Part shown: piece after piece, positions 1-64,000 of the stretch | Position numbering within the stretch: position 1 is the stretch's first letter | Layout of the letters: each line of letters opens with the position of its first letter | Made by a program: the position numbers and the translations under genes | Notes under the pieces: model-generated | Told to the model about the DNA's origin: nothing | Database searches by the model: none | The model's input: the letters and a program-made list of their open reading frames with translations, nothing else | Assembly: GCA_044892505.1 (NCBI GenBank) | Contig: CM097882.1 | Location: forward strand, 13,888,001-13,952,000 | Direction of reading: 5' to 3' | Length of the DNA stretch: 64,000 bases | Source: Schmidtea nova | Taxonomy: Eukaryota

Positions 1-1
1 T

Positions 2-2665
2 AGAGAAGCAGATGAAATATTCCTCACAGAAGAGAACAGACAAAAAGAATTGATAGAGGAATTTAAAGAGGTATTGTATAAACAACCATTTGATGATAAC
101 GAAACACTGAGAATAATCAATAAAATAAAAGTTAATGGGATTGAATTAGACAAGCTTAGAAATTTGATACCAATGATGGTAAAGAGGCAAAATATAACAA
201 AAGTATTTGAATTGGAAATAGAAATAAAAGAGATGTTAAAATGTTATGGAGAATATATAAGAAAAAACGAAAGATTGCACGAAACACTAAATGTAACGAT
301 CGAGTCAAACGATAACTACTTTTTCAGTAACAAACAACGGGTACATCCCTGCACTAAAGTGAGCAAATTAAAACGAATGGTAAGAGCCAAATGGCCAGGA
401 ACCATAGGAGAGAAAGATGTAATAAAATTATATTTTAACAGAATAGAATTATTAAGTGACGAGTACTTAATCGATTATGGGATAAACCCAATAAGTGATA
501 ATATTGTGGTAGCCACAGTAGAAAAACGAATGATCGATGAAATAGTGACGCCAGTACCGTCGGTTGAGCTGAGTATAAATGAAGAAAACGATTTTGATAG
601 ATTATTTAGGCTATGGGATAAATCACCTAGCGAAACAAAGAAATCAGTAATGGATGAAGAAATTATATTTAAACCTATAGATGAAAAGTATAGTAACTTA
701 CAAGAAACAATAGAAAGAATAGCTGAGGAAGCAAAAACAAAAGATGCAGAAACATCAAAACGAGGTAGAGGAAGACCTCGAAAATCAGAAATAATAGATA
801 AATCGGAGAATAGAAAGACAGCAGAACGATTAAGAGAGATTACAAATCAACATAAACATGAACAACCAGAGTATCAAGACGATAATAATGACGTAAACAA
901 AATAAAAGAAGTAATAAAAGCAATGAATATTAAGCTATTTCCAGAAACAAAGCCAACAGTACTAATTGAAAATATAACTGAAAGGATGATGTTAATTAAA
1001 AAGGATACTAAAGAACTAGCTACAGAGGAAGCAAATGAAAAAACAGTGTTAAAAATCCTGTTTAATACAGGGATAGATAAAGATAAAATAATAACGGCCA
1101 TGGCATACTTGGCCGCAAGATATAAAAAGCTCATAAAGGAAAATCCAAAAGAGCAATTAGAAAAAGTAGCAACAATGATGTTTAAAAGATTGAAAGTAGA
1201 GGCAATACCATGGATAAAAAAGAAAGGAGGATGGAAAGTATTATATGATAAAGATACGACGAATAAAGAGAGTGATACAGATGATGTAATAAAACAATTA
1301 ATAAAGAAAGCAACAGTAAAACCAAAGACAGAGAGTAAATCGATAACCTCCATAGTAATAGTCATAATCACTTTGTTATTAGATTTAATCAAGGGGGGCA
1401 ATGCAATGGTAGCATATGATTGTCAAAATCCAAAGTGGGGACAAAAATACTCACTGTTAGATGTTGAAAATTGCCCTGAAGCAAATCCAACTAAATTAAT
1501 CATGTCAGAGCCTCAAATATTCCATGTTTATCAAGAATCAGACTTTATTCATACAGAGGCTAAAGAGTGCATAGTAAAGTATCAGGAGGAAGCATATATA
1601 TGTCATGTTGGGGCAAGAACAGTGTTAAAACCTACGTGGACACCCGAAGCAGTAATATTGTCGCCAATAGAGTGTGAAGATGCATTTAAAACAAAGAAAG
1701 TAAAATATAGCGGTCATAAAGGAATAGAACTAGAAGCAAGGATAGGGGCAAAAATGAGACAAGATGTAAATGTTGTGGGATGGACATCAAAAGGAGGATA
1801 TTGTGAAGGAGGAGAATATACAATATGGGGCGAAAAACTGAGTAATGTTGTAGTAAGGAGACACTACATGGTAGAACTGAGAAAGTTCAAAGCATCATTC
1901 GACAGCAGCTCAAAGAAAATGATGATATACAAATTTTGTAGATTAGAAGAATCTTATTGCGATACAGGAGAATCAATGCTAATATACAAAATAGATAAAT
2001 ACGATTGTCAGTTAACAAAATTAAAATCATTAAAATTTAGGGAAATCAAAGGAAAACAGTTCACAGAAGTAGACTCAAAAAGGGTGAGAGATCAAAAAAG
2101 GAAAACAACAATTGTACAAGAAAAAGATACACCAACAATATATATGTCAGAATCTGAAAACGAAGCAATGAGGTTCGTTAGTAAAAGGAAAAGTGTAAAA
2201 TGTGGTAAGGAAATAATACAAACTAATTATGAAGGGATATACATAAGCAAAGAAGAAGTCAAAGATGCAAAACAAAAAGTAAATAAATTCGACGTCAAAC
2301 TTGCATCATACTTCAACAATAAAATCGATTTTTTCTATCATAACCAACTAGTACAATTAGATAAAGTATATCAATCAACAATTATGAGCGATTGCAAACT
2401 CAACAGAGAAATATTAAGGACAAAAATGGCAGTGGCGGTAACAAACCCAGATTTAATGGCACCAATAATCTTCTCAGAAGAAGGAACATTTGCAAGGATA
2501 GTAGGAGAAGTGATACAGACATTTCAATGTAAACCTGTTAGTGTATCGTTAGCAACAAATAATCAGTGCACTAATGAATTACCGGTAATATATAAAGGAG
2601 AAAGGGTATACCTTCAACCAATTACTAGAATATTAACAGAAAAAACATATATACCGAGAAAATAG
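2..2665 (+). pseudogene. Element A polyprotein N-terminal part: ubiquitin-like (~290-530), AT-hook (~760-785), Bcl-2-like (~890-1250), signal/anchor (~1345-1405), chuvirus-like glycoprotein ectodomain (from ~1406)
   Basis: Frame is open from position 2. Motifs: VHPCTKVSKLKRMV...KLYFNRIELLSDEYLIDYGI (Ubl); RGRGRPRK; LFNTGIDKDKIITAMAY and PWIKKKGGW (BH1/BH2); AYDC...SLLDVENC...ECIVK (Mono/Chu-type G). Ends in a one-base frameshift at ~2660. Confidence 0.8.
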
Positions 2666-3799
2666 AAAAATGCACTAACCTATTAGACCCATTATACAAA
2701 ATAAATGACGAAATGTGGATATCTATGTCAGATAGAAAGGAGGCAATGAAACCACTCAAATTAGAACTCATAGAGCTAGAAAAAAGATTAGAGTTTAAAG
2801 AAATCAACGATATGGACAGCAAGGGTATATATACGAGAGAAGCTATAGAAAGTGCAAGAAAACACATGTTATTTCCAAACGAAAAAGAAAGAGTACTTTC
2901 AATAATGGTTAACAGAGTTATCGAAGGAAGTTACGGAGGAAATTACAACTTTGATGTGTTATTATCAAAAGAATACTTTAAAAAAGTAGCATATAAAGTA
3001 CTATATAGCATATGGGGATACTTTGCAGTCCTTGGAAACATGTTTTCTACAATCTTAGGTATATATTATACGGTTGCATTACTAAAAATGATATGTTCTT
3101 CTCTAGTATCACTGAGACAGCTAAAACAAGTATTTGGAAATTCATATAAATTATTAGCATGTTTGTGCCCATTTATAGCTAAATATCTTATTACGGCGAA
3201 ACACGACAAGGAAATACGTTTAATAAAAGTCCAAAGGAATGAAGAAAGGCAATTATTGGTAGATGATGAAAACGATGAGGAAATAATTAAAGCGCATATA
3301 TCACATGAAGGAAATGTACCACAACAAGGACTATATGAAAACCAAAGAGAACAACTAAAAGAGCTACAAGAAAATATAGAAATCAAAATTCCTAGAGAAA
3401 ACAAGAATTGTCACTGTGAACCTAAAAAGATATATGGTTGTTATAGCTTAGAAGTCGAAACAATGGAACGATTAGATGCAGCAAACGAAGCAAGACCAAG
3501 ACTTAAAATAATTATAAACAATATAATCATAAATGCATTAGTAGATACAGGAGCAGCAACATCCTTAATTAGAGAAGATCAACTGACAGATGATCAGAAA
3601 AGAAATATTATGAGCACAACGGATAAAGTAGTATCGTTATCAGCACATTGTATTCCACTAAAGGGAGACATAGAACTAATAGTCGAAACACCAGAACAGG
3701 TAATAAACCACATATTTAAAGTGGTGCAAGAATGTAATAGCATATGTATATTGGGAATCGATATACTCAACAAGTTAGAAAATTGCATTATAGATTTAA
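2641..3799 (+). pseudogene. Element A polyprotein continuation: glycoprotein C-terminus with TM segments, then retropepsin protease (first copy, cut by the insertion)
   Basis: The shifted frame reads IEKCTNLLDPLYKINDEMW...; hydrophobic YSIWGYFAVLGNMFSTILGIYYTVALL; ALVDTGAATSLI. Confidence 0.85.
2848..3799 (+). repeat. 952-bp direct repeat, left copy (partner 11871-12822)
   Basis: Both copies run from GAAAGTGCAAG to ATAGATTTAA and their translations are identical. Confidence 0.95.
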
Positions 3800-4472
3800 T
3801 AATTAATAAAATTTTATTTCAATAAAATATGATAATTTTCCAATGGGACATAGCTCAACATGGAGCATCCCATACTGACAATATTCTAGGGCAGAAGAGT
3901 CTGAAATATCTGGATCAATTGGATGATATTCAGGGTTTTCTCGACTCGATTGTCACTCGAATTTGCCTGTATTGTCCCTGGCAGTGAATGTGATCTTCAT
4001 CGGATTTGGATTCCGGCATTGCAATATTGGATAAACTTCTCTTTGATTTCGAACAATCGGAATCATTGAGGTGTTCTATTGTCACTTGAAATTGTTTGTA
4101 TTGTCGTCAGTGGTAAAGGTATTCTTCTTTAGATTTAAATTCCGGATTTTCAGTTCTTAGTAAGTTTCTCCAGATTTTGTCAAGTATTCGAAAATGTACA
4201 ATAATTATCTTTAGGTTTTCTTTAAAGATTAAAATTTCCTTTTGATTAAGCTAAAGGAAAAATAATAATTAGCTAGACGCTGTTCCTGGACGAGGAAACA
4301 GTGTTTATTCACCGGAGCAAAACGTCAAGAAAAAGAGGGTAAGATGTTTTCAGGTCAAAGATAGAAATTTATAAACAAAATGAAGTAGTAAATAAGAAAT
4401 AATTAAGAAAGGAAAGAAAAAAGGGTAAATAAAATTGAATCAAGAAAAGAAAAAACCCCTCCAAAACTAACA

Positions 4473-4566
4473 AGCTCATCCACACGAGAGGAGAGAACAC
4501 ATTGTTCATCTCCAAATTTATATTCACCATTAGGCATTTGAGTTTCAGTTGGAATCATTTTTGAAA
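4473..4566 (-). repeat. 94-bp exact repeat of 11781-11874 (encodes the first 29 codons of ORF1)
   Basis: Identical AGCTCATCCACACGAG...ATCATTTTTGAAA. Confidence 0.95.
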
Positions 4567-4732
4567 AGAGAAGAATTAAAAGAGATTATTTAAACAATGC
4601 TATGATATTTCAAACTTTTAATTTAAATTAAAAAAAAAATTAAATAAATATCTAACAAAGTTAAGTAATTGTTATCAAAAATAAAAAAGGAAAAGGAAAT
4701 AAATTTAAAAAAAAAAAAAAAGAAGTTTGAAA

Positions 4733-4852
4733 AGTTTCACAGCACCTCGTATTCCCAGGCGGTCACCCATCCAAGTACTAACGAGGCCTTAACCTGCTTA
4801 ACTTCCGAGATCGAACGACATCGGTTGAATTCAGACTCGTTTAGTTGTTGTT
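4733..4852 (-). rRNA. 5S rRNA: 5S rRNA gene; nt ~19-120 well conserved, 5' ~18 nt replaced or overlapped by the retroelement ORF end
   Basis: Minus strand reads CTGAATTCAACCGATGTCGTTCGATCTCGGAAGTTAAGCAGGTTAAGGCCTCGTTAGTACTTGGATGGGTGACCGCCTGGGAATACGAGGTGCTGTGAAAC, followed by Pol III terminator T-runs. A and C boxes are recognisable. Confidence 0.92.
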
Positions 4853-6241
4853 AATTCGAATGAATTGCTCCTCGTTTTCGAAAATGGGTAGTGTACCATT
4901 CTTGTGGAAGTACCATCGTTTTGCCGAGTGTGCAATATTACTAATTGCACACTTTTTTAATAACCCAGCCACCTGGCCTTTATTTATGCCAATTTTCTGA
5001 AGGATCTGAGGAGTTTCTACAGGAAAAGAGCCAAGAGCGCCTATAATGCAAGTATCGAGTTCAACTTTAAAGTCTGGCTTGACAGTTTGAATATCGATTT
5101 TCAGAGAGTTGTAATTTTCCAAATTCAATAAATTTACACGCTCAAAGTTACATAAAGAATCACTCGGACATTTAAGGTCAACAAGGAAGATTCTTTTTCT
5201 AAGAACATCAGTTATCAGCAAATCCACCCGCTCTTTAGAACTCGGAACAAGTGAACAGGCATGGTTGACAACAACAATTAGGTTTTTATTAAGTTGGAGA
5301 TGATTAGAAATGAGTTTAAGGCAAGCATCGTGTCGTTCAGAGCCCAAAGTCATATGAACTTTGCACGATTGAAGTACATGTGATGAGGTTTCATCCTCAT
5401 CATGACATCGACGACAGAGTCTTTTCTCTCCACTATTATAAGGCTTTGCAAGGGTGGAAAGAGTGTTGGTGCGTGCTCTATGGACAAAGTTCCAAGCAAA
5501 CTCGGATAAATCACTGCGATAGATAGCTTTGTTTACTGTCGGTGAAAGCTTTACAGATGAAGCGATAATGTTTGAGACACAGCTTTTTTCCCATTTAACC
5601 AAGTATGAATCATTGAGCGCTAAGTGCAACACTTTTGCCGTGGTCTCACGTTCGTCCGGAGTTACAATACATGTACCACGTGCGTTCGTATTAATATAGA
5701 GACATAGTACATTATTGGTGATAGTAAAAGTGATGTTGATGTCGTGCGTCTTCTCAAAAAAAGCAATCGCAATCCTGGCTCTTTGAAATCGAGTTTTCTT
5801 TCCAGAATGGGGAGAAAGAGACTCTTTTCCATTGAGCCATTCAAGACTTTCCTGAAGAGTTGGATTTTTTATCCCAAGACGTGGACTGGTGATAAAAGCT
5901 AAAGAGTCAAGATTAATTTTCCTTGTAAAGTCACACTGTGACGTGATTAATCGAAAAAAGTGTGTGATAGTCTGTGTGTGATATTCGTCGAGGAGATCAA
6001 CACAGTTTGCTCCCCCATTTTCAGTTGAATTGTAGAAATAACTCACTTCCGAGTGATTAGGCAAAAGCAGCATTTTTCTTAAGGTTTTCCTTAACTGGCT
6101 AGTGATGTTAACTGAAAGATTTTTATTATCATAAGATTTTGAAAGTGCACTAGTTTTAATTTCACGGGTTCTAAAAGGGAAGATCAAGCGAGAATGGATA
6201 AATACTTTGTAAGCTTTAAGTTTTTGCCACCCAAGCAAATC
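4841..6241 (-). pseudogene. NeSL-like ORF2 C-terminal part: RT thumb, CCHC knuckle, RLE endonuclease
   Basis: GGANCVDL, CRRCHDEDETSSHVLQSC, RHDACL, ERVDLLI, LVDLKCP. Confidence 0.9.
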
Positions 6242-9200
6242 CTAATCAGCAAGTTTTTTGGTGTCTTTGAGTGCCTCCAGTAGAATGTCGTAAGGACTTT
6301 GGTCAGTTCCTTCGCCAACTGGCACACCTAGGTATTGATAAAATTCATTAGACAGTAGTTTTTTTATTTTAACTCCATTGATTGAAATTTCACTGTCAAT
6401 GTGAATTCTAGGAAGTTGCAGATAAGCACATTTCTCTGGCCGATATTCAAAGCCTATATTGGTTGCAGTTGTGACAGCAGTGTTAATGAGTTTTTGCAGG
6501 TCATTAGGAGATTTAGCGAAAATTGCGATGTCATCTGCATACGCGAGAATTTTGACAGATGATTCTCCAATAGCAAAAGCATCACAGACTGTTCTGGAAA
6601 CAGCTTCCAACACAGGATTAATCGCCAAAGCAAACAAAATCATGGAGATGGGACATCCTTGCTTGACACCCTTTTTAATTGGGATCTTTGGTGTCAGAAT
6701 AGGACCACAACTATAGAAGGAGCTTGTGTCAGAATATAAAAGTTCTAAGATGGAGGTAAAGTCTTCACTTACCCCAGTGTATCGGAGTAAGGACCACATG
6801 TAATCATGTGGGACACTACCAAAAGCATCTTTTATGTCGAGCCAAGCAATGGAAAGAGGACAGTTTTTACTATATTTGGAATGTTCCAGAGCAGCAGACA
6901 GAATCGAGTTGTGTTCAACGCAACCTTCATGTTGGGAGCCACCTTTTTGTCCAACATGTAATAGTTTATTAGAGTTTATCCAGCGTGCAAGACGAGAGGC
7001 TAGACAGGACGCAAAAACTTTGTAGATGACGGATAGCAAGGCAATCGGGCGCCAGGATGATATATCTGAATATTTATCATTTTTATTAGGTTTCGGGATT
7101 AGAGTGGTTTTGTAGACCTTCCAACTGTCCGGTATGGACTTCTCTGTAATGATCTTGTTGAACAAGAAAGTAAGTATATGACCATCAGGATCTAGACGCA
7201 ACAAGTCACGATATTGTAATCCATCAATACCAGGACTAGTGTTGTCAGCCCTCCTAAGTTCATACATCACTTCCCTATTCGAGAAGCATTTCAGAGGAAG
7301 TACATTTTGAGAGTGTTTACAAAAGTCAAATAGTTTCTCCCAATGCCCACGTGCAGGTGTTTCATGAGAAAAGTTTTTAACTATGTTCTGAAAAGTTGGT
7401 CGAGCCGGTACATCGAAATTGTTGATGACCTTATTGACAGCTGACTTCATATCTTTCATGAATAAATCGATCAATTTATTTTTGCTAATTTTAGAAGTTT
7501 TAATTTTGGTTCCCAAGTATGGTTTTTTAGCTGGTTTCACTTTTTCAGGGAATTGCTCCATAATCGCGTGAATAATTTCATTTGTGCTATAATTTGCCCA
7601 TTTAATTAAAAATAGTTCAGCATTAGTTCTCTTTTGTTTTATCGGAACTCTCAATATAGCTTTATGAATAATTTTAGTGTTACTTGGGTTTTCTATATTA
7701 TCGTGCTGCCTGACAAAGATAAGCAAAGAGCCAACCACGTCTCCAATCTCGCGCAAGTTTAAATTTACAAGGGGCAAATTTTTCGAGAAATTATTAATAA
7801 ACGCACACAAGAGAATTTTACTAACAAGACCTGAGCTGCGGATGTCATGGGGACATTCAGAAAGATTCAAAACGCGGCCAGGTGTATCTTTTATGTCATT
7901 TATTTTATTTCTCAGAATTCTGCAAGTAGACAGATAATTGTCATTCACAGTTAAAGATGTTGGGTTTACAAGATAAAAGGTGTCAACACTATAATCGAGA
8001 ATGAGCAAAATTTCACGATGTTTAGGGGGAGCAACAATCGCAAAGATGATTTGTGATTTGCATATATTTTCAAAATTCAGAAAATCATTTATGTGTTGAG
8101 TACAATCGTCAAGAATAGCCGTGCACATGGTCACACTCAGTAAAAAAAAAGTCTTGGGTAAATTTAAATTATCAAAAAACATTGAAATTATTTTATCCGA
8201 AATTTTAGAATTAAGTAAGTTTAGATTCTGAGAGATTTCATTTGTTTCCCTTAATTTTATTGAGTTTAATGATTTGTGTATATTTAAAAAATGAATAACT
8301 TTATTAAACAAAAGTTTCTCAAGAAGCTCAATAAAAACCGACGCAAAGAGAATTGTATCATCAGAGATGTTGGGCACCAGTTCCAAGCCGTGGTTAGGTT
8401 TAAAAGAAATGTTTGTTGATAGAAAGAACTTATTCAAGTAGTCAGTAATATTTTCGCCGATGCCAAGTAAACGGTCAGAAATAGGTTTTTCTTGATTGTT
8501 AAAAACGTAACTTGCACCATGTGTAATAGAAAAAAGATATAAACACCAGTAATTATCATTCGGGATAACACTGATGACATGGTTAATCCCTAGAAAATTT
8601 TTTAACGTGACATTTTCTCTAATAAATGAGTTATTTCTAGAGATTATATTTAGTGTAAGTTCTTGGGACAGGACCAAGATGTCTTTATGGTCTTTAAACC
8701 ATTCGGTAATCAAAGACGAGATGCAGGCATTACGTTTCATAAGGAAGATGTGGTCGTGTTTATTAGAAATATTTAGAGTTGTGTCTTTTTTCACTCTCTT
8801 AGGGTTAGTGAGTTTAGATTCACCACCTCCAGATGATTTTGGGACCATGTTATTTAAAGTAAGTTTAAATTGGTAGACATCTTTTCTGATATTTTCTATA
8901 AAATCATCAGGAAATTTTTGCCATGTACCACTTATCATCATAGCATAAGCACAGATGTAAGGCCCACAGTCATAGTTATTATTTTGGTAGACAAAGTTTT
9001 TATGTGGGTGGAAAAATAGTGCAGCTTTAAGGTTAAAAAGACGATTCAAAGCGATTGTAGTTTGAAGAGCGTCGGCTCTATTGGTCAACGAATGGCGGTT
9101 GTTGAAAAGAGGATCTACAAAGTATGAAGTTAAAGAAGTTTTACAATACACAAAAATAATCCAATGAGTTTTATTAATATTTATTGGACATAGTAGAGTT

Positions 9201-9466
9201 TGCGCAGATATTACTCTGTCTGGCATTCGAAAAATGGTTTCGCAAAGATTTGCCCGTAAGATTTCTATTTGAAAGCATTTTATTGGAGCAAATTTAGGGT
9301 CATTGATATGACATTCAAGATAGTTATCAATGTCATCATCAGTAAACCATATTTTAGGGTCACGCAATATATTTGTGATTTTAGATGGTTTAAATTTTTT
9401 GGGAAATGTGCTGTCTGCATCAGTCTCTGTTGAGATTGGGGCAGATATTGAGACTGGTGCAGGCAC
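6242..9466 (-). pseudogene. NeSL-like ORF2: Ulp1/C48 protease domain(s) + reverse transcriptase, cut by in-frame TAG
   Basis: RT motifs as above. TAG at 6244-6242 is followed in frame by DLLGWQKLKAY. Confidence 0.92.
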
Positions 9467-9472
9467 ACAACT

Positions 9473-11866
9473 TCATTTGTTTTTGATAGCCGTACGTTTG
9501 GGTTTTTTAATAGGCTTTTTCGAAGAGTCTTGAGACTCACTATCAATTAATTCAGTGTTTGATGTCAAATTTTCATCAATATCGACAGGAAGTTTATTTG
9601 TAGGGTTTTCTACCAAATTGTAATTTATTTCGGCTTCATCGCATTCAGGAATAGAAAAAAGAGGCTCGTTTACAAGCTTTTCAGTATTCTCATTGTTCCC
9701 CATCACAGGCTTATCAACCTTTTCTATAGCAGGTTTTTCATTGACAGTTAGCTTAATAGAGCATAAGATTCTAGATATACCTTCGCTCATTTCTGGAGTA
9801 CAAATCTTTCTACAGTACTTGGGAACGCGGAAAGTAAATTTATTTTTTAAAAGAAAAGTTTTTTTATCTCTAATAAGAAAGAATAAGAGTCTTTTCGCTT
9901 TCAAGGTGTTTGAGTTATCCAAATCGTCTTGGAATTCGTTAATTCCACGTCCTATATTTTCAAGTGCCGTTAGTTGTTGTGCTTTATTTGGCAAAAGATT
10001 TTCGATAGAATCAAAGAAGTTGTTAATATCCAAAATAGTTTTTGGAGAGATGATGTTGTTTATTTTATCGATCTCTTGAAGTATAAAAGTTTGTTTGAGT
10101 TTTAGGAAGCGCTCTTGGCAGCTTTTGTTATAATAGGAGTTGGTAGGTAGTTTTTTAATTAGTTCCATAGCCCAGGATTCAATATTATCGCAGCATAAGG
10201 AGTCTACACTCTCAAGCTTCACAATCGAGTGCATTAGGAAGCAGTTACGAATGTAATTATAAACATATATATTAAATGATAAATTTATTTTGCATTTTAA
10301 AGATCCCTGTAAGTTTAGGTAATTTAAGTAAAATATTATATTTATTAATTTCTCAGGTGACTGAGGCTGTTTTAATAATTTATTGAACTCAATGTCCACA
10401 TTTGACATTTCTACAAAGTCTAATAAGCCAAGATTAAACATTATGTCAGACGCACCATTATCGTGCAGTCCAACAGAGTTTTGAAAAATTTTATTTTTAA
10501 CAAATTTACCCCCAACAAATGAAATCTCATTAGGAAAATGTTTTATAGTTTTTAATTCTTTAATTAAATTAATTAATAAATCAGGATACCTGTTCACGTT
10601 TTCCATAAAGTAGAGCTTTGGAATTTCAGGAAAGGATCTTGTTAATTCTTCCAATTCAGAGCGAGAAAGATCGATTGGGTTTAGATCAGTGCTGTCGCCA
10701 ACTAATTCATCGGAATTAATAAGGTCTAACAGAAGAAACTCTCCATTTGAATACTTTAACTGAGAATTGATTAAGAAATTCGGAATCTCTCCACTTTGTT
10801 TTAGTTCGTCTAAAATTTTATTAATTCGGATCTCCCGATCCTTAACATTTTTTATCGTAATAGTTCCTGAAAATCTTTTTGTGAGGGCATAAAGAAACTT
10901 CTTTATGCAAAGAGAGGCAGGAATAAACTTATTACGGTTACTCAAGGGTTCAATAACTTTGGAGCCTATTAGGTAAGTTTTATTTTTAGATTTTTTACCA
11001 TCAAGAGCGTTTGGTTTGTAATCAGTGGGCCCAAACTCAATTAGGACACAAATATATCTATTTCTATAAAAGAGCTTACTAAATCCAGCGATACCCAGCA
11101 AGTTGTCCGTTCTCGGAATTTTACTTAGTAAATTATTTATTTTAGAAAATTTCTGTGCTGAATCTCTTAATTTAATCAATTGGGAAAGTTGTGGGAATGA
11201 TTCAAAAAGTTTTTGTCTTTCTCTTTTATAAAGGTGACGTGGGAAACTCGTTAAGAAACGTTCAACCTTTGAAAAATGTTTTACATGACTTATATCAGGA
11301 TTTTCCCCATCAAACTTAATCTTAACTATGGAATTTGACTTCTCAGGTTCAGCAGACTTCTTTTCTACTTCCACTCCCACAAAAAAACTTTCATTTGATT
11401 TTCCATTGATCGAATTGTCCAGTTTAAGCTCTGGAAAATCAACTTTTTCTGAATATGCTGAAATCAACTGAGATTTATTTTTATTATCATTTTTAAATAA
11501 ACTAATTTTTATCTGGGACGGCTCAATTTTATCCCCTTTCAAGTCCCCGACCAGAGAAATCCTCCTATTATCTCCAAAAGTAAATCCATCAACATTTGGG
11601 TGCTGATCCACAGATCGAACACTATCAGCATTTCCAATCTCATACAATCGTTGCGATTTCGCAAGATTGTCAAAAAAAGAAACATTATTTTTATCAAAAA
11701 ATTGTGTTTCATTGTTATTTAAATTTAAAAAATTAACAATCAAATCAAGCTTACTAAGGATTTTCTTGAAAGAAGCATCCAGCTCATCCACACGAGAGGA
11801 GAGAACACATTGTTCATCTCCAAATTTATATTCACCATTAGGCATTTGAGTTTCAGTTGGAATCAT
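9473..11866 (-). CDS. NeSL-like element ORF1 / N-terminal region (~800 aa, no recognised domain)
   Basis: Long ORF, same frame as ORF2, separated from it by a single TGA. Confidence 0.7.
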   Translation of the reverse strand: MIPTETQMPNGEYKFGDEQCVLSSRVDELDASFKKILSKLDLIVNFLNLNNNETQFFDKNNVSFFDNLAKSQRLYEIGNADSVRSVDQHPNVDGFTFGDNRRISLVGDLKGDKIEPSQIKISLFKNDNKNKSQLISAYSEKVDFPELKLDNSINGKSNESFFVGVEVEKKSAEPEKSNSIVKIKFDGENPDISHVKHFSKVERFLTSFPRHLYKRERQKLFESFPQLSQLIKLRDSAQKFSKINNLLSKIPRTDNLLGIAGFSKLFYRNRYICVLIEFGPTDYKPNALDGKKSKNKTYLIGSKVIEPLSNRNKFIPASLCIKKFLYALTKRFSGTITIKNVKDREIRINKILDELKQSGEIPNFLINSQLKYSNGEFLLLDLINSDELVGDSTDLNPIDLSRSELEELTRSFPEIPKLYFMENVNRYPDLLINLIKELKTIKHFPNEISFVGGKFVKNKIFQNSVGLHDNGASDIMFNLGLLDFVEMSNVDIEFNKLLKQPQSPEKLINIIFYLNYLNLQGSLKCKINLSFNIYVYNYIRNCFLMHSIVKLESVDSLCCDNIESWAMELIKKLPTNSYYNKSCQERFLKLKQTFILQEIDKINNIISPKTILDINNFFDSIENLLPNKAQQLTALENIGRGINEFQDDLDNSNTLKAKRLLFFLIRDKKTFLLKNKFTFRVPKYCRKICTPEMSEGISRILCSIKLTVNEKPAIEKVDKPVMGNNENTEKLVNEPLFSIPECDEAEINYNLVENPTNKLPVDIDENLTSNTELIDSESQDSSKKPIKKPKRTAIKNK

Positions 11867-11870
11867 TTTT

Positions 11871-12822
11871 GAAAGTGCAAGAAAACACATGTTATTTCCA
11901 AACGAAAAAGAAAGAGTACTTTCAATAATGGTTAACAGAGTTATCGAAGGAAGTTACGGAGGAAATTACAACTTTGATGTGTTATTATCAAAAGAATACT
12001 TTAAAAAAGTAGCATATAAAGTACTATATAGCATATGGGGATACTTTGCAGTCCTTGGAAACATGTTTTCTACAATCTTAGGTATATATTATACGGTTGC
12101 ATTACTAAAAATGATATGTTCTTCTCTAGTATCACTGAGACAGCTAAAACAAGTATTTGGAAATTCATATAAATTATTAGCATGTTTGTGCCCATTTATA
12201 GCTAAATATCTTATTACGGCGAAACACGACAAGGAAATACGTTTAATAAAAGTCCAAAGGAATGAAGAAAGGCAATTATTGGTAGATGATGAAAACGATG
12301 AGGAAATAATTAAAGCGCATATATCACATGAAGGAAATGTACCACAACAAGGACTATATGAAAACCAAAGAGAACAACTAAAAGAGCTACAAGAAAATAT
12401 AGAAATCAAAATTCCTAGAGAAAACAAGAATTGTCACTGTGAACCTAAAAAGATATATGGTTGTTATAGCTTAGAAGTCGAAACAATGGAACGATTAGAT
12501 GCAGCAAACGAAGCAAGACCAAGACTTAAAATAATTATAAACAATATAATCATAAATGCATTAGTAGATACAGGAGCAGCAACATCCTTAATTAGAGAAG
12601 ATCAACTGACAGATGATCAGAAAAGAAATATTATGAGCACAACGGATAAAGTAGTATCGTTATCAGCACATTGTATTCCACTAAAGGGAGACATAGAACT
12701 AATAGTCGAAACACCAGAACAGGTAATAAACCACATATTTAAAGTGGTGCAAGAATGTAATAGCATATGTATATTGGGAATCGATATACTCAACAAGTTA
12801 GAAAATTGCATTATAGATTTAA
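11871..12822 (+). repeat. 952-bp direct repeat, right copy
   Basis: Matches 2848-3799. Shares 4 bp (GAAA) of microhomology with the end of the insert. Confidence 0.95.
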
Positions 12823-13388
12823 CAGATAATACGATAAAGAGAAAAGCAATTAAACATAAATCCAAGTTCACAGAAGTTGTTGCATTAGAAGCATTTGAAT
12901 TGGAATATGAATGCGATCATATTATTCCCTTAAAAGTTAACATCAAAAGTGAGGACACTTTTATTTTTGAGCCAGAAACGGCAATTATACAAAATCAGAA
13001 TATAATGCTAACCAATGAATGCGTAATTCCGAGAAAGGGAATAATACCATTGAGAATAGCAAATTATGAAAAAAGTAATGTTAAAATACACAAAGGTACG
13101 AAATTGGGAAAATTATTCAAAGGTGAATTAGAAAAAACGTACGAAGTTAGTGAGATAAGTGTGATGAATGATAACGGCAAGAAAGTAGTCGAACCTAGTA
13201 AGATAAATAATATAAAATCATATGACAAAGTAAAAATTAATAATGAATACTTAACAATAACACAACAAGCACAACTACAAACATTGATAGATAAATATAG
13301 TGATGTTTTTGCAAAACACGAATTTGATCTAGGAGATACCGATATAATCAAACATGTAATAGATACAGGTAATGCGAGACCAATATAA
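11889..13388 (+). pseudogene. Element A: duplicated glycoprotein tail + retropepsin protease + post-protease linker
   Basis: DTGA. Ends at an in-frame TAA that is followed by QRPYSVPY...WASPIVPVKKKDG. Confidence 0.9.
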
Positions 13389-16300
13389 CAAAGACCATAC
13401 AGCGTACCATACAAGTTAAGAGAGGAAATAAAACGACAAATCAAAGACCTAAACGATGCAGGTGTAATAAAACAGAGTTTTTCACAGTGGGCATCACCCA
13501 TTGTACCCGTTAAAAAGAAAGACGGAGAAATAAGAATGTGCATTGACTATCGTAAATTAAATGATGTAACAGTAAAAGATTCATACCCATTCCCAAAAGC
13601 ACAAGAGCAATACGATAAACTTAGGGATGCTAAGTATTTTTCAGTTATTGACGCAAATAAGGGATATATGCAAATTCAAATGGAGGAAGGGGATGCGGAA
13701 AAAACAGCATTTGTTATCGAGGATGGTTTATATGAGTACACACGATTACCTTTCGGGTTAACTAACGCACCAGCTACATTTCAGCGACTAATGAACACAA
13801 TATTAGTAAATGTACAACATTGCGCAGTTTATATGGATGATATACTAATATCATCAAAAACATTTGAGGAACACTTAAAAGATATAACAAATGTACTCGA
13901 GAGACTAAGAAAAGCAAAAATTAAAATTAAACCAACTAAGTGTAAATGGGCAGAACCTTCGGCGTTATTTCTAGGGCATATAGTTACAGTAGAAGGGATA
14001 AAACCAAATCCAGAAAAAATAGAAGTTGTAAAGAAATTCCCAATACCAAAAACAGTACAACAAGTACAAGGGTTTTTAGGTCTAACAGGGTACTATCGTA
14101 AATTCATACAAGATTATGCAAAGATAGCATCACCGATAATAGAACTAACAAAGGGAATTAGAACAAAAGGAGAATGCAAAGATGTGTTAATAGTACAAGA
14201 AATTAACAACAAAGTTAACAAGATACAAAAGAAGTGGACAAAGGAACACCAAGAAGCATTCAATAAACTAAAAGAAAGATTGATAACAGCACCAGTGTTA
14301 AGATACCCAGATTTCGAAAAACAGTTTATAGTAATGACGGATGCCAGCGGGAAAGCCGTAGGAGCAGTCTTGGGCCAAGAAGAAGAGAAAGGGAAAGATT
14401 ACGTAATAGCATATGCCAGTAAAACATTAAAAGGAGCACAGCTGAGGTATTCAACAATAGAAAAAGAATGTTACGTAATAGTATTCGCCCTAAAACAATT
14501 CAAACCATACATATATGGGACTGAAGTGATAATAAGAACTGACCATAAACCATTAGAAGGTTTATGGAAACATAAAGATACATCAAGTAGATTACTTAAA
14601 TGGGCAATGAAAATACAAGACATGCACCTAAAGATTATATATAAACCAGGTAGAATAAATAAAAACGCAGATGCACTATCAAGAATACCAGAATTAGGAG
14701 CACTTGAAATATTTGCACTGGTAGCAGAAAAGCCAATCGATATATATGAGGAACAGATGAAAGACCCAGAGAACAGTAAAATAAGGAATGAAATCAGAAA
14801 AGAAAACAATTCAAAGTATAAAATATCAAAGAAATTAGTAGTAATAGAAGATTTCAATGGTAAGCAACTAATAGTAGTACCTCAGAAATTAAGACAAATA
14901 CTCCTACTACAATATCACGATGGAGCATTAGGAGGTCACTTATCATCTAGAAAGACAGCAAGTAATTTATTACAAAAATATTACTGGGAAGAATTAAAGA
15001 AAGATGTTAAGAGATGGTGTAACGCGTGTACAATATGTGCAACAAGAAAAAATACAGGTACAAAAACAAAAGCACCATTACATCCCATTCCAGCAACGAC
15101 ATCACCAATGGAACTATGTGCAATGGATTTTCTATGTAAATTACCTACTACAATTAATGGGAATAAACTAGTATATAGTAATTATTTTACTAAATGGGCA
15201 GAAGCATTTCCAACAAAAGACGAAACAGCAGAAACAGTTGCTAAATTGCTTATAGAAAAAATTATTTTCAAGATAGGCACACCCAAAAGATTATTAACAG
15301 ATAAAGGAACAAATTTTACTAGCGAATTAATAAAAAGAGTAGCTAATATTTTTAATATGCAAAAGATTAACACAACAGCGTATCACCCTCAAACTGATGG
15401 ACTAGTAAAAAGGTTTAATGGTACATTACTAAGCGGACTAGCTGTTTTTGTAGGAAAACATCAAAATGATTGGGACGAATACATAAGTCAATGCACATAC
15501 ATTCATAATATCACTCCAAACGAAACAACAGGGTATTCACCGTATTATTTAATGTTTTTAAGAGAACCAGCAACACCAATAGATACAATATTTGAACCTC
15601 GAGTATCACAATATTTAGATGCACCAGATTATGTCACACTAATGCAGGAAAAACTGCAAGAAGTGTATAAAGTAGCCAATCTAAAAGTCAAATATAGACA
15701 AGAACAGTACAAAGCCGACTACGACAAAAATAGTAAACCACACAACTTTAAAGTAGGTTATAAGGTTAGACTTATGTCACCACAAGTAGGAAAGGGAAAG
15801 ACAACAAAACTAGCAAGACCATATAAAGGTCCATATGAGGTAGTAAAAGTAATAAATGAGAATTTACACTTACAAAAACATAAAAACGAGGATCCAATAG
15901 TAGTACATGTCAACAGATGCAAGTTGGCGGAAGCCGAGGTCACGATAGATAAACCTCACAAGTATAATCTAAGATCTCATAACAAACTAATAATATCAGC
16001 TATCTTCTTAACAATCATAACATTCGTTGGCTCAACCAAAACAATAGAATTTGACAAAATATTAATAAAAATAGCAACAAACGAAGTTAGAGTATTTATC
16101 ATAAATAGAGGAGTAATTGATATATACATGCAAACAACGAATGGGAAAAATCCAAAGATGATAAAAGGAAAAGACGACAGAACAACCAACGAAATCGAAA
16201 GAGGAAGCTATATTAATTTCACAAAACTAACACCTAATACAATATACAGAATCTGCATACAGAGAAACACAGATACAACAACATGGAGATGCAAAAAAAT

Positions 16301-16769
16301 AAAAACAGAACAATTACCCAAGAATATAACAAAAAATCATAACATAACAAAAACACTCGATAGAATAAAAAGCACAACAACGACATCAGATAATATACTA
16401 AATACCACACCACATACAAACGAAATACCAACAAGCACTGAAATAGCCAAATTCCAAAAACAATACAATGCCAAAAAACAAAAACAAGAACCTATCAAAA
16501 TAAGGCAAGGAAGACCAATAGTGATACATAACTTAGAGGAACTACAAGCATTTCGTAAAGAGGATAAAAAGCCACATTGGCCTTATTATATCATCACAAC
16601 ATCAATAATAGCATTAACAATTTTAGCTTTAATAACTAGCGTACAAATTTATAAAAAGTACAAATGGAAAAGGCAGCGGTATCGGAGCCGACAGGTCAGA
16701 AATGTACCAGGGCATTTCCATTTGGGCAAATATATACCAGGTGAATATACAAAATCCACATTGGTGTAA
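13389..16769 (+). pseudogene. Element A: RT-RNase H-integrase fused to signal + FN3-like + Thr-rich stalk + TM; third integrase catalytic residue is K
   Basis: CIDYRKLN, LPFGL, YMDD, TDASG, H..ALGGH..C..C, TDKGTNF, GLVKRFN (E>K at 15408), GPY; then LIISAIFLTIITFVGS, LTPNTIYRICI, TM YYIITTSIIALTILALITSV. Confidence 0.92.
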
Positions 16770-16928
16770 TACGTTTTGGTCAATAATAATAATTAAAATC
16801 ATATATATTCGTATTTATATAGCGTATAAGGTTAAACCGACAATACGCCTTAAACAAAAAACTTTATCCTTTATTTTTAGAAAAGAATACACGAGCAAAA
16901 CAAAGCAAGTTCCAACAAACTCCGAAAA

Positions 16929-17186
16929 CCCAATCAATCTCGTGAATTCTACACACCAATCAAATCATTGCGACAACCATTCAAAAATCTCAATAAATAC
17001 AATCATCTCTTTTTTAAACTGTCACAACAAACAATCAAAAAACCCTACTAATTATCTCTATACAAAATACCCAATCAATCTCGTCGATTCTATAAACCAA
17101 TCGAATCGTTACGACAATTACCCATATATCTCAATATATTCAACTATATCTCTGTTAAACTGTCAAAACCCTATTAATCATCTCTC
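16929..17186 (+). repeat. ~141-bp diverged tandem duplication in the 3' region of element A
   Basis: CCCAATCAATCTCGT at 16929 and 17070, with similar following sequence. Confidence 0.75.
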
Positions 17187-17308
17187 AAATCAATATATCA
17201 AGAAATCAATTCGATACCAATCAAAAACAAAGATGAATCAAAATCAACCTCATTTCAATCAATCAAGAACCTACCAGAAATACACTTGTTTTATGAAACA
17301 AACTCAAC

Positions 17309-19297
17309 ATGAGTTTTTATAAAAATCTACTGAACAATATATGTACTGATGGAACCCCAATTACAATTCGCAGTTTCCCAAATCAAATATGTATCCCAAA
17401 CGACATGAAAGTCGAAATAGAAGAACGGGAAATGCATCTGATAAAATTCAATGAGGCCCGAAGAGTGAAACTCAAAGAGCTTATTGGAACCTTCGACAAA
17501 TACCAAAACGTCGACAAAGAAGTTGCCGAAAACAAAAGAATCCCTCACAGATTAATATTCCACATGACAAAAACAGAAGTTGCAATATGTCAAAATAAAA
17601 TCCCGTTAATTGTCACAAGCAACTGTTCAGCAGTTATCAAGTTAATAAGAAAAGACAGAAGCATGTCAAACGATCTCAATGAGCTGACAGTGCAGATGAA
17701 TAACCTACCATGTGTGATAGCAATCGAAGTGCTATATATCCCGACAATCCAAAATCCGTTCATAAAATTAAACCCAATACATTCAATCCTACAAATAAAT
17801 GAAGATATGATCAACCAGAAGATATCATTCACGAATCAAGAATTAACGACTGAAGAAAGGCATTCATTAACTGTAATTGTGGATATAAAAGTAGTTTAAG
17901 ATATAAACAAAAATCTCAGACCAGTGGAAATTTGTATCAGAAGCAAAAAAGGAGCAATTCTGTATAACAAGTTCATCACCCCAAGAACGAAAGTTGAAAA
18001 ATTCTACACGGAAAAAACTAAAGCTACAAAAGAAAACATAATTGGAAATGAAGACGAATATAAAGCCTTAAATGAAATTCGAAACATTCTCTATGGAAAG
18101 ATCATAGTTGGATTCAACATCATAGATAAGTTAAAACTATTGACAATAGATCTGGACAACATTATGGGCATAAGAGAAATGGCACAGGATCGATTCATGT
18201 GTTCTTTTGTAAAAAACGTGGCACCACCAAAAATAAAAATATCAAATTTGGCTTACCAGGTAATCAATTACCATAAAAGTTGGCATAAAGATAAAAAGTT
18301 AAATGATATATTGAGACAACCAGAACCATTCTCAACAAAGATCACCACAATGCTATTAAAAGTTATCTACGATATCACAGAAAATAAATGGGAAGAAGTT
18401 GTCAAATGGGATTCCGCAACACTTCTTAAAAGGAAACAAGCAAATGGAGAAGAACAACTAGAAACAATATTCGAAAACGAAACAGAGAGCGAAGCAGAAA
18501 GTGAGATAGAAAGTGAATATGAAGATGGAGAAGGCATGGAGCCGTCCCTTGGGGAATCAATAAAAACCAATCATAATAAACCAAAAAAGTCATTCATGGA
18601 AGAGCTCATGGACAGTGACGACGATGAACTCATGATCATAAAAGAAGAAATACCACTTATCGCTCCAACTAGAGGAATCAAAGCAGAACCCAAAATTCAA
18701 AATATTCTATATGAAAGAATGGACGAATGTGATATAGATGATGAATATTTCTCAGCAGATGAGAACATAGAAGAACCTTCAACCAGCAGTAACGACATCA
18801 AAATGGAAGAAGATAATGAAGAACCATCAACAAGTAATAAATACAACATAATGGAAGAGGATATCGGACAAGAACCAAACGTTGAAATGTTAGCCGACTG
18901 GACAGAACCAGAAGAATCAGATTTCATAATAGACAAAGACAAGAAATACGTCTCAGAAAAAGATCTCTGCACTCATTTTGGAAGACAAATTGAGCACGAG
19001 GAGACAATAAACCTTGCGATAAAAAATAGATTTCGAAAAACAACAATTCAAATAAAAGAGAAAAGAATTGATTTAATATTGTGTGACAAGGGTAATGAGG
19101 ACATTACTTTGACGGCCCGGGGAGGAATGTTGGATGATGAAGGTAAGCCCATCAATACATTCCTCTTATCCGAAAACTATAGTGTGGGAGGCGGCAGGTA
19201 CAGAATAAATATTTATGCAGAGCCCGTTCAAGAAGAAGCAAATATCAATCAATCTCAATACGGTAGATCAAGACAACAATATCCATTGGGCATTTAA
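17309..19297 (+). pseudogene. Accessory ORF of element A with a degenerate REXO4/ISG20-like DEDDh exonuclease domain and an acidic region; one in-frame stop at 17897
   Basis: The two ORFs share a frame. VIVDIKVV*...ILYNKFITP...ILYGKIIVGFNI..KL..L...IRE follows the ISG20/REXO4 pattern with acidic catalytic residues altered. Confidence 0.65.
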
Positions 19298-21284
19298 TTC
19301 TTGACATTATCATCTTTGGTGAATATTGATTAACAATCTATGACTTTTCAACTGATTCAACACCAGTCAGAACCCCACAAAGATCAATGACACAATAATA
19401 CAGTTCCCATCCTCAAACATCTCAAAGATCAATCAAATCAATGTGATTTTAACAAACTGTGAGCCTATCTTATTTGTGATCATAACAATCAAAGACAACG
19501 AATCCCCAAACAACTATATATATGAAATTACAAATTTATGATTTGATTCACTATATATTTATTGTTTTATCCACTGTATTTTTACCTTGCTATTATTTTA
19601 TTCTGTATATTATTATTTTATTTTTAATTTTACATATTGGTTTGTATAAATATGGCAATATGGAAAGAATTTATATTATTATTTTATTTTTAAATTTTGT
19701 ATGACAATATGGAAAATATTAAAGGGCAAATTAGGACATTTCAAATAGGGAAATATTATTCATTCACATTTCAAATGTAATTATCATCGGAAATTTAAAA
19801 GATAAAAATGATATTTAAATATAATTATTTACAATTAGAGTAGAAAATTTTAGTATATAAACTGATGTAGATATCAGTACAATGCCCACAATTTTTTGAA
19901 ATTCAATTTCAATCAAAATTTTGCGACATAAACTTTCTCAAAGGGTAATCCTGCGAGAACTCAAAATTCACGGACAGCACAAAAACGTCCAACACGAAAT
20001 TTTTATAACTAAAATAAACATAATACATTCACGTAAATAACAAGCACACAGTAGGACACGCAAAAAATATCTTTTAAATAAACTTTGTAAAACAGTTGTA
20101 CAGATTTGAAAGTGTGATTTATAACTTTTGATTTTTGATTTCGGTAAATTTTGTTATTGAATAAATTTTTCAAAAAACTTGATCTTATTTTTATATACTA
20201 TAGTCTACACCAGTGCACGTTGAGATCTAAAAATCTTGGACCTCAACATTATAATATTTTGAGTAGTGCTTTGATTTAACGTTTATCATTGAAGTGTTTC
20301 AAAAATTATAATAAAAATTATACTAAAAAAAGTAAATTAATAATATTTAAAAAAAATAAATAACTAATTAAAAAAATAATTAATTAATAAATAAAAATAA
20401 AATAAATAAATAAAAATTTAATTATTTAATAAATAAATAAAAAAATTCCAAACATTTAAACAAAACACACTTTAAAAATGGCGCCAAAAAACGCGCGATA
20501 ACTCATACGGATCCAGATAGCTCATGTCCTTCTACTAATAACAAAAAACAAATGGGAACATCACATGGGGATTTAAACTAAAAATCAAAATAATGTCAAC
20601 ACCCAAATTATCATAATCGATAAAAAAATAATTCCGATCAAGTACACTACACAGAGCTTCACGGGAACCGTTGATGACATAGCTACTGTTCCATAATCCT
20701 AAACGAAATTATCGGGATGGAGACATTAAAATAACAAAATAAATTTATTTTACTGCTGAACTTGATACCACTGAGTTTTACAGAATAAATACTACATATG
20801 TCATAGATGATTTCAGATGGAAAAATGACGCTGATAAAAAGATTATTTTTAAATTCGTGCAGCTGATGACAATGATTTATTTTATGAAAATTGCAGCTCA
20901 TTATATAGTTGCTGCTGCTTCAGATTAACCAATTAGGTTTGAGTCACACACGAATATGTAAGTGTATTTTATTTTATATAACCAGTAATTATTTGATTTT
21001 AACTGATAGGGTTTTTCTCTTTTAACCAAAAATTTTATTAAATCTTTTAAAATTTATGATTTATTTTTATTTTAATCAATATTTTCCATATAATTGGACT
21101 AAAAGGGGTTTTCTAATTATTTGTCTTCATTTTCGTTAAAATTCCTTATTTTTAATTTCTGTTTCGCTAGTTTATTACTATTTTTGTCTTTATTTTATTT
21201 TATTAATTCGTTTTCTTTTATTATTTTATTCTGATTCCCCCCTTTTTTATATTTTACTTCTTTTGCTCGGATGTAGTGCCTCGG

Positions 21285-21322
<38 letters not shown>

Positions 21323-21652
21323 ATTTTTGAATATCATATAATATATAATTAAATTAAAATATCGATTTATTTATAGAGTTGTTTTAATAATCGCTATAAA
21401 AAGAAAATGCACGTTCAAGTAGATAAAAAGAAAATGCACGTTCAATTAGGAAAAAAGAAAAAATGCACCAGCAATTGAATAAAGAAAAGATGGAGCTCAG
21501 CAAACAAACTATTTCAACGCAGCACCCAGCACCAGAAAACTATTTCATGTTTAATAAAATTTTGTTTTTTGTTACAGTATATTTTCTAGTCACGATAATT
21601 GGTGTCAGAAGACCTGAACATTCCCATTTTTTAAACAAGTTATCACAGTACA

Positions 21653-21865
21653 ATGACGAGTGGAAATCCAAACTTCAACATCCAAAACACTGCAGAAAAC
21701 TCAGGAAAGCTAAAAGTAGAAGATGCCTTGATATATATCGATCGAGGTAAAGGAAGATTTGATGAGGAAATCTATAAAAAATTTCTCGAAGTTATGAAAG
21801 ATTTCAAAGTTCAAAAAATAAACACAGTTGCGGTGACACATCCCAATCATAATCAGAACCAATAA
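21653..21865 (+). pseudogene. SIN3: Sin3 co-repressor PAH1 fragment
   Basis: KLKVEDALIYIDRGKGRFDEEIYKKFLEVMKDFKVQKINT resembles Sin3 PAH1 (LKVEDALSYLDQVK...YNDFLDIMKEFKSQSIDT) and diverges afterwards. Confidence 0.8.
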
Positions 21866-22959
21866 TACACAATTAGTCGACAACTTACCGTAGCAATGTC
21901 GATATTCTCTGTCGCTACTCCGTGCTCATTTCTATCAGCCTCTTCGACAACTGCCGAAGTTATGCACTCATTCCAACAATAACATCAAATATCTCAAACG
22001 AATTACAATAGGTTCACCAATCCAGATAATATGGCAATAAATATCATTTATATTTTTAACATAGTATATTGTGTTTTTAAAAATATTTGTAGATTTCTTT
22101 TAGAATTTAAATATTTTATCAAAAAATTCATATTCAAATAGTAGAATGCAAAAAGATGATGAAAATATCAAAATGTTGAGTTTTCTAATTTTCTAATTTT
22201 TTTCTGAATAATAAAATATATAAAATGAAATAAATTGTAGCTTGTTTTAAAAATTGCGATTTTGTATCAAAAATAAAGTATTAACACTAATATGTTTGTA
22301 AAAATTAGGCCTTGGTTGTGACGTATTTAGTGACAAAACAAAGGTCTAAAAATGAATAAAGAACAATGATTGAATATTATGTTTTCTGTAATTAATGACA
22401 ATAATTTCACAGAAAAGTTTGAAATGTTGCGAAACGCATATGATGATAATTGTTTATCAACAAACACTAGGTTTCCAGTGGTGTGAGCCATTTAAGGAAG
22501 ATCATGGAAATAAAAATGAAGATGGACGTTCAGAGAGTCTAAAATATGTAACTACTAAAAAAACTTTTAAAAAGTACATGAATTTATTATATTGAAGTTT
22601 AAAACATTTCATTTACTTGATAAAGGCTATACCGAAATATCATTTATCGAAGAACTAGAAAAATCTTTGATTTATAGCCTTACAAAATAGAAAAAAAAGT
22701 GAAACCAAAAGATAATTATGGTAGTTTAATTTTCCGTATTTATCGTATTCAGCCAGAATATGATGAACTAGTTATTTAACGACTTGCGTGATGCAACACC
22801 AGCTCATCCTACATTGTGTGTCCCATAGAATATATAAATTTGACAACCATTTCAATATTTCAACACAGAGAGACCCCTTTAATGACAGTTAATGGTTATC
22901 GAGATCAACTAAAAAAGAATATTATTTATAAAAATGTTGGTTGTTTGTCTTAAATGCTA

Positions 22960-25250
22960 AACTCGGGTGGACTTAGATGGAATGATTAGGGTCACCCTGC
23001 CAACATAAAAATATTACCTCCAAGCCAATACCCATGAATTGCCCCTAATTGCGCCTCCTGTTGGTAATGTATTGAGCGGTGTAGATCAATAGGGCAGGTG
23101 AGCAGCTTAGGGAGTTACAATTCCCCTATCGATACTACGGGTTCATCTTTGACCGATAGAAGGTCTAAATTTCCGTCAAATGTCCCGTCTACGATCTCTT
23201 AGATTTGTTCAAACATGCCCCACATTCATATCCATAGTAACCGTAACAGACAATAAAGAATAACAGCTTCTAAAATCTAACTAAAACGTTTATTTAATTC
23301 ATAAACACATTTGTATTAATGACGTTTATCAGTTGTTTTTCCGTCAGGCTGCTGAGTAAGTCCACTTCAATTCCCATTTATTCCGCAAACGCCGTTCTCT
23401 CACGCCGTCTTTTGGCACCTAATCAGTTCATTTTTTTAGCTTTGATCGGTACGAATTTTGCCTCTGTTGGGGAAGATTCCTGCGTTTTCTCTACAGTCGA
23501 TGTCGATGATAGATTCTCCTTCTGGGCTTCTATTGTCATGTTTTGGGAAGGAACCCATCGTTTGAACGTGATGGCGCTGATTTGATTTTTCAGGCGTCTA
23601 GCAATAAAGTCCTCCAAGACCGTTCTCAGACATCGATTCAACTCCACCTTGGTAGCTGATAGTTCTGTAAATTGCTCCCCGGTGCGTTTTCCTAGGGCTG
23701 TCAAGAATCATATATCCGAATCGGTGTAGCTCTGGGATGTCGATCGGCTAGGGATGGAGTAGCCACCGCGGCTTGCCTTCTTGAGACTTTTCGACTTCTG
23801 CCAATGTAAGATGCTTTCCAATCGTTCTCTGACTTCTGGACAGTCCCTTAGCTAAGTTGGCCGAACTCTCTTTTCCAATTTCGTGCATGTCTACTTATGA
23901 CCGCCTGTACGTACGAGGGTACGTCTAGGGTAGCTGGTACTGGTGAGTGGTTGGTTTTATTTCTCCGACCCCGATCATTTCCTAGATTTGATTTTCTTTG
24001 GTGACCTTTATTTTCGGAAAACTTCATTCCCGCTGGAAATTGATGAAATAAATGTATATAAATACGTTATAGTATTACACCAATCAAGCTTGAGGGCCTC
24101 TGCTCACAAACATATTAGCCTCATTACTCCTTTACTCATTCACCGCCCCTAGTATTATTATTCCATGCATTTACATTTCATTCAGTCAACTCCCTTTATT
24201 TGCATAGTTTACACTACGTATGCCTTTTCTCATGGTTCGATTTGTGTATACGTACTGCGATAGGGCTTTAGATCAAAGTTTAAATTCCGAATATATCTCT
24301 ATCCGCGATCAGCAATATTTTGCTGCGAACTACTCAAGTCTATTGGGACACTTGTTAGATGAATCTATTATCAACTTTCGCTCGAATGGGTGTCATAGTC
24401 ATAGCGAATCAACCTATTTCAGTCTAAATCTTATCGGTTCTGGGTGGTTATGTCGTTCTTAGTGTGATTTTAAAACAATTAGATTTCGATTTACTGGTTA
24501 CTTCCACAAGGTCTTGCGATCGGAATGGTCGGTATATGCATGTGTTTGCCCTCCAATGTGATGGCTCAATGGAATGTGACGTGTGTTTCACTCTTGTGTA
24601 GTTTCTATACTTGTGGATAATATTGTGATCTGCGATGTATAGTATGGTTAAATGTGCTTACTACTACCAACTTGTGGAATGAATCCACTCCAGTGTTTTC
24701 TGATATTAGATTACTACCGTCTCTGAGATAATGAGCTATTATCATGTAATTGTAGTGATGAGTCTTAATCTACTGGGTCTTGATCTACTATACATGGGGA
24801 TACAGCATTACACTGAGTGCAGAACTTGAAAAATTATGGTAAACATCGTCCTGAACCAATGTTCAGGCATCGCCCCCTCTCCCGTATTAGACGTCGGTAC
24901 ACCGCACCGCCAAGCATTCCGGAGAGCGCTAGTTCAGGAGGCCAATTATCAACCGTCGGGTCGCGAGACCGTAGGGACGTGCTCCTAATGATATTATACA
25001 AAATGCATATGAGGGTATAACCAAATCAAATACTAAAACAATTACCCATATCTTTATTATTCCAATGGTTCCAAAGGTTTCGCAATTATACAATGAGTTG
25101 TGTAAAATGACAATAAGTATCAAGGTATAAGTGACAATAAATGATATTACAATTTTGAATTTGGCTGTCCTATTTATTCCATTTCTCCGGATTGCGCCAA
25201 CCAATCAGATTTCATCTTCCATCGCTTAATTAGCATATTTTTATTTTTAA
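22960..25250 (-). other. Decayed GC-elevated cassette of at least 3 co-oriented ORF remnants, origin unknown
   Basis: GC is visibly higher than the flanks. Long minus-strand frames have sparse stops, e.g. ATG 24027 to 23423 with one shift and one stop. Confidence 0.45.
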
Positions 25251-25485
25251 TCAAGTGACTTATCTTGTCAATTACCCGATTTTCAGGTTGTTTGTTTACG
25301 TGTGTTCATTTTATCTTTGATTATTCTGTTAAATAACAGATTTATTCGTTCCATCTAATTCGATTCATTTGTTATATAGGCGCTTTGTGGTGGTCCGGAT
25401 GATGTGTTCTCATTTTGGCTGTTTATTTGTAAGCCTTTTTATCTTTGTTAATTCCTAATAGTAGTAGGAAGTGAGCCCGCCAGAT

Positions 25486-26430
25486 ATAGGTCAAGACCCC
25501 CCCATAGAAAAAAAATTTTTTTATGTAGGTCAAATTTTTCGCTTAAGGACACTTTAAGGTCAAATTTTTCGCTTAAGGTCACTTTGAGGACACTTTAAGG
25601 TCAAAAAAGTAGGTCAAAGTCGTTTTAAGGACACTTTAAGGTGAGTTTAAGGTCAAATTTATGGTTCAAGGACACTTTAAGGACAAAAAAGTAGGTTAAG
25701 GTTGTTTTAAGGACACTATAAGGTCAAAAAGAATGCCAATTTAAGGTCACGATAAGGACAAATAAAGTAGGTCAAATATTTTTAAGGTGAATTTAAGGTT
25801 AAAATAAGTAGGTCAAATATTTTTAAGTTGCTATGACAACGAATAAGTAGGTCAACTTAATTTTTTCAAAATTTGATAGTTGCTATGACAACGAATTAAG
25901 TAGGTCAATAATAATTTTAAAAATTTTTCTATGTCAGAATTAAGTAGGTCAAATATAAAAAACTTGAAAATTTTTCTATGTCAGAAATAAGTAGGTCACG
26001 AAAAATTTTCTATTTCAGAAAAAAGTGGGTCAACTTTATTTTTCTCAAAAATATTTCTATGTCAGAAATAAGTAGGTCAACTTTATTTTTATAAAAATTT
26101 TCCTATGTCAGAATTAAATAGGTCAAATATAAAATTATTCAAAGTTATAATATATTTAAAATATTTTCTATGTCGGAATTAAGTAGGTCAATTTAAGGTC
26201 AATGTGAGGACGAATTAAGTAGGTCAATTTAAGGTCAATGTGAGGACAAATTAAGTAGGTCAATAATAATAATAATTTCTAAAATTTTTTCTATGTAAAA
26301 ATTAAGTAGATTAATAATAAATTTCGAAACTTTTCAAAGTCAGAATTAAGGGTACATTCAGGGTACTATAAGGTCAACAAAGTAGGTCAAATAGATAATT
26401 TTCTATGTCACAATTATGTAGGTCAAATAT
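25486..26430 (+). repeat. Subterminal array of AAGTAGGTCA/AAGGTCA motifs (mirrored at ~33625-34530)
   Basis: About 15 or more GTAGGTCA copies in degenerate 30-45-bp units. Confidence 0.85.
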
Positions 26431-27811
26431 AAAAACTTTAAAATTATTCTATNNNNNNNNNNNNNNNNNNNNNNNNNNNNNNNNNNNNNNNNNNNNNNNN
26501 NNNNNNNNNNNNNNNNNNNNNNNNNNNNNNNNNNNNNNNNNNNNNNNNNNNNNNNNNNNNNNNNNNNNNNNNNNNNNNNNNNNNNNNNNNNNNNNNNNNN
26601 NNNNNNNNNNNNNNNNNNNNNNNNNNNNNNNNNNNNNNNNNNNNNNNNNNNNNNNNNNNNNNNNNNNNNNNNNNNNNNNNNNNNNNNNNNNNNNNNNNNN
26701 NNNNNNNNNNNNNNNNNNNNNNNNNNNNNNNNNNNNNNNNNNNNNNNNNNNNNNNNNNNNNNNNNNNNNNNNNNNNNNNNNNNNNNNNNNNNNNNNNNNN
26801 NNNNNNNNNNNNNNNNNNNNNNNNNNNNNNNNNNNNNNNNNNNNNNNNNNNNNNNNNNNNNNNNNNNNNNNNNNNNNNNNAATATTATTGATAATAATAA
26901 TATTATTGATAATAATAATAAATAAGATTAATCATAATCATAATAATTAATAATAATAATAATATTATTTTTCTTTTTACCCTTTCATTTGTTCATTACC
27001 GATTGTAATTGTCTCATTTCTTTTTCGAAAAGTTCAATCATCTGGCACAATAGATATTCATTTTTAGACAATTCCGATATTTGCATTGATCATCGCGTGA
27101 AACTTGACTGTTGAGAATTTCAAGAATTTTCGGAACACTTTTCTGACAGCCTGAAATAATTAATTACATATGGTTGGAAATTATTGCTAAAAATTAACAA
27201 AAATTACATTTCAAGTAAAATAAAAAATCTAACTAGATAACGCTAAATAAATAATCAAGCATTTCATAGATAAAAATATGTCCTCTTTCTCTAAATTCAT
27301 CTTCACAAACTAAATATAAAGTTATTAAATTAAATAAATATGTATTATATATAAAAATAACCTGAAATGTGATTTAGTAACGATTCCATGTTAACAAGTT
27401 TTGAAACATAATATTGATTTGCCCTAGTACGCTTCACGGTAAATAGGGATAATAAATTCTTCCATAGTGAAGATATAAAAATTTATGTATAAATTATTAA
27501 ATTTGTGTATAAATTATTCAAATTTTTGCAAATAAATACAGTTTTTAAACAAATTATTTAAATTAAATTATTTAAATTAAATTATTTAAAGTTAATTAAT
27601 TAAATATTTAATTTAATTCTTTACTTAGAGAAAAGTAAATAATATTAAATAAATATTATTAAATAATATTAATAATATTAAAAGTTAATTAAGTAAATAA
27701 TATAAATTAATTTAGTTAAATCCAGATTGGTTTTAATAGTCTTCAATTCCGTCCTACTTTTATTAAAATTTTATAAAGTGTCAAATAATGAATTATTTAA
27801 ACACTATTTAA

Positions 27812-28240
27812 TTTAAATATCCAACTCTCCCCTTCTTAAGACCTTTTCCACTTCAGCCACTCGATTCTTCTTCCTTTCATACCTTCTTGCGAGTGTTTTA
27901 CTCGTTATTTGAGTCTGAAATCAAATGGTCACATGTCATTGTGGCGTTCATGTATATAAAACAGATAATGGATAATTCGGGTTCAAATTATGAAAATTAT
28001 TTTCAATGGTCAGTACAGGTATATTATTTTTATTTAATTATATTATTAATATTATTTTAGATTATCGAAAGTGAAATATGTCCCTGGGTTCAAGAAAATG
28101 GACAATGGCAAAAACTACTAGAATTGGCCGAAAATAGTAGAACTATTAGGAAAACCAAAGAAAGATTGAAAAATCTGTTGAAAATAACAATTGGACTCTG
28201 TAGTATTTATGCTATTGTAAATTTAATTCATCGAAAATAA
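27812..28240 (+). CDS. Bcl-2-like gene (BH1-like, BH2, C-terminal TM) with 42-nt intron 28019-28060; 5' end uncertain
   Basis: LFESEIKWSHVIVAFMY...WSVQ|IIESEICPWVQENGQWQKLL...ITIGLCSIYAIVNLIHRK*. The phase-0 GT-AG intron joins in frame. Confidence 0.75.
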
Positions 28241-29282
28241 ATGTATTTTTGTTTAATTGATACATGAATGAAAATATTCAATATGAGCTTTTACAGATAA
28301 AAACCATCACAAAAGATGTTCTGCTACCAATGTTCTGATATTAATGTTCTGTTAGGAAGGTTCTGATACTTGAGATTATTGATACATGAATTAAAATATT
28401 CAATATGAGCTTTTACAGATAAAAACCATCACAAAAGATGTTCTGTTACTAAGGTTCTGATACTAATGTTCTGCTAATAGGGTTCAACTACGGTGTTACT
28501 CATCACATTTTAAGTATGAATTGTTGACATAAATCACTATGATGTATATCACTCATGTCTAAAACACTTTTACTCTATATTTCATGTTATTAATGTAATA
28601 CATGAGTCATGCTCTTGTATTGCAAATGTTATGCACTTGTATTGTTTGTGACATTGCTTGTGTCATACACTTGTGATAATCAGGAACATGCATATTTCCC
28701 TTAAATATTAATCAATTTTAATTATTATTTTCAGAGTAAATTTAATACAAACTAGTAAAGAATATTGACAATTTCTATATATTTTTAACTAATCATTTAT
28801 TGATCAATGATTTTGGGTACTTCATGATGATATAAAAGGGGGTTAAGTTATTGTAAAATGATTGAAAAAATGATAAAACGACGACTATTATTGACCTGTA
28901 CATTCAATTATAGAAATCTTTACAAGTGTAAAAACCATTAATTTTCAACTAATTACTCTAATTAGTTTTTAATTAATTCAGTTTTTTAAAGATTTTTACT
29001 TGTCAACTGAGCTATTTCTATTGTTAACAGTATTTATTGAATTGTAATAAATTTACAAAGTAAATGATGTGAAACTTTTTGAGTTAATTTACATAGAAAT
29101 TTGAGACATTATTTATATCTTTTGAGCTATTTAAAAAATACAAATTAATATTAAACTCTGTAAAAGTAATAGAAAATATAAATGTACGACATAAGCATTA
29201 CTTGCGCTTATATTTAACAAGACTTTTACTAAAAATAAATACTATAAAACACTAACAAAATCGAATAAAAAATAAAAATTTA

Positions 29283-29648
29283 TCAAATAACAACAACATT
29301 TTGGGCTCTATGCCATCTCTCCAACTGGTATAGGAGCTCCTCTTTGTCTTTCATGAGCCTCCAATTTGGGCAACATTTGCAATGTGTGCAACAAATTGGC
29401 TCCAACTTTATTGGAGGCTCTGCCATGTTCCTTTTGTGTTCTGCGATCACCTCTTTTAGGTTCACGCCGCAGAACAACCATATCTTCAGATTTATGTGTT
29501 CAGGAGCCCAGAACATCATATCTTTCATCTCCTGGGGATAGAGCCTTCCCATCATATCCAGAGCGATTTGCAACAATGTTTCTAAATAATTAAAATTAAT
29601 TAAATTATATTAAAAACATTTAGGCTTACCGTCTAGAGAGCTTGACAT
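29283..29648 (-). CDS. Mirror copy of the two-exon Cys-rich gene (3 aa differences in exon 2)
   Basis: Reverse complement of 30513-30879 with T/M, P/L and Y/H changes. Confidence 0.7.
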
Positions 29649-30512
29649 GTTTTTCTATTTAACTGAATAAGTGATTCGTATATATACAAATTTGAAACAT
29701 ACACATCGACCAATCAGAAACATGCACACATATATTTTAAATTATAACGTTTAAATTTCAAATACCGCAACGTAAGATATTCATAAAATACCTCAACGTA
29801 ATAACAGTTGGTATATATCTTTCAGAATTTTATAAGTAATTCAATTTTAAACAATGAACACTATCAACAACGATTATACTGATAGCGAAATTAGTTCTCA
29901 AGTTGAATGTTCTCAAACTGAAATAGTTCACAGTACAAGTTCTCAACATGCAAGTAATTGTATATTTATTTATTTATTTTCTAAAATTATCATTACTTTT
30001 ATTAGAAAAAATTAAGACAATAACAAAAGAAAGAACTAATTTAAAGAAATAATTTTTAAACACACAAAATATTCACAGATAAGTCGATTGAGTGGTCATA
30101 GCTATTGTTCAACCCCACCATCATTAAATGCAAAACATTGTACTGTCAATGTAAAAAATACCGATAAATTGTATTATATATATATATATAGAGTATTTTA
30201 CTTATTTTAAAATATGAAGAGGTAAAATCTAACAGAAGTAAGTCTTATAATAATTATATTTCAGACCTTGTCTTTGACTCTTATGATCAGCCGATGAATT
30301 TATGTAATATTCACAATTGAATTACTTATAAAATTCTGAAAGATATATACCAACTGTTATTACGTTGAGGTATTTTATGAATATCTTACGTTGCGGTATT
30401 TGAAATTTAAACGTTATAATTTAAAATATATGTGTGCATGTTTCTGATTGGTCGATGTGTGTGTTTCAAATTTGTATATATACGAATCACTTATTCAGTT
30501 AAATAGAAAAAC

Positions 30513-30879
30513 ATGTCAAGCTCTCTAGACGGTAAGCCTAAATGTTTTTAATATAATTTAATTAATTTTAATTATTTTAGAAACATTGTTGCAAATCGCT
30601 CTGGATACGATGGGAAGGCTCTATCCCCAGGAGATGAAAGATATGATGTTCTGGGCTCCTGAACACATAAATCTGAAGATATGGTTGTTCTGCGGCGTGA
30701 ACCTAAAAGAGGTGATCGCAGAACACAAAAGGAACATGGCAGAGCCTCCAATAAAGTTGGAGCCAATTTGTTGCACACATTGCAAATGTTGCCCAAATTG
30801 GAGGCTCATGAAAGACAAAGAGGAGCTCCCATACCAGTTGGAGAGATGGTATAGAGCCCAAAATGTTGTTGTTATTTAA
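30513..30879 (+). CDS. Two-exon small Cys-rich protein (MSSSLDE|TLLQIALD...CCTHCKCCP), intron 30532-30580
   Basis: ATG exon, GTAAG donor, TTTTAG acceptor, in-frame join; ATTGG (reverse CCAAT box) upstream. Confidence 0.7.
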
Positions 30880-31920
30880 TACACTTTTATTTTTATTCGA
30901 TTTTGTTAGTGTTTTATAGTATTTATTTTTAGTAAAAGTCTTGTTAAATATAAGCGCAAGTAATGCTTATGTCGTACATTTATATTTTCTATTACTTTTA
31001 CAGAGTTTAATATTAATTTGTATTTTTTAAATAGCTCAAAAGATATAAATAATGTCTCAAATTTCTATGTAAATTAACTCAAAAAGTTTCACATCATTTA
31101 CTTTGTAAATTTATTACAATTCAATAAATACTGTTAACAATAGAAATAGCTCAGTTGACAAGTAAAAATCTTTAAAAAACTGAATTAATTAAAAACTAAT
31201 TAGAGTAATTAGTTGAAAATTAATGGTTTTTACACTTGTAAAGATTTCTATAATTGAATGTACAGGTCAATAATAGTCGTCGTTTTATCATTTTTTCAAT
31301 CATTTTACAATAACTTAACCCCCTTTTATATCATCATGAAGTACCCAAAATCATTGATCAATAAATGATTAGTTAAAAATATATAGAAATTGTCAATATT
31401 CTTTACTAGTTTGTATTAAATTTACTCTGAAAATAATAATTAAAATTGATTAATATTTAAGGGAAATATGCATGTTCCTGATTATCACAAGTGTATGACA
31501 CAAGCAATGTCACAAACAATACAAGTGCATAACATTTGCAATACAAGAGCATGACTCATGTATTACATTAATAACATGAAATATAGAGTAAAAGTGTTTT
31601 AGACATGAGTGATATACATCATAGTGATTTATGTCAACAATTCATACTTAAAATGTGATGAGTAACACCGTAGTTGAACCCTATTAGCAGAACATTAGTA
31701 TCAGAACCTTAGTAACAGAACATCTTTTGTGATGGTTTTTATCTGTAAAAGCTCATATTGAATATTTTAATTCATGTATCAATAATCTCAAGTATCAGAA
31801 CCTTCCTAACAGAACATTAATATCAGAACATTGGTAGCAGAACATCTTTTGTGATGGTTTTTATCTGTAAAAGCTCATATTGAATATTTTCATTCATGTA
31901 TCAATTAAACAAAAATACAT

Positions 31921-32349
31921 TTATTTTCGATGAATTAAATTTACAATAGCATAAATACTACAGAGTCCAATTGTTATTTTCAACAGATTTTTCAATCTTT
32001 CTTTGGTTTTCCTAATAGTTCTACTATTTTCGGCCAATTCTAGTAGTTTTTGCCATTGTCCATTTTCTTGAACCCAGGGACATATTTCACTTTCGATAAT
32101 CTAAAATAATATTAATAATATAATTAAATAAAAATAATATACATGTACTGACCATTGAAAATAATTTTCATAATTTGAACCCGAATTATCCATTATCTGT
32201 TTTATATACATGAACGCCACAATGACATGTGACCATTTGATTTCAGACTCAAATAACGAGTAAAACACTCGCAAGAAGGTATGAAAGGAAGAAGAATCGA
32301 GTGGCTGAAGTGGAAAAGGTCTTAAGAAGGGGAGAGTTGGATATTTAAA
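31921..32349 (-). CDS. Mirror copy of the Bcl-2-like gene
   Basis: Reverse complement of 27812-28240; the exon base at donor -1 is G>T. Confidence 0.72.
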
Positions 32350-35199
32350 TTAAATAGTGTTTAAATATTTCATTATTTGACACTTTATAAAATTTTAATA
32401 AAAGTAGGACGGAATTGAAGACTATTAAAACCAATCTGGATTTAACTAAATTAATTTATATTATTTACTTAATTAACTTTTAATATTATTAATATTATTT
32501 AATAATATTTATTTAATATTATTTACTTTTATCTAAGTAAAGAATTAAATTAAATTTTTAATTAATTAACTTTAAATAATTTAATTTAAATAATTTAATT
32601 TAAATAATTTGTTTAAAAACTGTATTTATTTGCAAAAATTTGAATAATTTATACACAAATTTAATAATTTATACATAAATTTTTATATCTTCACTATGGA
32701 AGAATTTATTATCCCTATTTACCGTGAAGCGTACTAGGGCAAATCAATATTATGTTTCAAAACTTGTTAACATGGAATCGTTACTAAATCACATTTCAGG
32801 TTATTTTTATATATAATACATATTTATTTACTTTAATAACTTTATATTTAGTTTGTGAAGATGAATTTAGAGAAAGAGGGCATATTTTTATCTATGAAAT
32901 GCTTGATTATTTATTTAGCGTTATCTAGTTAGATTTTTTATTTTACTTGAAATGTAATTTTTGTTAATTTTTAGCAATAATTTCCAACCATATGTAATTA
33001 ATTATTTCAGGCTGTCAGAAAAGTGTTCCGAAAATTCTTGAAATTCTCAACAGTCAAGTTTCACGCGATGATCAATGCAAATATCGGAATTGTCTAAAAA
33101 TGAATATCTATTGTGCCAGATGATTGAACTTTTCGAAAAAGAAATGAGACAATTACAATCGGTAATGAACAAATGAAAGGGTAAAAAGAAAAATAATATT
33201 ATTATTATTATTAATTATTATGATTATGATTAATCTTATTTATTATTATTATCAATAATATTATTATTATCAATAATATTNNNNNNNNNNNNNNNNNNNN
33301 NNNNNNNNNNNNNNNNNNNNNNNNNNNNNNNNNNNNNNNNNNNNNNNNNNNNNNNNNNNNNNNNNNNNNNNNNNNNNNNNNNNNNNNNNNNNNNNNNNNN
33401 NNNNNNNNNNNNNNNNNNNNNNNNNNNNNNNNNNNNNNNNNNNNNNNNNNNNNNNNNNNNNNNNNNNNNNNNNNNNNNNNNNNNNNNNNNNNNNNNNNNN
33501 NNNNNNNNNNNNNNNNNNNNNNNNNNNNNNNNNNNNNNNNNNNNNNNNNNNNNNNNNNNNNNNNNNNNNNNNNNNNNNNNNNNNNNNNNNNNNNNNNNNN
33601 ATAGAATAATTTTAAAGTTTTTATATTTGACCTACATAATTGTGACATAGAAAATTATCTATTTGACCTACTTTGTTGACCTTATAGTACCCTGAATGTA
33701 CCCTTAATTCTGACTTTGAAAAGTTTCGAAATTTATTATTAACCTACTTAATTTTTACATAGAAAAATTTTTAGAAATTATTATTATTATTGACCTACTT
33801 AATTTGTCCTCACATTGACCTTAAATTGACCTACTTAATTCGTCCTCACATTGACCTTAAATTGACCTACTTAATTCCGACATAGAAAATATTTTAAATA
33901 TATTATAACTTTGAATAATTTTATATTTGACCTATTTAATTCTGACATAGGAAAATTTTTATAAAAATAAAGTTGACCTACTTATTTCTGACATAGAAAT
34001 ATTTTTGAGAAAAATAAAGTTGACCCACTTTTTTCTGAAATAGAAAATTTTTCGTGACCTACTTATTTCTGACATAGAAAAATTTTCAAGTTTTTTATAT
34101 TTGACCTACTTAATTCTGACATAGAAAAATTTTTAAAATTATTATTGACCTACTTAATTCGTTGTCATAGCAACTATCAAATTTTGAAAAAATTAAATTG
34201 ACCTACTTATTCGTTGTCATAGCAATTTAAAAATATTTGACCTACTTTTTTCTGACATAGAAAAAATTTGAAAATTATATTTGACCTACTTATTTTAACC
34301 TTAAATTCACCTTAAAAATATTTGACCTACTTTATTTGTCCTTATCGTGACCTTAAATTGTCATTCTTTTTGACCTTATAGTGTCCTTAAAACGACCTTG
34401 ACCTACTCTTTTGACCTTAAAGTGTCCTCAAAGTGACCTTAAGCGAAAAGTTTGACCTTAAAGTGTCCTTAATCGAAAAATTTGACCTACATAAAAAATT
34501 TTTTTCTATGGGGGGGGTCTTGACCTATATCTGGCGGGCTCACTTCCTACTACTCCTAATCTATTTTTATTTAGATTCAAAGTAATTTTATCGGTTCAAT
34601 TTATTTTTGTTTTGTTTCCAATTTAATATTGGAATGAACCCTAATTTGTTGCCCAACCAAAATAAATTCAATAAAAACTAGTAAAAATATAAAATATATC
34701 ATTCTTGAGGTTATTTTCATGAGACATATAAAAAATTCGAATAGGGATTTCATATAAATTCAACATCAAGTAAAATTTCATACTTGTTATAATTTTATAG
34801 TTTTTAATATTTCATCTTTAAAATTTCCAATTCTTTTTAAAAATGTTCCAAAATGTTTTTAAAACACTGCCTTTCCATTTCTATATAGGGTTTTTCTCAA
34901 CCTAAAAATGCTTTAAAAACATTTTTTATTATTTTAATCAATTTATTGGGTTATGGAGTTGTTGGTGAAATTGAAAAGTTACCAATTAATTCTCTGAATC
35001 CAAAGCGTGCTTTATTGATCAATAAAATGACTATTAACAACAGGAAAAATTACACTGGTACAACCAATCAATAATATGAAATAATTATACAGTGATTATT
35101 ACGACACTTAGAAGAATAGCACTAGTGTAGAATATCTCCGTCTAACGATCACTAGTTACTGATTTAAATTCAACAATGAATAAAAAAAACTAATTTTTC

Positions 35200-35700
35200 T
35201 ATTGCTCTGACTTGAAATTTGGTTCAACAAACTTTTTCAATAAATTTCTCAATAAATTCCTCAATAAATTTGTTTCATAAACTCCTAGCGTACTTCCCTT
35301 ATAAACTTATCCTAATTAAACTTCTTCTAATAAAATTTCTCAGTAAACTTTCTACCTTCAACTACTGTGTCTTTCCTTTTATAGTTCATCAAAATTTGTG
35401 GTACTTGAGATAATTTTGTTTTTCTATTTTTGCTTTTCGCATTTTTCCAAAGCTCCTGACTTATCTCTGACAGCCACCAAGATATGTGTTGCTTTTCCTT
35501 TTTCGTTATTCCGACTTTTTTTATTTTTGCAATCCTGATATCTCTGACAAGTTGTCAAGATAAAATTTTCTTCTTTTTTTGTTTTTCGATTTCTAAATTC
35601 CTTTTGCCTTTATGTACTTTTTTTGATTTTTTTTCTTTGTTTTGGTGCCATTTTCTCATTTCTCAAGGTTTGCTTTTTAAATATCGTTCTTTGTATTTTA
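35200..35700 (-). pseudogene. Decayed relative of element B coiled-coil ORF (58213-59760)
   Basis: GAGCTTTGGAAAAATGCGAAAAGCAAAAATAGAAAACAAA resembles GAATTGTGGGAAAATGCAGAAAAGCAAGAGATAGAAAACAAA (ELWENAEKQEIENK). Confidence 0.45.
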
Positions 35701-37679
35701 AAACATCACTTCATTTACTCTGCTTATGTTCCCCCAATCATTTTATTTATTTGTGAGAATATTTAATTTATGATTAATGATAACTTTCAGCAATAAAAAA
35801 TAAGTTTACTTACAATGACAATCATGAATTTGCTTTGAAACTTCCTTATTTTATTAGTTTCTATTAGATTTAATTTTTTTGCATCTATTAAAACAAAATC
35901 TATAATAAATTTGTTTATTTAAAAACTATCCAAAAATTTCTGATTTCCTAATTAGAAGTGTATTGTGTCATATCTAGAGCAATACTTTCCTCCCTTAGAA
36001 TTTATGGTCGAGTAATTATGATGTGAGTAAACTAGATTTAGCGGGAAATTTGGTGTAAACTATTTATGCAGAAATTTGCTGTGTGTAAACCAATTTTGGT
36101 GTTAATTTAGGGTGTGTACAAGAACTTTTGAAGGAATATAGTGTGTGTAAACGAAAATACGCATGAATTTTAAGTACGTGTAAACAAACGTTGACTTTAA
36201 TTTAGCGTGTTTTAACAAAGTGGTTCAAAAATATTTTGTTTAAATAATGTTTACTAGTATTTCAAGGTAACATAATAAATAACTAAGACAATTTTGTGAT
36301 AATATTTATAAGGCATAACGTAATTTCATCATAAACTACCTTCTTCATATATTGTTTTCATTTTATCATCGCAATAATTTCCATATGCATGACTTTGATT
36401 ATTTTCAATCCTATTTTTTATCGTCAGCATTTGTTAAAACAACTTTCGACTGTTGGAAACTAAATAATTGATGATTTTGTGTACCAATTCTACATTGTGG
36501 TACTATAAACCTTCCGTTGATATTATAACTATCTAGAAGCGACTGATTTTTGATGTCAGTACCCTTCAATGTTATTACTTTAGCTTTCATGGATTATTTC
36601 TTTCATAACAAACTATAACATTTTCATCTTAAAAAGACTAATTTTATATATCTATCACTTACTTTCACACCTGAACTGTTAATAACTGAATCCAATTTCC
36701 TGAAAAAGAGTCTATGATCTTAAGGATAAAAGACCTATCCAACAGATTGTCATTAACCAGTAATGATGTATCTAATTTAATATTTTTACATTCCGACAAA
36801 ATACTATTGGTATTTCAAGGAACAATAATTGTTTCGCAACTGAATTGTGCTCGATATTTTGCTAACTCTAGATATTTTTAGTGACACATCCGAAGTTTCA
36901 ATAAATCCAAATTTCATTAATCTATATAGTTGGATCTATCTTAACAAATAGATTCTTTATTTAACAAGGCATCTATTAAATTATCATCAATCTTAACACT
37001 TCTTCGAAACGTTGGGTTGATAATATATCTAATCATCTTCAGTTCTGTATTACATAGCCTCAAATTCATTGTTCTTCAAAATTTTGAATGTTTTCTCTAC
37101 ACATTGTTGGGTTCTTGGGTTGTTGGTGAAATGGTAAAAGTTACCAATCAAATATCTGACTCCAAACGTGCCTTTTAATTGACCTCAATAACAATTAACA
37201 CTGGAAACTTTATTGAATAAAACAAATATTGTCTTTAACACTTAATTGACCAAAATCAACAGACCAACAATTGATTATACGGTGCTTTTTACGACACGAT
37301 GGTGAAGAATAGCACTTTGTATAATCTTGGCTCGAACAATCACTCACTACTGAGGGGAATAACAATTGGTAATCTGGCTGGTTGTTTTCTGGGTTTGACT
37401 TGGGTTTACTGGTTGAATTTTACTCTATTAGTAATCGATGATTACGGGTTTCACTCAATTTTCTGTCACGTCCTTTATTTTCTTCTCTTTCAGTTTCGTC
37501 TGGCTTCACACAATCTTTCAATCTCTCCAATAATTTCCTATATATTTTCTTAAATCTTCTCCCAAACCTCTGATTATTATATTCTGCTCTTTAAACTTCT
37601 TTCTCCAATTCTGTCAAAACTTCTCTCTAAATTTCTCTGAAACTCCTGGCCAATTTCTTGAAATTTCTGAAAATGTCTC

Positions 37680-38420
37680 TAAATCAACCTCTGCGTTATA
37701 ACTATATGGAAGCATTTTTAATTCTAAATTCTTGTGTTCTTCTAGGAATTAAGCTATATTTGAATGAAATCAATTAAAATCTCCACACAGCAAGCTTTAA
37801 CCTAAAGTCCATTTATAGAGGTTATTGATATTTATGTACAATAACTCTGTAGTCTCATCTGATTTAACATAATGCTTGTTCACAAAAGTAAGACCACAAC
37901 GAATTCCTCCTTCATAAAAGTTAAACATCTTCATTTCTAGAATCAGTTCAATTGGTTCATATTAAGTAATAAGTGATGATATCCATGACATACCAGAAAT
38001 TCCATAAAAGTTCAATGGTTCCAATCGACTATGATCTACGGACTTGACTTGAAATTCCTGGAAGAAATCAGCCAATAGAGTTTCAAACAAATTAAGTGAT
38101 AAATTAAGTGATGTTTCTCAACCTGATTCGTCCTATATATGTTGGGGAAAAGTTATATCATTAGCAAATTGATGAGTCAATAAATTCTATTGAAATTGCA
38201 CCAATTTATACAATAAGCGATTTAAACTGTTCAATGGTAAGAGAAATATAGCTTAAATTCCAATCCAGAAAACGATTTAACCCATGTTTAAGGATATGAT
38301 GTAAATCATTACCCCTCAAATATTGAAACACGATGGACAATATTTTGTTGGTTTTTTTATTTTAGCACTAAATTGGTGCAATCTTTGACTCTTTATGTTC
38401 TTTTATCTATATCAAAATCA
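37680..38420 (-). pseudogene. Decayed Polinton-type protein-primed family-B DNA polymerase
   Basis: Motifs in order: IVFQYLRGNDLHHILK (ExoII), EFIDS, LLADFFQEF, LEPLNFYGISGMSW, IELILEMKMFNFYEGGIRCG, LLYININNLY (motif A), AEVDL. Confidence 0.8.
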
Positions 38421-39249
38421 ATAATACTCAACACAGAATAATTTCTATTGAGTGTCACAACAAATTACAATTTGTCTTTAATTCCAATTTATTGGATCGA
38501 TACAATTTACAATTCCCGATAATTTTCACTTTCTTTGGTTAATTAATTTTATTCAACGTTAAGGCAGATAATCCAAGGGGGTAATTGTCTTCTCTGGTAC
38601 GTTTAATTGAATAAAGTTTTATAATAATCGCTTCTTACCTCTCTCTTTTAACTCTCCTAAACTTTTTCTTAATGAAAGTTTAACTTAATTCTTTTTGACC
38701 AACTGCCAGCTCGTCTCTCTTCCGATCTCTTTTTACAGCATTATCGAGGAGATAATTATCTAAAATTGCTGAAACTCTTTGGGTCTAATTGGTACAATAA
38801 CAAATTAAATTTTCCATCACTCACTAGCGCCCGTGTGAGTTTTATCTTTAATTTCTTTGCGCAATTACCCGGGTTACTAACTCACTCGGCTTTCCAATGT
38901 GCTTTTATGTTTTCCTTATCACTTGAGCTTCCCTATAGCTCGGGTTTCCATTATCTAGGGCTTCCCTTTGGCTCAGGCTTTCCATTAGCTCAGGCTTCCC
39001 ATTGAACAATTAATTGATTTTTAATTAATTTGTTATTTCCCAATAACATTTCAGGACCTTTTTACGGAGTATTTATTACTATTTTTGAGTACGTCTTATG
39101 ATTTGGTGTTCAACTATACCCATTTCCTCAATCAATATTAATTTTTACTATGCGATAAATTTTAATTATTTTTTGCACTTAGTTATTTTGATATTTTCTT
39201 CATTTTTGTACTGACTTTAATAATTTCATTGATTTTCCTTGACATAATA

Positions 39250-39790
39250 CATTTATTACATGATGTACGTACAAATATATTTTCCTGTAAAATGATCGCG
39301 ATCTTTGCCTTTTTAAATTACCTTTTTCTTGCACAAGTAACAAATTGTAGATGTTTCGAATGATTGTTTTTCATCTAGAGAAAGTTGTAACATTGGCTTT
39401 TTCACTTTATTTTATGTCATATGGAAGAATAATTTTCGTTACTATAATCTTTACTTTCTTTAAAAATTGATAGTAACTTAATATTTCGGTAAAATTGTTG
39501 ATTAATAATAGCCCGGCTGAAATTGGTAAATGTTTTGAAAGTGAGTGTTATCTTTAATCAAAATTTGCATATAAGGTTGTACCTGATTGATTTCTCCAAA
39601 AACCTTTTTCTTCCTGAATCCATTCAATCAATTTTCAAATCACTTGCAACATGCCTGAATACTACAATTTGCACTTTTATGACAATTCATCAAACGATCG
39701 ATGTTAATCACTGCATTGTAGTGAAAATGTTCTTTAGGTAAATTTGTTTTCCAACTGAGACTTTCCATATATGAACTATATCTAAATGTG
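39250..39790 (-). pseudogene. Further decayed pPolB N-terminal remnants
   Basis: SSY...LPKE...NAVINI and KDRDHFTGKY resemble Polinton pPolB N-terminal/endonuclease-VII-like motifs. Confidence 0.45.
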
Positions 39791-42289
39791 GATGTTTCAT
39801 TATAACATTTACGATTTTCTCTCATATGTTTAATTTAATAGTAGCATAATATTAATTAACTTAAGTATTAATCTGTGAAATTAATATTTCATAAAACAGA
39901 ATAACTCAAAATAATAATAAGTTAAGAATATTTTTTAATAAATAATTAACATTCATTTCTATTTTCCAGATTTATAGGTCGTGAGCACTGCTCCTAATTG
40001 ATAAATACTGTAAAAATCAAATTATAGACTGCTAACTTGACATATTAATAATAAAAAGCTGATTAACATCATAACAATAAAGGTAAAATACATTAATGAC
40101 AATAATTCACTAATTTTGGCGATATATTCCCTTTCCAATTTTTTTATTGGGAAAAATCATATTTATATTTTTACATAAATTTTATGTACAATAATAAAAT
40201 AGGAAAACGCTCGATTTTATATAAATATCATCATTCATTTTAATGTAACAAAATTGGATTTTTATTTGAATAAAGAATACTTGTATTAAAATTGTTAGAT
40301 GTCGTTAAAACATCTTCATTTAAATCAGAATCGAAAATCATATCAAAAATATTTATTTAATTCAAGAATGATTTTAATCGTTGAGAATATTTAAACTAAA
40401 AACTAAAATTTGTTATTTAAAATATTTATTTAAAATTATTTTTATGAAATCTATTTATAAAATTTTAATTTAATTTATTTTTTTAAAATAAAACTTTAAA
40501 AACTAAATTTAACCATTTTCATGTAAAAACACTTTTATAAAATTTATTTATAATTATTATTCTAAAATCTATTTATATAAAATTTTAAATCATATTTATT
40601 ATTTAAAAAATGAAACATTTAAAACTTAATTTAACTATCTTAAAATACTTATTTGAAATACGTAATAAAATAACTATTTTATTATCTGTAAAATATTTTA
40701 CTCTAATTTAATTATTTAATTTTAATGTTCATTAATAATCNNNNNNNNNNNNNNNNNNNNNNNNNNNNNNNNNNNNNNNNNNNNNNNNNNNNNNNNNNNN
40801 NNNNNNNNNNNNNNNNNNNNNNNNNNNNNNNNNNNNNNNNNNNNNNNNNNNNNNNNNNNNNNNNNNNNNNAATTAAATATATATTTTATTGGAAAATTAT
40901 ATGTGTTGAATCTAAAGTAAAATAATATATATTACAAATTTCTTTTAAATAAAATTAAATATTTTGATTTTATAAACTGAAAAATAGTGTAATATTAATG
41001 GAATTTTTCCGCATTTCTTCAATCGTGTTAAACCGAAACCGGGAAAATGAGTACCGTGTAAATCGAGGACTTTGTGTATTCGACATATAAATGAAAAAAT
41101 ATTAAAATCTCATAATTCAATTATCATCATTCATTAAAAACCAGTTTACTCGTATTTTGATTTATCGGAACAGGAATATAAATATTCAAAAACTAGTGAT
41201 CTCTTCAGGTTGTGTAGAGTATTATTTGAATGTGGAATTTTATTTTTCTAATTTTTCCAAAACCATAATGAAATTTGAATAATAATTACTCAAACTTTTG
41301 TATTTAAAGAATAAACAAAACTCAACAGGTTTTTTGTTTTATCAAAGTCGTAATATAGCATGTAGATCTCGCTCAAGTAAATTTAAAATTTGTAATGAGA
41401 AACACCGAGCAAATAAATTAATGACACAACACATCAAAAATTAAATAAAACACGTTTAAAAAATAAAATGAACAAAGGCGCACCAAGTAAACATGTAAGA
41501 AACATAAAAATAAAACATTAATTGCAATAAATTAGGTACAAATTAGAAAAATTTAGATGTTTCATGGAAAATCTTTCGATTTATATAAGTATTAACGATA
41601 AAATACAAAAGAAAATTGATTTGAAGAAACTTTACGAAATTTCGTTAAATTAGTAATAACATTGTTAAAACTAATTTTTGTATATTAAAATAAATATATT
41701 TAACTCTAATAAAATTTTAGACAAAAATATTAATTTAATTTTTGACAAAATAAAAACTATTTAATTCAGAAAATCTAAAAATTCAAACATGAAAATTTTG
41801 TTTTACTGCATCAAATGAGGAAGTAAAAGATTTCACTAAATAAGCCGCATCCAAATTGAAAAACAAAATTGTTCACTAATTTGTAAATTAACTTGTAACT
41901 TGTTGATGTATTTTCTTTTATTTATTACTTATTATTATTCATTCATATCTACTGTTTATACAGGATAAACCAATAAGTTTTGTCCGCTGCTCATACTCAG
42001 CTTTCCAATGCTGTAATGACTGTATAGGTCTGCAACTTTGTGTGTCTATGCTACATATATGTTGTAAATTTGTAAAATTTAAAAAAATCACTTATTAATA
42101 ATTTTTAACATTGCTTTGATTATTAACTTTGATATGTCTTACATGGATTAAGCATTTTTAATAAATTTCTTGTTTGACTGAAATAATTTTTGTTTTCATT
42201 AGAATACGTCGATTTCAAATGAATTTCGCAAGAGAGGATATCCGCAAGTTAATCTACTACAATCGGAAATGAAATAAATTTGACACTTG

Positions 42290-44296
42290 TGTTGGGCAAA
42301 AACCACAAATGTTTTAATAAAGCGATAACCCCATAGGTAGAGAGCGCGCAAGATTTAGTTTCAACCCAAAAATCCATTTAAAAATCCAAGCGATTAAGTG
42401 GAAAACACCAAAAGGTGAAGTGGACTCAAAACACATCAACCAGTAGAGAACGCGCTAGCTGGGAGTCTAAAAGCCCTTACATTGAAACCTCGAGAAAAAT
42501 CAAATGCCATCAAAAGAAGAACGTTTAAAAGTTAGAATAGGCGGAAAACCCATTGAAAATACCCATAAAGAACGGAATTGTGTTATAAAACCTTCATGCA
42601 GAAAAAATTAACAGAATTTTAGCCGAAAATTGTGATTTTAGCAAAATATTTCACATTAACAATAAAAAGAACTAATATTGATCGAAATATCGTAAATTAA
42701 ATCAAATCGAACAAATTTCGATTCAAAAACAAAAATTTGGAATTAAAATAAATTATTTGTGTTTTGCAAAAAATTATTACACAAAAATATGGATTTAATT
42801 TTTGGAAAATCATTAGAATTCATTTAGAAAAATTAAAAGGAAAATTCTAGAATAATTTGTTTTATTACACTGGTGAAGGTGACGAAAATCGATGGTATAT
42901 ATACCGCCATCAAAATGGCAGAAATCAGAATTGGTGAATAATTTTCTGTTTAAGAATTTTTGCAGAATTGATTTTGAGAATCTAGTAAAAATTTTTGTTT
43001 GTGGAAAAAAAGAAAAATTCGGTAAGAAACATTCTTTTGTTCGGTGCGGGGTCACTGAACAGCATGCCCTTTCAGTTACCCCGTACCTGGTATTATTTTG
43101 TAAATTTTATTGCCTATATGTATCATAATCAGTTTTAATTATTATATATTTAATGAAAGTTATTTTGTTTTTTTTATTATTTTGATTTTAATCTCGTCAT
43201 AGGTTCCCATGATTCACGGAAATTCGTTTTAATATTTATTACACAAAAATAAAATTGATTAAATTTTTTTTTCTTCCGTACCCCCTGAAGCCTGTGTCTG
43301 GCCTTGCGCCGATCGGGTGGAAGTAGCCTGAGCGGATCGCTGGTTCGATACGTAAATCGATCAGTCCATATTTCCGAGTCCAGGTGAATAGCCTAACCAT
43401 CCATGATCACTTCATCCCAACTGGGGAACAGTGGCTTGGCCAAAGGCAAGGTGTTATATTAATGATATTTAATTTATAATAAATGTAGTTTATTTGAATT
43501 TATAATTTCCGACATATTTATCATCTAAAAATTAATACTACATGAAAACGTGAAAACGAATCTCTCCAGCAATGTCTTTTCCATTAGGAAAAATAATTGT
43601 ACAAGAACATTTTACTCATCGTCGCCTTCACTCTCGCAACAACCGTCATCTTATCCGTAAACACAAGTCAATGGAAGCTAATGTTTGAAAAGAATCATAT
43701 GAAATAATGCTCAAAACTGATATAATGATCATGAAATGAAATGAATTTAGGACAAGTATTGATTGATCTGAATTAAAACTCATTCATTATATAAATAAAT
43801 TTTCTCTGGTGAATCTTGTTTTCGGGAGCCTGAAGTTCCTAAGTGAATTGTCCCGAAAAATTCGCGCGCACTTGGGTTGGGAAATTCATGCTCGGACGAA
43901 ACCGAAATTTACTTTACTTGATATTAAAAATATTCGTTGAAAAATTTATAACTTATTTTTATTTTTATTTAGCATATAAAAAAACTTTTTAGATTAAATG
44001 CTTATTTGGATTTCTAAATTGATGGATAAAAATTTATTATTATGTGGATTTCGTTTTGATCAAAAAATAAAAATTTGCTTTTTATTATATTGAAAAAATT
44101 TTTTTATAATGAAAAATTGTAAACCAAAAATTTTCCTAATATTGTTATGATATAAAAGATTTTGTCATTTTATAAAATTTCTAAGAGTTTATAAATCAAA
44201 ACTTATACTGCCACCCATAAAAATTTTAAATCGAGAATATTATTATTATTTTATAAAATCCAAAATTTCGAAATTTTATAGAAAGAATTTTTACTA

Positions 44297-44381
<85 letters not shown>

Positions 44382-46080
44382 TTAAAATATAAAAATTCGA
44401 ATAAAAAAATGTATATTATAAAAATTAGAAATTTTATTATTATATTATTCTCATAAAATTATAAATTTAAAATTTATAAAAAGTAATATAAAAATGTATA
44501 TTATAAAATTAGAGATTTTATTATTATATTACTTTCATAAAATTATAAATCTAAAATTTATAAAAAGTATTATAAAAATGTGTATTATAAAAATTAGAAA
44601 TTTTATCATTATTTAATTTTCATAAAATTATAAATTTAAAATTTGTAAAAAGTATTATAAAAATTATTATTATTATTTTAATATAAAATTATTATTATTA
44701 TTTTAATTTTAAAAATATTTTATATAATTTATATATAGTATATTATAAATACCCCCACGATATCTCAAAATCATAACACATCCCTATTTGCAAAAATTTA
44801 CATCCATTTCATTCAATAACATTTCCCATACTAATACACAAGCAACATACATTTAAAATACAATATACACACATACACAGTATCATTTATTAGCATTCAA
44901 TAGTTATATACACACAGGCAAACCATACTGAAAATTCTACACAGTTATGTTAGTCTGCATCACACATCCAGAAAAACCCTACAAAAATTTCATTCACTTA
45001 TATCTATCATTCAACCATACCATAAAAAATTGAATATACCCAGCCAAACTTATTACAATCAAATAGGCCTTTTACATTATAGTTTAATTTACAAAATTAC
45101 ATAAAAATAATAAATAATAAACGAAAAAGAATAAAAAACTAATATCAAAAGAAAAATTTTATTAATCAAAATTGATAGACTTCATTCCGTTTGAGGAATA
45201 AAAACCCCCGACAAGGATTTTTCTTGTTTGTGGTTCTGAAGAGGCCGGTTCCTCGTATTCGCTTTGGAAATTTTTCTAAAATTGTTCAAAATAAATTATA
45301 ATTCTAAAATAATCAAAATTTTACTTGGTCGATAGAGTTGGCAATTTTGCTTCGTAGGAGCTGGAGTTCTAGTTTTTTTGACCCATTTTGGGTGGGAGAA
45401 TTTTCCTCTGACTTCGTAGTTTCCGGGGAGATCCATTTCTTGTTGATCTGAACTTTAGAACTCATTATTTAATCAATTTAGTGAAAAATTCAGAAACTTA
45501 CATTTAAAATTAATATGATTTTTAAATTGAGTAAATTTGTCCTTTTGATTAAATTAGCAATTTTAAACAAACGGAAATTTTATTTTTATTATTTCTAAAC
45601 TCGATAAAATTACGGTAATAATTAGAGTTTTTCTTAAATTTTAAATGCAGATTAAAATTTTTCTATAAAAATAAAGTATTTTATGTATTAATTATCATAA
45701 ATTGCAATATTGGTAAAATTTAAGGTTATATTAGTGTTTTCGATGCTCGGAATAATTTATTTGGATGCAATAATGAATTTATAGTTATGTAGAGTGTTTA
45801 TGTTGAATTTCCGATAAAATTTTGTTGAATGCTTATAGATAAATCATTAAAGGAGGGACAAAATTGGCATTAAACCTTCTATCGGTAGCCCTTGGACCCA
45901 GGAGATATTCGGTCAATCATAGTTTCGTATTGACGACGCTCACTGATTGCGAATACCCACTCACTTGTTACAGTACCATCGTTACATAGTGACGGGTAAC
46001 AAGATGGTTATTTCAATGTTTTATGTGTTGAGTTGTTGATGAGAGCCATAGTAACGTCAAGGTCATATTGACGATCAACA
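42290..46080 (+). repeat. Putative 5' LTR (~3.8 kb, TGTTG...CAACA)
   Basis: The first 1151 bp match 62843-64000. The right end is inferred from CAACA 18 nt before the PBS. Confidence 0.7.
44300..44378. repeat. (TA)n microsatellite inside the LTR; others at ~21288-21317 (TA)n and ~47231-47286 (TAT)n
   Basis: Seen directly in the sequence. Confidence 0.95.
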
Positions 46081-46098
46081 ACCCACCATATAAAAATT

Positions 46099-46116
46099 TG
46101 GGGGCTCAGCCGGGAT
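46099..46116 (+). promoter_or_regulatory. Primer-binding site, tRNA-Pro
   Basis: TGGGGGCTCAGCCGGGAT matches the canonical tRNA-Pro PBS TGGGGGCTCGTCCGGGAT at 16 of 18 positions. Confidence 0.8.
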
Positions 46117-47228
46117 AGAGTTTGTTTTTGCTTGAAAAAATCGAAAAGCAACTAAAACGAGTTCGCGCGAGACTTAATGAAAGTTTTCATAAAACATCAA
46201 CAAACTGTTAAATAAAATTTCGACAGAAACAGCGGAAAATTGTGTTTGATTTTACTAATATTATTGATATTATTATTATTATTAGAACGACTATATTTAT
46301 TTTTTTTTACCATTATGAGTANNNNNNNNNNNNNNNNNNNNNNNNNNNNNNNNNNNNNNNNNNNNNNNNNNNNNNNNNNNNNNNNNNNNNNNNNNNNNNN
46401 NNNNNNNNNNNNNNNNNNNNNNNNNNNNNNNNNNNNNNNNNNNNNNNNNNNNNNNNNNNNNNNNNNNNNNNNNNNNNNNNNNNNNNNNNNNNNNNNNNNN
46501 NNNNNNNNNNNNNNNNNNNNNNNNNNNNNNNNNNNNNNNNNNNNNNNNNNNNNNNNGTTTAGTATTATGATTGGAATCGCAAATAGCATTTTAGACGAGA
46601 TTTAAATTGAAAAATCGAGAAATTTCAAACAGAATCACCGCGAAAATGATAAAATTGAAAGCCAAAACGCGATTTTAAGCCCCAGGAGCAGCCAATGATC
46701 GAAAATGAAAATAAATAGCGACTACAGAGCGTAAAATAGGGGTCTCCAATACAAACAAAAGGCATATATAACATAAGATAAAATGTTGAGCCGGAATGGG
46801 TTAAAAGTGTAGGAAAATCGCCGGTAAAAGAGTCAAAAGATCAAACCGCGACTAATGAGTCCCACGAACAGCCAGTAATCGTAGAATTGTTCAAATAACG
46901 TCGATAGAGCGTAGAAAATGAGCACGCAGTACAGGCAAGTGAAAAATATGGTAAAAGATAAAATGCGACACCGGTATCGACGAAAGTGTAAAACATCGCC
47001 GCTATGATATTTAAAAAATTGAGAAATTACGGAATTTTGACCCAAGAAAGCAGTAACACCGAGTATTAATGATCATATAGATATCAGAATTCTCATTATT
47101 ATCATTTTAGCAGTAGAAACAGTAATTTGGTCAAATAATATAAAAATAAAACTGATTTATTATATTTTATTATAATTATTACGTAATAATATATAAGAAA
47201 TATATTGGTAAAATTGCTGTATAACGCG

Positions 47229-47288
<60 letters not shown>

Positions 47289-48532
47289 CATTTTAGTTAT
47301 TATTNNNNNNNNNNNNNNNNNNNNNNNNNNNNNNNNNNNNNNNNNNNNNNNNNNNNNNNNNNNNNNNNNNNNNNNNNNNNNNNNNNNNNNNNNNNNNNNN
47401 NNNNNNNNNNNNNNNNNNNNNNNNNNNNNNNNNNNNNNNNNNNNNNNNNNNNNNNNNNNNNNNNNNCGTGAGTGGTACTGTCGATATCATAATTATTATT
47501 AGCGATATTGGTGTTATTTTGACCGTTAATTATTAATTGAGAATGACTGAGGTATGACCCCTGTAATTTTATTTTGTTGGCAAAGAAGGACATGGAAATT
47601 ATCGGGTCTAAAAGAGATAACAACGGAAATGGATCAATACGTAAATTGTTTGTTTTAATTGATACAATGATACAGTAGAGAATGAATGATATAATCTAAT
47701 AAGTTTGGAGTTTGAATGTTGGGAAAAATTAGACTGTTGAAGTCAAAAATGATGCATGATAGTGATATTGAAAGGTTGATCGCGACTCAATTCGGAAATC
47801 GAAGTCGGGAATAACTCTAAAATCTTATGAAATCATAAATTAATATTTAACAACGACTTAAAAACGAATATAATGATATAGAATCAAACAAGAAAACGTG
47901 AGACTTAGCGCAAATACGAAAATTTTGAGATACACAAAATTAGGAACCTAGTAAAAGGAGGTGTTATATGACCATAAGATATGGGATGGAGTTCACGCGA
48001 ATCGCTTAGAGAATGAATATTCGAATACACAAAAATTGCTTCCAGTAAACGAAAAATTACCAAAAATTGCGAATACCGTAAATAAAAAATATAATTATTT
48101 TAAAATTGATAAAAAGTGTAAAAATTGTGAAAAAAATGTGTAAATAAATGTTTAATTATTTTTTATTTAGAAAATATTAGTATATTTAAAAAAAAATATA
48201 AAAAAAAATCATAAAAATTATGTACATAATGGCTGATTATTTTATTTATATTATTCGAAAAAATATCGAATATGGACGAATGGAGAAAATTATAAAAATA
48301 TAAAAATATAAAAAATATAAAAATATAAAAATATATGTATAAAAATGCCTGAATATTCTGTTAGTAGTAGTTTTGAAAAAATACAAAAATATATAAAAAT
48401 ATATAAAAAATTATAAAATTTGTGTACATAAATATTGAAGTTTTTATTATCTATTTTCGTTCAAATTTTAATAAATGGTTGACTCATGTTGATTCAAAAA
48501 GTTGTAAAAATCAGTCATCATGAATATTTTAG

Positions 48533-49015
48533 ATGGAATCAATTGAGCATATTTTACTACGAATCGAGACGTTTTTTAATTTTGAAAATGATCCATTGCT
48601 GGTGTTGAGCGAGAAACTCGAACGAGTGAATGAAATAAAAGATGAATTATTGTTGAATCCTAGACCACAACCTGAGAATCTGATAGTGATTTCAGGAATT
48701 GTAGGAACAACAAACGATATTTCGTTAGAAACGGTTTATGAATTACAACGATTGCGACTGAATAATCCGAATTTCAATCTAAAAATACAAGAATGGATTG
48801 GTAAAATCGATAAAATCATGGATAAGCTAGAGAGATCGATAAATCAACAGATCGATTTGTTTGAAAGATGTTATATTTGTCGACAAAGAGAAGCGAACAT
48901 CTTATTCATGCCATGTGGGCATTTGCGTTATTGACAGCTGTGCTCGAGAGAAATAAAGAGATGCGTAATCTGCAAACAGACAATTGATGACAAAATCGTC
49001 GTATTTTGTTCATAA
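48533..49015 (+). pseudogene. IAP/MDM2-type C-terminal RING protein with TGA at a Cys position
   Basis: CYICRQREANILFMPCGHLRY*QLCSREIKRCVICKQTI. Confidence 0.85.
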
Positions 49016-50020
49016 AGAATGTCATTCAAAATAAACGTTTTGGTCGTGTTGAACTTCGTCGATCATCCAATACTCCAAACCGTCGTAAAAATTAAATAAA
49101 CAAAGAACACTAGGTAATTAATGACTGAGAATCGTGTAAAAAACATAACAAGTAACGGCTAATGCCGAAAAATCAAACATTAGGAAAATGGGAATCTGTG
49201 ACAAAGTTACTTTTCTTTTCTTTTTGAATTTTCTTTTTTATTATTATTATAAATCCTCCTCATCATTATTATATTGATACAAATTTCATTACTATAAGTC
49301 TTCCTCATTACTGTTATTATATTGATTATCATTATTATATCGACCATTAGGACGAGCAATAAGTAGCGTTATAAAAGTTGATATTATAAGGAGAACCCTC
49401 TGAAATTAAGTAGGAAATGAGTGTCTGAGTAGAAAACGGGAAAATAGTACAAAAATTCATAACTGAGCTATCAAAAGATAGTACGCCAATTTTTTTGTTG
49501 TTGTTGTTGAAAAATTAGTAGACAACAAACGGGGAAAAACTTGATCACCCTGAGGAAAGAGAGTAGAATAGGATATCCATCGCACATGTTGACGAAATTT
49601 CGTTTGTGACTGATCATCACAAATGGCGAAACTAGTTGATGCGATTATTTTACGATTTTGAATTAGGTGAAAGGGTAACCCGTAATGTTCGTCTTATACA
49701 CCAGTTTGCCAAGGCATGATTGGTACACTGAGGTAGAGGACAGTAACATGAATAAGGAGAAAGTTGCTGAGAAAATCAGATGCAGATCTTAGAAAGTCGA
49801 AAGAGTAAAAAGCGAATTTCGATGATTACAGTAGATGATAGTATAATAAGAAAAGATTCTACCATGGTAGTTAAGGAATTAATTCGTAATTGAAAAGTAG
49901 TAGAACAATTTGAGAAAAACAGCCAGTAATAGCGAATTTATTTCTGAAATTGAAAATTGAGAATAGGGAAACGAGTGAATAAATAGTATAAAGAGAATAA
50001 TTGAAGACGGCCGAGAAAAA

Positions 50021-50421
50021 GTGAGAGACTTTGAGAGTCCAGATAATTGAGAAACTTTGAGAGTTCAGTGATAGACTTCGAGAGTACAGATAATTGAGAA
50101 ACTTTGAGAGTTCAGTGAGAGACTTTGAGAGTCCAGATAATTGAGAAACTTTGAGAGTTCAGTGAGAGACTTTGAGAGTCCAGATAATTGAGAAACTTTG
50201 AGAGTTCAGTGAGAGACTTCGAGAGTACAGATAATTGAGAAACTTTGAGAGTTCAGTGAGAGACTTTGAGAGTCCAGATAATTGAGAAACTTTGAGAGTT
50301 CAGTGAGAGACTTTGAGAGTCCAGATAATTGAGAAATTTTGAGCGCTCTGGGAGAGACTTTGAGAGTCCAGATAATTGAGAAACTTTGAGAGTTCATGTA
50401 TGTGAGAGACTTTGAGAGTCC
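50021..50421 (+). repeat. 47-bp tandem array (~8.5 copies), itself a dimer of ~23-bp subunits
   Basis: Unit GAGACTTTGAGAGTCCAGATAATTGAGAAACTTTGAGAGTTCAGTGA. Confidence 0.95.
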
Positions 50422-51282
50422 AATGTTTGTGGATATTGTTGAGAAATTTAGGAAAACGTTTGAGAGATAGAATTAAATAAAACTGCGCAGTTAAAATTTT
50501 GTTATGACAGAGAGAAACGTTGAACGCGAATACCTAAGGTGTAGTAATATAAACCGTTAACAAGAGCAGATAAAAGACATCGAGAAATACTTAGGAAATA
50601 AAATAATGGCCATGAATAGATAACGAACAAGACATTTTAACCTCGAATACCGAGATGAGTGTGAAAATAAGTCGACATGATCANNNNNNNNNNNNNNNNN
50701 NNNNNNNNNNNNNNNNNNNNNNNNNNNNNNNNNNNNNNNNNNNNNNNNNNNNNNNNNNNNNNNNNNNNNNNNNNNNNNNNNNNNNNNNNNNNNNNNNNNN
50801 NNNNNNNNNNNNNNNNNNNNNNNNNNNNNNNNNNNNGATACGACCATATAGATAATTATTACGAGATATAGATAATTTAAAATTTGAGCTCAAAGTAAAA
50901 GGGGGGTAAATAGCGTCGATGAAGAAGCGATTTTTATTTAGATTGTACAACAGATCAAAGCCAAGCCAAGAGATAGTCAAATCAATCAGTTATTGAAGAG
51001 GTATATATAGAAGAAAAGAAGAAAAAGAAGTCTTATTGAAAAGGAAAGAAGTAAAAGAAAATAAATCAAAGATGATCCAATTGAAGATAAAAGAGAGAAA
51101 TTAGCAATCGATATTAAACACAAATTGATAATATTACCAAACCAACCAAGTTCGTAAAGTCGAAAGATAAAGAGTCAAATCTATTAAAAAACGACGAAAG
51201 GAAATTACAAAGAAATAAAGCTGATAAATAAAGAAATAAAATCCACAATATTAGAAAGTTTGTAGCCGATTTTCAGAAAGAA

Positions 51283-54200
51283 ATGGAGGAGAATCAGAAA
51301 GTTACCAGTGTAAACTCGGAAGATAATTTATTAGAAGAAGAGCAGAAAATAACCAGTCCAAACGTAGAAGATAATTTACAGGAAGAAGAAAAAGAAGTAG
51401 AAACAATGAATATGCAACTACAACAGGATATCGAAGAAAAAGTAAATAAAATGATAACCGAATTATCAGACGTTGAAATTGAAAGAAAGGGAAATGTATA
51501 TGAATTTTCAGTAAAAGATATGGAGGGAGAAGAAAAGAAGAAGTTTGTGGAGAAATATAACCGAAAAAGAAGAGAAAGAAGAAGCAATGATGATACATGT
51601 AGCATGGACGAGAAAAGGGATGAATCTATGACAATCAAATTAGAAGAAGTGGCACAAAGATTGTTAACCATTACCATAGAAGAAATGACGAAAATGAATC
51701 AAAAGTCGGAAGAAAAGAGGAAATCAGCGAAGCTCGAAAGAATAAAACAAACAGAGACGTCAAAGACCGAACGATTAATCAGTAACCTAAGCAAGAGTGC
51801 AGGAAATCAATGTGAAACAACAACTGAATTACTAAAATGGGTTATAAAAAATAGTGCAAATATATCAAACATGAGATTGATAGTGAGAGAAATCGAGAAA
51901 TGCAGAGTTTATGCCCTTGGTATTCAACACAATTTGATGACATCATGAGAAAATGGAAACAACTAGAACAAACAAACGATGATCCACAGATGTGTAAATT
52001 AAAAGTTCAGTTTCCGAGTCTAGAAAAAATAAAGATGAATGTATCATTAACAACAAAGATCAAAGAGATAAAAGAGAGATTACCATTTAACTTACCATTT
52101 CACTTAAAATATGATGGAGAATCGCTGGATGATGATATAGAAATCGGTGTAACCCCGATACAAATCGAAACAAGTAATAAATTAACTGTTGATAAAATTT
52201 CAGGAAGCGAGTTGACCAGAAAAGCAAGAGGTGAAGATAATCCCGAAACAACGATAATTGCAATGATGAAAACTCCAGCTGGTCCAACACTTACAATTAA
52301 CATCGAAGTTAATGGCGTAAAAGTAGACGCAATGATAGATACTGGCGCAAATATATCAGCAATAGATATCGATATGATACCAGAAATGTTACGGTTATGC
52401 ATCGAGAAAACATCAGTAGACGTAATAACATGCAGCAAAGAATCTGTGAACATCGGTGGAAAAATATGGACGGACATCGAATATAAAAATGTAAAAATAT
52501 CAACTTATTTGACGGTAATAAAACAACTGGGTGCCTCATGCATTATTGGAACAGACTTAATACCAAAATTGTTAAAAGGATCTGTAATCAATTTGAATAC
52601 GATGAAGTTGAAACACCAAATTGAAGAAAATTGCACACGAGAAACAATAATAGAACAATCAAGTCAAGAAATGACCAGAAAAGGACAAGTATGTATGTTT
52701 CGAGAGAATACAAATGACGATTGGCTACATCGTATATTAACTACGAGCAGAAAAGTAAATCAGCCAACAACAATATTTGAACAACCTAAGATAGTTGACG
52801 ATGTAAAAATGGAGCACCGCAAAAAGATGGAATTGATCATTGAAATTACCAAAGAAATCATGCCAGAATGGTCAAAAAGTAAAGATCTATTCGAAATATT
52901 AGGAGGAGTAAGCCTAATGGTTGAGGAATATGCCAAAGGAAATGAAACGACAGAAGCGATGAATACCATAAAAGAAAGATTACCAATATTATTTACAATT
53001 GCCAGTTTTAAAGATGAGATACCATTGTACCACGCAATAAAAAGTGGGAATGAACAGAGAATGTTTGAAATCTTAAACTCATGGAAAAGTGCAAGCAACA
53101 TACCAACACGAAAAACTGGAAAGATCAAACACCCTTGATGATAGCAATTGAAAAAGGAGGATCCAGGAAACTCATAGCAGAACTGATGAGAACCGGATCA
53201 AGTTTTAAAGAAAGAGATGATAAAAATGAAACGGTGTTATCATATGCAGTGCAAGCAAATAACCATCAAATAATCAAATATATTATGTCAAATGCGACAG
53301 AAGAAGATATTGAAGTGCTCAGTTCAGATCCAAATCCATTAGTAAATGCAGTGAACAAAGATGCCGACGAAACAACAGCAAAAATGATTAAATGGTTACA
53401 TCCAGTTACGCATGAAGGAGTGATAAATGTCAATGACAGATTTGAAGATGGTGAAAATATAATCATGAAAAGAGCCATGAAAAGAAAATGGAAAATGTAT
53501 AAAACGATTAAAGCATTGCTGCAAAGACCTGATTTTAGATTCACGAACAACAAAAAAGAAAAAGAAAGAATTGGATCTAAAAGACATGAATTATATCAGC
53601 GAGTCATCATATGGAAAGAAAATATAAAAGAAAGCAGAATTCAACGAATCTGGAACAATGCTAAAGATGAAATAACCAAGAGAGCAAATATAAAAGCCGA
53701 TGCAAATGAAATAGCTAAAAGATATGAGGAAATAATAAAATTAATAAATGTCGAGGACGACATTTTAAATAGAGCCGAGGATGGTTCTGATGATCACAAT
53801 AAGCCTGACGATGAAGATGAAGAAAATGATAACAACAAAACAAAGAAAGATGACAATGAAAGTATCAACAGAAACAATGACAAAGATGAGAAAGACGATG
53901 GAAAAAGCAATAACGATGAAAAGGGAACGAAAGTGATGAACATAGCCAAGAAACTTCAAATTATGAAAAACGAACAGCATGTCTACATAAAACTCGAATT
54001 AAAGACATAATATTGCTGATAATGATGCTGTCAGCATTGAAAGGAACGGAAGCTGATGATAAAAGAAAACCAGTACAAGTATTATTACAAGGAGCAGATA
54101 ATGAAGAAGCATGTTGGAGTAGCATCAAATTGCAAAGTAAAGGAGATAATCCAGTCAAATGCCAACGAGCAGAAGGAGGAGAAATCCAAATAAATGGATT

Positions 54201-54390
54201 GAAGCGGGATGCAAAATACAAAATCTGTGTTTACAAAAAGAAAGCATCACAAGAAATGTTTAGAACACTCGTATGTCAGACAGTAGCACATAATGGTTTA
54301 AAAGTCATCCAAGAAAACATAAAAGTCATAGTAACCGACGAGCCAGATGAGAACATCAGAGTGTCGTCGAAACGCAAGTTGTCAGAGTAA
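51283..54390 (+). pseudogene. Element B polyprotein: helical/Gag-like region, ubiquitin-like, retropepsin, ankyrin repeats, acidic linker, signal, FN3-like; three single-base frameshifts
   Basis: VSLTTKIKEIKERL..LKYDGESLDDD (Ubl); AMIDTGANISAI; PLYHAI, QTPLMIAIEKG, TVLSYAV (Ank); IILLIMMLSALKGTEA; INGLKRDAKYKICV (FN3). Confidence 0.8.
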
Positions 54391-54542
54391 CCAGTGGAAG
54401 GAACAGTGTATATAGTGTATAAAATTATATCGTATTATAAAAGTAGAATATTTTTGTGTATAATAAAAATTTAAAAATCCAACAAATGAATACCTAAAAA
54501 CTGGGAAAAACAAATGATAATATTGTGTAATTATTGACAGAA

Positions 54543-55178
54543 ATGAATCCGAACAACGAGAATCAAAGTTATCAAACATCAGTTCCAACGATCAATGAAA
54601 CATCAAATCAAACTCAGTTTCCAGAAGATACCAATATACGAGAAAGAGAAGGGTCACTGCAAACCCCAGTAATCGAAAATGAAACGCAAAATCCAACAAT
54701 TGACGATAGAAACCTGATATACCAAGTCGAAATTCCACTATTTGATGAAACCATGAACCCAATTCAAACGACATTCGTATTAAATCAACAACCAACAAAT
54801 AGCCAGACTCAATCAATATCAGCTCCGATGGTTTATCAGCAGACAATGACGCAAGAGTTATCATGGAAAACGCAATGTGAATTATTAAGCAGGATGTTGA
54901 ATCAAGCCTATGCACAATGGAAAAACGAACAAGCTTTGTTAACAGAAAGTGTAAACAGAAATTTATTATATCTTGCTAAAATGGAAGAACAACAACAAAT
55001 GATAATCCAAAAAGATCAGAGAATTGAATGGTTAACAAGACATACAGAGTGGCAAACAAACGAAATTAGAAGATTGAATGAGACGCGAGAAGAAGTTAGA
55101 GCATGGTATAACTGGTTAGACAATTTTCCAGAACCGGTTCGAGAACCTGACTCGACGGGAAGGGATGAACTATTATAA
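54543..55178 (+). CDS. Accessory ORF, Q/T-rich N-terminus + coiled coil
   Basis: Intact ~211-aa ORF after a CAG acceptor. Confidence 0.7.
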   Translation: MNPNNENQSYQTSVPTINETSNQTQFPEDTNIREREGSLQTPVIENETQNPTIDDRNLIYQVEIPLFDETMNPIQTTFVLNQQPTNSQTQSISAPMVYQQTMTQELSWKTQCELLSRMLNQAYAQWKNEQALLTESVNRNLLYLAKMEEQQQMIIQKDQRIEWLTRHTEWQTNEIRRLNETREEVRAWYNWLDNFPEPVREPDSTGRDELL

Positions 55179-55277
55179 AAATTTAAAACCAGTGTAAATA
55201 AAATGTAAAAATGTGAATATGAATAAAAACTTGGTATAAAAAAAAACAAAACGAAAAAAATTGTAAATTATTTTAGA

Positions 55278-56681
55278 ATGCAGACCGAGAATCAGCATAA
55301 ACAAGAAGAATTGATCGAACTATATCAGATACTACAGAGACAACGGATAGAACCAACAGAATTTCAAGAAAGATTTAAATGTAAAGTATGTAGAAATTTA
55401 TTGATAGAACCCAGACAAACTGAATGTGGATGTCGAATATGCACTAATTGCGTGATGAAAATAATACGAACTAAACAGAAGCTATGTCCTGAATGTGGTG
55501 AAGCAATAATAGATCAATTTGACCAAACCAGACCAGATATCGCAATGAATCGGGAAATAATGAACGCAGCAACAACCTGTCCAAATAAACCATGTGTATG
55601 GAGTGGGCCAATAAAATGGATCGCCAAACACCTTTATAATTGTGATGATACGAAAGCCAAATGTAAGTGGTGTGAGGAAGAAATGTTGAAGAAAATCAAA
55701 GACAGTCATGAGGAAATGTGTGAACAACGACAGGAAATCTGTGAGTTTTGCAACGAAACAGACGCTTGGATAGTGTTAAAAGATGAGCATTGGAATATAG
55801 AAGAAGGGCAAGTATGTGACGAGTATGAAGGTAATTGTAATCAATGTGGAATGGCAGAAAACGTGAAGCTAAAAGAACATTGGGAAATATGCGAAAAGAA
55901 GCCTACTGCATGTCCACTAAAATTATTCAATTGTAAAGTGAGATTACCAAAAGAGGAAATACAAAAGCATGTAGACGAAAATAGTGTAAATCATTTGAGA
56001 ACCGTTGTGGAAGCTATTGGAGCAACCGCACTGGTAATTGGAGAAGCCAACACAGAAATAAAATCACACAAGATCATGATACAAGAGATGTTGGATACGA
56101 GAGGAAATTTTGAAAGAATAAGAGAACAAATGATCCAAAAAATGAAACTATTAGACCAGAAAATAGCAGAAATATCAACAATCCAACAAAGATTGGAAAG
56201 CATATTGCCAACAATGGAAGAACTACCCGTCACACCCTACTATTGGAAAATCACAGAATTTACAGAGAAATTGAGACTAGCAAGAGAAGGAGGTCAACGT
56301 GTATGGACAAGTCCACCTTGTCACAGTTGGAAACATGGGTACAAGCTTAGATTCAAAGTATATCTAACGGGAGACGGACTAGGAGCCGGAACTCATTTAT
56401 CTGTATATTTTCAAATATGTAAAGGAGATTATGACGATTGGTTAGAATAGCCCTACGATTGCGATATAACTATGATGATCGGAACAAAGGAAAACAACGT
56501 TCGGGAAGTATTCAGACCAAACTTGAGGAAGGTAGAAGCAGCTTATAGGAAGCCGATCGAAAACTACAACGTAGCTGTAGGAAATCCACGTTTTATTGCC
56601 TTACATCTATTAACCATAGAACAATCATTGTATTTGGTAAATAATATCCTGTATCTGATTATCGAAGTAAGGAAGCCGTAG
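55278..56681 (+). pseudogene. TRAF: TRAF-family protein (RING, zinc fingers, coiled coil, MATH); TAG at 56448
   Basis: CKVCRNLL...CGCRICTNC...CPEC; WKITEFT...SPP...GYKL...YLTGDGLGAGTHLSVYF...GDYDDWLE*P; continues in frame to YLIIEV. Confidence 0.92.
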
Positions 56682-56908
56682 TGAAGATGGAAAAAGTGTA
56701 AATATGTCTGTATTATAATGAAGTATCTGTATCATAATGTACAAAATAAAATTAGAAAATCACAAAAAACATAAAAATTAAAAAGAAATATAAAAATGAG
56801 AAAAACCAAAAAAAAAAAAAAAAAAAATCAAATATAAAAATCAAAATTTTGTAAATATAGAAAACAAAAAATTGTGAAAAATATAATGGAGAAAATATTG
56901 TAGATACA

Positions 56909-58078
56909 ATGACTGGAAGGAAGATCGTGAAAATACGAGAAGATGACAGATCATTCAAGAGTTTATGCGAATTAATGAAAAGAGATAAAGAAAGGATGTC
57001 AAAACCAATTTCTTCAGAAATAATTTATTGTCAATTTACACGAACAATGCCGAATGTTCCTAAGGAAAGGAGTTATGGAAAATTCAAAATTATCGATGAA
57101 ACGTTGAAAAACGAGAACCGAAGATATATAACCTTTTTACAACAAGACAATTTCTATGAAAAGCAATACAGAAAATTCGCCAAAGAGGGTTTGTATTTTG
57201 CAGGGACAATTGAGAAACCCGATAAAGTAATCTGTGTATTTTGCAGAATTGAAATAGAACCTTGGAGAATTAACGATGATCCACTAACAGAGCATAGAAA
57301 ACTTTCACCCACATGCCAGTTTGTGTTAAAGGCATGCGAAAAACCAAGAAAACCAGCAACAATGAACAATGACGAAGAAGATAAACCCAAAATAGTAACG
57401 ATAACTTCGACAGGCCCAGCAAAGATACGATTCATAGAAGTTGACCCAAAATATACGATTAATGGGAGAACTAACACTTTTGTAGATAAAAAGATGGGTA
57501 TCAGATTAGCAACAGAAGGTTTTTATGCAATAAATGAATCAACCACTGAATGTTCAGAGTGTTGAATACAATATCAATTACCAAAAGAAGAAGGAAAATA
57601 CCTGAAACACAACGAATATTGTAAATATGGAGAAGAATTATATGAAGACGAAGAACCGATCAATTATAAAAACCCAGAGATGCCTGTTAATGAATTATTA
57701 GTAGAAAAGATATTAGATGAACCACGAACTCAAAAGGCAATGAAACGCACCGGCAAAAGCGAAATATTTATGAAAGAAGTCATCAGAGAGAGATTGAGAA
57801 GAAATGGAGAAACATTTGGATCAACCCTAGAATTCTTTAAAGCTATAATACAGTTCACCAGAAAATCCCAAGTTGTCAACCCAGAATCATGTATCAAGAA
57901 AGTTATATTAAATAAACACCCCTGTTCAATCTGTTGGATAAAGAAAGTGGAAGTTATTCACTTACCATGTGGACATTTGTTAGCATGTGAAAATTGTAGC
58001 AATAAATTGAGATTGTGCTCAATGTGCAGGAAACCGGTCGACAAACGGATCAAGGGATTCCGTTATGCCGATCAATAA
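56909..58078 (+). pseudogene. IAP: Inhibitor of apoptosis: BIR-BIR-UBA-like-RING; TGA at 57563 in BIR2
   Basis: FAKEGLYF...VICVFC...W...DDPLTEHRKLSPTCQF; LATEGFY...CSEC*...H...C; CSICW...LPCGHLLACENC...CSMCR. Both parts share a frame. Confidence 0.93.
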
Positions 58079-58212
58079 TCCAATCAAACAACTTTGTAAA
58101 TAAATTGTAAAGATTTTAATTTCAATCGATGTATACAAGTATTATTTTATAAGCATGAGCAACAAAAAATGTATAAACAAAAGGAAATTACCCATGTTAT
58201 TATTATTTCAGA

Positions 58213-59760
58213 ATGAATATACAACAATTGATATGCATCCTAGATCAGGAGATGGCAAAAAGACAAGAGCAACTAAATCAAATGAGAAGCTATGAACAAA
58301 GAATGGAAGCCATCCAAGAAAACGTCAGAGTAATTGAGAAACGAACCCAAGAAATCAACCAAATAAAAGAGGAAAACGAGGAACTGCGAAAGATAATAAA
58401 CGATAAGGCGCATATCGAAGCTGAACTACAAAACTATAAACGAGAGTACAGGGAAATGGAGAGAAAACTCGAGCACGAACAACAAAAGTTAGTACCGTTG
58501 AAAAATCAAGCGAGATTAAGAAAAGATGAGCTCGAAACCTATAAAAGAGATACCGAAACAAGGTATGACAACACCATAAGATTCTACCAGCAACAACTCG
58601 AAAGTGAAAGGAACAGATATGAAGCCATGAAAAAGAAATGGGAAAAGTGTCGAGATGAAGCATTTGCCTTGAGAGGACAACCTAAAAAGAAGCTTAAAGT
58701 CAGAACAAGAAACATTGAACCTTAAAGCGAACAAGAAAAGATCATTAGAAAAGTTAAAGCAGAGGCTAGAAAATGGAAACAAGAACACCAAGATTTATTA
58801 GAAATGGCTCGACACAGAAAAATGCTACATGAAGAATTATTAAGACGGAGAGACGTTCAAATCGAAGCTCTGAAAGAGGAATGTCATTGGTATGCAGACA
58901 TACGTCATGAGGAAACGGAGAAACTCAGAAAAGAAATATTCCAGTTGAAAACGAGCGGACAGTTCAGAGAAAGAAGCATAAGGCATCAAATAAAGTGGCT
59001 AAAAGAACAAACCAGAACATGGAAAAAGACCTGGAAAAGAACTCGAGACGAACTACGAGAATTCCCAAAGAAGCTGATGTCAATAAATGAAGCAGAATTG
59101 TGGGAAAATGCAGAAAAGCAAGAGATAGAAAACAAAGAATTAAGAAGGCAAGTTCAATTAAAAACTGAATGGAATCAAAGGAGAATGAAATTTACCAGGA
59201 ATCAAGAAGCTCGTATCAAATATCTGGAATTTGAAAACAGGCAATATGATCAACAGAAGAATATGGATGATAGAAGTATTGAAGAACTGACAATCGAATT
59301 GACTATTGCAAACCGTGAAGTCAACGGATATCGAGGTACAAATACTCATAAAGAGATTGTCATTCAACACCAGCGACGGCAGATAGAAGAGACAAAGGCC
59401 GAATGTGAAAAAGCGATCCAGCAATCCCAAAAGGAAATCGAAATGGCTATCCAAAGTTTGGAAGAAAACCGCCAAAACTATGAAAGAGAAATTGAAAGGC
59501 TGAAAAATATGGAAAATACGAGAGAGCTCGAGATAGAAAAAGAACAGCTGAGTGAAGAACTCGATTATATGACATATTTGCTAGATGAAGAGATAGAAAT
59601 CTCAAGAACCTTGCGAGAAAGAGTTCAGAGCCTACAAAATCAACCTCCAATCATTCTATGGCCACTATATCCAACACCAATACAACCTGTACATTTGGAG
59701 CAAGAAAATCCTCAAATCGAAGATGAAGGGTTCGGAGAAATTGAAGAGACGTTTGTATGA
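58213..59760 (+). pseudogene. ~515-aa coiled-coil accessory ORF with one in-frame TAA (58723)
   Basis: Two same-frame ORFs with an open linker; heptad-rich E/K/Q/R composition. Confidence 0.75.
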
Positions 59761-60024
59761 GTAATAAAAGTGAATGTAAAGTGTAAAAAGAAATTGAAAT
59801 GTAGTGTAAAAAGAAAACGTTGTAAAGAAATGTAAAAAGAAAAAGTTGTAAAATATATCCAAAAAATTAAATAAAAAGCAGAAAAAATAAAAAATTCAAT
59901 AAAAATTAGAAAAAATGAAAAACAAATAAAAATTAGAAAATGATAAAAATGATAAAAATGATAAAAACAAAAACAAAATTAATAAAACTATAGAAAAGAG
60001 TTATGATTATTCAAATTATAGAAA

Positions 60025-60600
60025 ATGAGACTATTGAAGCAAAGATCAGAACCAGAACAACAGACGATATCAAAAGAAAGATTCAAAAAATGGAAGAGAG
60101 CAACAGAGCAATATTATCAAGACCAAATAGATCAATTGAAGGAAGTAATGAGCAAAGATAGAAAATATATCGCACAAATGGAACAAAAGTGTGAGACGAT
60201 GGAAATAATCAAGAGAGAAAATTATCTATTTCGCCAACAAAATGGTCTTACTCAAAAATATTGCGACAGACAGAAGCAAGAGATTGACAGACTCAAAAGG
60301 GAAATAAGCAGAGAACAGAACACTGATAATAAAAGGAGAATTAAGATCGAGTCATTACAACGATCCTTGAAGAGCAAACAGAAAAAGATTATCAAAAGAG
60401 AAAAACAGATAATAAAATTGAAAAGTGAAATCATCGAAGCAAAATTTGATACGTTCAAAGCAAAGAAAGCTGTAGAAATTAAAACGGCAGAAAATTACGT
60501 CCTCAAAGAGCAAAGGCGAAAAGAAGCAGACGAGATTGTAAAAATGGGTAACTGGAAGCCAGAAAGTCCGGTAAAGCAAAATGAAGAGATGAAAGAATAA
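60025..60600 (+). CDS. Basic coiled-coil accessory ORF (191 aa)
   Basis: Intact ORF after a TAG acceptor. Confidence 0.7.
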   Translation: MRLLKQRSEPEQQTISKERFKKWKRATEQYYQDQIDQLKEVMSKDRKYIAQMEQKCETMEIIKRENYLFRQQNGLTQKYCDRQKQEIDRLKREISREQNTDNKRRIKIESLQRSLKSKQKKIIKREKQIIKLKSEIIEAKFDTFKAKKAVEIKTAENYVLKEQRRKEADEIVKMGNWKPESPVKQNEEMKE

Positions 60601-60696
60601 AAATATATCTAAACTCATGTAAATATCCCTGTAAAAATAAAAAAGAGAAAATTTGAAAAATCATTAAACAAATTTGAATCTATAAATCTATAGAAA

Positions 60697-61521
60697 ATGA
60701 GCAATCTAATGAGGATCGTAGAAATCATCATGATATTTATAATTACAAACTGCCGAAGCGAAGAAGCATTGAGTCAATGTCAAGCAAGCCATCCATTTAG
60801 AAGATCCGATAGCATTTGTGTAAGCTATCAAAAAATTTGTCGCACCAGAAATGAGGAGTGTCAGCAAATCCATCTACAATGTCAACAATGTCCCCAATCC
60901 AGAGAAGATTCAATCACCATCCTTAAACAATTGAGAAATGAAACTCAACAATTAATCCAACTACAAATCTCTTTAACCAAAAGGAACAATCTTCAACTAA
61001 AGAAACAGCTAGAAAACCAATCATCTTTCAAACAGTTGACAACCGAACTGAAGAAATTGAGCAAGTTAATAGAAAAATCTGTAAATAATAAAGAGGAAGT
61101 TAACGAGGAAAGATCAAGTTTTACCGAAGAGTTAAATCAAAAACTGAAAACTCAACTTCATCAGACCGAGAGAATTATAAAACAATTGATATCATCCGAA
61201 AAGCAGAAAGAGATTATCCCTAAGCAAGGATCAACCAACGAAGACGTCAGAGACCGAGAAGCAGCCATCACAGTCATTCTACAAGGCATCAGTCTTTTCG
61301 CAGTCATAATGATCCTTAGCATTGTTGCATCAATCGGATTAGAGAAAATAAAATTAGAGAAAGCGAAAATCCAGTCAAATACAATCAAACGAATCACCCA
61401 TGAAGACAACAACCCGTCAGAAAATTTTCTAAGATCAATATTTGAAGATCCAGTTCCAGAACAGCCTAATCCTAAGACATCTACAACCTCGGTGCAGATG
61501 AATTACTTTTATAAACAATAA
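60697..61521 (+). CDS. Type I membrane protein: signal, Cys-rich segment, coiled coil, TM
   Basis: MSNLMRIVEIIMIFIITNCRS; six Cys; TM ITVILQGISLFAVIMILSIVASIGL. Confidence 0.75.
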   Translation: MSNLMRIVEIIMIFIITNCRSEEALSQCQASHPFRRSDSICVSYQKICRTRNEECQQIHLQCQQCPQSREDSITILKQLRNETQQLIQLQISLTKRNNLQLKKQLENQSSFKQLTTELKKLSKLIEKSVNNKEEVNEERSSFTEELNQKLKTQLHQTERIIKQLISSEKQKEIIPKQGSTNEDVRDREAAITVILQGISLFAVIMILSIVASIGLEKIKLEKAKIQSNTIKRITHEDNNPSENFLRSIFEDPVPEQPNPKTSTTSVQMNYFYKQ

Positions 61522-61721
61522 TATGATCTTATTCCTCATTTGACAATTCATGTATTCATCTATTCTATTAATTTTTTTTTGTTGTATTTTCATCTTGAAC
61601 AATATTTCATTATCATTAAATCATAATCCTGTGTAAAAATCGTAACGCCCTTGTAAATAGAAAAAATTATTGTCTATCGTCATTATTCAATTTCTTTCTA
61701 TTAGAAACACAAAAATCAACA

Positions 61722-62525
61722 ATGAAATCGTACCGAAAAGTTGTCCTAATCGCCATGATCACAACAATTTATTGTCATCTCGAAGAAACCCAGAAATCAA
61801 GCCAATTAAACCCAAATCAACAATGTAATAAAGAACCATTTGAAATCTCTTACAACAAACAACTATCCGAAAAGATCGAGCAAGTCAAAATCGAAATTCA
61901 AAATACCCTCTTCAATCAAAATGATGAAATTTCAGATCTAAAGAGAATTGCAAGGATAAAATGAGCCGACTTAGCGATCAGAGATATATATGAGGATATT
62001 TTTGATAGTGATCGAGAAACCCGTGACGCAATAAAAAGTCTCACCAAAGAACTTAAAATGAATATAAACAAGTTAATCGATCAGCTAACGAAAAATTCAT
62101 CAAGTCCGAAATGCCTGAAACAAATCCAGCAAATTCATCATAACGTGTCCCAGCAGATTTCCGAAGTAGGAAACCAAACGGCACAACAACTGAGAAAGGC
62201 TTATTACGAAAACCTGGCATTTATGAATAAAATCCACGATCACATAAACGAGATATCGAAACCAGATAACAATCAAGACAGAGACAAGTGCAGAATATCC
62301 CTCCTATCATCCGAACGAATTCTCGATATCTGCCTGATCATCCTTAACTTTTTCCTAATAATCGGAATTTGTGGTATAATGTGGTTAGGCTTGACCGCCA
62401 CAAGAATGATGAATAACATGATCTCCGAACGATCCAGAAGAGAAGATGACAAGAAGCAGTTGATCAATACCGAGTCATTCAAACTATTCCAGTCGAAGAT
62501 CCAACCAATCCAATCCAAAGGTTAA
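61722..62525 (+). pseudogene. Second type I membrane coiled-coil protein; in-frame TGA at 61962
   Basis: Signal KVVLIAMITTIYC; same frame across the stop; TM ICLIILNFFLIIGICGIMWLGL. Confidence 0.7.
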
Positions 62526-62842
62526 TTCAACAAACTTAATAAACTTGATAAAACTTTCATCCGAGTCGTTGTAGACTCATATCGAACTTTGATTAGCCGC
62601 TGTAGGCACATATATTACACTATATTTAATTTTGCTTGCGAGTCGATGTAGACTCATATTAATGTATACGTATTAACTTTTTATTAAATTTTATCACTTT
62701 TTATTTTTATTGTCGCGAATGGCATGATCACGACCAAGTAGCTCGTGTATAATGTACAACCTTTTGACCTTTGATTAGTCTTGATTCTTAACCCCTCTGA
62801 GAAATTGCGGGACGCAATTTTTGCGGGCCCCCGAGTATTTTA

Positions 62843-64000
62843 TGTTGGGCAAAAACCACAAATGTTTTAATAAAGCGATAACCCCATAGGTAGAGAGCGC
62901 GCAAGATTTAGTTTCAACCCAAAAATCCATTTAAAAATCCAAGCGATTAAGTGGAAAACACCAAAAGGTGAAGTGGACTCAAAACACATCAACCAGTAGA
63001 GAACGCGCTAGCTGGGAGTCTAAAAGCCCTTACATTGAAACCTCGAGAAAAATCAAATGCCATCAAAAGAAGAACGTTTAAAAGTTAGAATAGGCGGAAA
63101 ACCCATTGAAAATACCCATAAAGAACGGAATTGTGTTATAAAACCTTCATGCAGAAAAAATTAACAGAATTTTAGCCGAAAATTGTGATTTTAGCAAAAT
63201 ATTTCACATTAACAATAAAAAGAACTAATATTGATCGAAATATCGTAAATTAAATCAAATCGAACAAATTTCGATTCAAAAACAAAAATTTGGAATTAAA
63301 ATAAATTATTTGTGTTTTGCAAAAAATTATTACACAAAAATATGGATTTAATTTTTGGAAAATCATTAGAATTCATTTAGAAAAATTAAAAGGAAAATTC
63401 TAGAATAATTTGTTTTATTACACTGGTGAAGGTGACGAAAATCGATGGTATATATACCGCCATCAAAATGGCAGAAATCAGAATTGGTGAATAATTTTCT
63501 GTTTAAGAATTTTTGCAGAATTGATTTTGAGAATCTAGTAAAAATTTTTGTTTGTGGAAAAAAAGAAAAATTCGGTAAGAAACATTCTTTTGTTCGGTGC
63601 GGGGTCACTGAAAAGCATGCCCTTTCAGTTACCCCGTACCTGGTATTATTTTATTAATTGTAAATTTTATTGCCTATATGTATCATAATCAGTTTTAATT
63701 ATTATATATTTAATGAAAGTTATTTTGTTTTTTTTATTATTTTGATTTTAATCTCGTCATAGGTTCCCATGATTCACGGAAATTCGTTTTAATATTTATT
63801 ACACAAAAATAAAATTGATTAAATTTTTTTTTCTTCCGTACCCCCTGAAGCCTGTGTCTGGCCTTGCGCCGATCGGGTGGAAGTAGCCTGAGCGGATCGC
63901 TGGTTCGATACGTAAATCGATCAGTCCATATTTCCGAGTCCAGGTGAATAGCCTAAACATCCATGATCACTTCATCCCAACTGGGGAACAGTGGCTTGGC
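62843..64000 (+). repeat. 3' LTR (partial, truncated by window end)
   Basis: Near-identical to 42290-43440 (two substitutions and one 7-bp indel seen by eye). No canonical PPT upstream. Confidence 0.85.

Follow-up and report, generated by a model that had tools for sequence, protein, structure and literature searches.

Does a planarian LTR retroelement carry Gag, a viral fusion glycoprotein, Pol and a further membrane protein in one continuous reading frame, and what could such a frame be for? The question arose from a 64,000-nucleotide stretch of Schmidtea nova DNA (hereafter the window), for which an earlier note had proposed a single polyprotein. The window holds most of one Ty3/Gypsy LTR element, about 14 kb from LTR to LTR when a nested insert is excluded; its Gag and 5′ LTR are found immediately beyond the left edge. 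In the reading that we consider probable as a whole, this element is a copy, now damaged, from a Ty3/Gypsy family that has expanded recently and is of the GAG-ENV-POL kind known from flatworms; the family's unbroken copies would make a four-pass polyprotein and enveloped particles.

The 5′ LTR (L013:7178-8387, left of the window) and the 3′ LTR (19128-20248, TG...CA; all features of the element within the window are on the + strand) differ by 10 mismatches and a duplication of about 89 bp within the 5′ LTR. A purine tract precedes the 3′ LTR, and the 4-bp target-site duplication TTAT was found on both flanks of the element. A primer binding site (PBS) with a TGG start begins at L013:8390; a priming tRNA was not found, with no tRNA genes in the five loci searched. 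These features, the order PR-RT-RH-IN and a Ty3-like reverse transcriptase (RT), whose nearest solved relatives are those of Ty3 (4ol8, E 3e-80; 7q5b, E 3e-79), bear out the Ty3/Gypsy lineage that had been suggested.

Within the window, the element occupies the open frames 2-2665, 2629-3825, 11850-13388 and 13389-16769. The first polyprotein piece (2-2665) runs on from Gag (L013:8532-10000, 489 codons upstream of the window edge) with no stop across the edge. Three lesions break this copy: (i) a frame change between 2629 and 2665, inside env; (ii) an 8-kb nested non-LTR insert; and (iii) an in-frame stop at 13386-13388. The nested element (3800-11870, − strand) is foreign to the LTR element, encodes ORF1, a Ulp1 protease, an RT and a zinc finger, and ends in a 5S rRNA match at 4852-4734. 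It is flanked by a direct duplication of the env end and protease, about 950-960 bp long, with arms at 2848-3808 and 11871-12831 that are 99.7% identical and have only three mismatches, at 3800-3803. None of the 20 fetched sister copies carries the insert, and no contig of the four runs searched bridged the junction at 11870; insertion and duplication may be private to the carrier of the window copy or a product of the assembly.

The frame is uninterrupted over 3,058-3,073 codons in 5 of the 20 fetched sister copies, and frames of 3,054-3,082 codons hold 28 of the 150 scored matches (one further match with an internal stop was left out of this count). Unbroken copies have one frame of about 3,060 codons, encoding a polyprotein of about 3,040 residues in the order Gag-Ubl-AT-hook-Bcl-2-fusion glycoprotein-PR-RT-RH-IN-membrane tail. 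Open frame spans the site of the frame change in 19 of the 20 copies and that of the stop in all 16 copies matching there (the other four gave no match). Lacking the insert, the sister copies are collinear: of 17 that were measured, 16 have a span of 1,175-1,178 bases here. The window's share of the frame amounts to 3,073 − 490, or about 2,580 codons. This confirms the frame of that length, open at the left edge, which the earlier note had reconstructed and which continues into Gag; the check that it had suggested, on other genomic copies, also found the segments in one frame. Gag, the LTRs and a second open reading frame (ORF2) had been missed there. Since the window copy does hold a nested element and a long duplication, the segments might be taken for independent insertions joined by accident or for an artefact of the assembly. 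We regard this as exceedingly improbable: it is ruled out for the polyprotein by the unbroken frames and the collinear sister copies, matching LTRs and the target-site duplication bound the whole element, and public proteins unrelated to it show this order too.

The family has one CCHC knuckle, and its Gag is followed by three further segments. A ubiquitin-like domain (284-526), as previously proposed, is likely on profile evidence. A profile of three sequences, including those of two sister families, drew its hits almost entirely from ubiquitin/UBL chains (E 4e-4 for di-ubiquitin and E 0.015-0.3 for single domains), and Pfam ubiquitin matched a sister copy at E 0.029. The single-sequence fold of this segment (pLDDT 55) gave no meaningful Foldseek or VIA match, and a single-sequence search returned nothing. 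The AT-hook motif RGRGRPRK (761-784; Pfam E 0.31) also occurs in this form upstream of env in the public relatives P0001 and P0016 and is absent from the two sister families. Finally, a Bcl-2-like domain (899-1246) matched PF00452 at E 8.6e-6, under the curated cut-off; its profile found Bcl-xL/Bcl-2 at E 4e-5, ranked behind two designed proteins. This domain is also found in the sister families and in public relative P0006.

Downstream of it, and in frame upstream of the protease as had been claimed, lies env (1412-3100, including its anchor H2 at about 3034-3100). The two window pieces matched Pfam Monjiviricetes_fusion at 7.7e-50 and 7.8e-35, and an unbroken copy matched PF24664 at E 4.2e-88 over profile positions 5-638, so that the proposed chuvirus/mononegavirus type holds. 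By sequence, env is a class III (gB/chuvirus-type) fusion protein, homologous to those catalogued in flatworms. It had 1,120 relatives at E<=0.001, and its ectodomain has 14 cysteines in nine of nine ectodomains, deep relatives included. No significant match was obtained among solved sequences, which is unsurprising for a class III fold this distant.

Pol follows the protease (DTGA at 12567, in the second duplication arm). The PR-RT linker (12832-13388), at the position of a dUTPase-like domain, holds the stop of the window copy; it is 32-35% identical to relatives and matched Pfam DCD at E 0.16. RT (YMDD at 13830), RNase H and integrase (H2C2, core and SH3-like end) occupy 13389-15980, and Pfam matches on the window frames comprised RVP, RVT_1, RNase H and integrase. 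Among copies picked by env similarity, and with small counts, pN/pS was 0.08 for env (45 synonymous and 15 replacement changes), 0.04 for RT, 0.07 for integrase and 0.35 for the fibronectin type III (FN3)-like domain described below; little constraint was seen in the Bcl-2-like domain (0.73) and the stalk (0.83). Purifying selection on env matches that on integrase in strength.

These values bear on whether the element infects at all. Possibly, it never does so as a free particle between animals or cells; env and the tail protein would then act on the producing cell or fuse neighbours, and transposition would be intracellular. The env ectodomain of this family lacks N-glycosylation sequons (relatives have 1-3) and env has no R-X-K/R-R furin site, and the infectivity of gB-type retroelement envelopes has been described as unclear in the available text of a recent survey (PMC13524379). 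We nevertheless find this alternative quite unlikely, given that selection on env equals that on integrase and that all 14 cysteines are kept across deep relatives.

Four hydrophobic segments mark the polyprotein. H1 (1331-1411; Kyte-Doolittle 2.12) is predicted to be an internal signal for env and may also serve as tail anchor of Gag-Bcl-2. H2 anchors env, and H3 (15984-16031), a predicted second internal signal, scored 1.8-1.9 in all four unbroken copies examined. H4 and a basic C-terminal tail (16578-16769) end the polyprotein. H1-H4 were found in four of four unbroken copies examined and in both sister-family copies, at an env identity of about 39%. They fit an alternating topology, in line with the several membrane passes suggested before. 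Threading through the membrane is predicted here by simple hydropathy scanning, which in P0005, P0015 and one sister copy additionally picked out stretches that are not membrane segments, and which failed to detect H1 in P0001, P0002 and P0004.

Between H3 and H4 lie a beta-sandwich domain (16035-16313) and an S/T-rich stalk with linker (16314-16577), this tail ectodomain having four N-sequons in total. The assignment of the domain to fibronectin type III has moderate support from structure comparison. Top Foldseek rows were almost all FN3 (best E 0.019, none at E<=0.001), and Atlas FN3 clusters stood at 0.84-0.89. The model (pLDDT 61) has six strands, where an FN3 sandwich has seven; VIA gave Z 7.1 to fibronectin versus 7.7 to another Ig-like fold, and Pfam fn3 did not match in the tail. 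Of the FN3/mucin membrane protein that had been proposed, the FN3 part is thus retained at this strength, whereas 'mucin' is too strong a word for a stalk of about 50 residues with 28% S+T. All three public relatives extending well past integrase (P0003, P0005 and P0015) have a hydrophobic segment downstream of it and another further on; the last segment is weak in P0005, at 1.65, and hard to call in P0015. The tails of relatives did not align with that of this family. The predicted hydrophobic-ectodomain-hydrophobic slot after integrase recurs in relatives with ectodomains that cannot be aligned. The bacterial label on P0003 most likely reflects contamination of a metagenome bin.

ORF2 is present in three pieces in the window copy (16636-19297) and has 739-898 codons in other copies. 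Around 17860-18300 it is predicted to contain an ISG20-like DEDDh exonuclease fold (1wlj, E 8.6e-5). Its first catalytic motif reads D-I-K or D-A-K in all 17 matching copies (3 of 20 gave no match), and the second acidic site is K or M in all 16 copies covered. Judged by these motifs, ORF2 of the window family is degenerate at its catalytic sites and does not qualify as an active DEDDh enzyme. In a sister family, ORF2 looks intact; it retains D-A-E and can be aligned with ISG20L2 (E 1e-7). No homologs of ORF2 were detected among 5,395 candidates of similar length, and Pfam returned nothing useful.

How might such a frame work? The prediction for unbroken copies is one polyprotein with four passes through the ER membrane, and enveloped particles are its likely product. 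H1 would send env into the ER lumen, and a signal peptidase cut there would leave Gag-Ubl-AT-hook-Bcl-2 tail-anchored on the cytosolic face. H2 would stop transfer, leaving PR-RT-RH-IN hanging in the cytosol from the env tail, and H3 and H4 would act in the same way, setting free a small type I membrane protein made of the FN3 domain and stalk. The element's protease would then free capsid and enzymes at the membrane, so that capsid, enzymes and fusogen, made one to one, would come together where budding takes place. Fusion of particles with neighbouring cells would fall to env, with the FN3 protein as its partner in attachment or host modulation, and survival of the producing cell would depend on the Bcl-2-like domain. 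We hold this model, with the topology and infectivity that we infer, to be the probable one; the domain order, the frame, the copy number, the four segments and the selection on env are observed.

A one-to-one ratio of Gag to Pol is unusual among LTR elements, which is consistent with a different use of the same DNA frame: splicing or ribosomal frameshifting would yield Gag, Gag-Env, Pol and tail as separate, unequal products, with the four-pass polyprotein a minor one. Five in-register slippery heptamers between Gag and the env end point the same way, but AT-rich DNA is often full of heptamers of this sort, and they were counted without a control. H1 and H3 exactly suit in-frame expression, and other elements have single Gag-Pol-Env frames, as the accessible part of one report describes (PMC9094657). 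We consider separate products unlikely. Contigs of four runs of unrecorded kind contained no clean splice joint in the frame, which is not evidence on expression.

Beyond the four-pass model, we regard as doubtful the further proposal that flatworm elements of this kind are infectious retroviruses whose entry relies on two proteins, both made through a flavivirus-like four-pass polyprotein. A conserved class III fusogen would precede pol, an exchangeable attachment protein in a fixed position after integrase would set which cells are entered (stem cells or germ line), and the Bcl-2-like, ubiquitin-like and dead ISG20-like domains would blunt host defence. If the tail is an attachment protein, the slot with its changing ectodomains would be a second entry component, undescribed for Ty3/Gypsy in the papers found. 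The anatomy opens two questions to testing: are gB-type retroelement envelopes infectious, and by what route do enzymes behind a membrane anchor reach the capsid? With its compact size and many unbroken copies, the family lends itself to a search for expression and particles in the living animal.

An env inside the polyprotein before the protease had been implied to be new, but this layout is already published (PMC6431247, PMC13524379); the window copy therefore adds a family, not a concept. In planarian Burro elements, Ubl and Bcl-2 precede an in-frame env that separates gag from pol, lies before PR and has matches to mononegavirus fusion glycoproteins (Arkhipova and Yushenova 2019; PMC6431247). 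The available account of Burro/GYPSM1 shares with our family a single frame in which Gag is followed by Ubl, Bcl-2, env and PR in that order. It differs in size (over 30 kb versus about 14 kb here), ORF length (4,873-5,140 versus about 3,040 residues), two or three CCHC knuckles versus one, and MATH/TRAF, BIR and ankyrin cargo, none of which was found here at Pfam E<=1 in the polyprotein and three ORF2 copies (PMC6431247). It also has a dUTPase-like domain between PR and RT, where Pfam DCD reached E 0.16 here, and the parts of the review available do not mention a membrane protein after integrase (PMC6431247). Compared by published description, Burro membership was rejected on size and cargo; a search with the BIR family located no Burro-size frame.

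Closer relatives are the GAG-ENV-POL, HSV/gB-type Ty3/gypsy elements catalogued in flatworms by Chary and Hayashi (eLife 2026; PMC13524379), in which gB/chuvirus-like env stands beside gypsy pol and the ectodomain of gB-type env has a transmembrane domain on each side. Smed_errantivirus_3 has the same order, a gB-type env and several near-identical copies; env domain I is identical at 174 of 246 positions (about 71%, counted by eye), while Smed_3 shares 31-38% with the other five Smed families (PMC13524379). At this identity, the window family is related to Smed_errantivirus_3 and not the same sequence. The main text, in the portion available, lacks the terms 'Bcl', 'fibronectin' and 'polyprotein' and leaves the cargo, post-integrase cassette and ORF2 undescribed, although figure supplements may show them (PMC13524379).

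A Bel/Pao identity was rejected, with the RT closest to Ty3 among solved structures and the env lineage catalogued as Ty3/gypsy. Anakin elements were reportedly presented by Dezordi et al. in 2020. In the text available, they are Bel/Pao elements with a chuvirus glycoprotein; the fusion glycoprotein family is shared, whereas our family has a Ty3-like RT and env before pol (PMC12440569). Hookworm Atlas, as partly accessible, likewise encodes Gag, Pol and Env as a single polyprotein whose membrane glycoproteins follow pol in frame, comparable to the H3-H4 slot, but is a belpaovirus with class II phlebovirus-like GN/GC and without env before pol (PMC9094657).

What is new relative to the print found is the post-integrase hydrophobic-ectodomain-hydrophobic cassette and an ORF2 with an ISG20-like fold; no description of either was found in a literature search that left subscription papers, Repbase and Grohme et al. 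2018 outside. A comparable gene is the separate 3′ ORF3 of the rotifer LTR elements Juno and Vesta, which, according to the sections available, encodes a DnaQ-like DEDDy exonuclease, whereas the nearest solved relatives of ORF2 are the DEDDh proteins ISG20 and ISG20L2, with degenerate motifs in our family (PMC5408684).

Four long plus-strand open frames spanned window positions 2–16769. Pfam matches along them followed the order Bcl-2-like domain, Monjiviricetes fusion glycoprotein (two pieces), retroviral protease (matched twice, as the window copy carries a duplication), reverse transcriptase (RT), RNase H and integrase (IN). The remainder of this Ty3/Gypsy element lies left of the window and comprises the 5′ LTR, the primer-binding site and a region upstream of the ubiquitin-like (Ubl) segment, which by its position, one CCHC knuckle and 37% identity to a sister family is assigned to Gag; the sister family's counterpart matched Retrotrans_gag (E = 7e-8). 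The LTRs start with TG and end with CA, and TTAT flanks both. In the window copy they differ at 10 positions and by one short duplication, and the insertion is therefore young. Without a nested insert and one duplication arm, the element measures about 14 kb. Just 5′ of it, in the upstream DNA (L013:5555-6388), lies a protein-primed-type DNA polymerase B fragment (PF03175, E = 4e-17), perhaps a Polinton-like remnant.

The window copy is damaged: its reading frame shifts somewhere in 2629–2665, an in-frame stop occupies 13386–13388, and ORF2, a second frame at the 3′ end, is fragmented. An 8-kb Ulp1-RT non-LTR element (3800–11870, minus strand) sits between two direct copies of a stretch of about 950–960 bases (2848–3808 and 11871–12831). 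This duplication is very long for a target-site duplication and may be a real event or an assembly product. The ORF of the nested element terminates inside a full-length Rfam 5S match (4852–4734), and 94 bases of the ORF start recur at 4473–4566. At least 40 near-identical dispersed copies were detected, some in tandem with a spacing of 7,305 or 7,140 bases. In 13 of 15 loci, the window's own included, the match continued past the 5S region to about 3800; the 5S-like sequence therefore moves with the nested element.

The earlier note had proposed that a single frame appears once insert, frameshift and stop are repaired, and had looked to other genomic copies as a check. The env DNA had at least 40 matches at 99–100% (40 scored of 524 candidates), and 20 of the 39 others, all plus-strand, were examined. 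None carried the insert. An uninterrupted frame of 3,058–3,073 codons was present in five, and the remaining 15 had breaks at scattered sites. The site of the first break was spanned by an open frame in 19 of the 20 copies, and the stop site in all 16 that matched. A search with the tail sequence gave 350 candidates; of the 150 scored, 28 fell within frames of 3,054–3,082 codons. These unbroken natural copies bear out the proposal, and an element with one polyprotein frame is real and well supported. Two sister families of the same genome (frames of 3,393 and 3,401 codons, one copy each) have an env of the same family and the same domain order, with identities of about 39% in env and 52% in RT.

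Across the loci of sister copies (L016–L055), env is 99% identical, yet the LTR and the ORF2 end vary. The window LTR found no match in 9 of 20 copies and in most others matched only at about 80% over the last 430 bases; ORF2 length ranges from 739 to 898 codons. This suggests that LTR and ORF2 were exchanged between sublineages.

The env segment matched PF24664 (E = 4.2e-88, profile positions 5–638), which together with the Pfam order confirms the chuvirus-type fusion glycoprotein placed upstream of the protease in the earlier note. At E ≤ 0.001, 1,120 relatives were found. Long polyproteins in which env precedes the protease come closest; many further matches are stand-alone (about 650 residues), and the three scanned were all PF24664 glycoproteins. 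Fourteen cysteines occur in 9 of 9 env ectodomains, and no N-sequon was found in the env of the window's family. Six public related proteins (P0001, P0002, P0004, P0005, P0008 and P0013) have two to four consecutive protease-like domains 3′ of env. The Bcl-2-like domain matched Pfam at E = 8.6e-6, under the curated cut-off, and a three-sequence profile matched Bcl-xL (E = 4e-5), in agreement with the Bcl-2 segment noted before. The proposed Ubl segment had no direct match; a three-sequence profile listed ubiquitin-like chains, single domains only at E = 0.015–0.3, and a fold modeled from the single sequence (pLDDT 55) resembled nothing meaningful in Foldseek or VIA. The AT-hook is a single motif.

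For pN/pS, distinct substitutions were counted against one reference copy in 8–19 copies per segment, chosen by env similarity; counts are small. Values were lowest for RT (0.04), IN (0.07), env (0.08) and Gag (0.11), followed by Ubl (0.28), the FN3-like part (0.35), Bcl-2 (0.73) and the stalk (0.83); the exonuclease-like part of ORF2 had 0.13. Constraint on env (0.08, small counts) is as strict as that on the enzymes. The Bcl-2-like domain (window 899–1246) showed 27 replacement and 9 synonymous changes, with replacements far above those of neighbouring segments, and may be under relaxed or diversifying selection, counts being small.

The tail was modeled as a six-stranded sandwich (pLDDT 61). 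Its Foldseek neighbours were FN3 almost throughout, none significant, and the ESM Atlas gave FN3 membrane proteins as leads (scores under 0.9). The FN3 part of the FN3/mucin membrane protein in the earlier note has moderate support; mucin is too strong a word for a stalk that is short and only modestly enriched in S/T. All four unbroken copies examined, and both sister-family copies, have hydrophobic segments H1–H4, located respectively 5′ of env, 3′ of env, past integrase and close to the polyprotein end. In all three public relatives that extend well beyond integrase, one hydrophobic segment follows integrase and another lies further on; the scan is crude, with false positives, and missed H1 in three relatives. 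The H3–H4 ectodomains (181–317 residues) did not align between lineages, the exceptions being the sister-family pair, and P0003 and P0005, which share a weakly matching stretch of 32 residues. As the segments recur, the slot is conserved; what fills it appears to vary between lineages or to have diverged beyond recognition.

In the simplest reading, the polyprotein would be inserted co-translationally into the membrane, H1 and H3 serving as internal signals and H2 and H4 anchoring it. Cleavage by signal peptidase would yield a pair of type I membrane proteins; on the cytosolic side, the element protease would cut out Gag and the enzymes. Flavivirus polyproteins offer an analogue of such multi-pass threading. 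That the two proteins form an entry system, the second being an exchangeable attachment protein, seems rather unlikely.

ORF2, absent from the earlier note, overlaps the polyprotein end at its start and reaches into the 3′ LTR. Its middle matches ISG20 (E = 8.6e-5), and in each of the 17 matching copies the catalytic motifs have degenerated. The sister-family ORF2 frames retain D-A-E, and one aligns with ISG20L2 over 170 residues. We infer that the product of the window's family is catalytically dead, with a putative RNA-binding role. Rotifer LTR elements likewise carry exonuclease-type ORFs (PMC5408684).

The element adds a family to an already described kind. GAG-ENV-POL Ty3/gypsy elements of gB type occur in flatworms, nematodes and bryozoans, six being catalogued from Schmidtea mediterranea, and chuvirus-like glycoprotein genes adjoin gypsy pol (PMC13524379). 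Env domain I of Smed_errantivirus_3 and its counterpart in the window share 174 of 246 residues, counted by eye, far above the 31–38% of Smed_errantivirus_3 with other Smed families (PMC13524379); on this homology the host is likely a planarian. Burro ORF1 is described as Ubi2/SUMO-like, BCL2, env with mononegavirus fusion glycoprotein matches, then protease, its env being named as the first case of one in frame between gag and pol (PMC6431247). The element works like Burro; membership of Burro is ruled out, the element failing its size and cargo. In the literature searched, no description of the post-integrase cassette and ISG20-like ORF2 was found; Grohme 2018, Repbase and eLife figure images, outside the search, may hold them.

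The window contains another LTR element, about 21.7 kb long (42287–64000; LTRs 99.1% alike), with the cargo listed for Burro: its frames encode Ubl-like, protease, ankyrin, TRAF (RING, zinc finger, MATH) and BIR-RING domains. Ten of its frames were scanned, none with an RT match; the element probably represents a non-autonomous derivative. The genome abounds in BIR frames of about 399 codons. The window also holds a large inverted repeat (25460–34554), whose arms (26561–29276 and 30885–33600) are 100% complementary; short tandem repeats lie inside it, and related pieces occur in the upstream DNA (L013–L015).

Follow-up and report, generated by a model that had tools for sequence, protein, structure and literature searches.

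Results

A Bcl-2-to-Env junction inside a retroelement polyprotein

The window, by which we mean the whole stretch of Schmidtea nova DNA analyzed (64,000 nucleotides), opens within a frame of 887 amino acids (2..2665; the features of the polyprotein are on the plus strand) that forms the middle of a polyprotein with the order Gag, ubiquitin-like, Bcl-2-like, Env, protease, RT, and integrase. The frame is open at the 5' end of the window, and the DNA upstream codes for a Gag-like region with a zinc knuckle. The feature of interest is the junction from Bcl-2 to Env inside this single polyprotein, which belongs to a Burro-type gypsy LTR retroelement that is young, multicopy, and about 13.9 kb long. 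The element has LTRs, and its protease, RT, RNase H, and integrase lie in one ORF together with Gag, as expected of gypsy. An intact copy elsewhere in the genome has a total length of 13.9 kb, LTRs of 1074 bp that are 99.6% alike, and one ORF of about 3073 amino acids encoding Gag, CCHC, Bcl-2, Env, protease, RT, RNase H, and integrase. Among the best 150 of 2764 candidate junction matches in the genome, identity ranges from 84 to 100%, and 136 are free of stops across the junction, a figure skewed toward intact copies. Contigs from two sequencing runs of unrecorded kind cover the junction stretch, from which nothing on expression follows.

The copy in the window is broken, with an open frame of 1377 amino acids versus up to about 3073 to 3082 in other copies. 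Its Env frame breaks near 2660, and an interruption of about 8 kb follows the retroviral-type aspartic protease (3487..3780; Pfam RVP, E = 9e-8). The element continues past the interruption at 11871..16769 with a repeat of the Env end and protease, then RT, RNase H, integrase, a second signal-like stretch, and a membrane segment. Its 3' LTR (19128..20250) matches, at about 99% identity, sequence immediately preceding the window (L031:7178-8389).

Within the frame, a probable ubiquitin/SUMO-like domain at 317..526 is recognized by its sequence pattern and by a position matching the Ubi2/SUMO-like motif of Burro (PMC6431247); the region has no Pfam match in the window copy. An AT-hook-like motif, KRGRGRPRK, follows at 758..787 (Pfam PF02178, E = 0.31, below the cut-off) and is similar in relatives with and without Bcl-2. 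The Bcl-2-like domain is internal to the Gag-Pol polyprotein, about 790 residues past the first Met of Gag, and is separated from the sequences leading into Env by a polar, variable linker (1262..1303) that has no hydrophobic stretch and a dN/dS of 0.25 to 0.65 in most pairs of copies.

The Bcl-2 fold is real and under purifying selection

The Bcl-2-fold domain occupies 866..1261 (aligned model residues 33 to 164) and comprises helices 1 to 8, with no tail anchor of its own. In the window copy, the Pfam Bcl-2 match at 854-1402 (E = 7e-7, 30.1 bits) falls just below the 31.4 cut-off, which some copies elsewhere in the genome pass. A profile built from 16 relatives, 12 of which match Pfam Bcl-2 at E ≤ 0.5, matches Bcl-xL with E = 3.5e-7 and places DKDK on NWGR, and this sequence homology extends across BH1 and BH2. 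A profile-profile comparison was set aside as circular, because element rows stood in both of its alignments. The AlphaFold model (mean pLDDT 68, pTM 0.63, core 84 to 93) is a helical bundle of helices 1 to 8 around a central hydrophobic helix 5. When it was compared with 48,161 chains, the 35 best matches were all Bcl-2 folds, the best with Z 12.9 and rmsd 3.2 over 130 aligned residues, against Z 5.3 for the first unrelated fold. Foldseek likewise placed only Bcl-2 and Bcl-xL in its top ranks, with a best E of 4e-3 and none reaching 0.001, and gave ASFV A179L as the closest viral structure. A second family, 15% identical, was modeled with the same fold. The initial annotation had named structure prediction against Bcl-2 folds as the check on its Bcl-2 assignment, and that assignment is borne out.

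The domain is not peculiar to one family. At least eight distinct families of the genome carry it at the equal position, with 15 to 40% identity to the window family and 15 to 23% between distant Bcl-2-bearing families. Selection was estimated on 11 pairs of natural copies, which are not independent of one another; dS was saturated in 3 and estimable in 8, and in 7 of these 8 the Bcl-2 core has a dN/dS of 0.12 to 0.26 (p ≤ 3e-5), the remaining pair giving 0.50, which is not significant. Env is under tighter constraint (mostly 0.05 to 0.23), and the linker is looser. The fold is real and held by purifying selection. Five related polyproteins that fall among the Bcl-2-bearing ones have no Bcl-2 domain, in the sense of no profile match, and so the domain is dispensable for this type of element.

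Word-based homologue searches returned 1 protein, 5 proteins, and, with the alignment as query, 0; the viral contigs searched gave no match and the metagenome contigs 1 partial locus. The host itself holds an expanded set of divergent Bcl-2 paralogues (L041, L043, L047, L055, L061, and L064) with W-S-R/K/H in BH1. Of nine host exons, L041 gets the top score from the element profile (E = 6e-9), which offers a lead toward the donor gene. Bak-like and Bok-like genes are also present; no BH3 exon of the Bak-like genes turned up within 10 kb.

BH1 has lost the classical signature

BH2, PWIKKKGGW at 1208..1234, is the best-kept motif and conforms to that of classical pro-survival Bcl-2 proteins. BH1, LFNTGIDKDKIITAMAY at 1058..1108, is degenerate, with DKDK replacing NWGR. 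Across 19 aligned relatives, the first position of NWGR is Asn, Asp, Ser, or Thr in all 19, Trp is retained in none, Gly is found in 1 (Asp or Glu in 11), and the last position is Arg in 5 and Lys in 8. The reading in the initial annotation that the change from NWGR to DKDK alters BH3 binding holds as far as the altered BH1 is concerned, but classical binding itself is doubtful, because the Trp is lost in 19 of 19 and the Gly in 18 of 19 relatives. According to Table 1 of PMC6825947, human Bcl-2 W144A, G145A, G145E, and R146A each lose Bax binding completely. The loss of BH1 lowers the prospect of classical binding without excluding it, since very divergent viral Bcl-2 folds, with 6 to 17% identity, have been solved with BH3 peptides, as the structure titles among our matches record.

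An extra helix lies N-terminal to the fold, at 794..853 (model helix 9 to 28, pLDDT about 50). It has a loose BH3-like pattern, present in some families only. Such a helix precedes the fold in several families (L079, L066, and L140), with the pattern closest in L079. Docking of the helix back into the groove was seen in neither of two models, one of low confidence and the other with one long continuous helix.

The hydrophobic stretch probably belongs to Env

Between the linker and Env lies a putative internal Env signal peptide (1304..1405), with a Lys-rich n-region of net charge +4, a 14-residue uncharged h-region at 1340-1381, and a polar c-region ending G-N-A at positions -3 to -1, so that cleavage is predicted between 1405 and 1406. 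The basic n-region, short h-region, polar c-region, and small residues at -3 and -1 are together the anatomy of a signal peptide. All motifs quoted in the initial annotation are present in the frame 2..2665: besides those of BH1 and BH2, SIVIVIITLLL lies inside 1340-1381, GGNA ends at 1405, and MVAYDC begins at 1406. The description of the hydrophobic stretch as single is also accurate, 1340-1381 being the sole hydrophobic peak in the 887-residue frame (Kyte-Doolittle of at least 1.6, windows of 13 to 21). The Pfam glycoprotein model begins on this stretch (model positions 4 to 638, from residue 941 of an intact-frame copy).

Comparison with relatives bears on both the cut and its ownership. 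Searching 1.84 billion proteins yielded 90 matches, and four earlier proteins brought the set to 94. The YDC motif could be placed in 66 of them (27 lack YDC and 1 lacks the Env N terminus), and 61 have at least 13 residues ahead of it. Taking a putative cut three residues ahead of YDC as the register, we scored small residues at -1 and -3. These were found in 11/11 polyproteins without detectable Bcl-2 (that is, with no profile match), in 9/11 with Bcl-2, in 7/11 intermediate proteins, and in 26/28 proteins with an N-terminal signal, some of which come from truncated gene models (P0019, for example, differs little from the Bcl-2-bearing P0003). By a strict rule, 44/61 fit at the YDC-based register, versus at most 8/61 at nine other offsets. 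Junctions in the element's own genome fit in 113 of 116 cases, many of them near-copies chosen for an open frame. The proposed cleavage at GNA|MV is accordingly well supported as a predicted site. The Met at +1 was considered as the start of Env and rejected; the residue is Thr, Ile, Leu, or Phe in other families.

The length of the uncharged run varies little with the presence of Bcl-2, the median being 13.5 residues with it (n = 18), 14 without it (n = 11), and 10 in free-standing glycoproteins of 600 to 760 amino acids (n = 10). Among 18 Bcl-2-bearing relatives, BH2 was located in 17, where it sits 42 to 76 residues ahead of the predicted cut, and none of these 17 has a second hydrophobic stretch after BH2. 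The domain thus has no C-terminal tail anchor of its own: the sole hydrophobic stretch is common to Bcl-2-less relatives, and Env follows it in frame. Because an equal stretch and register occur in Bcl-2-less polyproteins and in glycoproteins with an N-terminal signal, we read the stretch as the signal peptide of Env rather than the tail anchor of Bcl-2, likely the ancestral, cleavable signal of Env used internally. The earlier idea of a Bcl-2 tail anchor doubling as a signal peptide is plausible in its effect, but the stretch originates with Env, and the entire glycoprotein family has it whether Bcl-2 is present or not.

Env and its tree

Env (1406..3114) is a Monjiviricetes-type fusion glycoprotein (Pfam Monjiviricetes_fusion, E = 8e-50) with 14 to 15 Cys, split over two frames in the window copy. 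One main membrane segment lies between Env and the protease, at about 3028-3114 and about 540 residues past YDC. It is weak in the window family (KD19 of 1.5 to 1.7), and some families have a second, weaker hydrophobic stretch behind it that could change the topology. The claim of a lumenal fusion protein after the signal is supported by this one downstream segment.

A quick, midpoint-rooted, and provisional Env tree of 53 rows places all 15 Bcl-2-bearing rows in one branch of 24 rows (SH-aLRT 96), and the Bcl-2 label requires 7 changes on it. Five Bcl-2-less polyproteins fall just outside this branch, one further away, and five inside. Under the midpoint root, the Bcl-2-less rows outside and inside the branch suggest that the internal signal came first and that Bcl-2 was gained later and then lost again.

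Other features of the window

Past the integrase, the polyprotein has a second signal-like hydrophobic stretch, a domain of about 180 residues, and a membrane segment (window 16010-16769; L034 residues 1074-1092 and 1273-1291). The domain has no Pfam match and is fibronectin-III-like by eye; this region is possibly a second membrane protein cut from the chain. The element's second ORF (16636-19297, plus strand; 869 amino acids in L034) has an acidic tail and no Pfam match.

A stretch of 952 bp comprising the Env end and the protease is duplicated at 100% identity (2848-3799 and 11871-12822), flanking the interruption of about 8 kb, and 4473-4566 is identical to 11781-11874. The duplication is either a recent rearrangement or an assembly join. 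The interruption (4734-9226 and 9473-11890, minus strand) holds a 5S rRNA gene (Rfam, 71 bits) adjoining a non-LTR element with a Ulp1-like peptidase and RT, upstream of which is an ORF of 805 amino acids. Because the 5S rRNA gene directly adjoins it, the non-LTR element looks like a 5S-targeting, site-specific retrotransposon.

A second, broken Burro1-like element at 51200-62500 (plus strand) encodes a SUMO-like domain, a protease, ankyrin repeats, a TRAF-like RING/zinc finger/MATH, an IAP-like module of BIR and RING, and coiled-coil ORFs. Downstream of its ankyrin repeats lies a signal-like stretch (53920-54390) resembling the one past the integrase. A near-perfect palindrome of about 9 kb occupies 25460-34554, with 26881-29846 matching 30315-33280 at 99.5% and flanking arms.

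Discussion

A signal peptide as the proposed tether of a captured domain

The best explanation of the junction overall, and one that we consider probable, is that the signal peptide of Env is used internally and provides the sole membrane tether of a captured, anchorless Bcl-2-fold domain. The processing part of this model, read from comparison and hydropathy for both cleavage and topology, is very likely. The hydrophobic stretch, as it emerges, would take the ribosome to the ER cotranslationally, its Lys-rich side would remain cytosolic, and signal peptidase would cut after G-N-A, between 1405 and 1406. Env would then pass into the lumen until halted by its single C-terminal membrane segment, which would bring protease, RT, and integrase back to the cytosol. 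The initial annotation had this cleavage release a membrane-anchored, viral-type Bcl-2. The predicted product is instead a chain of about 920 residues, from the first Met of Gag to the cut, in which Gag, the ubiquitin-like region, and Bcl-2 would be joined and kept at the ER by a stub of 14 residues. The chain might later be freed by signal peptide peptidase or by the protease of the element, so the tether is perhaps brief, and a free Bcl-2 product would require a further cut by the element's protease. There is precedent in hepatitis C virus (HCV), where the E1 signal peptide keeps core on the ER in like manner.

What the tethered domain does is a matter on which we are more tentative. We favor, at slightly short of an even chance, a nonclassical binding surface that damps host death or stress signaling during expression of the element, as opposed to a classical BH3 sink. 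Ranked by judgment, this role stands ahead of a structural spacer, a classical BH3 sink, and a relic, in that order. The stronger proposal of a working, ER-tethered death inhibitor, made one-to-one with the fusion protein, anchored by the Env signal peptide, and protecting the cells that express or receive the element, is on balance unlikely. Such an inhibitor would be widespread in flatworm retroelements and would form a second host-protecting module beside the Burro1 IAP; its groove would be noncanonical, and the ER-resident Bok would be a candidate target.

Alternative explanations

The closest competitor in mechanism is a lasting tail anchor with a released, classical viral-type anti-apoptotic Bcl-2, one-to-one with Env, that holds the BH3 of Bak, Bax, or Bok in its groove. 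The full eight-helix fold with pro-survival proteins as its best matches, a postcleavage topology that would equal that of a tail anchor, the host's Bak-like and Bok-like genes, and the BH3 peptides in viral Bcl-2 structures of comparably low identity all speak for it, as does the sister element Burro1, for which PMC13465017 reports a tested anti-apoptotic IAP module. We nonetheless regard it as quite unlikely, in view of the missing BH1 residues, a BH3 helix that is not conserved, an h-region of just 14 residues, and a product still attached to Gag after signal cleavage. The BH3-to-BH1 stretch, moreover, is shorter than in the alignment of the host paralogues to Bcl-xL. A matrix-like structural spacer that places Gag at the membrane beside Env in particle assembly, with no role in death, would account for the invariant placement of the domain, after Gag and before the signal peptide, in at least eight families of the genome and for surface motifs that vary around a kept fold and BH2, and purifying selection is compatible with any role that serves the element. 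However, related Gag-Env-Pol polyproteins manage without the domain (11, of which five are nested among Bcl-2-bearing ones), and such elements gather other death- or ubiquitin-related domains, as the BIR, RING, and TRAF of the window's second element illustrate; we place the spacer between unlikely and rather improbable.

Two further readings concern the stretch and the resemblance themselves. Were the hydrophobic stretch an uncleaved signal-anchor, Env would stay joined to Gag-Bcl-2 as a two-pass membrane protein. The gB-type Env ectodomains described in PMC13524379 have either a signal peptide on one side and a membrane segment on the other or a membrane segment on each side, and budding of HCV is described as starting without signal peptidase cleavage (PMC5402940), but the small -1 and -3 residues keep to a fixed register that is also the register of free-standing glycoproteins, and the h-region is short, which leaves this arrangement very improbable. 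The Bcl-2 likeness could, finally, be chance or a decaying relic, as the subthreshold Pfam score of the window copy and the 15 to 23% identity between distant families might suggest. Against this, the profile, two models, and three fold libraries agree, and dN/dS is well under 1. The selection and fold results largely refute such a reading, which we rate as very to extremely improbable.

The analysis delimits the Bcl-2 domain, establishes for at least eight families that the complete fold is under selection, and yields a precise model of processing that specifies site, topology, and tether. An active domain would mean that both major classes of cell-death regulator had been captured by retroelements, with a bearing on the host-transposon mutualism reported in planarian stem cells; an inactive one would be a Bcl-2 fold reused for particle assembly.

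Comparison with known systems

The cellular and viral Bcl-2 proteins (Bcl-xL, Bfl-1, Bok, Bak, and ASFV A179L, and the poxvirus N1, A46, A52, and B14) share with the element domain the eight-helix fold and the Trp-x-Gly-Gly-Trp of BH2. The element domain differs in being internal to a polyprotein, in lacking NWGR, a clear BH3, and a tail anchor of its own, and in its identity of 10 to 18%. Several poxvirus Bcl-2 folds act outside apoptosis.

For the processing model, the core-E1 junction of HCV is the nearest likeness, in that the signal peptide of the glycoprotein that comes next forms the end of a cytosolic structural protein and holds it at the ER after signal peptidase cleavage (PMC5402940). 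The virus is an unrelated RNA virus with unrelated proteins, and the analogy extends only to mechanism; for HCV, signal peptide peptidase is described as carrying out the release (PMC5402940). Closer in layout are the GAG-ENV-POL errantiviruses with HSV/gB-type Env reported from Platyhelminthes, Nematoda, and Bryozoa (PMC13524379). They too have Env between Gag and Pol, with an ectodomain that has a signal peptide or membrane segment on one side and a C-terminal membrane segment on the other; the likeness is drawn from their description, and in the text of that paper available to us, Bcl has 0 occurrences.

The domain order ubiquitin-like, BCL2, Env, protease is already published for planarian Burro. 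Its polyproteins have a Ubi2/SUMO-like motif ahead of BCL-2 and an in-frame Env with mononegavirus matches between BCL2 and the protease, and the link of the Burro BCL2 to apoptosis was deemed worthy of experimental confirmation (PMC6431247). That review does not use the words "signal peptide," and in the literature searched we found no paper on the Bcl-2/signal-peptide junction, with a prior mention possible in Lee et al. 2026, Grohme et al. 2018, or supplements. The Burro1 BIR-RING module was tested as anti-apoptotic (Lee et al. 2026, as cited in PMC13465017), and BURRO1 transcripts are documented in PMC8532177; in the sources covered by our search, the BCL2-like motif of Burro-type elements has so far been named rather than tested. 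The window family resembles Burro/GYPSM1 in its single polyprotein with Gag, Ubi2/SUMO-like, BCL2-like, in-frame Env, protease, RT, RNase H, and integrase and in its many young copies (PMC6431247). It differs in size, with about 13.9 kb, LTRs of 1074 bp, and an ORF of about 3073 amino acids against more than 30 kb and 4873 to 5140 amino acids for Burro (PMC6431247), and its ORF has no Pfam match to TRAF, BIR, or ankyrin. The window family is a smaller relative of Burro and not Burro1 itself.

Follow-up and report, generated by a model that had tools for sequence, protein, structure and literature searches.

The window (the whole 64-kb stretch of DNA that was analysed) opens within element A, a Burro-type Ty3/Gypsy retroelement. 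The 5' part of its polyprotein was located at 2..2662 (+ strand), in a frame that terminates within Env, with Gag and the 5' LTR falling before the start of the window (L018). A Bcl-2-like domain (BH1-BH2) was placed at 1037..1234 (+), as amino acids 346-411 of ORF 2-2662, and is open within a 1377-aa frame. It matched Pfam PF00452 at E 8.6e-6 and 26.7 bits (below the cut-off of 31.4), in keeping with the original prediction of a Bcl-2-like gene in a Gypsy element, and gave weak PDB matches to Bcl-xL (E 0.03). On one side it adjoins a stretch that looks ubiquitin-like by eye and had no Pfam match, and on the other a Monjiviricetes-type Env. A non-LTR retrotransposon with Ulp1 protease and RT (3809..11870, -) was inserted in A and is flanked by direct duplicates of 961 bp (2848-3808 and 11871-12831). 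The end of Env, PR, RT, RNase H and integrase were assigned to 11850..16766 (+), and the 3' LTR (TG..CA) to 19128..20248 (+), with ~99% identity to the 5' LTR and a 4-bp target site duplication (TSD) of TTAT. No TRAF, BIR or ankyrin domains were found in A.

Element B was delimited by a 5' LTR of 3.8 kb at 42289..46088 (+; TSD CTTG), 97.7% identical to a 3' LTR that begins at 62842 and extends 2590 bases beyond the window. Its contents, all on the + strand, are an upstream RING ORF (48533..48931), a reduced polyprotein with SUMO-like, PR and ankyrin parts (51232..54387), a TRAF gene with RING, zf-TRAF and MATH (55227..56678; domains at 55227-56447; MATH E 1e-11), an IAP gene (56861..58078) with a BIR at 57146-57325 (E 1.9e-16) and a RING at 57914-58045, and an accessory ORF of 275 aa (60694..61518), homologous over its full length to sequences in two Maverick-like loci. 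The IAP, TRAF and RING cargo claimed earlier for this element was thus found by domain search. In the window copy the polyprotein is split into four frame pieces, the TRAF gene has a stop at 56448, within MATH, and the BIR-RING gene has a stop at 57563; many other copies of the latter are an open 399-aa frame. The PR frame continued into ankyrin in 6/6 further copies. No tblastn match to Gag, Env, RT, RH or IN was obtained in the two whole copies examined, the window copy and L056-L058. The pattern used for the primer-binding site in B, which was overly specific, gave 2 matches.

Both retroelements were compared with a 30-kb Burro of the same genome (L114-L118), in which the B gene order (RING, SUMO-like, PR, ankyrin, TRAF, coiled coil) is joined with A-type Gag/Env/RT/IN. 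B is colinear with it (PR 50%, TRAF 36% and the RING ORF in the same position 27% identity), and A shares 50% identity in RT, 45% in IN and 35% in Env. Because this one element combines the two sets of genes, A and B were assigned to one lineage. A further A-type copy (L040) encodes a single 3059-aa polyprotein, Gag-BCL2-Env-PR-RT-RH-IN, in which Env shares the frame of the Gag before it and the Pol after it. In the 30-kb Burro, a stretch between SUMO-like and Env that resembles Bcl-2 and has a BH2-type end was set aside: neither Pfam nor BLASTP nor a small profile supported it, and its position alone makes it a candidate.

According to the published account, the giant planarian Ty3/Gypsy elements Burro1-4/GYPSM1 carry TRAF, BIR, ankyrin, SUMO and BCL2 together (PMC6431247). 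Set beside that description, the succession of Gag, BCL2, in-frame Env, PR, RT, RH and IN in A is the published one, and the RING, SUMO-like, ankyrin, TRAF, BIR and coiled-coil ORFs of B, with its 3.8-kb LTRs, match the published inventory; A differs in being compact, and B in having no Gag, Env, RT or IN (PMC6431247). By size and domain content, A is a compact family of the Burro lineage (~14 kb without the LINE, as against ~30 kb for giant Burro) and not Burro1 itself, and B looks like a high-copy non-autonomous Burro derivative. The three convergent captures of the original prediction did not survive these comparisons, A and B being of one lineage and the published Burro holding their cargo together; convergence is likely to involve two element classes, Burro and Maverick. 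In the search for BIR family members, copies of B dominated the matches.

Element C (25460..34554) is a non-autonomous palindromic Maverick/Polinton. Maverick/Polinton terminal inverted repeats are expected to start with an AGTAGT-like sequence, and C has long terminal inverted repeats with AGTAGTAG termini at 25460 and 34554, flanked by the 6-bp TSD CCTAAT. A perfect 6-bp TSD was also present in 5/6 fetched copies with both ends located, and the terminal 31-mer occurred 1287 times in forward and 1243 times in reverse orientation genome-wide (control 0). The window copy, at 9.1 kb, is deleted relative to the family length of 14.6-15.2 kb. Of enzyme coding it retains a pPolB remnant in the central spacer (30038..30321, +; 80% DNA identity to the pPolB region of L048), and the autonomous Maverick/Polinton set (intact pPolB, integrase, ATPase and capsid) is missing from it. 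A small Cys-rich ORF (29286..29609, -; mirror 30562-30876, +), which by eye looks like short ORFs in other Mavericks of this genome, gave a dN/dS of 0.18 between subfamilies. The pPolB fragments at 36.4-39.7 kb were rejected as part of C, since they lie outside its ends and TSD and no such fragments were seen next to 8 other C copies; they belong to the pPolB, now decayed, of another and older Maverick (36414..39729, -).

A Bcl-2-like gene is present in both arms of C. In the left arm (27893..28240, +) an exon 1 remnant (27893-28018) is followed by an intron of 42 nt (28019-28060, GT..AG) and by exon 2 (28061-28240), which bears BH2 and a hydrophobic tail; the right-arm mirror (31921..32268, -) has the same deletion, and ~480 bp including the start codon are missing from both. 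The cargo of C and B in the window is broken, and these copies are mostly dead as regulators. Joints at the 42-nt intron were sought in four unlabelled runs (contigs of one study), and none was seen, a result that counts neither for nor against expression. The C protein matched the Pfam family at E 5.8e-5 in the window copy and 5.3e-6 in the undeleted copy L001; it falls below the cut-off (27.4 of 31.4 bits), yet it is 44% identical to the family D protein described below and 48% identical to a host gene. The BLASTP alignment of the A and C proteins covers 15 residues only, and their core identity is 19%. The dissimilar, intron-containing Bcl-2-like gene foreseen in a Polinton derivative was therefore recovered, together with the termini, TSD and pPolB remnant of such an element.

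The ends of C were 89-93% identical over ~800 bp to those of enzyme-coding Mavericks of 17-18 kb, among them L094 with Pfam rve, Pox_A32 and TBP. Twelve end-matched elements were chosen on the spacing of their ends among the first 100 matches listed; pPolB, protease, TBP and ATPase were found together in 7/12, and Bcl-2 in 0/12, a sample beyond which Bcl-2-bearing helpers may exist. A second Maverick family, D, was located beyond the window (~14.8 kb; 6-bp TSD in 3/3 checked) and carries in each arm a related Bcl-2 that has no intron. It encodes a 1427-aa pPolB-type ORF, adenain and a TBP-like ORF; pPolB and protease are thus present, and no integrase or ATPase ORF was seen.

A genome-wide count of Bcl-2 genes within elements, which had been suggested as a check, gave 491 occurrences of a 30-mer from C exon 2 (control 0), at least 150 matches to the A domain (150/150 of those scored) and at least 150 to the D gene at 74-100% identity (again 150/150 of those scored). 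The presence of such elements together within 64 kb is roughly what the copy numbers predict.

The D protein scored above the Pfam cut-off, and its fold model (pLDDT 84) had only Bcl-xL/Bcl-2 as top PDB matches, at TM ~0.65; the single-sequence model of the C protein was poor (pLDDT 46). From BH1-BH2 similarity and a C-terminal hydrophobic tail, with the fold match in D, both proteins qualify as members of the Bcl-2 family. With the C and D proteins as queries, homologue searches gave no match at E 0.01; a profile run against 1.84 billion representatives gave 21, of which only 2 were close (P0002 and P0003). The closest host gene was a single-copy bcl2-like gene (L026, exon 2 in L089), with no near-identical second match among 150 scored; by reading of the locus, it adjoins a peptidase-like gene. 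It is 85% identical to S. mediterranea Bcl2-like C9WPR4, which is probably bcl2-1, whose knock-down kills planarians. Core identity to the host protein was 48% for C, 51% for D and 20% for Burro A, and a 5-residue deletion is common to the host gene, C, D and P0002/P0003, at which Burro keeps the residues. The host intron is absent from C and D.

The NWGR form of BH1 is typical of pro-survival Bcl-2 members, and in the Maverick proteins the motif is WSH or WSK. This non-canonical BH1 and a shortened N-terminus would suit a decoy or a pro-death factor that aids particle release or kills competing cells. We consider such a role very unlikely: the host donor has the same unusual BH1 (WSR), and among solved proteins the nearest in sequence and in fold are pro-survival Bcl-2/Bcl-xL, albeit a group that dominates the PDB.

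In the eight best-matching C copies fetched, the only stops in 16/16 Bcl-2 arms were the one in the intron and the terminal one, but the intactness of young copies is uninformative because they are 99% identical. That identity, the missing start in both window copies and the comparison of family D with L028 (dN/dS 0.51, n.s.) would fit a gene carried neutrally in expanding inverted repeats with no present function. Across C subfamilies, dN/dS was 0.12-0.32 in 11/11 pairs (Fisher p <=2e-4; the pairs use one common reference and are non-independent), and a zerofold-versus-fourfold test gave p 0.003-0.04 in 5/6 C pairs and 0.12 in the sixth. Differences number 0-1 over the 42 sites of the intron and 4-6 over 35-39 fourfold sites. 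Values were 0.18 for C against D and 0.15 for Burro A1 against A2. A neutral passenger is thus quite unlikely, and the neutral evolution of copies that would have told against the original prediction did not fit the range seen between C subfamilies. Its wider statement, that death-regulator cargo spans retro- and DNA-element classes, agreed with the hundreds of copies and with past purifying selection.

The origin of the two sets of Bcl-2 genes was examined by trees, on which separate and single capture are both tenable. C and D grouped with support of 68/84 and may, from this grouping, represent a single capture. A host+Maverick clade was recovered unstarred (88/92 and 77/97) and was lost on adding a further long branch; in one tree Burro fell within the host+Maverick group (86/83), and L038, L032 and L074 were omitted from trees later than that one. 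The shared deletion favours separate capture; AU tests left a single clade of all element-borne Bcl-2s unrejected (p 0.11, 0.30 and 0.31). Those tests would also accommodate one capture shuttled between classes, in which Burro and Maverick Bcl-2 come from an element-borne ancestor and Burro diverged fast, as would the position of family D as the closest non-Burro row to Burro A, at 26% (Burro Bcl-2 being at most 26% identical to host, C or D), and the other gene common to B and Maverick-like loci. That history is unlikely, given that Burro retains the five residues absent in the host gene, C and D, and that C and D are twice as near the host gene as they are to Burro. The sequence comparisons support different histories for Maverick and Burro Bcl-2.

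The window is best explained, with a probability of roughly two in three, as two Burro-lineage retroelements with known cargo and a Maverick whose Bcl-2 was likely copied separately from the host bcl2-like gene and likely blocks apoptosis in the cells in which the element multiplies. C and D continue across the site of the host intron, and the C tail is colinear with host exon 2; on these grounds capture by the Maverick would have proceeded via a processed mRNA, and C would have acquired its own 42-nt intron later. Mobilisation of C could be provided by the enzymes of the 17-18-kb Mavericks with matching ends, which were Bcl-2-free in every sampled case. Viral Bcl-2s such as adenovirus E1B-19K act at mitochondria and bind pro-death Bcl-2 members. 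By analogy, the predicted tail-anchored C protein would sit on mitochondria and bind such members, and a Maverick Bcl-2 of this kind would be predicted to dampen the damage response to element replication. The same predicted fold is found in the Bcl-2s of ASFV, gammaherpesviruses and poxviruses and in E1B-19K, and the logic of keeping the infected cell alive is likely the same; they differ in that identity is 10-21% (E >0.005), and C and D are far nearer the planarian host gene.

A more ambitious picture, offered tentatively, is that enzyme-less palindromic Mavericks amplified a host survival gene to ~500 copies and supply Bcl-2-less helpers, and perhaps the stem cell, thereby converging on the strategy of Burro, with which they share at least one other gene. 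Retention and amplification of the Maverick Bcl-2 for protecting planarian stem cells under stress, a mutualism with the host, is possible at a similarly low level of confidence, and it is compatible with the separate-copy explanation given above. A host-transposon mutualism in which stem cells are guarded from caspase-mediated death has been proposed for the Burro1 B-IAP (Lee et al. 2026, as cited in PMC13465017), a precedent in the same animals; element B is alike in carrying a BIR+RING gene in a Burro-lineage element, and the case differs in being an IAP in a retroelement, versus Bcl-2 in Maverick C (PMC13465017). C multiplies Bcl-2 despite the loss of its own enzymes, and Polintons are de-silenced in normal differentiation. 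Against this, selfish benefit explains purifying selection on element lineages equally, piRNAs target Polintons, and the window copies decay like ordinary insertions.

Bcl2 and IAP homologues have been reported in Polintons/Mavericks (adintoviruses) (PMC8502044). Relative to that report, the present case differs in that the donor is identifiable, each arm of the palindrome holds the gene in families that are non- or semi-autonomous, one family has an intron, and the sampled helpers are Bcl-2-free (PMC8502044). A planarian Maverick Bcl-2 was absent from the titles and the beginnings of abstracts in literature on Maverick/Polinton Bcl-2 and on planarian elements, though the body of papers on planarian elements, supplements or Repbase entries may mention one. 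What is new is the Maverick Bcl-2 of C; the Burro half is already in print. The identifiable donor, the intron loss and the later intron gain offer a rare snapshot of vBcl-2 acquisition by virus-like elements. If expressed, element-borne Bcl-2 would be present in hundreds of copies for every one of the host gene, and the Burro1 mutualism would be one case of a wider pattern spanning retro- and DNA elements, in an animal that is tractable.

The flagged apoptosis domains were confirmed in three distinct mobile elements that inserted separately, each flanked by a target-site duplication of its own: A, a compact Burro-type Ty3/Gypsy element with Bcl-2; B, a Burro-type element with TRAF, BIR and RING domains; and C, a non-autonomous palindromic Maverick/Polinton with Bcl-2.

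Element C (window 25460-34554) has a palindromic structure, AGTAGTAG ends and the target-site duplication CCTAAT. Both of its arms are matched by eight fetched relatives, of which the five that were measured are 14.6-15.2 kb long with perfect 6-bp duplications. The relatives carry a two-exon Bcl-2-like gene, one per arm, with a predicted product of 164 aa once spliced; it is open apart from the intron stop in 16 of 16 arms. From both arms of the window copy about 480 bp, including the start, were lost at a 4-bp microhomology. A putative in-frame intron of 42 nt (GT..AG; window 28019-28060, and 8251-8292 in the undeleted copy L001) is supported because, with this segment removed, the C protein aligns colinearly with the host gene. 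The segment is nearly invariant across subfamilies (0-1/42 changes versus 4-6/35-39 at fourfold sites). Unspliced, it gives a predicted 118-aa protein with a hydrophobic tail at its end, and two copies read through it without interruption.

For the C Bcl-2 gene, dN/dS was 0.12-0.32 in 11/11 pairs, which are non-independent (L001 being the common reference) and were scored by a method that ignores transition bias. The stricter zerofold-versus-fourfold test was significant in five of six pairs. Past constraint during multiplication of the element is shown; element and host are not told apart as the beneficiary.

The ends of C are 89-93% identical to those of 17-18-kb Mavericks containing pPolB, integrase, ATPase, protease and two capsid-sized ORFs. 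Twelve end-matched elements, chosen by end spacing, all had 6-bp target-site duplications; seven had four core genes, and Bcl-2 was present in none of the 12. Genome-wide, the end 31-mer has 2530 exact occurrences and the C Bcl-2 30-mer has 491.

About ten host-like Bcl-2 loci were obtained in a Pfam scan of the genome, and the one close to C is L026. This gene has an intron 3' of BH2, with its second exon in L089. Its S. mediterranea counterpart is Bcl2-like C9WPR4 (85% identical), which we infer to be bcl2-1; knock-down of planarian bcl2-1 is described as leading to systemic cell death (PMC6970515). A search with L026 yielded a second palindromic Maverick, family D (L061:2572 to L062:7344), with an intronless Bcl-2 gene in both 3.9-kb arms, an open 1427-aa pPolB-type ORF, adenain and a TBP-like gene; no integrase or ATPase ORF was seen in this interval. 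TBP-like genes are common to family D and the 17-18-kb Mavericks. The D Bcl-2 scores above the Pfam cut-off, and its predicted fold resembles Bcl-xL (model pLDDT 84, TM ~0.65).

Core identity to L026 is 48% for C, 51% for D and 20% for Burro A. A five-residue deletion is common to L026, C, D and two proteins from an outside profile search (P0002 and P0003), and is absent in Burro and most other rows. Since C and D continue past BH2 lacking the host intron, capture of a processed copy of the host gene is suggested. P0003 (104 aa, from an ENA contig) clusters with the C Bcl-2 (99/96) and ends about where C's intron starts, a hint that a further data set contains a C-like gene.

In trees, C and D were placed with the host gene at 88/92 and 77/97, and Burro formed a long branch outside this group. 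The first tree had Burro inside the host and Maverick group (86/83), and the group fell apart on inclusion of one more long branch; monophyly of the element-borne Bcl-2s was not rejected by any AU test (p 0.11-0.31). The case for independent Burro and Maverick captures therefore rests on the indel and the percent identities rather than on tree topology. A single capture may underlie both C and D.

Element A has LTRs of 1.1-1.2 kb with a mutual identity of ~99%. In its relative L040 a single 3059-aa ORF comprises zinc knuckle, Bcl-2, Env (Monjiviricetes-fusion type), PR, RT, RNase H and integrase, the order published for planarian Burro elements, in which BCL2 precedes an in-frame Env (PMC6431247). 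When the A Bcl-2 region was searched against the genome, the best 150 of 1666 candidates were scored, a set biased toward best hits; all 150 matched, 141 were stop-free within the match and 29 lay in frames >3000 aa. Against a second subfamily, dN/dS was 0.15 for the Bcl-2 core and 0.06 for RT. The window copy has a frame change within Env and is interrupted by a non-LTR element with a Ulp1 protease (3809-11870, - strand), on either side of which lies a direct target duplication, 99.7% identical and, at 961 bp, unusually long. A itself sits inside a Maverick, adjoining pPolB sequence (L018:5279-7131; window 20249-20537), and the end of this Maverick comes directly after A's 3' LTR. A PAH-domain fragment (window 21635-21862, + strand; Pfam E 4e-4) we take to be possibly part of a Sin3-like gene.

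Element B has 3.8-kb LTRs (97.7% identical) and ORFs for RING, SUMO-like, PR, ankyrin, TRAF, BIR-RING and coiled-coil domains. Genome-wide, all 150 of the 1317 BIR candidates that were scored matched. PR continues into ankyrin in all six additional copies; tblastn with the A polyprotein gave no match in the window copy, which has one internal stop each in TRAF and IAP, or in copies L056-L058. Two 30-kb Burro copies have an upstream RING ORF 26-27% identical to that of B, followed by a 5660-aa polyprotein (SUMO-like 31%, PR 50%, ankyrins 25-27% identical to B), after which B's gene order is kept (TRAF 36%, coiled coil 29%); against A, identities are 35% for Env, 50% for RT and 45% for IN. BIR was not found in these two copies. 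Since the 30-kb Burro is colinear with B and has A-type Env, RT and IN, B is, on sequence comparison, a Burro in reduced form, and both A and B belong to the inventory of a single lineage. The original interpretation is partly supported: cargo does occur in both retro- and DNA-element classes, but three convergent captures are not supported, since A and B do not count separately. Burro cargo is already known, and the Burro1 BIR-RING protein is reported to protect stem cells (PMC13465017).

A B accessory ORF (window 60694-61518, + strand) has a hydrophobic N-terminus, a Cys-rich block and a second hydrophobic stretch, and gave no convincing Pfam hit. Full-length homologues (L046:4968-5567 and L062:8986-9588, both - strand) adjoin Maverick core genes; the gene is apparently common to the retroelement and Mavericks. 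B forms tandem arrays with a period of ~21-22 kb (L056-L059; BIR match list). A single-hit BIR ORF at L082:4633-5274, among unannotated ORFs, is unrelated to B's IAP.

The genome is AT-rich, 1.25 Gb in size and planarian-like, judging by the 85% identity of L026 to an S. mediterranea protein and by its many Burro-type elements. A rough estimate from preliminary candidate numbers for A and B, which are not actual copy numbers, and from 250-490 C loci predicts all three elements in ~1-3 of the genome's ~19,500 64-kb windows, so no special cause has to be invoked for their clustering.

Bcl2 and IAP homologues in Polinton-type elements are mentioned in PMC8502044. The literature searched, outside which key papers and supplements lie, yielded no description of a palindromic, helper-dependent Maverick that is present in high copy number and amplifies a recognisable copy of the host Bcl-2 gene. 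The putative role of the Maverick Bcl-2 would most likely be to block apoptosis in the manner of viruses.

Follow-up and report, generated by a model that had tools for sequence, protein, structure and literature searches.

Among the described elements closest to the two families reported here, Mutsu encodes an APE nuclease and TART is a telomeric element that is likewise of the APE type. In the excerpts of the literature drawn on here, zebrafish Mutsu integrates at a point about 20 nt into the 5S gene, counted from its 5′ end (PMC5340908), and Dada-5S also targets 5S (PMC8869645). SINE3, Cassandra, and Ajax carry 5S sequence as cargo (PMC10886601, PMC10946416). In planarians, LIN9/24/26_SM target 28S, LIN15_SM targets tRNA-Arg, and LIN25_SM targets tRNA-Glu (PMC4640811), and insertions of LIN25_SM and LIN26_SM are also recorded in Polinton families (S6 Fig of PMC4640811). 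For TART, a template jump from the 5′ to the 3′ repeat has been proposed, with read-through from extended sources as the alternative (PMC1636488). Target duplications with a median of 900 bp, ascribed to the combination of RLE and APE nucleases, are described for Dualen-4b_cRei, and a 126-bp duplication is described for R9 (R9Av) (PMC9977147).

Here we report that a retrotransposon lying in a 64,000-nucleotide window of the Schmidtea nova genome (the whole stretch of DNA analysed, to which the positions below refer) belongs to a family, termed family B, that carries a 5S rRNA-derived piece inside its own tail, and that its sister, family A, inserts in 5S genes. The reading that we favor, with a probability of roughly 0.6, is that family B is dispersed and young, that its 5S block is likely the legacy of an ancestral 5S-inserting element, and that this block likely is a portable promoter element.

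The window copy lies on the reverse strand. ORF1 (797 amino acids; 9473..11866) is without a Pfam match, and ORF2 (1543 amino acids; 4841..9472) encodes a Ulp1/C48 protease, a reverse transcriptase (RT; Pfam RVT_1, E 1e-28), a CCHC knuckle, and an RLE-type motif. Peptidase_C48 scores above the Pfam cut-off in both families. The CRRC-H-C knuckle and the RVD...DLK RLE-type motif of family B ORF2 were read by eye; the RLE nuclease itself has no Pfam hit in this ORF, and Pfam finds no APE domain in the proteins of either family. Judged by these domains and motifs, family B is an RLE (R2-group) non-LTR retrotransposon with RT, CCHC knuckle, a predicted PD-(D/E)xK-type nuclease, and no APE, which bears out the RLE-type assignment made in the earlier note, and its Ulp1/C48 protease is as in NeSL. 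Architecture would place both families in the R5/LIN lineage of the NeSL clade; the tree described below contains unnamed relatives only, and no named R5/LIN protein occurs among 68 protein hits.

A single in-frame TGA (9473-9475) separates ORF1 from ORF2 in 10/10 family B copies, and it is also present in five intact family A copies (C2:8.12-8.22 Mb). Because ORF2 also has no early ATG of its own in either family, this arrangement suggests stop-codon read-through. In the window copy, ORF2 additionally contains a nonsense codon (6242-6244), and this position is a sense codon in 10/10 other family B copies. The private nature of this stop, together with an open ORF2 in 7 of 10 full-length copies, indicates that the family is young.

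The RT-RLE frame (4841-6241) terminates at a stop codon (4841..4843, reverse strand) that equals nt 10-12 of 5S, just as the earlier note had read it. The 5S rRNA-derived piece (4734..4852, reverse strand) is the sole Rfam hit in the 64-kb window (71 bits, E 5e-13). Beyond it on the same strand lie a T-run and AT-rich leader (4567..4733), which recur 5′ of ORF1 in 5′-extended copies, a 3′ copy of a repeat that we call R (4473..4566), and a true 3′ UTR of ~670 bp (a 669-nt tail; 3804..4472) with a short TTA-type tail at its end. R consists of the 94 nt at the element start, the ORF1 ATG included, and its 5′ copy (11781..11874, reverse strand), which is the 5′ end of the window copy, is 100% identical to the 3′ copy. 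We regard this anatomy of the block as nearly certain. The proposal that there is essentially no separate 3′ UTR is not borne out, in that the element extends ~930 bp past the 5S piece, to ~3804.

All 30 copies retrieved with a 5S piece (30 of 40 scored, from 616 candidates) share the flanks around it. For 26 of these, the whole ~930-bp stretch past 5S is common and ends near 3804, after which the flanks diverge; the other four continue into ORF1 via the 94-bp repeat. In a second sample of 30 copies, picked by the tail, 26 extend far enough to include the piece, and all 26 carry it. Exact matches to a 32-mer that is diagnostic for the piece number at least 128; they are dispersed and represent family B. 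Host 5S genes form 318-bp tandem arrays, with 1639 exact matches to the intact 5′ 34-mer, and none of the 100 listed among the 128 family B matches lies in the C1 or C2 5S arrays. The sequence following the window T-run is not host 5S spacer.

The earlier note had named random 3′ flanks in other copies as an outcome that would refute a 5S-specific element, and this outcome applies to family B, whose 3′ flanks diverge and are not 5S. At all 45 distinct family B 3′ junctions, the ~200 bp that follow are free of 5S sequence, and none is followed by the second (Polinton-like) target of family A described below. The 3′ ends instead lean to (TA)n and AT-rich DNA, with many in (TA)n, and eight pre-insertion sites yield no consensus target. 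The 5S piece is cargo inside the element tail, and the window copy is not sited in a 5S gene. The further suggestion that the element adopted 5S sequence as its 3′ end is therefore right about the adoption and wrong about the end, because the piece is internal.

Compared with the host 5S gene, the piece differs at eight positions within nt 1-17 (1, 2, 4, 7, 10, 12, 15, and 17), and homology is clear from nt 18 (position 4835), in close agreement with the earlier estimate of nt ~19 through the T-run. Further changes occur at nt 22, 28, and 34, and then again over the last nine nucleotides, at nt 111 and in the final few, whereas the 76 nt from nt 35 to nt 110 (4818-4743) are identical to host 5S. 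The differences amount to 0/76 in nt 35-110 versus 3/17 in nt 18-34 (Fisher p 0.005). We take nt 35-110 to span box A, IE, and box C (the internal control region), which by this identity would be intact in family B. In the Rfam alignment, helix I has 5/9 pairs broken and 4/9 kept, helix II keeps 7/8 pairs, helix III keeps 6/8 with the changes at the two lost pairs uncompensated, and helices IV-V are intact. Given the broken helix I and the lost helix III pairs, the piece is not a working 5S rRNA. Two related identities were considered and rejected. The piece as a functional 5S gene is at odds with the loss of helix I and the existence of about 1639 intact genes, and family B as the source of SINE3 is at odds with the same loss and with the location of the piece inside an autonomous element.

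Gaps of ~8 kb in the C2 5S array contain family A, which is 78% identical to family B in DNA and 78.9% identical in protein over 1545 amino acids. A quick tree of 22 rows (the two families plus 20 of the 68 hits, unnamed relatives only) makes A and B sisters with an SH-aLRT of 100. Family A is site-specific: 13 exact 3′ junctions, spread over four contigs, all fall before nt 22 of a 5S gene. The concept of a 5S-specific RLE family thus fails for family B and applies to its sister. Between the C1, C2, and C3 arrays, 5S occurs as two variants, with either A or G at nt 23, and family A inserts in both.

In a sample of 30 family A 3′ ends, 5S accounts for 8 and a second site for the other 22. This second site, at which there are 49 exact junctions, is located ~480 bp into the inverted repeats of a Polinton-like element of 15 kb. 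The empty sites of both targets share ATACTAATnTr|GRTT, plus GATC 20 nt on, and this common motif defines a recognition sequence. Because the repeat site is favored by occupancy (49 of roughly 900, versus 13 of roughly 1650 for 5S), family A is dual-specific rather than 5S-only. Hallmarks of Polinton/Maverick elements are AGTAGT termini, long inverted repeats, a 6-bp duplication, a length of about 15 kb, and an A32 ATPase. The second target shows AGTAGT termini, long inverted repeats, a 6-bp duplication, and a length of about 15 kb, and the Polinton-like element has a Pox_A32 match of 28.6 bits against a Pfam cut-off of 22.8; DNA polymerase B and integrase have no Pfam hit in four ORFs of one copy. 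In the Polinton-like copy at L284-L285 (C1:5203800-5220500), a 32-mer of the inner repeat has about 900 genome matches, and a 1240-aa ORF matches only Endonuclease_7, weakly, and not DNA polymerase B. We rejected the possibilities that this second target is a SINE or a 3′ extension of family A on the basis of empty sites, inverted pairs, and 6-bp duplications.

Nine full-length C2 copies of family A (C2:8126427-8197373) have a common 5′ junction with a mutated piece of 5S nt 1-39, in which the same three changes recur, two of them at the nick site. The nick-site changes would shield the junction from re-cutting, and the nine copies may represent one amplified ancestor. Some C2 copies are near-identical (99.99%), and this, together with the common junction, means that part of the family A array count is probably due to amplification. 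Other copies have their 5′ junction near nt 25, near nt 112 (L164), in the 5S spacer, or outside the array, and in one truncated copy it lies after nt 87. At least five 5′ junction types at 5S loci imply at least five independent insertions. Two off-array copies (L157 and L158; C3:16.29 Mb) begin with about 35 nt of 5S spacer, which suggests transcripts that start in the spacer.

The 608-nt 3′ UTR of family A lacks a 5S piece, and over its full length it can be aligned with the complete 669-nt tail of family B (global score 333, versus 156 +/- 14 for 100 shuffles). Since the tails are colinear and that of family A is without 5S, positions 4840-4473 constitute a 368-bp insertion at the ORF2 stop. 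This block comprises 5S nt 18-119, the T-run, the AT-rich leader, and R, and it appears to copy a 5′ junction in which a 5S gene is followed by the element start, a kind that family A still makes (L164). Indeed, family A copies begin after a near-whole 5S gene (nt 112, and nt 87 in the truncated copy), so a junction such as that of family B arises naturally. We consider it probable that family B descends from an ancestor that inserted in 5S genes in the manner of family A.

Additional information comes from 30 family B 5′ ends (30 of 40), the window copy among them. All 30 extend upstream into sequence that duplicates the 3′ block. Twelve of them end close to the ATG, within 4557-4592, six end in the leader or the 3′ half of 5S, and 12 contain the whole control region, with a longest extension of 2.27 kb. 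No pile-up of 5′ ends at 5S +1 is seen among the 30 copies or among truncated copies. Repeats were compared in 12 pairs, one of 13 being dropped because its 3′ copy was missing. In 11/12 pairs, the 5′ extension has fewer substitutions relative to the 3′ repeat of its own copy (37) than to that of the median other copy (about 76), and the own 3′ repeat is strictly nearest in only 5/12.

From these patterns, a template jump from the 5′ R to the 3′ R, as proposed for TART, is rather likely in family B. The RNA would start near the ORF1 ATG, and the reverse transcriptase, at the RNA 5′ end, would jump to the 3′ copy of R and continue copying. Such a jump would restore both the leader and the 5S control region ahead of ORF1 in a fraction of the daughter copies, as in 12 of the 30. 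Three to four family B pieces also occur in tandem, with periods of 7140 bp (C2:204579992-204594303) and 5381 bp (C1:122974368-122985161).

One possibility is that the 5S block has a promoter or chromatin role, to which, taken as a separate claim, we give slightly less than an even chance. An upstream 5S control region would bind TFIIIA/TFIIIC, and because Pol III would halt at the T-run, the likely role of the block would be to open chromatin for Pol II. Two observations weigh on the other side. First, 18 of 30 near-full-length family B copies are without a complete upstream control region. Second, family A has intact ORFs and has spread without 5S cargo, which counts against a need for such a promoter. 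Among the 26 tail-selected copies, variability in the 5S core (1.3%) gives no sign of selection relative to its neighbors (1.2-1.6%), and shared-variant sites (1/76 in the core versus 40/658 in the tail) are too few to speak for selection.

The alternative that survives best is that the block is a functionless, neutral relic that dates from the ancestor's time in 5S arrays and reached the 3′ UTR by one template-switch accident, with only its nick-site bases changed, against self-cleavage. This account agrees with the lack of a constraint signal within the family and with the ability of family A to manage without the block. In addition, the changes at nt 22, 28, and 34 sit in the recognition zone of family A, as do those in the 5S nt 1-39 piece 5′ of the nine family A copies, so cleavage escape combined with recent capture also fits. 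We nevertheless consider a relic unlikely, because a core of 76 nt matches host 5S exactly and the edges on either side of it do not, at a divergence between A and B of 45% of fourfold sites (207/461), and because the block is fixed in 26/26 copies long enough to hold one.

An RNA role is less probable still. Here the 3′ domain of 5S (helices IV-V and loop E) would recruit TFIIIA or uL18 to the element mRNA and aid its stability, transport, or ribosome loading. The intact helices IV-V and the largely retained pairs of helices II (7/8) and III (6/8) are consistent with this proposal, as is the presence of the 3′ copy in every full-length RNA when a full upstream copy is found in only 12/30 DNA copies. 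However, helix I is lost, the helix III changes are uncompensated, and Kojima, in the excerpt of PMC10886601 used here, takes a like pattern in Ajax as promoter conservation.

A distinct feature of both families is the frequent presence of large target duplications. A direct repeat of 961 bp of host DNA brackets the window copy; its downstream member (2848..3808, forward strand) is 99.7% identical to the upstream one (11871..12831, forward strand), with three mismatches that all lie at the tail junction. The duplicated stretch comes from a Ty3/gypsy-type element, specifically from its fusion-protein/protease region. This large host element occupies window positions 2-3825 and 11850-19297. In it, protease-RT-RNase H-integrase is preceded by a Monjiviricetes-type fusion protein and by a Bcl-2-like hit; another copy, which is degraded, may be present at 51232-62525. 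Elsewhere in the window, 25460-34554 contains a long inverted repeat (26881-29846 versus 33280-30315, 99.5%) as well as further inverted arms and masked stretches.

Duplications were assessed in 20 family B copies, namely the window copy and 19 others with about 10 kb on each side, after one copy was dropped for want of its 3′ end. Seven of the 20 have a duplication running from the 3′ junction to the 5′ junction (0.41, 0.96, 1.87, 4.57, 5.6, 6.4, and 6.74 kb), three have an interrupted or partly matched duplication up to the 5′ junction (3.5, 3.5, and 3.9 kb), two are suggestive, and eight show none within about 10 kb. For family A, 15 copies in the repeat site include four clean duplications (1.19, 2.48, 5.04, and 5.05 kb), two partial ones, and nine with none, and each of the six duplications starts upstream, where an empty target site has been re-formed; two further copies, in 5S arrays, are uninformative. 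Both families therefore often carry target duplications of 0.4-6.7 kb (10/20 in B and 6/15 in A). These could be formed if the first-strand nick is fixed, the cDNA end is joined far downstream, and host repair synthesis copies the DNA between. At L230/L210 (C3:139.39-139.42 Mb), a 100% match of 3.1 kb with a 16.2-kb offset across a family B copy is possibly a 16-kb target duplication.

It is improbable that these duplications are assembly artefacts or products of later unequal recombination. They come from a single assembly, and 8/20 family B and 9/15 family A copies show no duplication within about 10 kb. However, the start of 6/6 family A duplications at a re-formed empty site and the junction-to-junction extent of 7/20 in family B are difficult to reconcile with that explanation, and the ordinary 6-bp duplications of Polinton-like elements in the same assembly (11 terminal pairs) argue against a general assembly fault.

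Finally, that the window copy sits in a 5S gene, with 5S as its target flank, has a negligible chance of being correct for family B: the stop codon does adjoin 5S homology and a 5S-targeting sister does exist, but the element continues past 5S with no host spacer behind it, none of the 45 3′ junctions is at 5S, and none of the 100 listed matches lies in the C1 or C2 arrays.

The pairing of a site-specific and a non-site-specific family whose proteins are 79% identical offers a way to test which residues and RNA parts determine RLE target choice, a matter of current interest for gene insertion tools built on R2. If kilobase duplications are indeed made by an RLE-only enzyme, then two nucleases are not required. 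Such duplications bear on second-strand cleavage and 5′ joining, and they would be a steady source of tandem duplications in the genome. In addition, at least 128 dispersed 5S-like hits that are not rRNA genes are relevant to annotation and FISH.

Fell et al. 2025 reportedly surveyed 4464 genomes and reported new target preferences. We found no 5S-targeting RLE element in the excerpted literature, including PMC13580325, PMC13708176, and PMC13586686; the excerpts of the two reviews that cite this survey (PMC13708176 and PMC13586686) do not mention 5S, and Repbase or the survey itself may hold such an element. In the same body of excerpts, the only precedent found for kilobase duplications is Dualen, with its two nucleases. 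We propose only tentatively that these families represent the first 5S-targeting RLE lineage, with a switch from target to cargo, an LTR-like promoter of family B that would be rebuilt by template jump, and kilobase duplications from a single restriction-like nuclease.

Comparison with known systems, as represented in these excerpts, shows where each feature has a counterpart. Like the R5/LIN elements of the NeSL clade, in which small-RNA targets are diversified, A and B belong to the RLE type; family A has Polinton-like insertions in common with LIN25_SM and LIN26_SM, and both families share the Ulp1 protease with NeSL and Utopia-1_TSP. In contrast to family A, the main text and S6 Fig parts 1-2 of PMC4640811 give no 5S target for R5/LIN, and the excerpts of that paper describe neither a 5S block inside an element nor a terminal repeat nor duplications on the kilobase scale. 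Dualen and R9Av resemble A and B in their insertion-linked duplications, although A and B differ from Dualen in having no APE domain and duplications of up to 6.7 kb. Family B is like the Cassandra/Ajax TRIMs and SINE3 in carrying a 5S internal control region whose RNA fold is not functional, but those elements are short and non-autonomous, whereas family B is an autonomous non-LTR element of 8 kb in which the piece follows the stop codon and a T-run comes directly behind it. Like TART (PMC1636488), family B has a direct repeat common to its 5′ end and 3′ UTR and variable 5′ extensions; TART is without 5S sequence, and the repeat of family B contains the ORF1 start. Family A resembles Mutsu in its 5S site, before nt 22. 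However, Mutsu is an L1-group element (Repbase L1-2/-3/-5_DR) and family A is RLE-type, which indicates that the two reached this site in 5S independently.

Follow-up and report, generated by a model that had tools for sequence, protein, structure and literature searches.

The open Pol frame of a retroelement, element A, continues past its integrase into a surface module composed of a signal-peptide-like segment, a predicted FN3-like ectodomain, a short stalk, a transmembrane helix and a cytoplasmic tail. The element also encodes a fusion glycoprotein upstream of Pol, so the module is a second surface protein; it is conserved across one integrase clade and apparently undescribed, in what is otherwise a known kind of element. 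Element A and a second element, B, lie in the window, that is, the whole stretch of 64,000 nucleotides analysed here, with the 5' end of A falling outside it. The features of element A are as follows.

2..3825, + strand: Bcl-2-like domain, signal, monjiviral fusion glycoprotein and protease (upstream part of A, with the first surface protein; Pfam)
11850..13388, + strand: second copy of the end of A's Env and of the protease (blastn 99.7%, Pfam, stop codon)
13389..15977, + strand: RT, RNase H and integrase, the Pol of A (Pfam and translation; surface module in the same open frame)
15978..16034, + strand: internal signal-peptide-like segment (hydropathy; small residues after the hydrophobic core; putative cleavage site)
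16035..16316, + strand: FN3-like beta-sandwich ectodomain (AlphaFold2 model, Foldseek, VIA, Atlas, Pfam)
16317..16586, + strand: stalk, its first half S/T-rich (16329-16448), with three N-glycosylation sequons (composition, sequons)
16587..16643, + strand: transmembrane helix, then a basic cluster (hydropathy, 19-mer 2.13; predicted type I orientation)
16644..16769, + strand: cytoplasmic tail ending STLV-stop (translation; 41 residues, stop at 16767)

The Pol of element A is readily recognised by Pfam (RVT_1 E 4e-36, RT_RNaseH 1e-35, Integrase_H2C2 3e-18, rve 1e-5), and a single open frame on the plus strand, 13389-16769, covers RT, RNase H and integrase and then the surface module. The integrase carries its GPY motif at 15828-15836 and its end motif, YNLRS, at 15963-15977; past YNLRS the frame runs on for 263 more codons, the signal-like stretch following four residues after the end motif. 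Between 15975 and 16766 the module frame holds no stop codon, against 29 and 17 in the other two plus-strand frames, and none of 5000 nucleotide shuffles of this interval remained open. Codon usage of the tail correlates with that of the element's Pol at r 0.80, compared with 0.69 and 0.64 for the other frames, strand bias raising the correlation in all three, and with 0.31 for the non-LTR insert described below.

Upstream of Pol, Pfam identified the Bcl-2-like domain (E 3e-7), two Monjiviricetes_fusion matches (8e-50 and 8e-35) and the protease (RVP, 1e-7). The Env is split across two frames near 2629-2665. A 961-bp segment, 2848-3808, has been duplicated (blastn 99.7%), with a minus-strand non-LTR element encoding Ulp1 and RT inside the duplication, and the downstream copy of these Env and protease sequences closes with an in-frame stop at 13386, ahead of RT. 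Given this stop, the split Env and the non-LTR insertion, the present copy of element A is dead. Its state, together with the lack of a significant database homologue for the tail alone, would suit an accidental extension of the frame into a fragment of a host gene that had been captured and serves no function. We consider this explanation highly improbable and already largely refuted, since the tail is free of stops with codon use that follows Pol, and the same architecture recurs over a deep clade.

The order of domains in A, namely Bcl-2, Env, protease, RT, RNase H and integrase, is that of the Burro/GYPSM1 elements, giant gypsy elements of planarians with Bcl-2, an in-frame mononegavirus-like Env and protease-RT-RNaseH-integrase (PMC6431247, available text). 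By this order element A is Burro-like, and it shares with Burro an AT-rich host DNA, the likeness of both A and B to Burro being one of architecture as described. The same source text lists a dUTPase-like domain between protease and RT, a polyprotein of ~4,900 residues that includes Gag, and a length of >30 kb with LTRs. Pfam gave no match to a dUTPase-like domain on 12852-13151 of A; in PMC6431247 HHpred had been used. A ubiquitin-like stretch spotted by eye in A received no support from Pfam. The AT content of the window is ~70%, which together with the architecture suggests that the host is probably a planarian.

The anatomy of the module is that of a predicted type I membrane glycoprotein, an assignment of both parts and topology that we regard as very probable. 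The signal-like stretch has a hydrophobic core at 15987-16031 (Kyte-Doolittle 15-mer 2.61). It is followed by an ectodomain of ~95 residues, with one N-glycosylation sequon and the L-x5-Y signature LTPNTIYRICI at 16227-16259; its two Cys residues lie on the last two strands, where they could possibly form a disulfide. By hydropathy and inspection, the layout comprises a signal, a sequon-bearing ectodomain and one helix with basic residues on its C-terminal side. The terminal STLV matches a class I PDZ-binding motif ([ST]-x-[VLI]). An earlier, sequence-only reading of this DNA had placed a signal-like stretch, LTPNTIYRICI and a transmembrane segment in frame behind GPY, and the open frame, hydropathy and translation confirm this; the PDZ-type ending had escaped that reading. 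It had also described a Thr-rich, mucin-like stalk, of which the enrichment stands and the mucin label does not. The best 40-residue window of the stalk contains 15/40 S/T, against at most 9/40 anywhere in the Pol core; over its full 90 residues the stalk is 17% S/T and 24% S/T/P (relatives' stalks, 11-28% S/T). There is no long dense Ser/Thr/Pro tract, so that ‘mucin’ is overstated and the segment is better described as a short S/T-enriched stalk.

The assignment of the ectodomain to the FN3-type fold draws on four weak-to-moderate lines of evidence that converge, none of them decisive alone. No fn3 match was returned by Pfam for the whole Pol-module protein. When the domain was searched in isolation, fn3 was the sole Pfam family matched, at 13.1 bits and E 0.11, over the E-F strands only and below the curated cut-off of 25 bits. 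In Atlas, the best named clusters were all fn3 (0.88), which counts as a lead only. AlphaFold2 in single-sequence mode returned an all-beta model of eight strand segments with a pLDDT of 62.5, a value reached by one of five models, the others scoring 39-44. FN3 domains head and dominate the Foldseek list for this model (probability 1.00, TM 0.52-0.58, best E 0.021), with no match at E<=0.001. VIA aligned the model with fibronectin over 88 residues (Z 7.0, rmsd 3.2), a score that is tied with other Ig-like sandwiches and sits below the tool's caution line of 8. The FN3 call made from the letters is backed by fold model and Atlas, weakly by Pfam, and by the family profile described below, with no strong match in any single search, and we hold the FN3-type fold with moderate confidence.

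Further searches with the module were uninformative. Single-sequence searches of the PDB with the A or B domain yielded nothing useful, and the phage collection contained no match. The viral structure library gave generic matches only (best E 0.016), revealing no sequence or fold kinship to viral glycoproteins. Animal single-pass receptors with FN3 domains, such as receptor tyrosine phosphatases, neogenin and integrin beta4, as well as the repeats of fibronectin, share with the module the FN3-like fold, the E-F strand signature and the single-pass layout. They differ from it in sequence (identity 9-19%) and, by eye, in the canonical Pro/Trp pattern that its N-terminal strands lack; no donor gene was found among the animal FN3 matches.

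Since the A tail alone finds no homologue (word-indexed search at E<=0.01, none among 1530 candidates of 463-2000 aa or among 570 of 145-462 aa), relatives were sought with the integrase. This search gave 188 matches, of which the best 120 were taken; among these, the best 12 (367-442 bits, 45-52% identity) are set apart from the others (<=307 bits). A phmmer search with the integrase end plus the A tail returned 16 matches, nearly all confined to the integrase end, and added P0124, P0125 and P0130 to the relatives. P0125 is the only one of the 16 that spans both signal and domain (query 2-167; BLAST covers query 1-115). P0126 and P0131 were rejected as module homologues because they align to the integrase end only, as was P0128, a chance match of a repeat protein.

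An integrase tree was built from A and 119 of 131 proteins, 12 that aligned over <270 residues being left out; it places A together with 14 relatives in a single clade (support 1.0). A hydrophobic helix follows the integrase in 9/14 of these relatives and in 2/105 proteins outside the clade (Fisher p 1e-8, kinship ignored), and a C-terminal [ST]-x-[VLI] occurs in 7/14 and 8/105, respectively (Fisher p 2.5e-4, kinship likewise ignored). All seven PDZ-type endings fall among the nine helix-bearing relatives and take the narrower form [ST]-x-[VL]; with related pairs counted once and A included, the motif is present in 6 of 8 helix-bearing lineages. That it persists where BLAST detects no similarity between the tails speaks for selection on the C-terminal motif.

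The DNA context of relatives was available for two loci, L001 and L002 (2/78 genome-collection loci at 50% identity). The tails of the relatives repeat the layout seen in A, with a signal, one to three beta-rich repeats bearing L-x5-Y, a stalk, a helix and a tail. Signal-like segments similar to that of A open the module in 11 database relatives, and a signal with FN3-like repeat(s) follows the integrase in 10 of 15 clade relatives (the 14 proteins and L002). L002, which falls inside the integrase clade, has a signal and a repeat that reaches the contig end; in L001, the contig of P0003, the same frame resumes past a stop with more repeats, a stalk and a helix. The module was not seen in the deposited proteins of P0004, P0009, P0012 and P0124 (4/15). 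Taken across these predicted tails, the module is clade-wide, with a conserved signal, helix and C-terminal motif. P0130 contains monjiviral Env, proteases, RT, RNase H, integrase and module in one frame of 2,855 residues, which suggests that both surface proteins would be made 1:1 with Pol; linkage to Env is visible in A and P0130 only, the other relatives being too short at the N-terminus. An extra protease lies between integrase and signal in P0001, P0005 and P0130, accompanied in P0005 by ankyrin repeats.

Homology among the repeats was assessed with profiles. With one protein left out at a time, 16/18 repeats outscored all 300 shuffles, although close pairs aid each other in this test. 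Three held-out repeats were matched or exceeded against the profile by 0, 0 and 4 of 2000 shuffles, and the P0125 repeat by 152/2000, which is not significant. Run against the PDB, a profile built from 11 repeats, those of A and B among them, gave 115 matches, led by fibronectin (E 1.3e-5) and one fn3 domain of PTPRF (E 1.3e-4); the result is partly circular because the repeats were chosen around the L-x5-Y motif. Against Pfam fn3, 3/11 clade repeats gave weak matches (best E 0.025). Against the relatives' profile the score of the A domain is not significant (59/1000, 294/2000 and 210/2000 shuffles as good), and its link to them is drawn from position, fold, two significant results (0 and 6 of 1000 shuffles) out of 21 pairwise tests, and the P0125 alignment, which runs from the integrase through the signal into the domain. 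When the relatives' profile was run over the 560 ORFs of the window, the A frame fell outside the top 12 and B reached E 0.88; run over 5230 locus ORFs, it missed L002, though L002 had scored 4/2000 against shuffles.

Ectodomains within the clade diverge to <20% identity and range from one to three repeats, while the integrases remain 45-52% identical. A variable ectodomain beside a conserved integrase would suit a binding protein that faces the host; immune evasion or relaxed constraint would account for such fast divergence just as well. P0010 combines a signal and helix with an ectodomain that is unrelated, rich in Cys and not recognised by the repeat profile, indicating that FN3 itself is replaceable. 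The constancy of signal and helix beneath ectodomains that vary in identity, repeat number and, in P0010, kind would also be expected if the two mainly tethered the Gag-Env-Pol chain or its assembly site to a membrane of the secretory pathway, the ectodomain being a replaceable passenger, and P0011 does carry an additional signal-repeat-helix unit upstream of its protease. We judge such a tether unlikely: the chain already has a signal and an anchor from Env, as in P0130, and tethering by itself would call neither for as many as three FN3 repeats nor for a ligand motif conserved at the C-terminus.

The second element in the window, B, contains a segment related in layout to the module.

51855..54010, + strand: SUMO-like domain, protease and ankyrin repeats (Pfam Rad60-SLD E 7.5e-4, RVP 7e-6, Ank_2 5e-10)
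53920..54390, + strand: signal-like stretch and beta-rich domain with L-x5-Y (hydropathy, profile score)

Repeats of 99% identity, at 42287-43440 and 62840-64000, flank element B. Neither RT, RNase H and integrase nor Env was found in it, tblastn with the clade Pol proteins matching its protease only, and for lack of RT, integrase and Env it is taken to be non-autonomous. Its cargo, comprising SUMO-like, protease, ankyrin, MATH/TRAF and BIR/IAP domains, with IAP and TRAF in separate accessory ORFs, resembles the SUMO-like, ankyrin, MATH/TRAF, BIR-RING and coiled-coil cargo described for Burro in the available text of PMC6431247. The order protease-ankyrin-signal-domain is that of the post-integrase part of P0005. 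In a protease tree, the B protease falls beside a pre-RT protease with a support of 74, which does not decide between the pre-RT and the post-integrase kind for B.

Its signal-like stretch lies at 53998-54048 and is followed by INGLKRDAKYKICV at 54190-54231. Our starting note had B's polyprotein end in signal plus FN3; both the signal-like stretch and INGLKRDAKYKICV are there, in a frame (53920-54390) that differs from that of the ankyrin ORF (53069-54010), so that the continuity was drawn across a frame break. The frame stops at 54388 with no stalk, helix or PDZ ending, and no transmembrane stretch was found in any frame of 54231-55230 (best 17-mer 1.06). The B domain (54049-54315) gave a low-confidence five-strand model (pLDDT 54), for which the best Foldseek E was 1.2 and the best Z was 4.7, to filamin Ig domains, a generic Ig-like resemblance only; it has no Pfam match, and its best Atlas match, 0.85, is not fn3.

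The FN3 module had further been read as shared between A and B, and from this as a family-wide second surface protein. Direct comparison of the two is not significant (BLASTP E 0.067 over 19 residues; 62 and 83 of 1000 shuffles as good), while B does score against the relatives' profile (6.8-8.4 bits; 26/1000, 2/2000 and 5/2000 shuffles as good). An FN3 domain common to A and B is thus plausible, and the B segment is a probable but unproven truncated member of the family. The family-wide claim is supported by the database relatives (10/15) and not by B, and the proposed survey of family members found the module in most of the clade, save the four noted above.

A decoy role had also been suggested, and a protein that is membrane-bound in A and secreted in B could serve as an immune decoy or cytokine-receptor mimic. 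Cytokine receptors and a poxvirus interferon-gamma binding protein, which have FN3 folds, appear among the fold matches of the A domain, at scores that many unrelated FN3 domains share, and B lacks an anchor. B is, however, a frame-broken, non-autonomous copy in which the missing anchor may reflect decay, and 9/14 relatives are anchored, most of them ending in a PDZ ligand, a majority that a decoy fits less well. We therefore regard this role as very unlikely.

A further reading is that of a host-cell modulator. The module may not be a particle component at all but a receptor-like or adhesion-like surface protein, its PDZ- and tyrosine-motif tail reshaping junctions, polarity or survival signalling in the cell that carries the element, which we consider possible though doubtful. 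The PDZ-type ending is conserved, and tails containing tyrosines were seen by eye in P0001, P0007, P0011 and P0130. Bcl-2, IAP and TRAF, the apoptosis-control cargo of these elements, act inside host cells, which would make a host-modulating role just as much in character for the clade; the Burro1 IAP is said to protect stem cells, according to work cited in the available text of PMC13465017. Element B, moreover, retains a related segment despite having no Env, RT or integrase. Set against this, the module sits where env usually does, within the structural and enzymatic polyprotein, whereas IAP and TRAF of B occupy separate accessory ORFs, and the B version is broken and has no anchor.

We tentatively favour a different reading, short of an even chance in our estimation, in which a second, non-fusogenic type I glycoprotein partners the fusion protein in attachment or in polarised cell-to-cell spread. 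The topology steps of this model are drawn from the anatomy and from analogy with flavivirus- and alphavirus-type polyproteins, whose processing provides its basis. By sequence, the module is translated in frame with the integrase. The transmembrane helix of Env would return the chain to the cytosol for protease, RT and integrase; the second internal signal would then reopen translocation, and cleavage by signal peptidase would release a type I glycoprotein. The FN3 domain and stalk would be lumenal or outside the cell, with the helix as anchor and the tail in the cytosol. The element's protease could free the integrase from the signal stub, in line with the extra protease that several relatives carry at that site. 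The C-terminal [ST]-x-[VL] would bind host PDZ scaffolds and sort the protein to junctional or polarised membrane. In what is the least certain step, the fast-evolving FN3 domain(s), raised on a glycosylated stalk, would bind the neighbouring cell, and such binding could concentrate budding or attachment for the class III fusogen. Attachment, one of the two roles named in the sequence-only reading, is accordingly offered as our leading guess.

A bolder version, which we find possible but would not expect, is that this deep clade of Env-bearing gypsy elements has a two-glycoprotein entry system in one multi-pass polyprotein, in which a fusogen of monjivirus origin precedes Pol and a modular FN3 attachment protein of host origin follows the integrase, its PDZ-ligand tail steering particles to cell junctions. 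If this were true, spread from cell to cell could be aimed at particular targets, stem cells or the germline being examples. We know of no retroelement with such a two-glycoprotein entry system. Among viruses, entry with two glycoproteins is familiar from the attachment protein and F of paramyxoviruses and pneumoviruses and from herpes gD and gB, and the Env of HTLV-1 carries a PDZ-binding motif. The analogy is one of working principle only: a separate surface protein that varies and accompanies a fusogen, and a PDZ ligand at the C-terminus.

No account of a post-integrase signal-FN3-helix module was met in the literature searched, within the portions of text available. The review text of PMC6431247, in the part available, contains neither ‘fibronectin’ nor ‘FN3’ (0 occurrences of either) and no post-integrase membrane protein, and ‘fibronectin’ has 0 occurrences in the accessible text of PMC13465017, PMC8532177 and PMC11410931. 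The Burro literature (Grohme 2018, Lee 2026) or Repbase could already annotate the post-integrase region. GAG-ENV-POL errantiviruses with an HSV/gB-type Env have been reported from Platyhelminthes, Nematoda and Bryozoa (bioRxiv 10.1101/2023.10.26.564294, main text). They resemble A in having Env upstream of Pol and a class III-type fusogen, and differ in being described there with one envelope protein, where A has a second surface protein. The words ‘fibronectin’, ‘Burro’ and ‘PDZ’ have 0 occurrences in that main text.

Burro-type elements shape planarian genomes and are reported, at second hand via the available text of PMC13465017, to affect stem-cell survival. The module would account for a stretch of the Burro-type polyprotein that lacks annotation, and it would extend this architecture to a clade visible in metagenomic contigs. 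It bears on how Env-bearing invertebrate retrotransposons choose their target cells, and, being a surface protein that is small, separable and conserved in the clade, with a tail that ends in a PDZ ligand, it offers direct experimental access to the question.

A comparable arrangement is that of the nematode BEL/Pao elements Cer7 and Tas, in which env is fused in frame behind the integrase. As in A, the integrase is followed by an in-frame internal signal and a type I membrane protein. The fused protein of Cer7 and Tas is the fusogen, whereas in A the fusogen lies upstream and the env slot holds a predicted non-fusogenic FN3 protein. One protein from the integrase search, P0067, looks by eye like a gypsy case of env placed behind integrase.

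Element A is the Burro-like giant gypsy element in which a surface module (signal-like stretch, FN3-like domain, stalk, transmembrane helix and tail) follows the integrase in frame. Among the members of its integrase clade, P0001, P0005, P0008, P0009, P0124 and P0130 each have aspartic protease domains before the RT and after the integrase, two or three in all, with C2H2-like zinc fingers between the proteases in P0009 and P0130. In P0011, a second signal–FN3-like–helix unit lies ahead of the protease (residues ~45–230), and the module is thus able to flank Pol on both sides. Outside the clade, the gypsy integrase P0067 is joined in frame to a segment (residues ~455–965) that by eye is an F-type Env: it has a signal and a helix, together with a furin-like site and a stretch resembling a fusion peptide. 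Among the DNA loci, L001 (the contig of P0003), L002 and most of L003–L078 are eukaryotic gypsy retrotransposon contigs within bacterial and archaeal genome assemblies, presumably contamination.

Two further features accompany element A.

4473–11874 (ORFs 4841–11953), minus strand: non-LTR retrotransposon inside element A, encoding an Ulp1 protease and an RT and, at the C-terminus, a zinc/nuclease-like region
17297–19297: two ORFs downstream of the polyprotein, of 200 and 465 residues, with an in-frame stop between them

The non-LTR retrotransposon appears NeSL/R2-like on inspection. It is bordered on both sides by a 961-bp duplication (2848–3808 and 11871–12831, 99.7%) containing the end of Env and the protease of element A, which is much longer than a usual target-site duplication, and 94 bp from the retrotransposon's own end are present again at 4473–4566. 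Of the downstream ORFs, the longer one resembles a nuclease by eye and includes an acidic tract; Pfam gave no match for it.

Between elements A and B lies a palindrome of ~9 kb (25460–34554), whose inner arms are 99.5% complementary across ~3 kb. Both arms contain assembly gaps, and the structure may be either a foldback element or an artefact of the assembly.

Element B (42287–64000) is a non-autonomous Burro-like derivative and looks recent, with terminal repeats 99% identical. Env, RT and integrase have been lost.

48533–48934: second RING ORF
60694–61521: membrane-protein ORF that combines a signal and a Cys-rich segment with a coiled coil and a helix
61965–62525: membrane-protein ORF with coiled coil and helix

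Pfam gave no meaningful match for either membrane-protein ORF. Alongside the second RING ORF, the element retains TRAF, IAP, ankyrin and coiled-coil ORFs; in the IAP, an in-frame stop separates the BIR from the RING.

Follow-up and report, generated by a model that had tools for sequence, protein, structure and literature searches.

Within the 64-kb stretch of DNA analysed here (the window), probably from a dugesiid planarian, lies an inserted element at 25460-34554, 9095 nt long including N, of which 95% consists of two inverted arms. Its overall layout is as follows.

25454..25459, plus strand, left target-site duplication (TSD), CCTAAT
25460..29846, plus strand, left arm, 4387 nt including a 428-nt N gap, beginning AGTAGTAGG
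26453..26880, no strand, N gap of the left arm, 428 nt, adjoining an 18-nt AT-only repeat
29847..30314, no strand, unique spacer, 468 nt
30315..34554, minus strand, right arm, 4240 nt including a 320-nt N gap, ending CCTACTACT
33281..33600, no strand, N gap of the right arm, 320 nt, the exact mirror of the left gap
34555..34560, plus strand, right TSD, CCTAAT

The perfect CCTAAT abuts the element on the left and on the right, and the termini read AGTAGTAG...CTACTACT, which is the Polinton/Maverick end motif, given as (AGT)2//(ACT)2 or (AG)3//(CT)3. Among 13 symmetric boundary shifts tested, one combines a long terminal match with a 6-nt flanking direct repeat, and it is the chosen boundary; any 6-nt match is expected by chance at about 5.6e-4 at the composition of the flanks. 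Outside the element, the flanks are unmirrored (58 of 200 positions identical). The initial annotation had described a palindrome of about 9 kb with Polinton-type termini and a perfect 6-bp TSD, made of one end of about 4.3 kb mirrored about a 468-bp spacer, and these boundaries bear it out. Its label of snap-back does not survive, since a 468-nt loop gives the panhandle or copy-back shape and not the hairpin or snap-back one, in the terms used in the relevant part of PMC6140465.

The N gaps of the two arms start and stop at exactly mirrored bases, so that the 6.4-kb centre is tied to the TSD-bearing ends by scaffolding only. The centre may thus be misplaced or mis-assembled, with a real Polinton having TIRs of about 1 kb at this site and a 6.4-kb palindromic contig that is chimeric or pieced together from several family copies. 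Amplification chimeras resemble inverted duplications with a short spacer, and shared reads could explain a block of 1248 nt that is identical between the arms (P 0.004). Against this, the centre is free of N and has 15 sites at which its arms differ, and the unmirrored flanks bear a direct TSD. The gap lengths also differ by 108 nt, which is 6 × 18, the period of the adjoining repeat (a coincidence of about 1 in 18), as if they had been measured. We consider a misplaced centre quite improbable.

Each arm begins in a terminal segment filled with a short motif, and a separate duplication lies further in.

25488..26425, plus strand, subterminal repeat array, 26 RGGTCA motifs (34 RGGWCA), all pointing inward
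28256..28485, plus strand, internal tandem duplication, 122 nt, 91% alike, present in both arms
33601..34554, minus strand, right terminal segment, 26 RGGTCA motifs pointing inward

In the left array, 9 of the 33 motif spacings are 11 nt. Shuffling produces a mean of 1.5 RGGTCA and a maximum of 5 against the 26 found, but that null is unfair for a tandemly amplified region, and the excess shows repetition, not function. The terminal kilobase has no match to plasmids, and Rfam has 0 matches in 25000-35000. A sigma-70 scan is at chance (7 versus 8.5) and has no relevance for an animal host. TATA-like matches are common here, with 20 on the plus strand in 3.4 kb, which makes the idea of an inward promoter weak.

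The longest stop-free stretch is 108 aa in six frames of the sequenced part, the gaps as given being only 428 and 320 nt. This leaves no room for a polymerase, integrase or capsid gene, whose absence had been noted at the outset, and with the same limit neither the protein-primed DNA polymerase and retroviral-like integrase nor the capsid, packaging ATPase and protease of Polintons/Mavericks are found. What the element does hold are small intron-bearing genes, one well supported and four candidates, with GT-AG introns of 42-52 nt at GC 0.05-0.14 and exons at GC 0.27-0.47.

27038..27410, minus strand, weak candidate for a small gene of several exons (gene D), with approximate exon limits and a mirror copy in the right arm
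27813..27914, minus strand, candidate exon C, 33 codons after a TTTCAG acceptor, GC 0.39, weak, mirrored in the right arm
27968..28201, plus strand, candidate gene B, 51-nt exon, 42-nt GT-AG intron and in-frame exon 2, mirrored in the right arm
29283..29648, minus strand, gene A, left copy, 19-nt exon, 48-nt GT-AG intron and 299-nt exon, with P0002 as a relative
30513..30879, plus strand, gene A, right copy, its exon 2 being P0001, 99 aa

For gene B, the exons have GC 0.30-0.33 and the intron 0.05, and exon 2 has no relative among 14 candidates. Exon C has no Pfam or PHROG match; for gene D, two candidate exons were measured, at GC 0.27-0.36, and PHROG gives no match. The spacer contains a candidate gene start at 29854 on the plus strand with a 52-nt GT-AG intron, and its similarity to the arm and to the remaining window consists of (AT)n and chance words only. 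Pfam gives no match for 4 candidate element peptides, the best PHROG score among 8 peptides is E = 0.048, and the Atlas scores for element peptides, at most 0.79 and at most 0.83, are inside the range of shuffled proteins.

Gene A is the well-supported one. Its relative P0002 scores E = 5e-11 at 34% identity in a search of 1.84 billion representatives that gave two matches, and the alignment score of 167 compares with a maximum of 57 in 2000 shuffles. P0003, tried as a second relative at E = 2e-4, is a tandem-repeat protein matching over 24 residues, and the match is spurious. A word search with P0001 finds no relatives at 54-174 aa, and a profile search of longer proteins retains 1 of 428 candidates, which is P0002 itself. 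Past its first 95 or so residues, P0002 looks like an unrelated gene model with a MARVEL domain that has been joined on, and for that reason it gives no function for gene A; the homologous part has no Pfam match. A PDB sequence search gives 0 matches, and the fold model is of low confidence (pLDDT 52) and matches nothing in BFVD or PDB at E <= 0.001. The two gene A copies have 3 amino-acid differences, and all 3 coding codon differences change the residue, which gives no hint that both copies are under selection, on the small basis of three sites.

How this compares with established elements can be taken up one group at a time. Polintons and Mavericks share with it the (AGT)2//(ACT)2 termini, the 6-bp TSD and the inverted repeats, as described in PMC8097293 and bioRxiv 2023.08.22.554363. 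That end motif with a 6-bp TSD is given as the commonest signature of vertebrate Mavericks, with TIRs of 46-1447 bp (PMC8097293, relevant part), and the upper limit for the group is put at about 1500 bp (bioRxiv 2023.08.22.554363, relevant part). The arms, at 4387 and 4240 nt, lie outside a range of about 50-1500 bp and are about 3 times the longest in the vertebrate survey. Compared with the same descriptions, the element is 9.1 kb and not 13-25 kb, its arms are 4.2-4.4 kb and not about 1.5 kb at most, and it has no core gene. We found no arms of such length in the literature searched; the 2006 Polinton paper or the 2007 review may already describe non-autonomous Polintons with long TIRs.

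The nearest likeness for the arm content is in nematode Mavericks, in which intron-bearing genes between TIR and integrase are described as common, forming 2-5 kb of such genes beside one TIR (bioRxiv 2022.07.12.499685, relevant part). The nematode cargo is single and of high GC, and that of the element is duplicated, AT-rich and made of small genes of no known family. By analogy, the arms, in which small intron-bearing genes follow on a terminal repeat array, resemble in content a single cargo end from a larger element.

Long repeats might also be the natural state of an established family whose TIRs are giant and carry genes, this copy being an ordinary internal-deletion derivative with no fold-back. 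Butterfly polintons have inverted repeats that expanded to duplicate genes, and TIR length varies widely within families (PMC8097293 and PMC3573991, relevant parts). The initial annotation had itself named natural multi-kilobase TIRs as what would count against its reading, and the precedent for them reaches about 2 kb in butterfly polintons according to bioRxiv 2025.02.07.637071. The 4.3-kb arms here are twice that and about 3 times the 1447-1500 bp at which TIR lengths usually end, and the butterfly elements are full-length with hexon and adenain duplicated, whereas here the repeat is nearly everything. The nonsynonymous differences between the gene A copies (3 of 3, few as the sites are) also speak against a family that maintains both, and we hold it decidedly unlikely.

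Galileo 2RT copies resemble the element in anatomy, being non-autonomous, almost all TIR, extended from one end and different in repeat number between arms (PMC3573991, relevant part). A non-autonomous cut-and-paste transposon of Foldback type, with no relation to Polintons, would have the long, internally repetitive TIRs found here, and the strictly oriented RGGTCA array would be its transposase-binding sites. Galileo, however, is of the P-element superfamily, with a 7-bp TSD and TIRs up to about 1.26 kb in the same source, and the TSD here is 6 bp. The other group found with a 6-bp TSD, IS3EU/GingerRoot, fits in that length but ends TA..TA or TG..CA and not AG..CT. With AGT-repeat termini and 6 bp together forming the Maverick pattern, a Foldback-type origin is very improbable. 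For Galileo, PMC3573991 (relevant part) describes a TIR1-F1-F1-TIR2 product, the same as here, made by break repair, and mentions inverted-repeat expansion in passing for Polintons.

The differences between the arms bear on how the palindrome arose. There are 22 substitutions and 6 indels, 28 events over 3877 aligned columns, for an overall identity of about 99.4%. The outer segment has 9 substitutions and 4 indels, among them repeat-unit indels of 82 nt and 44 nt; over the 2966 nt of the inner segment there are 13 substitutions and 2 indels of one base each. The arms had been described as differing at scattered sites; they do differ, but unevenly, with events clustering in the outermost 0.3-0.4 kb or so. 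The outermost 315 of the 3877 aligned columns hold 11 of the 28 events (P 0.0002), or 7 of the 22 substitutions taken alone (P 0.017).

25460..25775, plus strand, outermost difference-rich zone, candidate natural TIR, end coordinate approximate

This zone is repeat-rich, and faster mutation there may alone account for the excess. A group of 6 events is packed into 70 nt (P 0.00014), and this cluster and the 1248-nt identical block show conversion or assembly effects, which can blur the age signal.

A pure copy-back defective genome, the model of the initial annotation, in which the nascent strand folds back and copies itself to the end so that both termini derive from one, and a helper integrase inserts the product, would account directly for the length of the arms, for a loop that is short and unique, and for the clean TSD. 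Panhandle or palindromic defective genomes occur in adenovirus and in yeast linear plasmids and serve as precedents. An LTR pair close by, with 3 substitutions and 1 indel over about 1154 nt, has an identity similar to that of the arms, and post-insertion drift could explain most of the differences. What copy-back predicts, however, is arms identical at birth with differences spread evenly, and the actual ones crowd the outer end, including the two large repeat-unit indels, and there is no known second copy. Within the 64-kb window the 12-nt terminus does not recur. Copy-back viral genomes share complementary ends about a loop with the element, which may depend on a helper as they do; in the relevant part of PMC6140465 they are described for RNA viruses, and this is integrated DNA. 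We regard pure copy-back as possible but doubtful.

Our preferred reading, to which we tentatively give a probability of roughly 40%, is that the element is a gene-less Polinton/Maverick derivative in which the inverted repeat was extended inward and replaced the core genes. The Polinton-type ends and TSD make insertion by a Polinton-type integrase most likely. As an account of the sequence, the outer clustering fits extension of a natural TIR by copying from the opposite end somewhat better than pure copy-back. The arm would be the cargo end of the parent, made up of its terminus, the motif array and some 3 kb of small genes with introns. After an internal break in the parent, its far end would have paired with the near TIR or invaded it and, acting as primer, would have copied about 3.5-4 kb of near-end sequence as far as 29846. 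Joining of the new strand to the broken end at 30314 would then have left a loop of 468 nt. The outermost 0.3-0.4 kb or so of each arm would be the parent's own two ends, and their retention would be why that part is more diverged. Any microhomology at the junction is unreadable, as primer bases, if there were any, are absorbed into the arm.

Counting against such an extension, the outer excess weakens to P 0.058 without one substitution that adjoins an indel and is P 0.073 when the split is set in advance at the N gap, neither the arm nor P0002 has a link to known Polintons, and no parent of the element has been seen. As for the earlier proposal that Polinton ends are present and both came from one terminus, the ends stand by signature, and a single terminus is only a possibility, the concentration of differences in the outermost 315 columns being what would be expected had the parent's two natural ends been retained and the interior copied from one side. 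The palindrome may have been pre-formed and integrated in trans, but in-place break repair yields the same anatomy and TSD. Extension would have taken place on a racket-shaped single-stranded intermediate, such as was proposed for Polintons (PMC4196379), or on the chromosome, between which one copy cannot discriminate. The structure is unusual, and one copy cannot show its route of origin. Autonomous replication would be impossible, and a helper would have to supply the polymerase and integrase for any movement.

For animal Polintons the replication cycle has been modelled from sequence, and a palindrome with a defined junction allows the model to be tested with nothing more than genome data. 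Recurrence of the 29846/30315 junction at several loci whose TSDs differ would indicate formation before integration and helper-borne movement, and a single locus would indicate in-place collapse of an integrated element. A broader picture, which we think unlikely, is a mobile multi-copy family of planarian defective-interfering Polinton mini-genomes, each with two cargo ends placed head to head, which a helper replicates and integrates and which form a fossil of the proposed panhandle/strand-displacement cycle. If it were true, nuclear-receptor-like RGGTCA arrays at each end could make activity depend on a signal from the host, and transcription of the spacer from both sides by the mirrored inner promoter region could yield double-stranded RNA that silences the helper. 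Should the element be a single rearranged copy or belong to a natural long-TIR family, it would be a modest addition to known TIR dynamics. Two features of the arms are also candidates for belonging to a planarian Polinton end, namely a small, uncharacterised protein that bears cysteines and a motif array of fixed orientation.

The palindromic Polinton-like stretch has the following extent.

25460-34554, element, start AGTAGTAGG, end CCTACTACT, CCTAAT on either flank

Among 13 symmetric boundary shifts tested, this is the only parse that combines a direct repeat of 6 nt with an extended match of the termini; any 6-nt match would arise by chance with a probability of about 5.6 × 10−4. The flanks are not mirror images (58 of 200 positions identical). 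The arms are 4387 and 4240 nt long, with matching ending at 29846/30315, and the 468-nt spacer between them resembles neither the arm nor the rest of the window, apart from (AT)n and chance words. Stop-free stretches reach at most 108 aa in any of the six frames, which leaves no room in the sequenced part of the element for a polymerase, integrase or capsid gene. The initial annotation is thus borne out in its Polinton-type termini with a perfect 6-bp TSD, in its arms mirrored around 468 bp, and in the absence of those three genes.

The termini and TSD carry the Maverick signature, and we regard a non-Polinton foldback element as very unlikely. Since the element departs from a Maverick in its size, in the length of its TIRs and in lacking every core gene, it is not classed as a Polinton proper, and from its sequence it behaves like a non-autonomous derivative of a putative Polinton parent. 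The arm lengths compare with TIRs of 46-1447 bp in vertebrate Mavericks (PMC8097293) and with a stated range of 100-1500 bp (bioRxiv 2023.08.22.554363). The gene-bearing TIRs of about 2 kb in butterfly polintons show that TIRs of large size can occur naturally (bioRxiv 2025.02.07.637071), and this is a point in favor of a family with natural giant TIRs, which we nevertheless think unlikely at the lengths seen here. IS3EU/GingerRoot has the 6-bp TSD in common with the element but different termini (PMC10045372), and Ginger TSDs are 4-5 bp rather than 6 (PMC2836005). In C. elegans, Polinton TIRs lie at rearrangements of one locus (bioRxiv 2024.01.15.575659). Among the matches listed from open-licence papers and preprints, none describes a Polinton derivative that is palindromic over almost its whole length.

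Palindromic defective genomes exist in adenovirus and yeast linear plasmids. The initial annotation had proposed a fold-back defective genome with both ends from one terminus, and had noted arm differences at scattered sites. Aligned over 3877 columns, the two arms show 22 substitutions and 6 indels between them; two of the indels comprise a complete repeat unit each, one of 82 nt and one of 44 nt. The distribution is uneven rather than scattered: the outermost 315 columns hold 11 of the 28 difference events (P = 0.0002) and 7 of the 22 substitutions (P = 0.017), one block of 1248 nt is identical (P = 0.004), and 6 events cluster in 70 nt (P = 0.00014). The outer excess is weaker when one ambiguous site is dropped (P = 0.058) or when the split is fixed at the N gap (P = 0.073). 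Arms made by pure copy-back should be identical at first. The simplest reading, to which we give roughly a 40% chance, is a TIR extension that retained the two natural ends while the interior was copied from one side. Pure copy-back, with both ends derived from one terminus, is the less likely of the two. The same uneven distribution could also result from faster mutation of the repeat array or from later conversion between the arms. Under TIR extension, the product would be TIR1-F1-F1-TIR2, the structure reported in Galileo, whose longest TIRs belong to non-autonomous copies; the same source mentions inverted-repeat expansion as reported for Polintons (PMC3573991). Copying may have occurred in a racket-shaped intermediate, as proposed for Polintons (PMC4196379), or in the chromosome, in which case the element would never have integrated in trans.

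Each arm contains an N gap, 428 nt in the left (26453-26880) and 320 nt in the right (33281-33600), and these start and stop at exactly mirrored bases and adjoin an 18-nt AT-only repeat. Both lengths are 14 modulo 18, the period of that repeat. Four more N runs in the window sit mostly in AT-rich or repetitive sequence, from which we infer that N runs are assembly gaps. The TSD is therefore evidence for the two outer kilobases, whereas the 6.4-kb center is joined to them by scaffolding. This speaks for a mis-assembly of the element; against it, the center is free of N, 15 sites distinguish its two arms, and the difference between the two gap lengths is exactly six 18-nt units. We consider mis-assembly unlikely.

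In each arm the outer kilobase consists of a repeat array whose 26 RGGTCA motifs all point inward; by sequence they are putative nuclear-receptor-like half-sites. Counted as RGGWCA there are 34, with 11-nt spacing in 9 of 33 intervals. Inward of the array are small genes split by GT-AG introns 42-52 nt long, with a GC of 0.05-0.14 in the introns versus 0.27-0.47 in candidate exons. Gene A is well supported by its sequence as a real gene. Its splice is frame-preserving in both arms, and a single relative of the 99-aa exon was identified, the database protein P0002 (E = 5 × 10−11, 34% identity), with a conserved Cys-Cys-x-Asn-Trp and a score of 167 versus a maximum of 57 among 2000 shuffles. The copies differ at 3 amino-acid-coding codons, all 3 changing the residue, which fits drift. 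Searches of Pfam, PHROG, PDB and BFVD and a predicted structure found no family, fold or function for gene A. Genes B-E, further small genes of arm and spacer, are candidates only, and database searches found no relative of gene B. Where gene A ends (3' side), four arm differences fall inside 18 nt (29267-29284) and look like a single complex mutation. The spacer has a candidate ATG at 29854, a few bases past the end of the arm, and the arm itself ends directly behind words that resemble a TATA box and an initiator; a CCAAT box at 29710 lies between two divergent genes, and the mirror region 30300-30460 faces the spacer from the opposite side. The promoter-like words at 29700-29860 and its mirror are weak, since the DNA is so AT-rich. 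In Mavericks of nematodes, intron-bearing genes occupy a stretch of 2-5 kb that separates one TIR from the integrase (bioRxiv 2022.07.12.499685). By analogy the arm looks like a Maverick-type cargo end, a resemblance that does not directly tie it to a Polinton.

Other features of the window

42287-64000, Burro-like LTR element, ~21.7 kb, repeats 42287-43440 and 62840-64000
4841-11953, minus strand, non-LTR retrotransposon with Ulp1 protease and RT (domain scan)
44300-44379, (AT)40
44400-44673, tandem array, 85 nt × 3.2
47230-47304, (ATT)25
50020-50422, tandem array, 47 nt × 8.5

The domain scan covered 21 proteins, 17 of them outside the element. Neighboring ORFs match TRAF/MATH, BIR, RING, ankyrin and aspartic protease domains, with a weak SUMO-like match, and a Monjiviricetes fusion domain precedes protease, RT and integrase; this is the domain set described for the Burro elements of dugesiid planarians (PMC6431247). 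On that basis a dugesiid planarian is the probable host. By tblastn, the element flanks match none of 15 retroelement ORFs taken from the window. The Burro-like element at 42287-64000 contains ORFs for TRAF, BIR-RING, ankyrin and protease, broken up into many pieces; RT or integrase was matched by 0 of 9 scanned ORFs, and its LTR pair differs by 3 substitutions and 1 indel. The non-LTR retrotransposon, presumably NeSL-like, is nested in a Burro-like element and has three long same-frame ORFs with single stops between. Long ORFs continue in frame past a single stop at six sites (6242, 9473, 13386, 17897, 57563, 58723); because all three stop codons occur there, decay is likelier than recoding. 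The fusion/protease region is directly duplicated over 961 nt (99.7%), at 2848-3808 and 11871-12831, on either side of the non-LTR retrotransposon; the duplication far exceeds the usual target duplication length, and is a recombination or assembly effect. A 94-nt exact repeat (4473-4566 and 11781-11874) is found at the same retrotransposon. At 48533-48934 (+), ahead of the Burro-like ORFs, a second IAP-type RING-like frame is visible by eye in decayed form, and the right flank of the palindromic element has a repeat of about 89 nt, 81% identical, at 34943-35025 and 37104-37191.

What the first reader, a model, noticed from the sequence alone, without database searches (positions are those of the whole stretch)
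27812..28240. Intron-containing Bcl-2-like gene inside a Polinton-type element (missed by the ORF track)
Seen: splicing a 42-nt intron joins a BH1-like motif (LFESEIKWSHVIVAF) to BH2 (CPWVQENGQW) and a TM tail, and the gene is present in both arms. An upstream ATG is cut by TAA in both arms, so the 5' exon is unresolved; a CAG acceptor lies at 27856. Known: vBcl-2 genes are common in large DNA viruses. I do not know of one in Polintons.
Basis: partly seen in the sequence, partly recalled or inferred. Interest (0 to 1): 0.8.

Follow-up and report, generated by a model that had tools for sequence, protein, structure and literature searches.

The report
Polinton-borne Bcl-2 gene, deleted copy
A virus-like transposon family carries hundreds of copies of a Bcl-2-type cell-death gene, likely captured from its host (probably a flatworm), likely given a new tiny intron and predicted to help infected cells survive; the two copies in this window are broken by a deletion, and Bcl-2 genes in such elements were already known.

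Summary
Real gene, broken copy, partly known. The GT-AG intron (28019-28060, 42 nt) is exactly a 14-codon insertion relative to intronless homologues. The 'unresolved 5' exon' is a ~480-nt deletion in both arms of this copy; the other 38 of 40 scored places carry the missing stretch, and copies read in full have an ATG-started exon. The carrier (25460-34554) is a non-autonomous palindromic Polinton derivative: AGTAGT ends, 6-bp target duplication, only a polymerase remnant. An exon-2 motif occurs 525 times in the genome. dN/dS between subfamilies is 0.14. An intronless relative sits in Polintons with polymerase, integrase and ATPase. The closest non-Polinton relative in the genome is a single-copy two-exon host gene (40-45% identity), not element A's Burro-type Bcl-2 (22-32%). 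Bcl-2 in Polintons/adintoviruses is published (PMC8502044), as is intron-bearing Maverick cargo. New here: a candidate donor, an intron likely gained inside the element, and amplification on palindromic satellites. No RNA evidence; anti-apoptotic function untested, BH1 non-canonical.

The parts
25454..25459 (.). left target-site duplication CCTAAT
25460..29846 (+). left arm of the palindromic non-autonomous Polinton derivative (family A); begins AGTAGTAG
27893..27896 (+). deletion junction (4-nt microhomology); ~480 nt present in other copies, with the start codon and 5' part of exon 1, are absent
27893..28018 (+). remnant of exon 1 of the Bcl-2-like gene (BH1 region)
28019..28060 (+). 42-nt phase-0 GT-AG intron (splicing inferred from homologues, no RNA)
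28061..28240 (+). exon 2: BH2 and hydrophobic C-terminal tail
29283..29555 (-). 90-aa Cys/His ORF, homologous to an ORF of integrase-bearing Polintons of this genome; dN/dS 0.08 between subfamilies
29854..30037 (+). truncated small gene with a second putative short intron (29954-30005, 52 nt; 48-52 nt in relatives)
30049..30311 (+). remnant of a Polinton DNA polymerase gene in the central spacer (60% identity over 45 aa to the long polymerase ORF of L059, E 2e-12)
30315..34554 (-). right arm; ends CTACTACT
30610..30879 (+). mirror copy of the Cys/His ORF
31921..32268 (-). mirror copy of the deleted Bcl-2-like gene (exon 2 31921-32100, intron 32101-32142, exon-1 remnant to 32268)
34555..34560 (.). 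right target-site duplication CCTAAT

Best explanation
This is a 5'-deleted copy of a two-exon Bcl-2-family gene carried in both arms of a high-copy, non-autonomous palindromic Polinton derivative; the gene was likely captured from a host Bcl-2 paralogue, likely gained its 42-nt intron inside the element, and its intact copies are predicted to make a membrane-anchored pro-survival protein. Steps. (1) Shown: gene, copy number, Polinton-type ends, deletion in this copy. (2) Inferred: a Polinton took up the host gene lineage of L086; since the host intron after BH2 is missing from all Polinton versions examined, capture likely went through a spliced RNA. (3) Inferred: the A/B lineage later gained a new phase-0 intron nine codons upstream of BH2; family C has none. 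(4) Inferred: the 9-kb palindrome arose by copy-back of one end of a polymerase-bearing Polinton, which explains a central polymerase remnant and a private deletion present in both arms; it would be moved by polymerase and integrase supplied in trans. (5) Predicted, about 55%: the 164-aa spliced product delays apoptosis of cells in which Polintons are active. The window's copies lack the start codon and are likely dead.
For: Intron: a 14-column gap in all 17 alignment rows that span the site, with equal register in host L086, P0003 and vertebrate Bcl-2/Bax; GT..AG in 66 of 67 gene hits in fetched loci, which partly overlap (the other was mis-parsed). Family: Pfam Bcl-2 E 6.5e-6 for an intact copy read through the intron; family C 32.3 and L086 43.5 bits, over the 31.4 cut-off; PDB best hits all Bcl-xL, E about 1e-3. 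Selection: A vs B 18 synonymous, 12 non-synonymous changes, dN/dS 0.14, Fisher p 5e-7; exon 2 alone 6 vs 4 codons, p about 0.005 with approximate site counts. Element: 6-bp TSD exact in 6 of 7 end pairs; 525 exact exon-2 motif matches, control 0; 150 of 150 scored exon-1 hits 97-100% identical without stops. Polinton link: relative C beside polymerase, integrase (rve) and A32 ATPase in L120/121, L128/129, L130/131. Donor: L086 is single-copy, has GT after BH2 and a tail exon ~4 kb away, 40% to A and 45% to C against at most 25-32% for Burro and other host paralogues.
Against: No RNA: the four runs found are genomic libraries. The intron-retaining A read-through stays under Pfam's cut-off (27.1 < 31.4); the model is modest (pLDDT 58.7) and Foldseek gave no E <= 0.001 (TM about 0.3). 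The tree does not prove the donor: Polinton + L086-like 76/69, Polinton monophyly 48/0, and a Polinton + Burro clade is not rejected (p-AU 0.057). BH1 has S-H where Bcl-xL has G-R and the BH3 aspartate is absent, so groove binding is uncertain. No autonomous element with family-A ends was found among the loci fetched. Many copies are decayed: 2 of 7 evaluable position-picked copies intact. Arm homogenisation is partial (within-copy median 0.4%, between-copy median 0.95%). dN/dS may record selection in autonomous ancestors, not on the satellites.
Confidence: 0.72

Rival explanations
1. The 42 nt are not spliced: intact copies make a shorter protein ending in the hydrophobic intron-encoded tail, without BH2.
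For: The intron is in frame, reads as 13 hydrophobic residues before the TAG, and is identical in 59 of 67 hits. No junction reads exist.
Against: Exon 2 is under purifying selection; the insertion is bounded by GT/AG exactly at the alignment gap; a neighbouring gene has a similar intron of 48, 51 or 52 nt; a host gene has a ~56-nt intron. A/T-only DNA reads hydrophobic and changes slowly in an AT-rich genome (inference).
Confidence: 0.07
2. Direction reversed or shared viral origin: L086 is a domesticated Polinton gene, or Polinton and Burro Bcl-2 genes share one mobile ancestor.
For: Weak tree support; Polinton + Burro clade not rejected. P0003 and P0016, the L086-like proteins, come from unnamed contigs.
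Against: L086 has the intron after BH2 at the same place as 4 other host paralogues (5 of 8 loci), is single-copy, and has no Polinton ends within about 10 kb. A 5-6-residue deletion between helices 5 and 6 is shared by L086 and the Polinton genes but not Burro.
Confidence: 0.12
3. The gene is a passenger on the satellites: selection acted only in autonomous ancestors and the hundreds of copies are silent hitch-hikers, or the protein has a non-apoptotic or pro-death role.
For: Inserted copies decay near neutrally (C vs C127 dN/dS 0.82); Polintons are piRNA-silenced in S. mediterranea (PMC8532177 passages); non-canonical BH1 and BH3.
Against: Three separately amplified palindromic or long-TIR families (A, B, C) all keep the gene in both arms; loss of the BH3 aspartate argues against a Bax/Bak-type killer (PMC7022251 passage on BH3).
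Confidence: 0.35

Closest known systems
Adintovirus (Polinton/Maverick) Bcl2 genes, Starrett et al. 2021, PMC8502044; UniProt A0A5H3CWZ2
   Same: Bcl-2 homologue as accessory gene of an animal Polinton (passage; 2 of 3 supplement places seen; BFVD row).
   Different: Here it has an intron, a candidate donor in the same genome, and sits on non-autonomous palindromes in hundreds of copies. 'Schmidtea', 'planarian' and 'Dugesia' gave 0 hits in the one stored supplement file, which was cut when stored.
Nematode Maverick cargo genes (wasp, krma), Widen et al., 10.1101/2022.07.12.499685
   Same: Intron-bearing, host-like cargo near a terminal repeat (passages).
   Different: That paper's passages describe genes with introns taken up from the host; here the host intron is absent and a new one appears at a site empty in 8 of 8 host-like paralogues.
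Burro giant Ty3/gypsy elements of planarians (review PMC6431247)
   Same: Mobile element carrying Bcl-2-like, BIR and TRAF domains (passages); such elements are in this window (173-2665).
   Different: Retroelement polyprotein domain; 22-32% identity to the Polinton genes, separate clade.
Vertebrate Mavericks, PMC8097293
   Same: AGT-repeat ends and 6-bp TSD (passages).
   Different: No introns were seen in intact vertebrate elements; 'Bcl' does not occur in its main text.
Copy-back defective viral genomes (recalled, no call)
   Same: Long inverted arms, loss of replication and capsid genes, dependence on a helper.
   Different: Here integrated with a TSD and carrying a host-derived gene twice.

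Membership tests
Bcl-2 family (PF00452) | Profile match over the curated cut-off | tested here: inconclusive
   A read through the intron 27.1 bits < 31.4; one A-type copy 31.6; relatives C 32.3 and L086 43.5.
Bcl-2 family (PF00452) | BH1 and BH2 in order, with conserved tryptophans, then a hydrophobic tail | tested here: met
   tail hydropathy 1.7 over 19 aa.
Bcl-2 family (PF00452) | Helical-bundle fold | tested here: inconclusive
   All-helical model, pLDDT 58.7, intron retained; all 40 listed PDB rows are Bcl-2 family but E > 0.001.
Pro-survival Bcl-2 proteins | Canonical BH1 G-R pair lining the BH3 groove (motif as in Bcl-xL) | tested here: not met
   S-H in A/B, S-K in C, S-R in L086.
Pro-survival Bcl-2 proteins | Binds BH3 peptides or Bax/Bak and blocks death | not testable with these tools
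   Needs an assay.
Polinton/Maverick (window element) | TIR ending in AGT repeats and 6-bp TSD | tested here: met
Polinton/Maverick (window element) | Encodes polymerase, integrase, ATPase, capsid | tested here: not met
   Only a polymerase remnant at 30049-30311: a non-autonomous derivative.
Polinton/Maverick (family C relative) | Polymerase, integrase, ATPase, capsid genes beside the Bcl-2 gene | tested here: inconclusive
   rve and Pox_A32 pass Pfam. Polymerase, capsid and SSB labels rest on recalled motifs and gene order; Pfam, NCBIfam and PDB did not name them and the 120 listed of 170 capsid-candidate homologues are unnamed.
Spliceosomal intron | GT-AG ends at an exact insertion relative to homologues | tested here: met
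Spliceosomal intron | Removed from the RNA | not testable with these tools
   No RNA run listed.

The most novel reading that the evidence does not exclude
Planarian Polintons spawn gene-bearing copy-back satellites that are kept and amplified because their doubled, host-derived Bcl-2 keeps stem or germ cells alive during transposition; with Burro retroelements doing the same independently, over 600 mobile Bcl-2 genes tune cell death in a regenerating animal, and one lineage shows intron gain inside a virus-like element.
Probability: 0.25. Interest if true: 0.8.

Novelty: new variant of a known kind. Interest (0 to 1): 0.5.

Why it matters
It gives a traceable case of host-gene capture by a Polinton, with candidate donor, intronless carrier and intron-bearing derivative in one genome, and a candidate intron gain in an element class described as intronless in vertebrates. 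It also shows two unrelated mobile-element classes carrying apoptosis regulators in the same animal, which can be tested by RNA-seq and RNAi. The window's own copy is a deleted relic, and Bcl-2 in Polintons is not new.

Tried and rejected
RNA support: no RNA holder listed. Runs X1-X4 showed no joint at the intron among the 15 joints shown, 7 more not shown, but they cross a host intron unspliced and have Tn5-adapter-like ends (adapter recalled), so they are DNA and say nothing on splicing. Word-index homologue search with the read-through protein: 0 of 131 candidates. IMG/VR scan with family C: 0 of 21 candidates. JGI scan with P0003: 1 weak locus of 596 stretches, not followed. The ESM Atlas look-up was not obtained. 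Single-sequence model pLDDT 48.9, not searched. VIA-align searches never ran (queue full). Polintons next to A/B copies first looked like the autonomous parent; L030, L059, L061/063 and L076 proved or appear to be nested insertions with other ends; L052/053 and L150/151 have one family-A arm and an end of another family. Upstream ATG 27788 and CAG 27856 rejected as gene parts. Origin from element A's Bcl-2 not favoured but not formally rejected. Literature: searches listed no paper on Bcl-2-bearing planarian Polintons or palindromic gene-bearing Polinton satellites; only listings were seen for most hits, one search missed PMC8502044 because it writes 'Bcl2', and Repbase and subscription journals are not covered. 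Supplements of the bioRxiv preprint were not seen.

Full report
Observation. The motifs, the 42-nt GT-AG stretch (28019-28060), exon 2 (28061-28240) and the mirror copy are in the sequence. The two arms are 99.5% identical. The element runs from 25460 to 34554, begins AGTAGTAG, ends CTACTACT and is flanked by CCTAAT on both sides; AGT-repeat ends and 6-bp duplications are Maverick hallmarks (PMC8097293 passages). It holds no long ORF; its spacer holds a polymerase remnant at 30049-30311.

The missing 5' exon. A search of the window's genome with 27600-28400 scored 40 of 4208 candidates: only the two window arms match end to end, and the other 38 match in two pieces about 480 nt apart. In copies read in full that stretch holds an ATG and about 60 further codons in frame with BH1, giving exons of 105 and 59 codons. 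The junction has a 4-nt microhomology. The window copies are therefore deleted relics.

Is it Bcl-2, and is the intron real? An intact copy read through the intron with X scores Pfam Bcl-2 at E 6.5e-6, 27.1 bits, under the 31.4 cut-off, and hits Bcl-xL in the PDB at E about 1e-3. Intronless relatives pass the cut-off. In a 21-row alignment the 14 intron codons are a clean gap in all 17 rows that span the site. The ends are GT..AG in 66 of 67 hits in fetched loci, 54 of 67 with both exons open; these loci were mostly score-picked and partly overlap. Among 8 position-picked loci only 2 of 7 evaluable copies were intact. Between subfamilies A and B dN/dS is 0.14 (p 5e-7), and exon 2 alone shows the same trend. 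The model built on the alignment is all-helical with pLDDT 58.7; Foldseek's 40 listed PDB rows are all Bcl-2 family but none reaches E 0.001, and the seven best viral rows are viral Bcl-2 proteins, E 0.02 or worse. No RNA run was available: X1-X4 are genomic.

Carriers. A 24-nt exon-2 motif occurs 525 times, control 0. Family A (this window) has gene pairs about 4.9 kb apart; family B has other ends, pairs about 7.1 kb apart and extra small ORFs. Both are palindromes without replication genes; TSDs are exact in 6 of 7 A-type end pairs. Family C carries an intronless 150-aa relative, 39% identical to A, found at 150 of 150 scored places at 62-100% identity. It occurs in long TIRs around a polymerase ORF and in three fetched elements that also have integrase, A32-type ATPase and candidate capsid genes. 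No autonomous element with family-A ends turned up.

Origin. Of the host-like Bcl-2 loci from a Pfam scan, L086 stands out: single-copy, next hit 53%, an intron after BH2 as in 4 other host paralogues, a tail exon about 4 kb away, no Polinton ends nearby, 40% identical to A and 45% to C, and sharing a 5-6-residue deletion with them. The only strong outside hit among 1.84 billion representatives is an unnamed L086-like protein (E 3e-15). Trees place Polinton and L086-like genes together at 76/69, not decisive, with Burro Bcl-2 as a separate clade; five near-duplicate or short rows were left out of the second tree, and a Polinton + Burro grouping is not rejected.

Mechanism. Inferred: capture through a spliced RNA (host intron absent), later gain of a 42-nt intron in the A/B lineage (site empty in 8 of 8 host-like loci and in C), formation of palindromes by copy-back of one end (private deletion in both arms; arms identical over 1265 nt in 4 of 11 copies, median 0.4% against 0.95% between copies), and movement by helper polymerase and integrase. 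Predicted function: a tail-anchored pro-survival protein, about 55% likely, since BH1 lacks the G-R pair and BH3 lacks its aspartate. Polintons are piRNA targets and are de-silenced during differentiation in S. mediterranea (PMC8532177 passages), so expression is plausible but unshown.

Known and new. Bcl2 and IAP homologues in adintoviruses are published (PMC8502044, passages and two supplement rows). Intron-bearing cargo is known in nematode Mavericks (preprint passages), introner insertions in dinoflagellate Polinton-like elements (PMC11957031 passages), and Bcl-2-like domains in Burro (PMC6431247 passages). Ten searches listed nothing on planarian Bcl-2 Polintons or such satellites; coverage is limited. 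The scan's own index had no matching note. Verdict: new variant of a known kind, interest 0.5.

Noticed in passing
L115/L116, L113/L114 (G000:C1:676069-690844; C1:101762086-101777124): Family C: ~15-kb elements with ~4-kb TIRs (Bcl-2, TBP-like, SSB-like, Cys/His ORF) around one long polymerase ORF, without capsid or integrase; many inverted Bcl-2 pairs ~7.4 kb apart among 150 scored hits. A replicating but capsid-less Polinton form.
   Followed up: partly
L064-L067 (G000:C2:197.50-197.66 Mb): Tandem array of about a dozen family-B palindromic units joined through their ends.
   Followed up: partly
L113:4343-4792; L051:406-873: Polintons of this genome carry a TATA-binding-protein-like gene (Pfam TBP E 3e-16).
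   Followed up: no
L081:2618-3196: An intronless 192-aa Bcl-2 gene with a canonical BH1 (best Pfam score in the genome) lies between a Polinton integrase remnant and a Polinton end: possibly a second, independent capture or a retrocopy.
   Followed up: no
window 29954-30005: Second putative short intron (48-52 nt across copies) in a small gene of the same element.
   Followed up: partly
L052/L053/L136 and L150/L151: Chimeras with a family-A Bcl-2 arm at one end and the structural module and end of another Polinton family.
   Followed up: partly
window 173-3825, 11889-19297, 51283-62525: Burro-like LTR retroelements: Bcl-2 domain fused to a viral fusion glycoprotein, TRAF, BIR, RING, ankyrin; an R2-like element interrupts the first (4841-11890).
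   Followed up: partly
window 36414-39851 (-) and 48533-49006: Degenerate polymerase gene of another Polinton and an IAP-type RING ORF.
   Followed up: no
L116:6483-7052; L103:4665-5267; window 60697-61521: A signal-peptide-like, cysteine-rich ORF near the end of some Polintons resembles by eye an ORF of the window's Burro-like element; not aligned.
   Followed up: no
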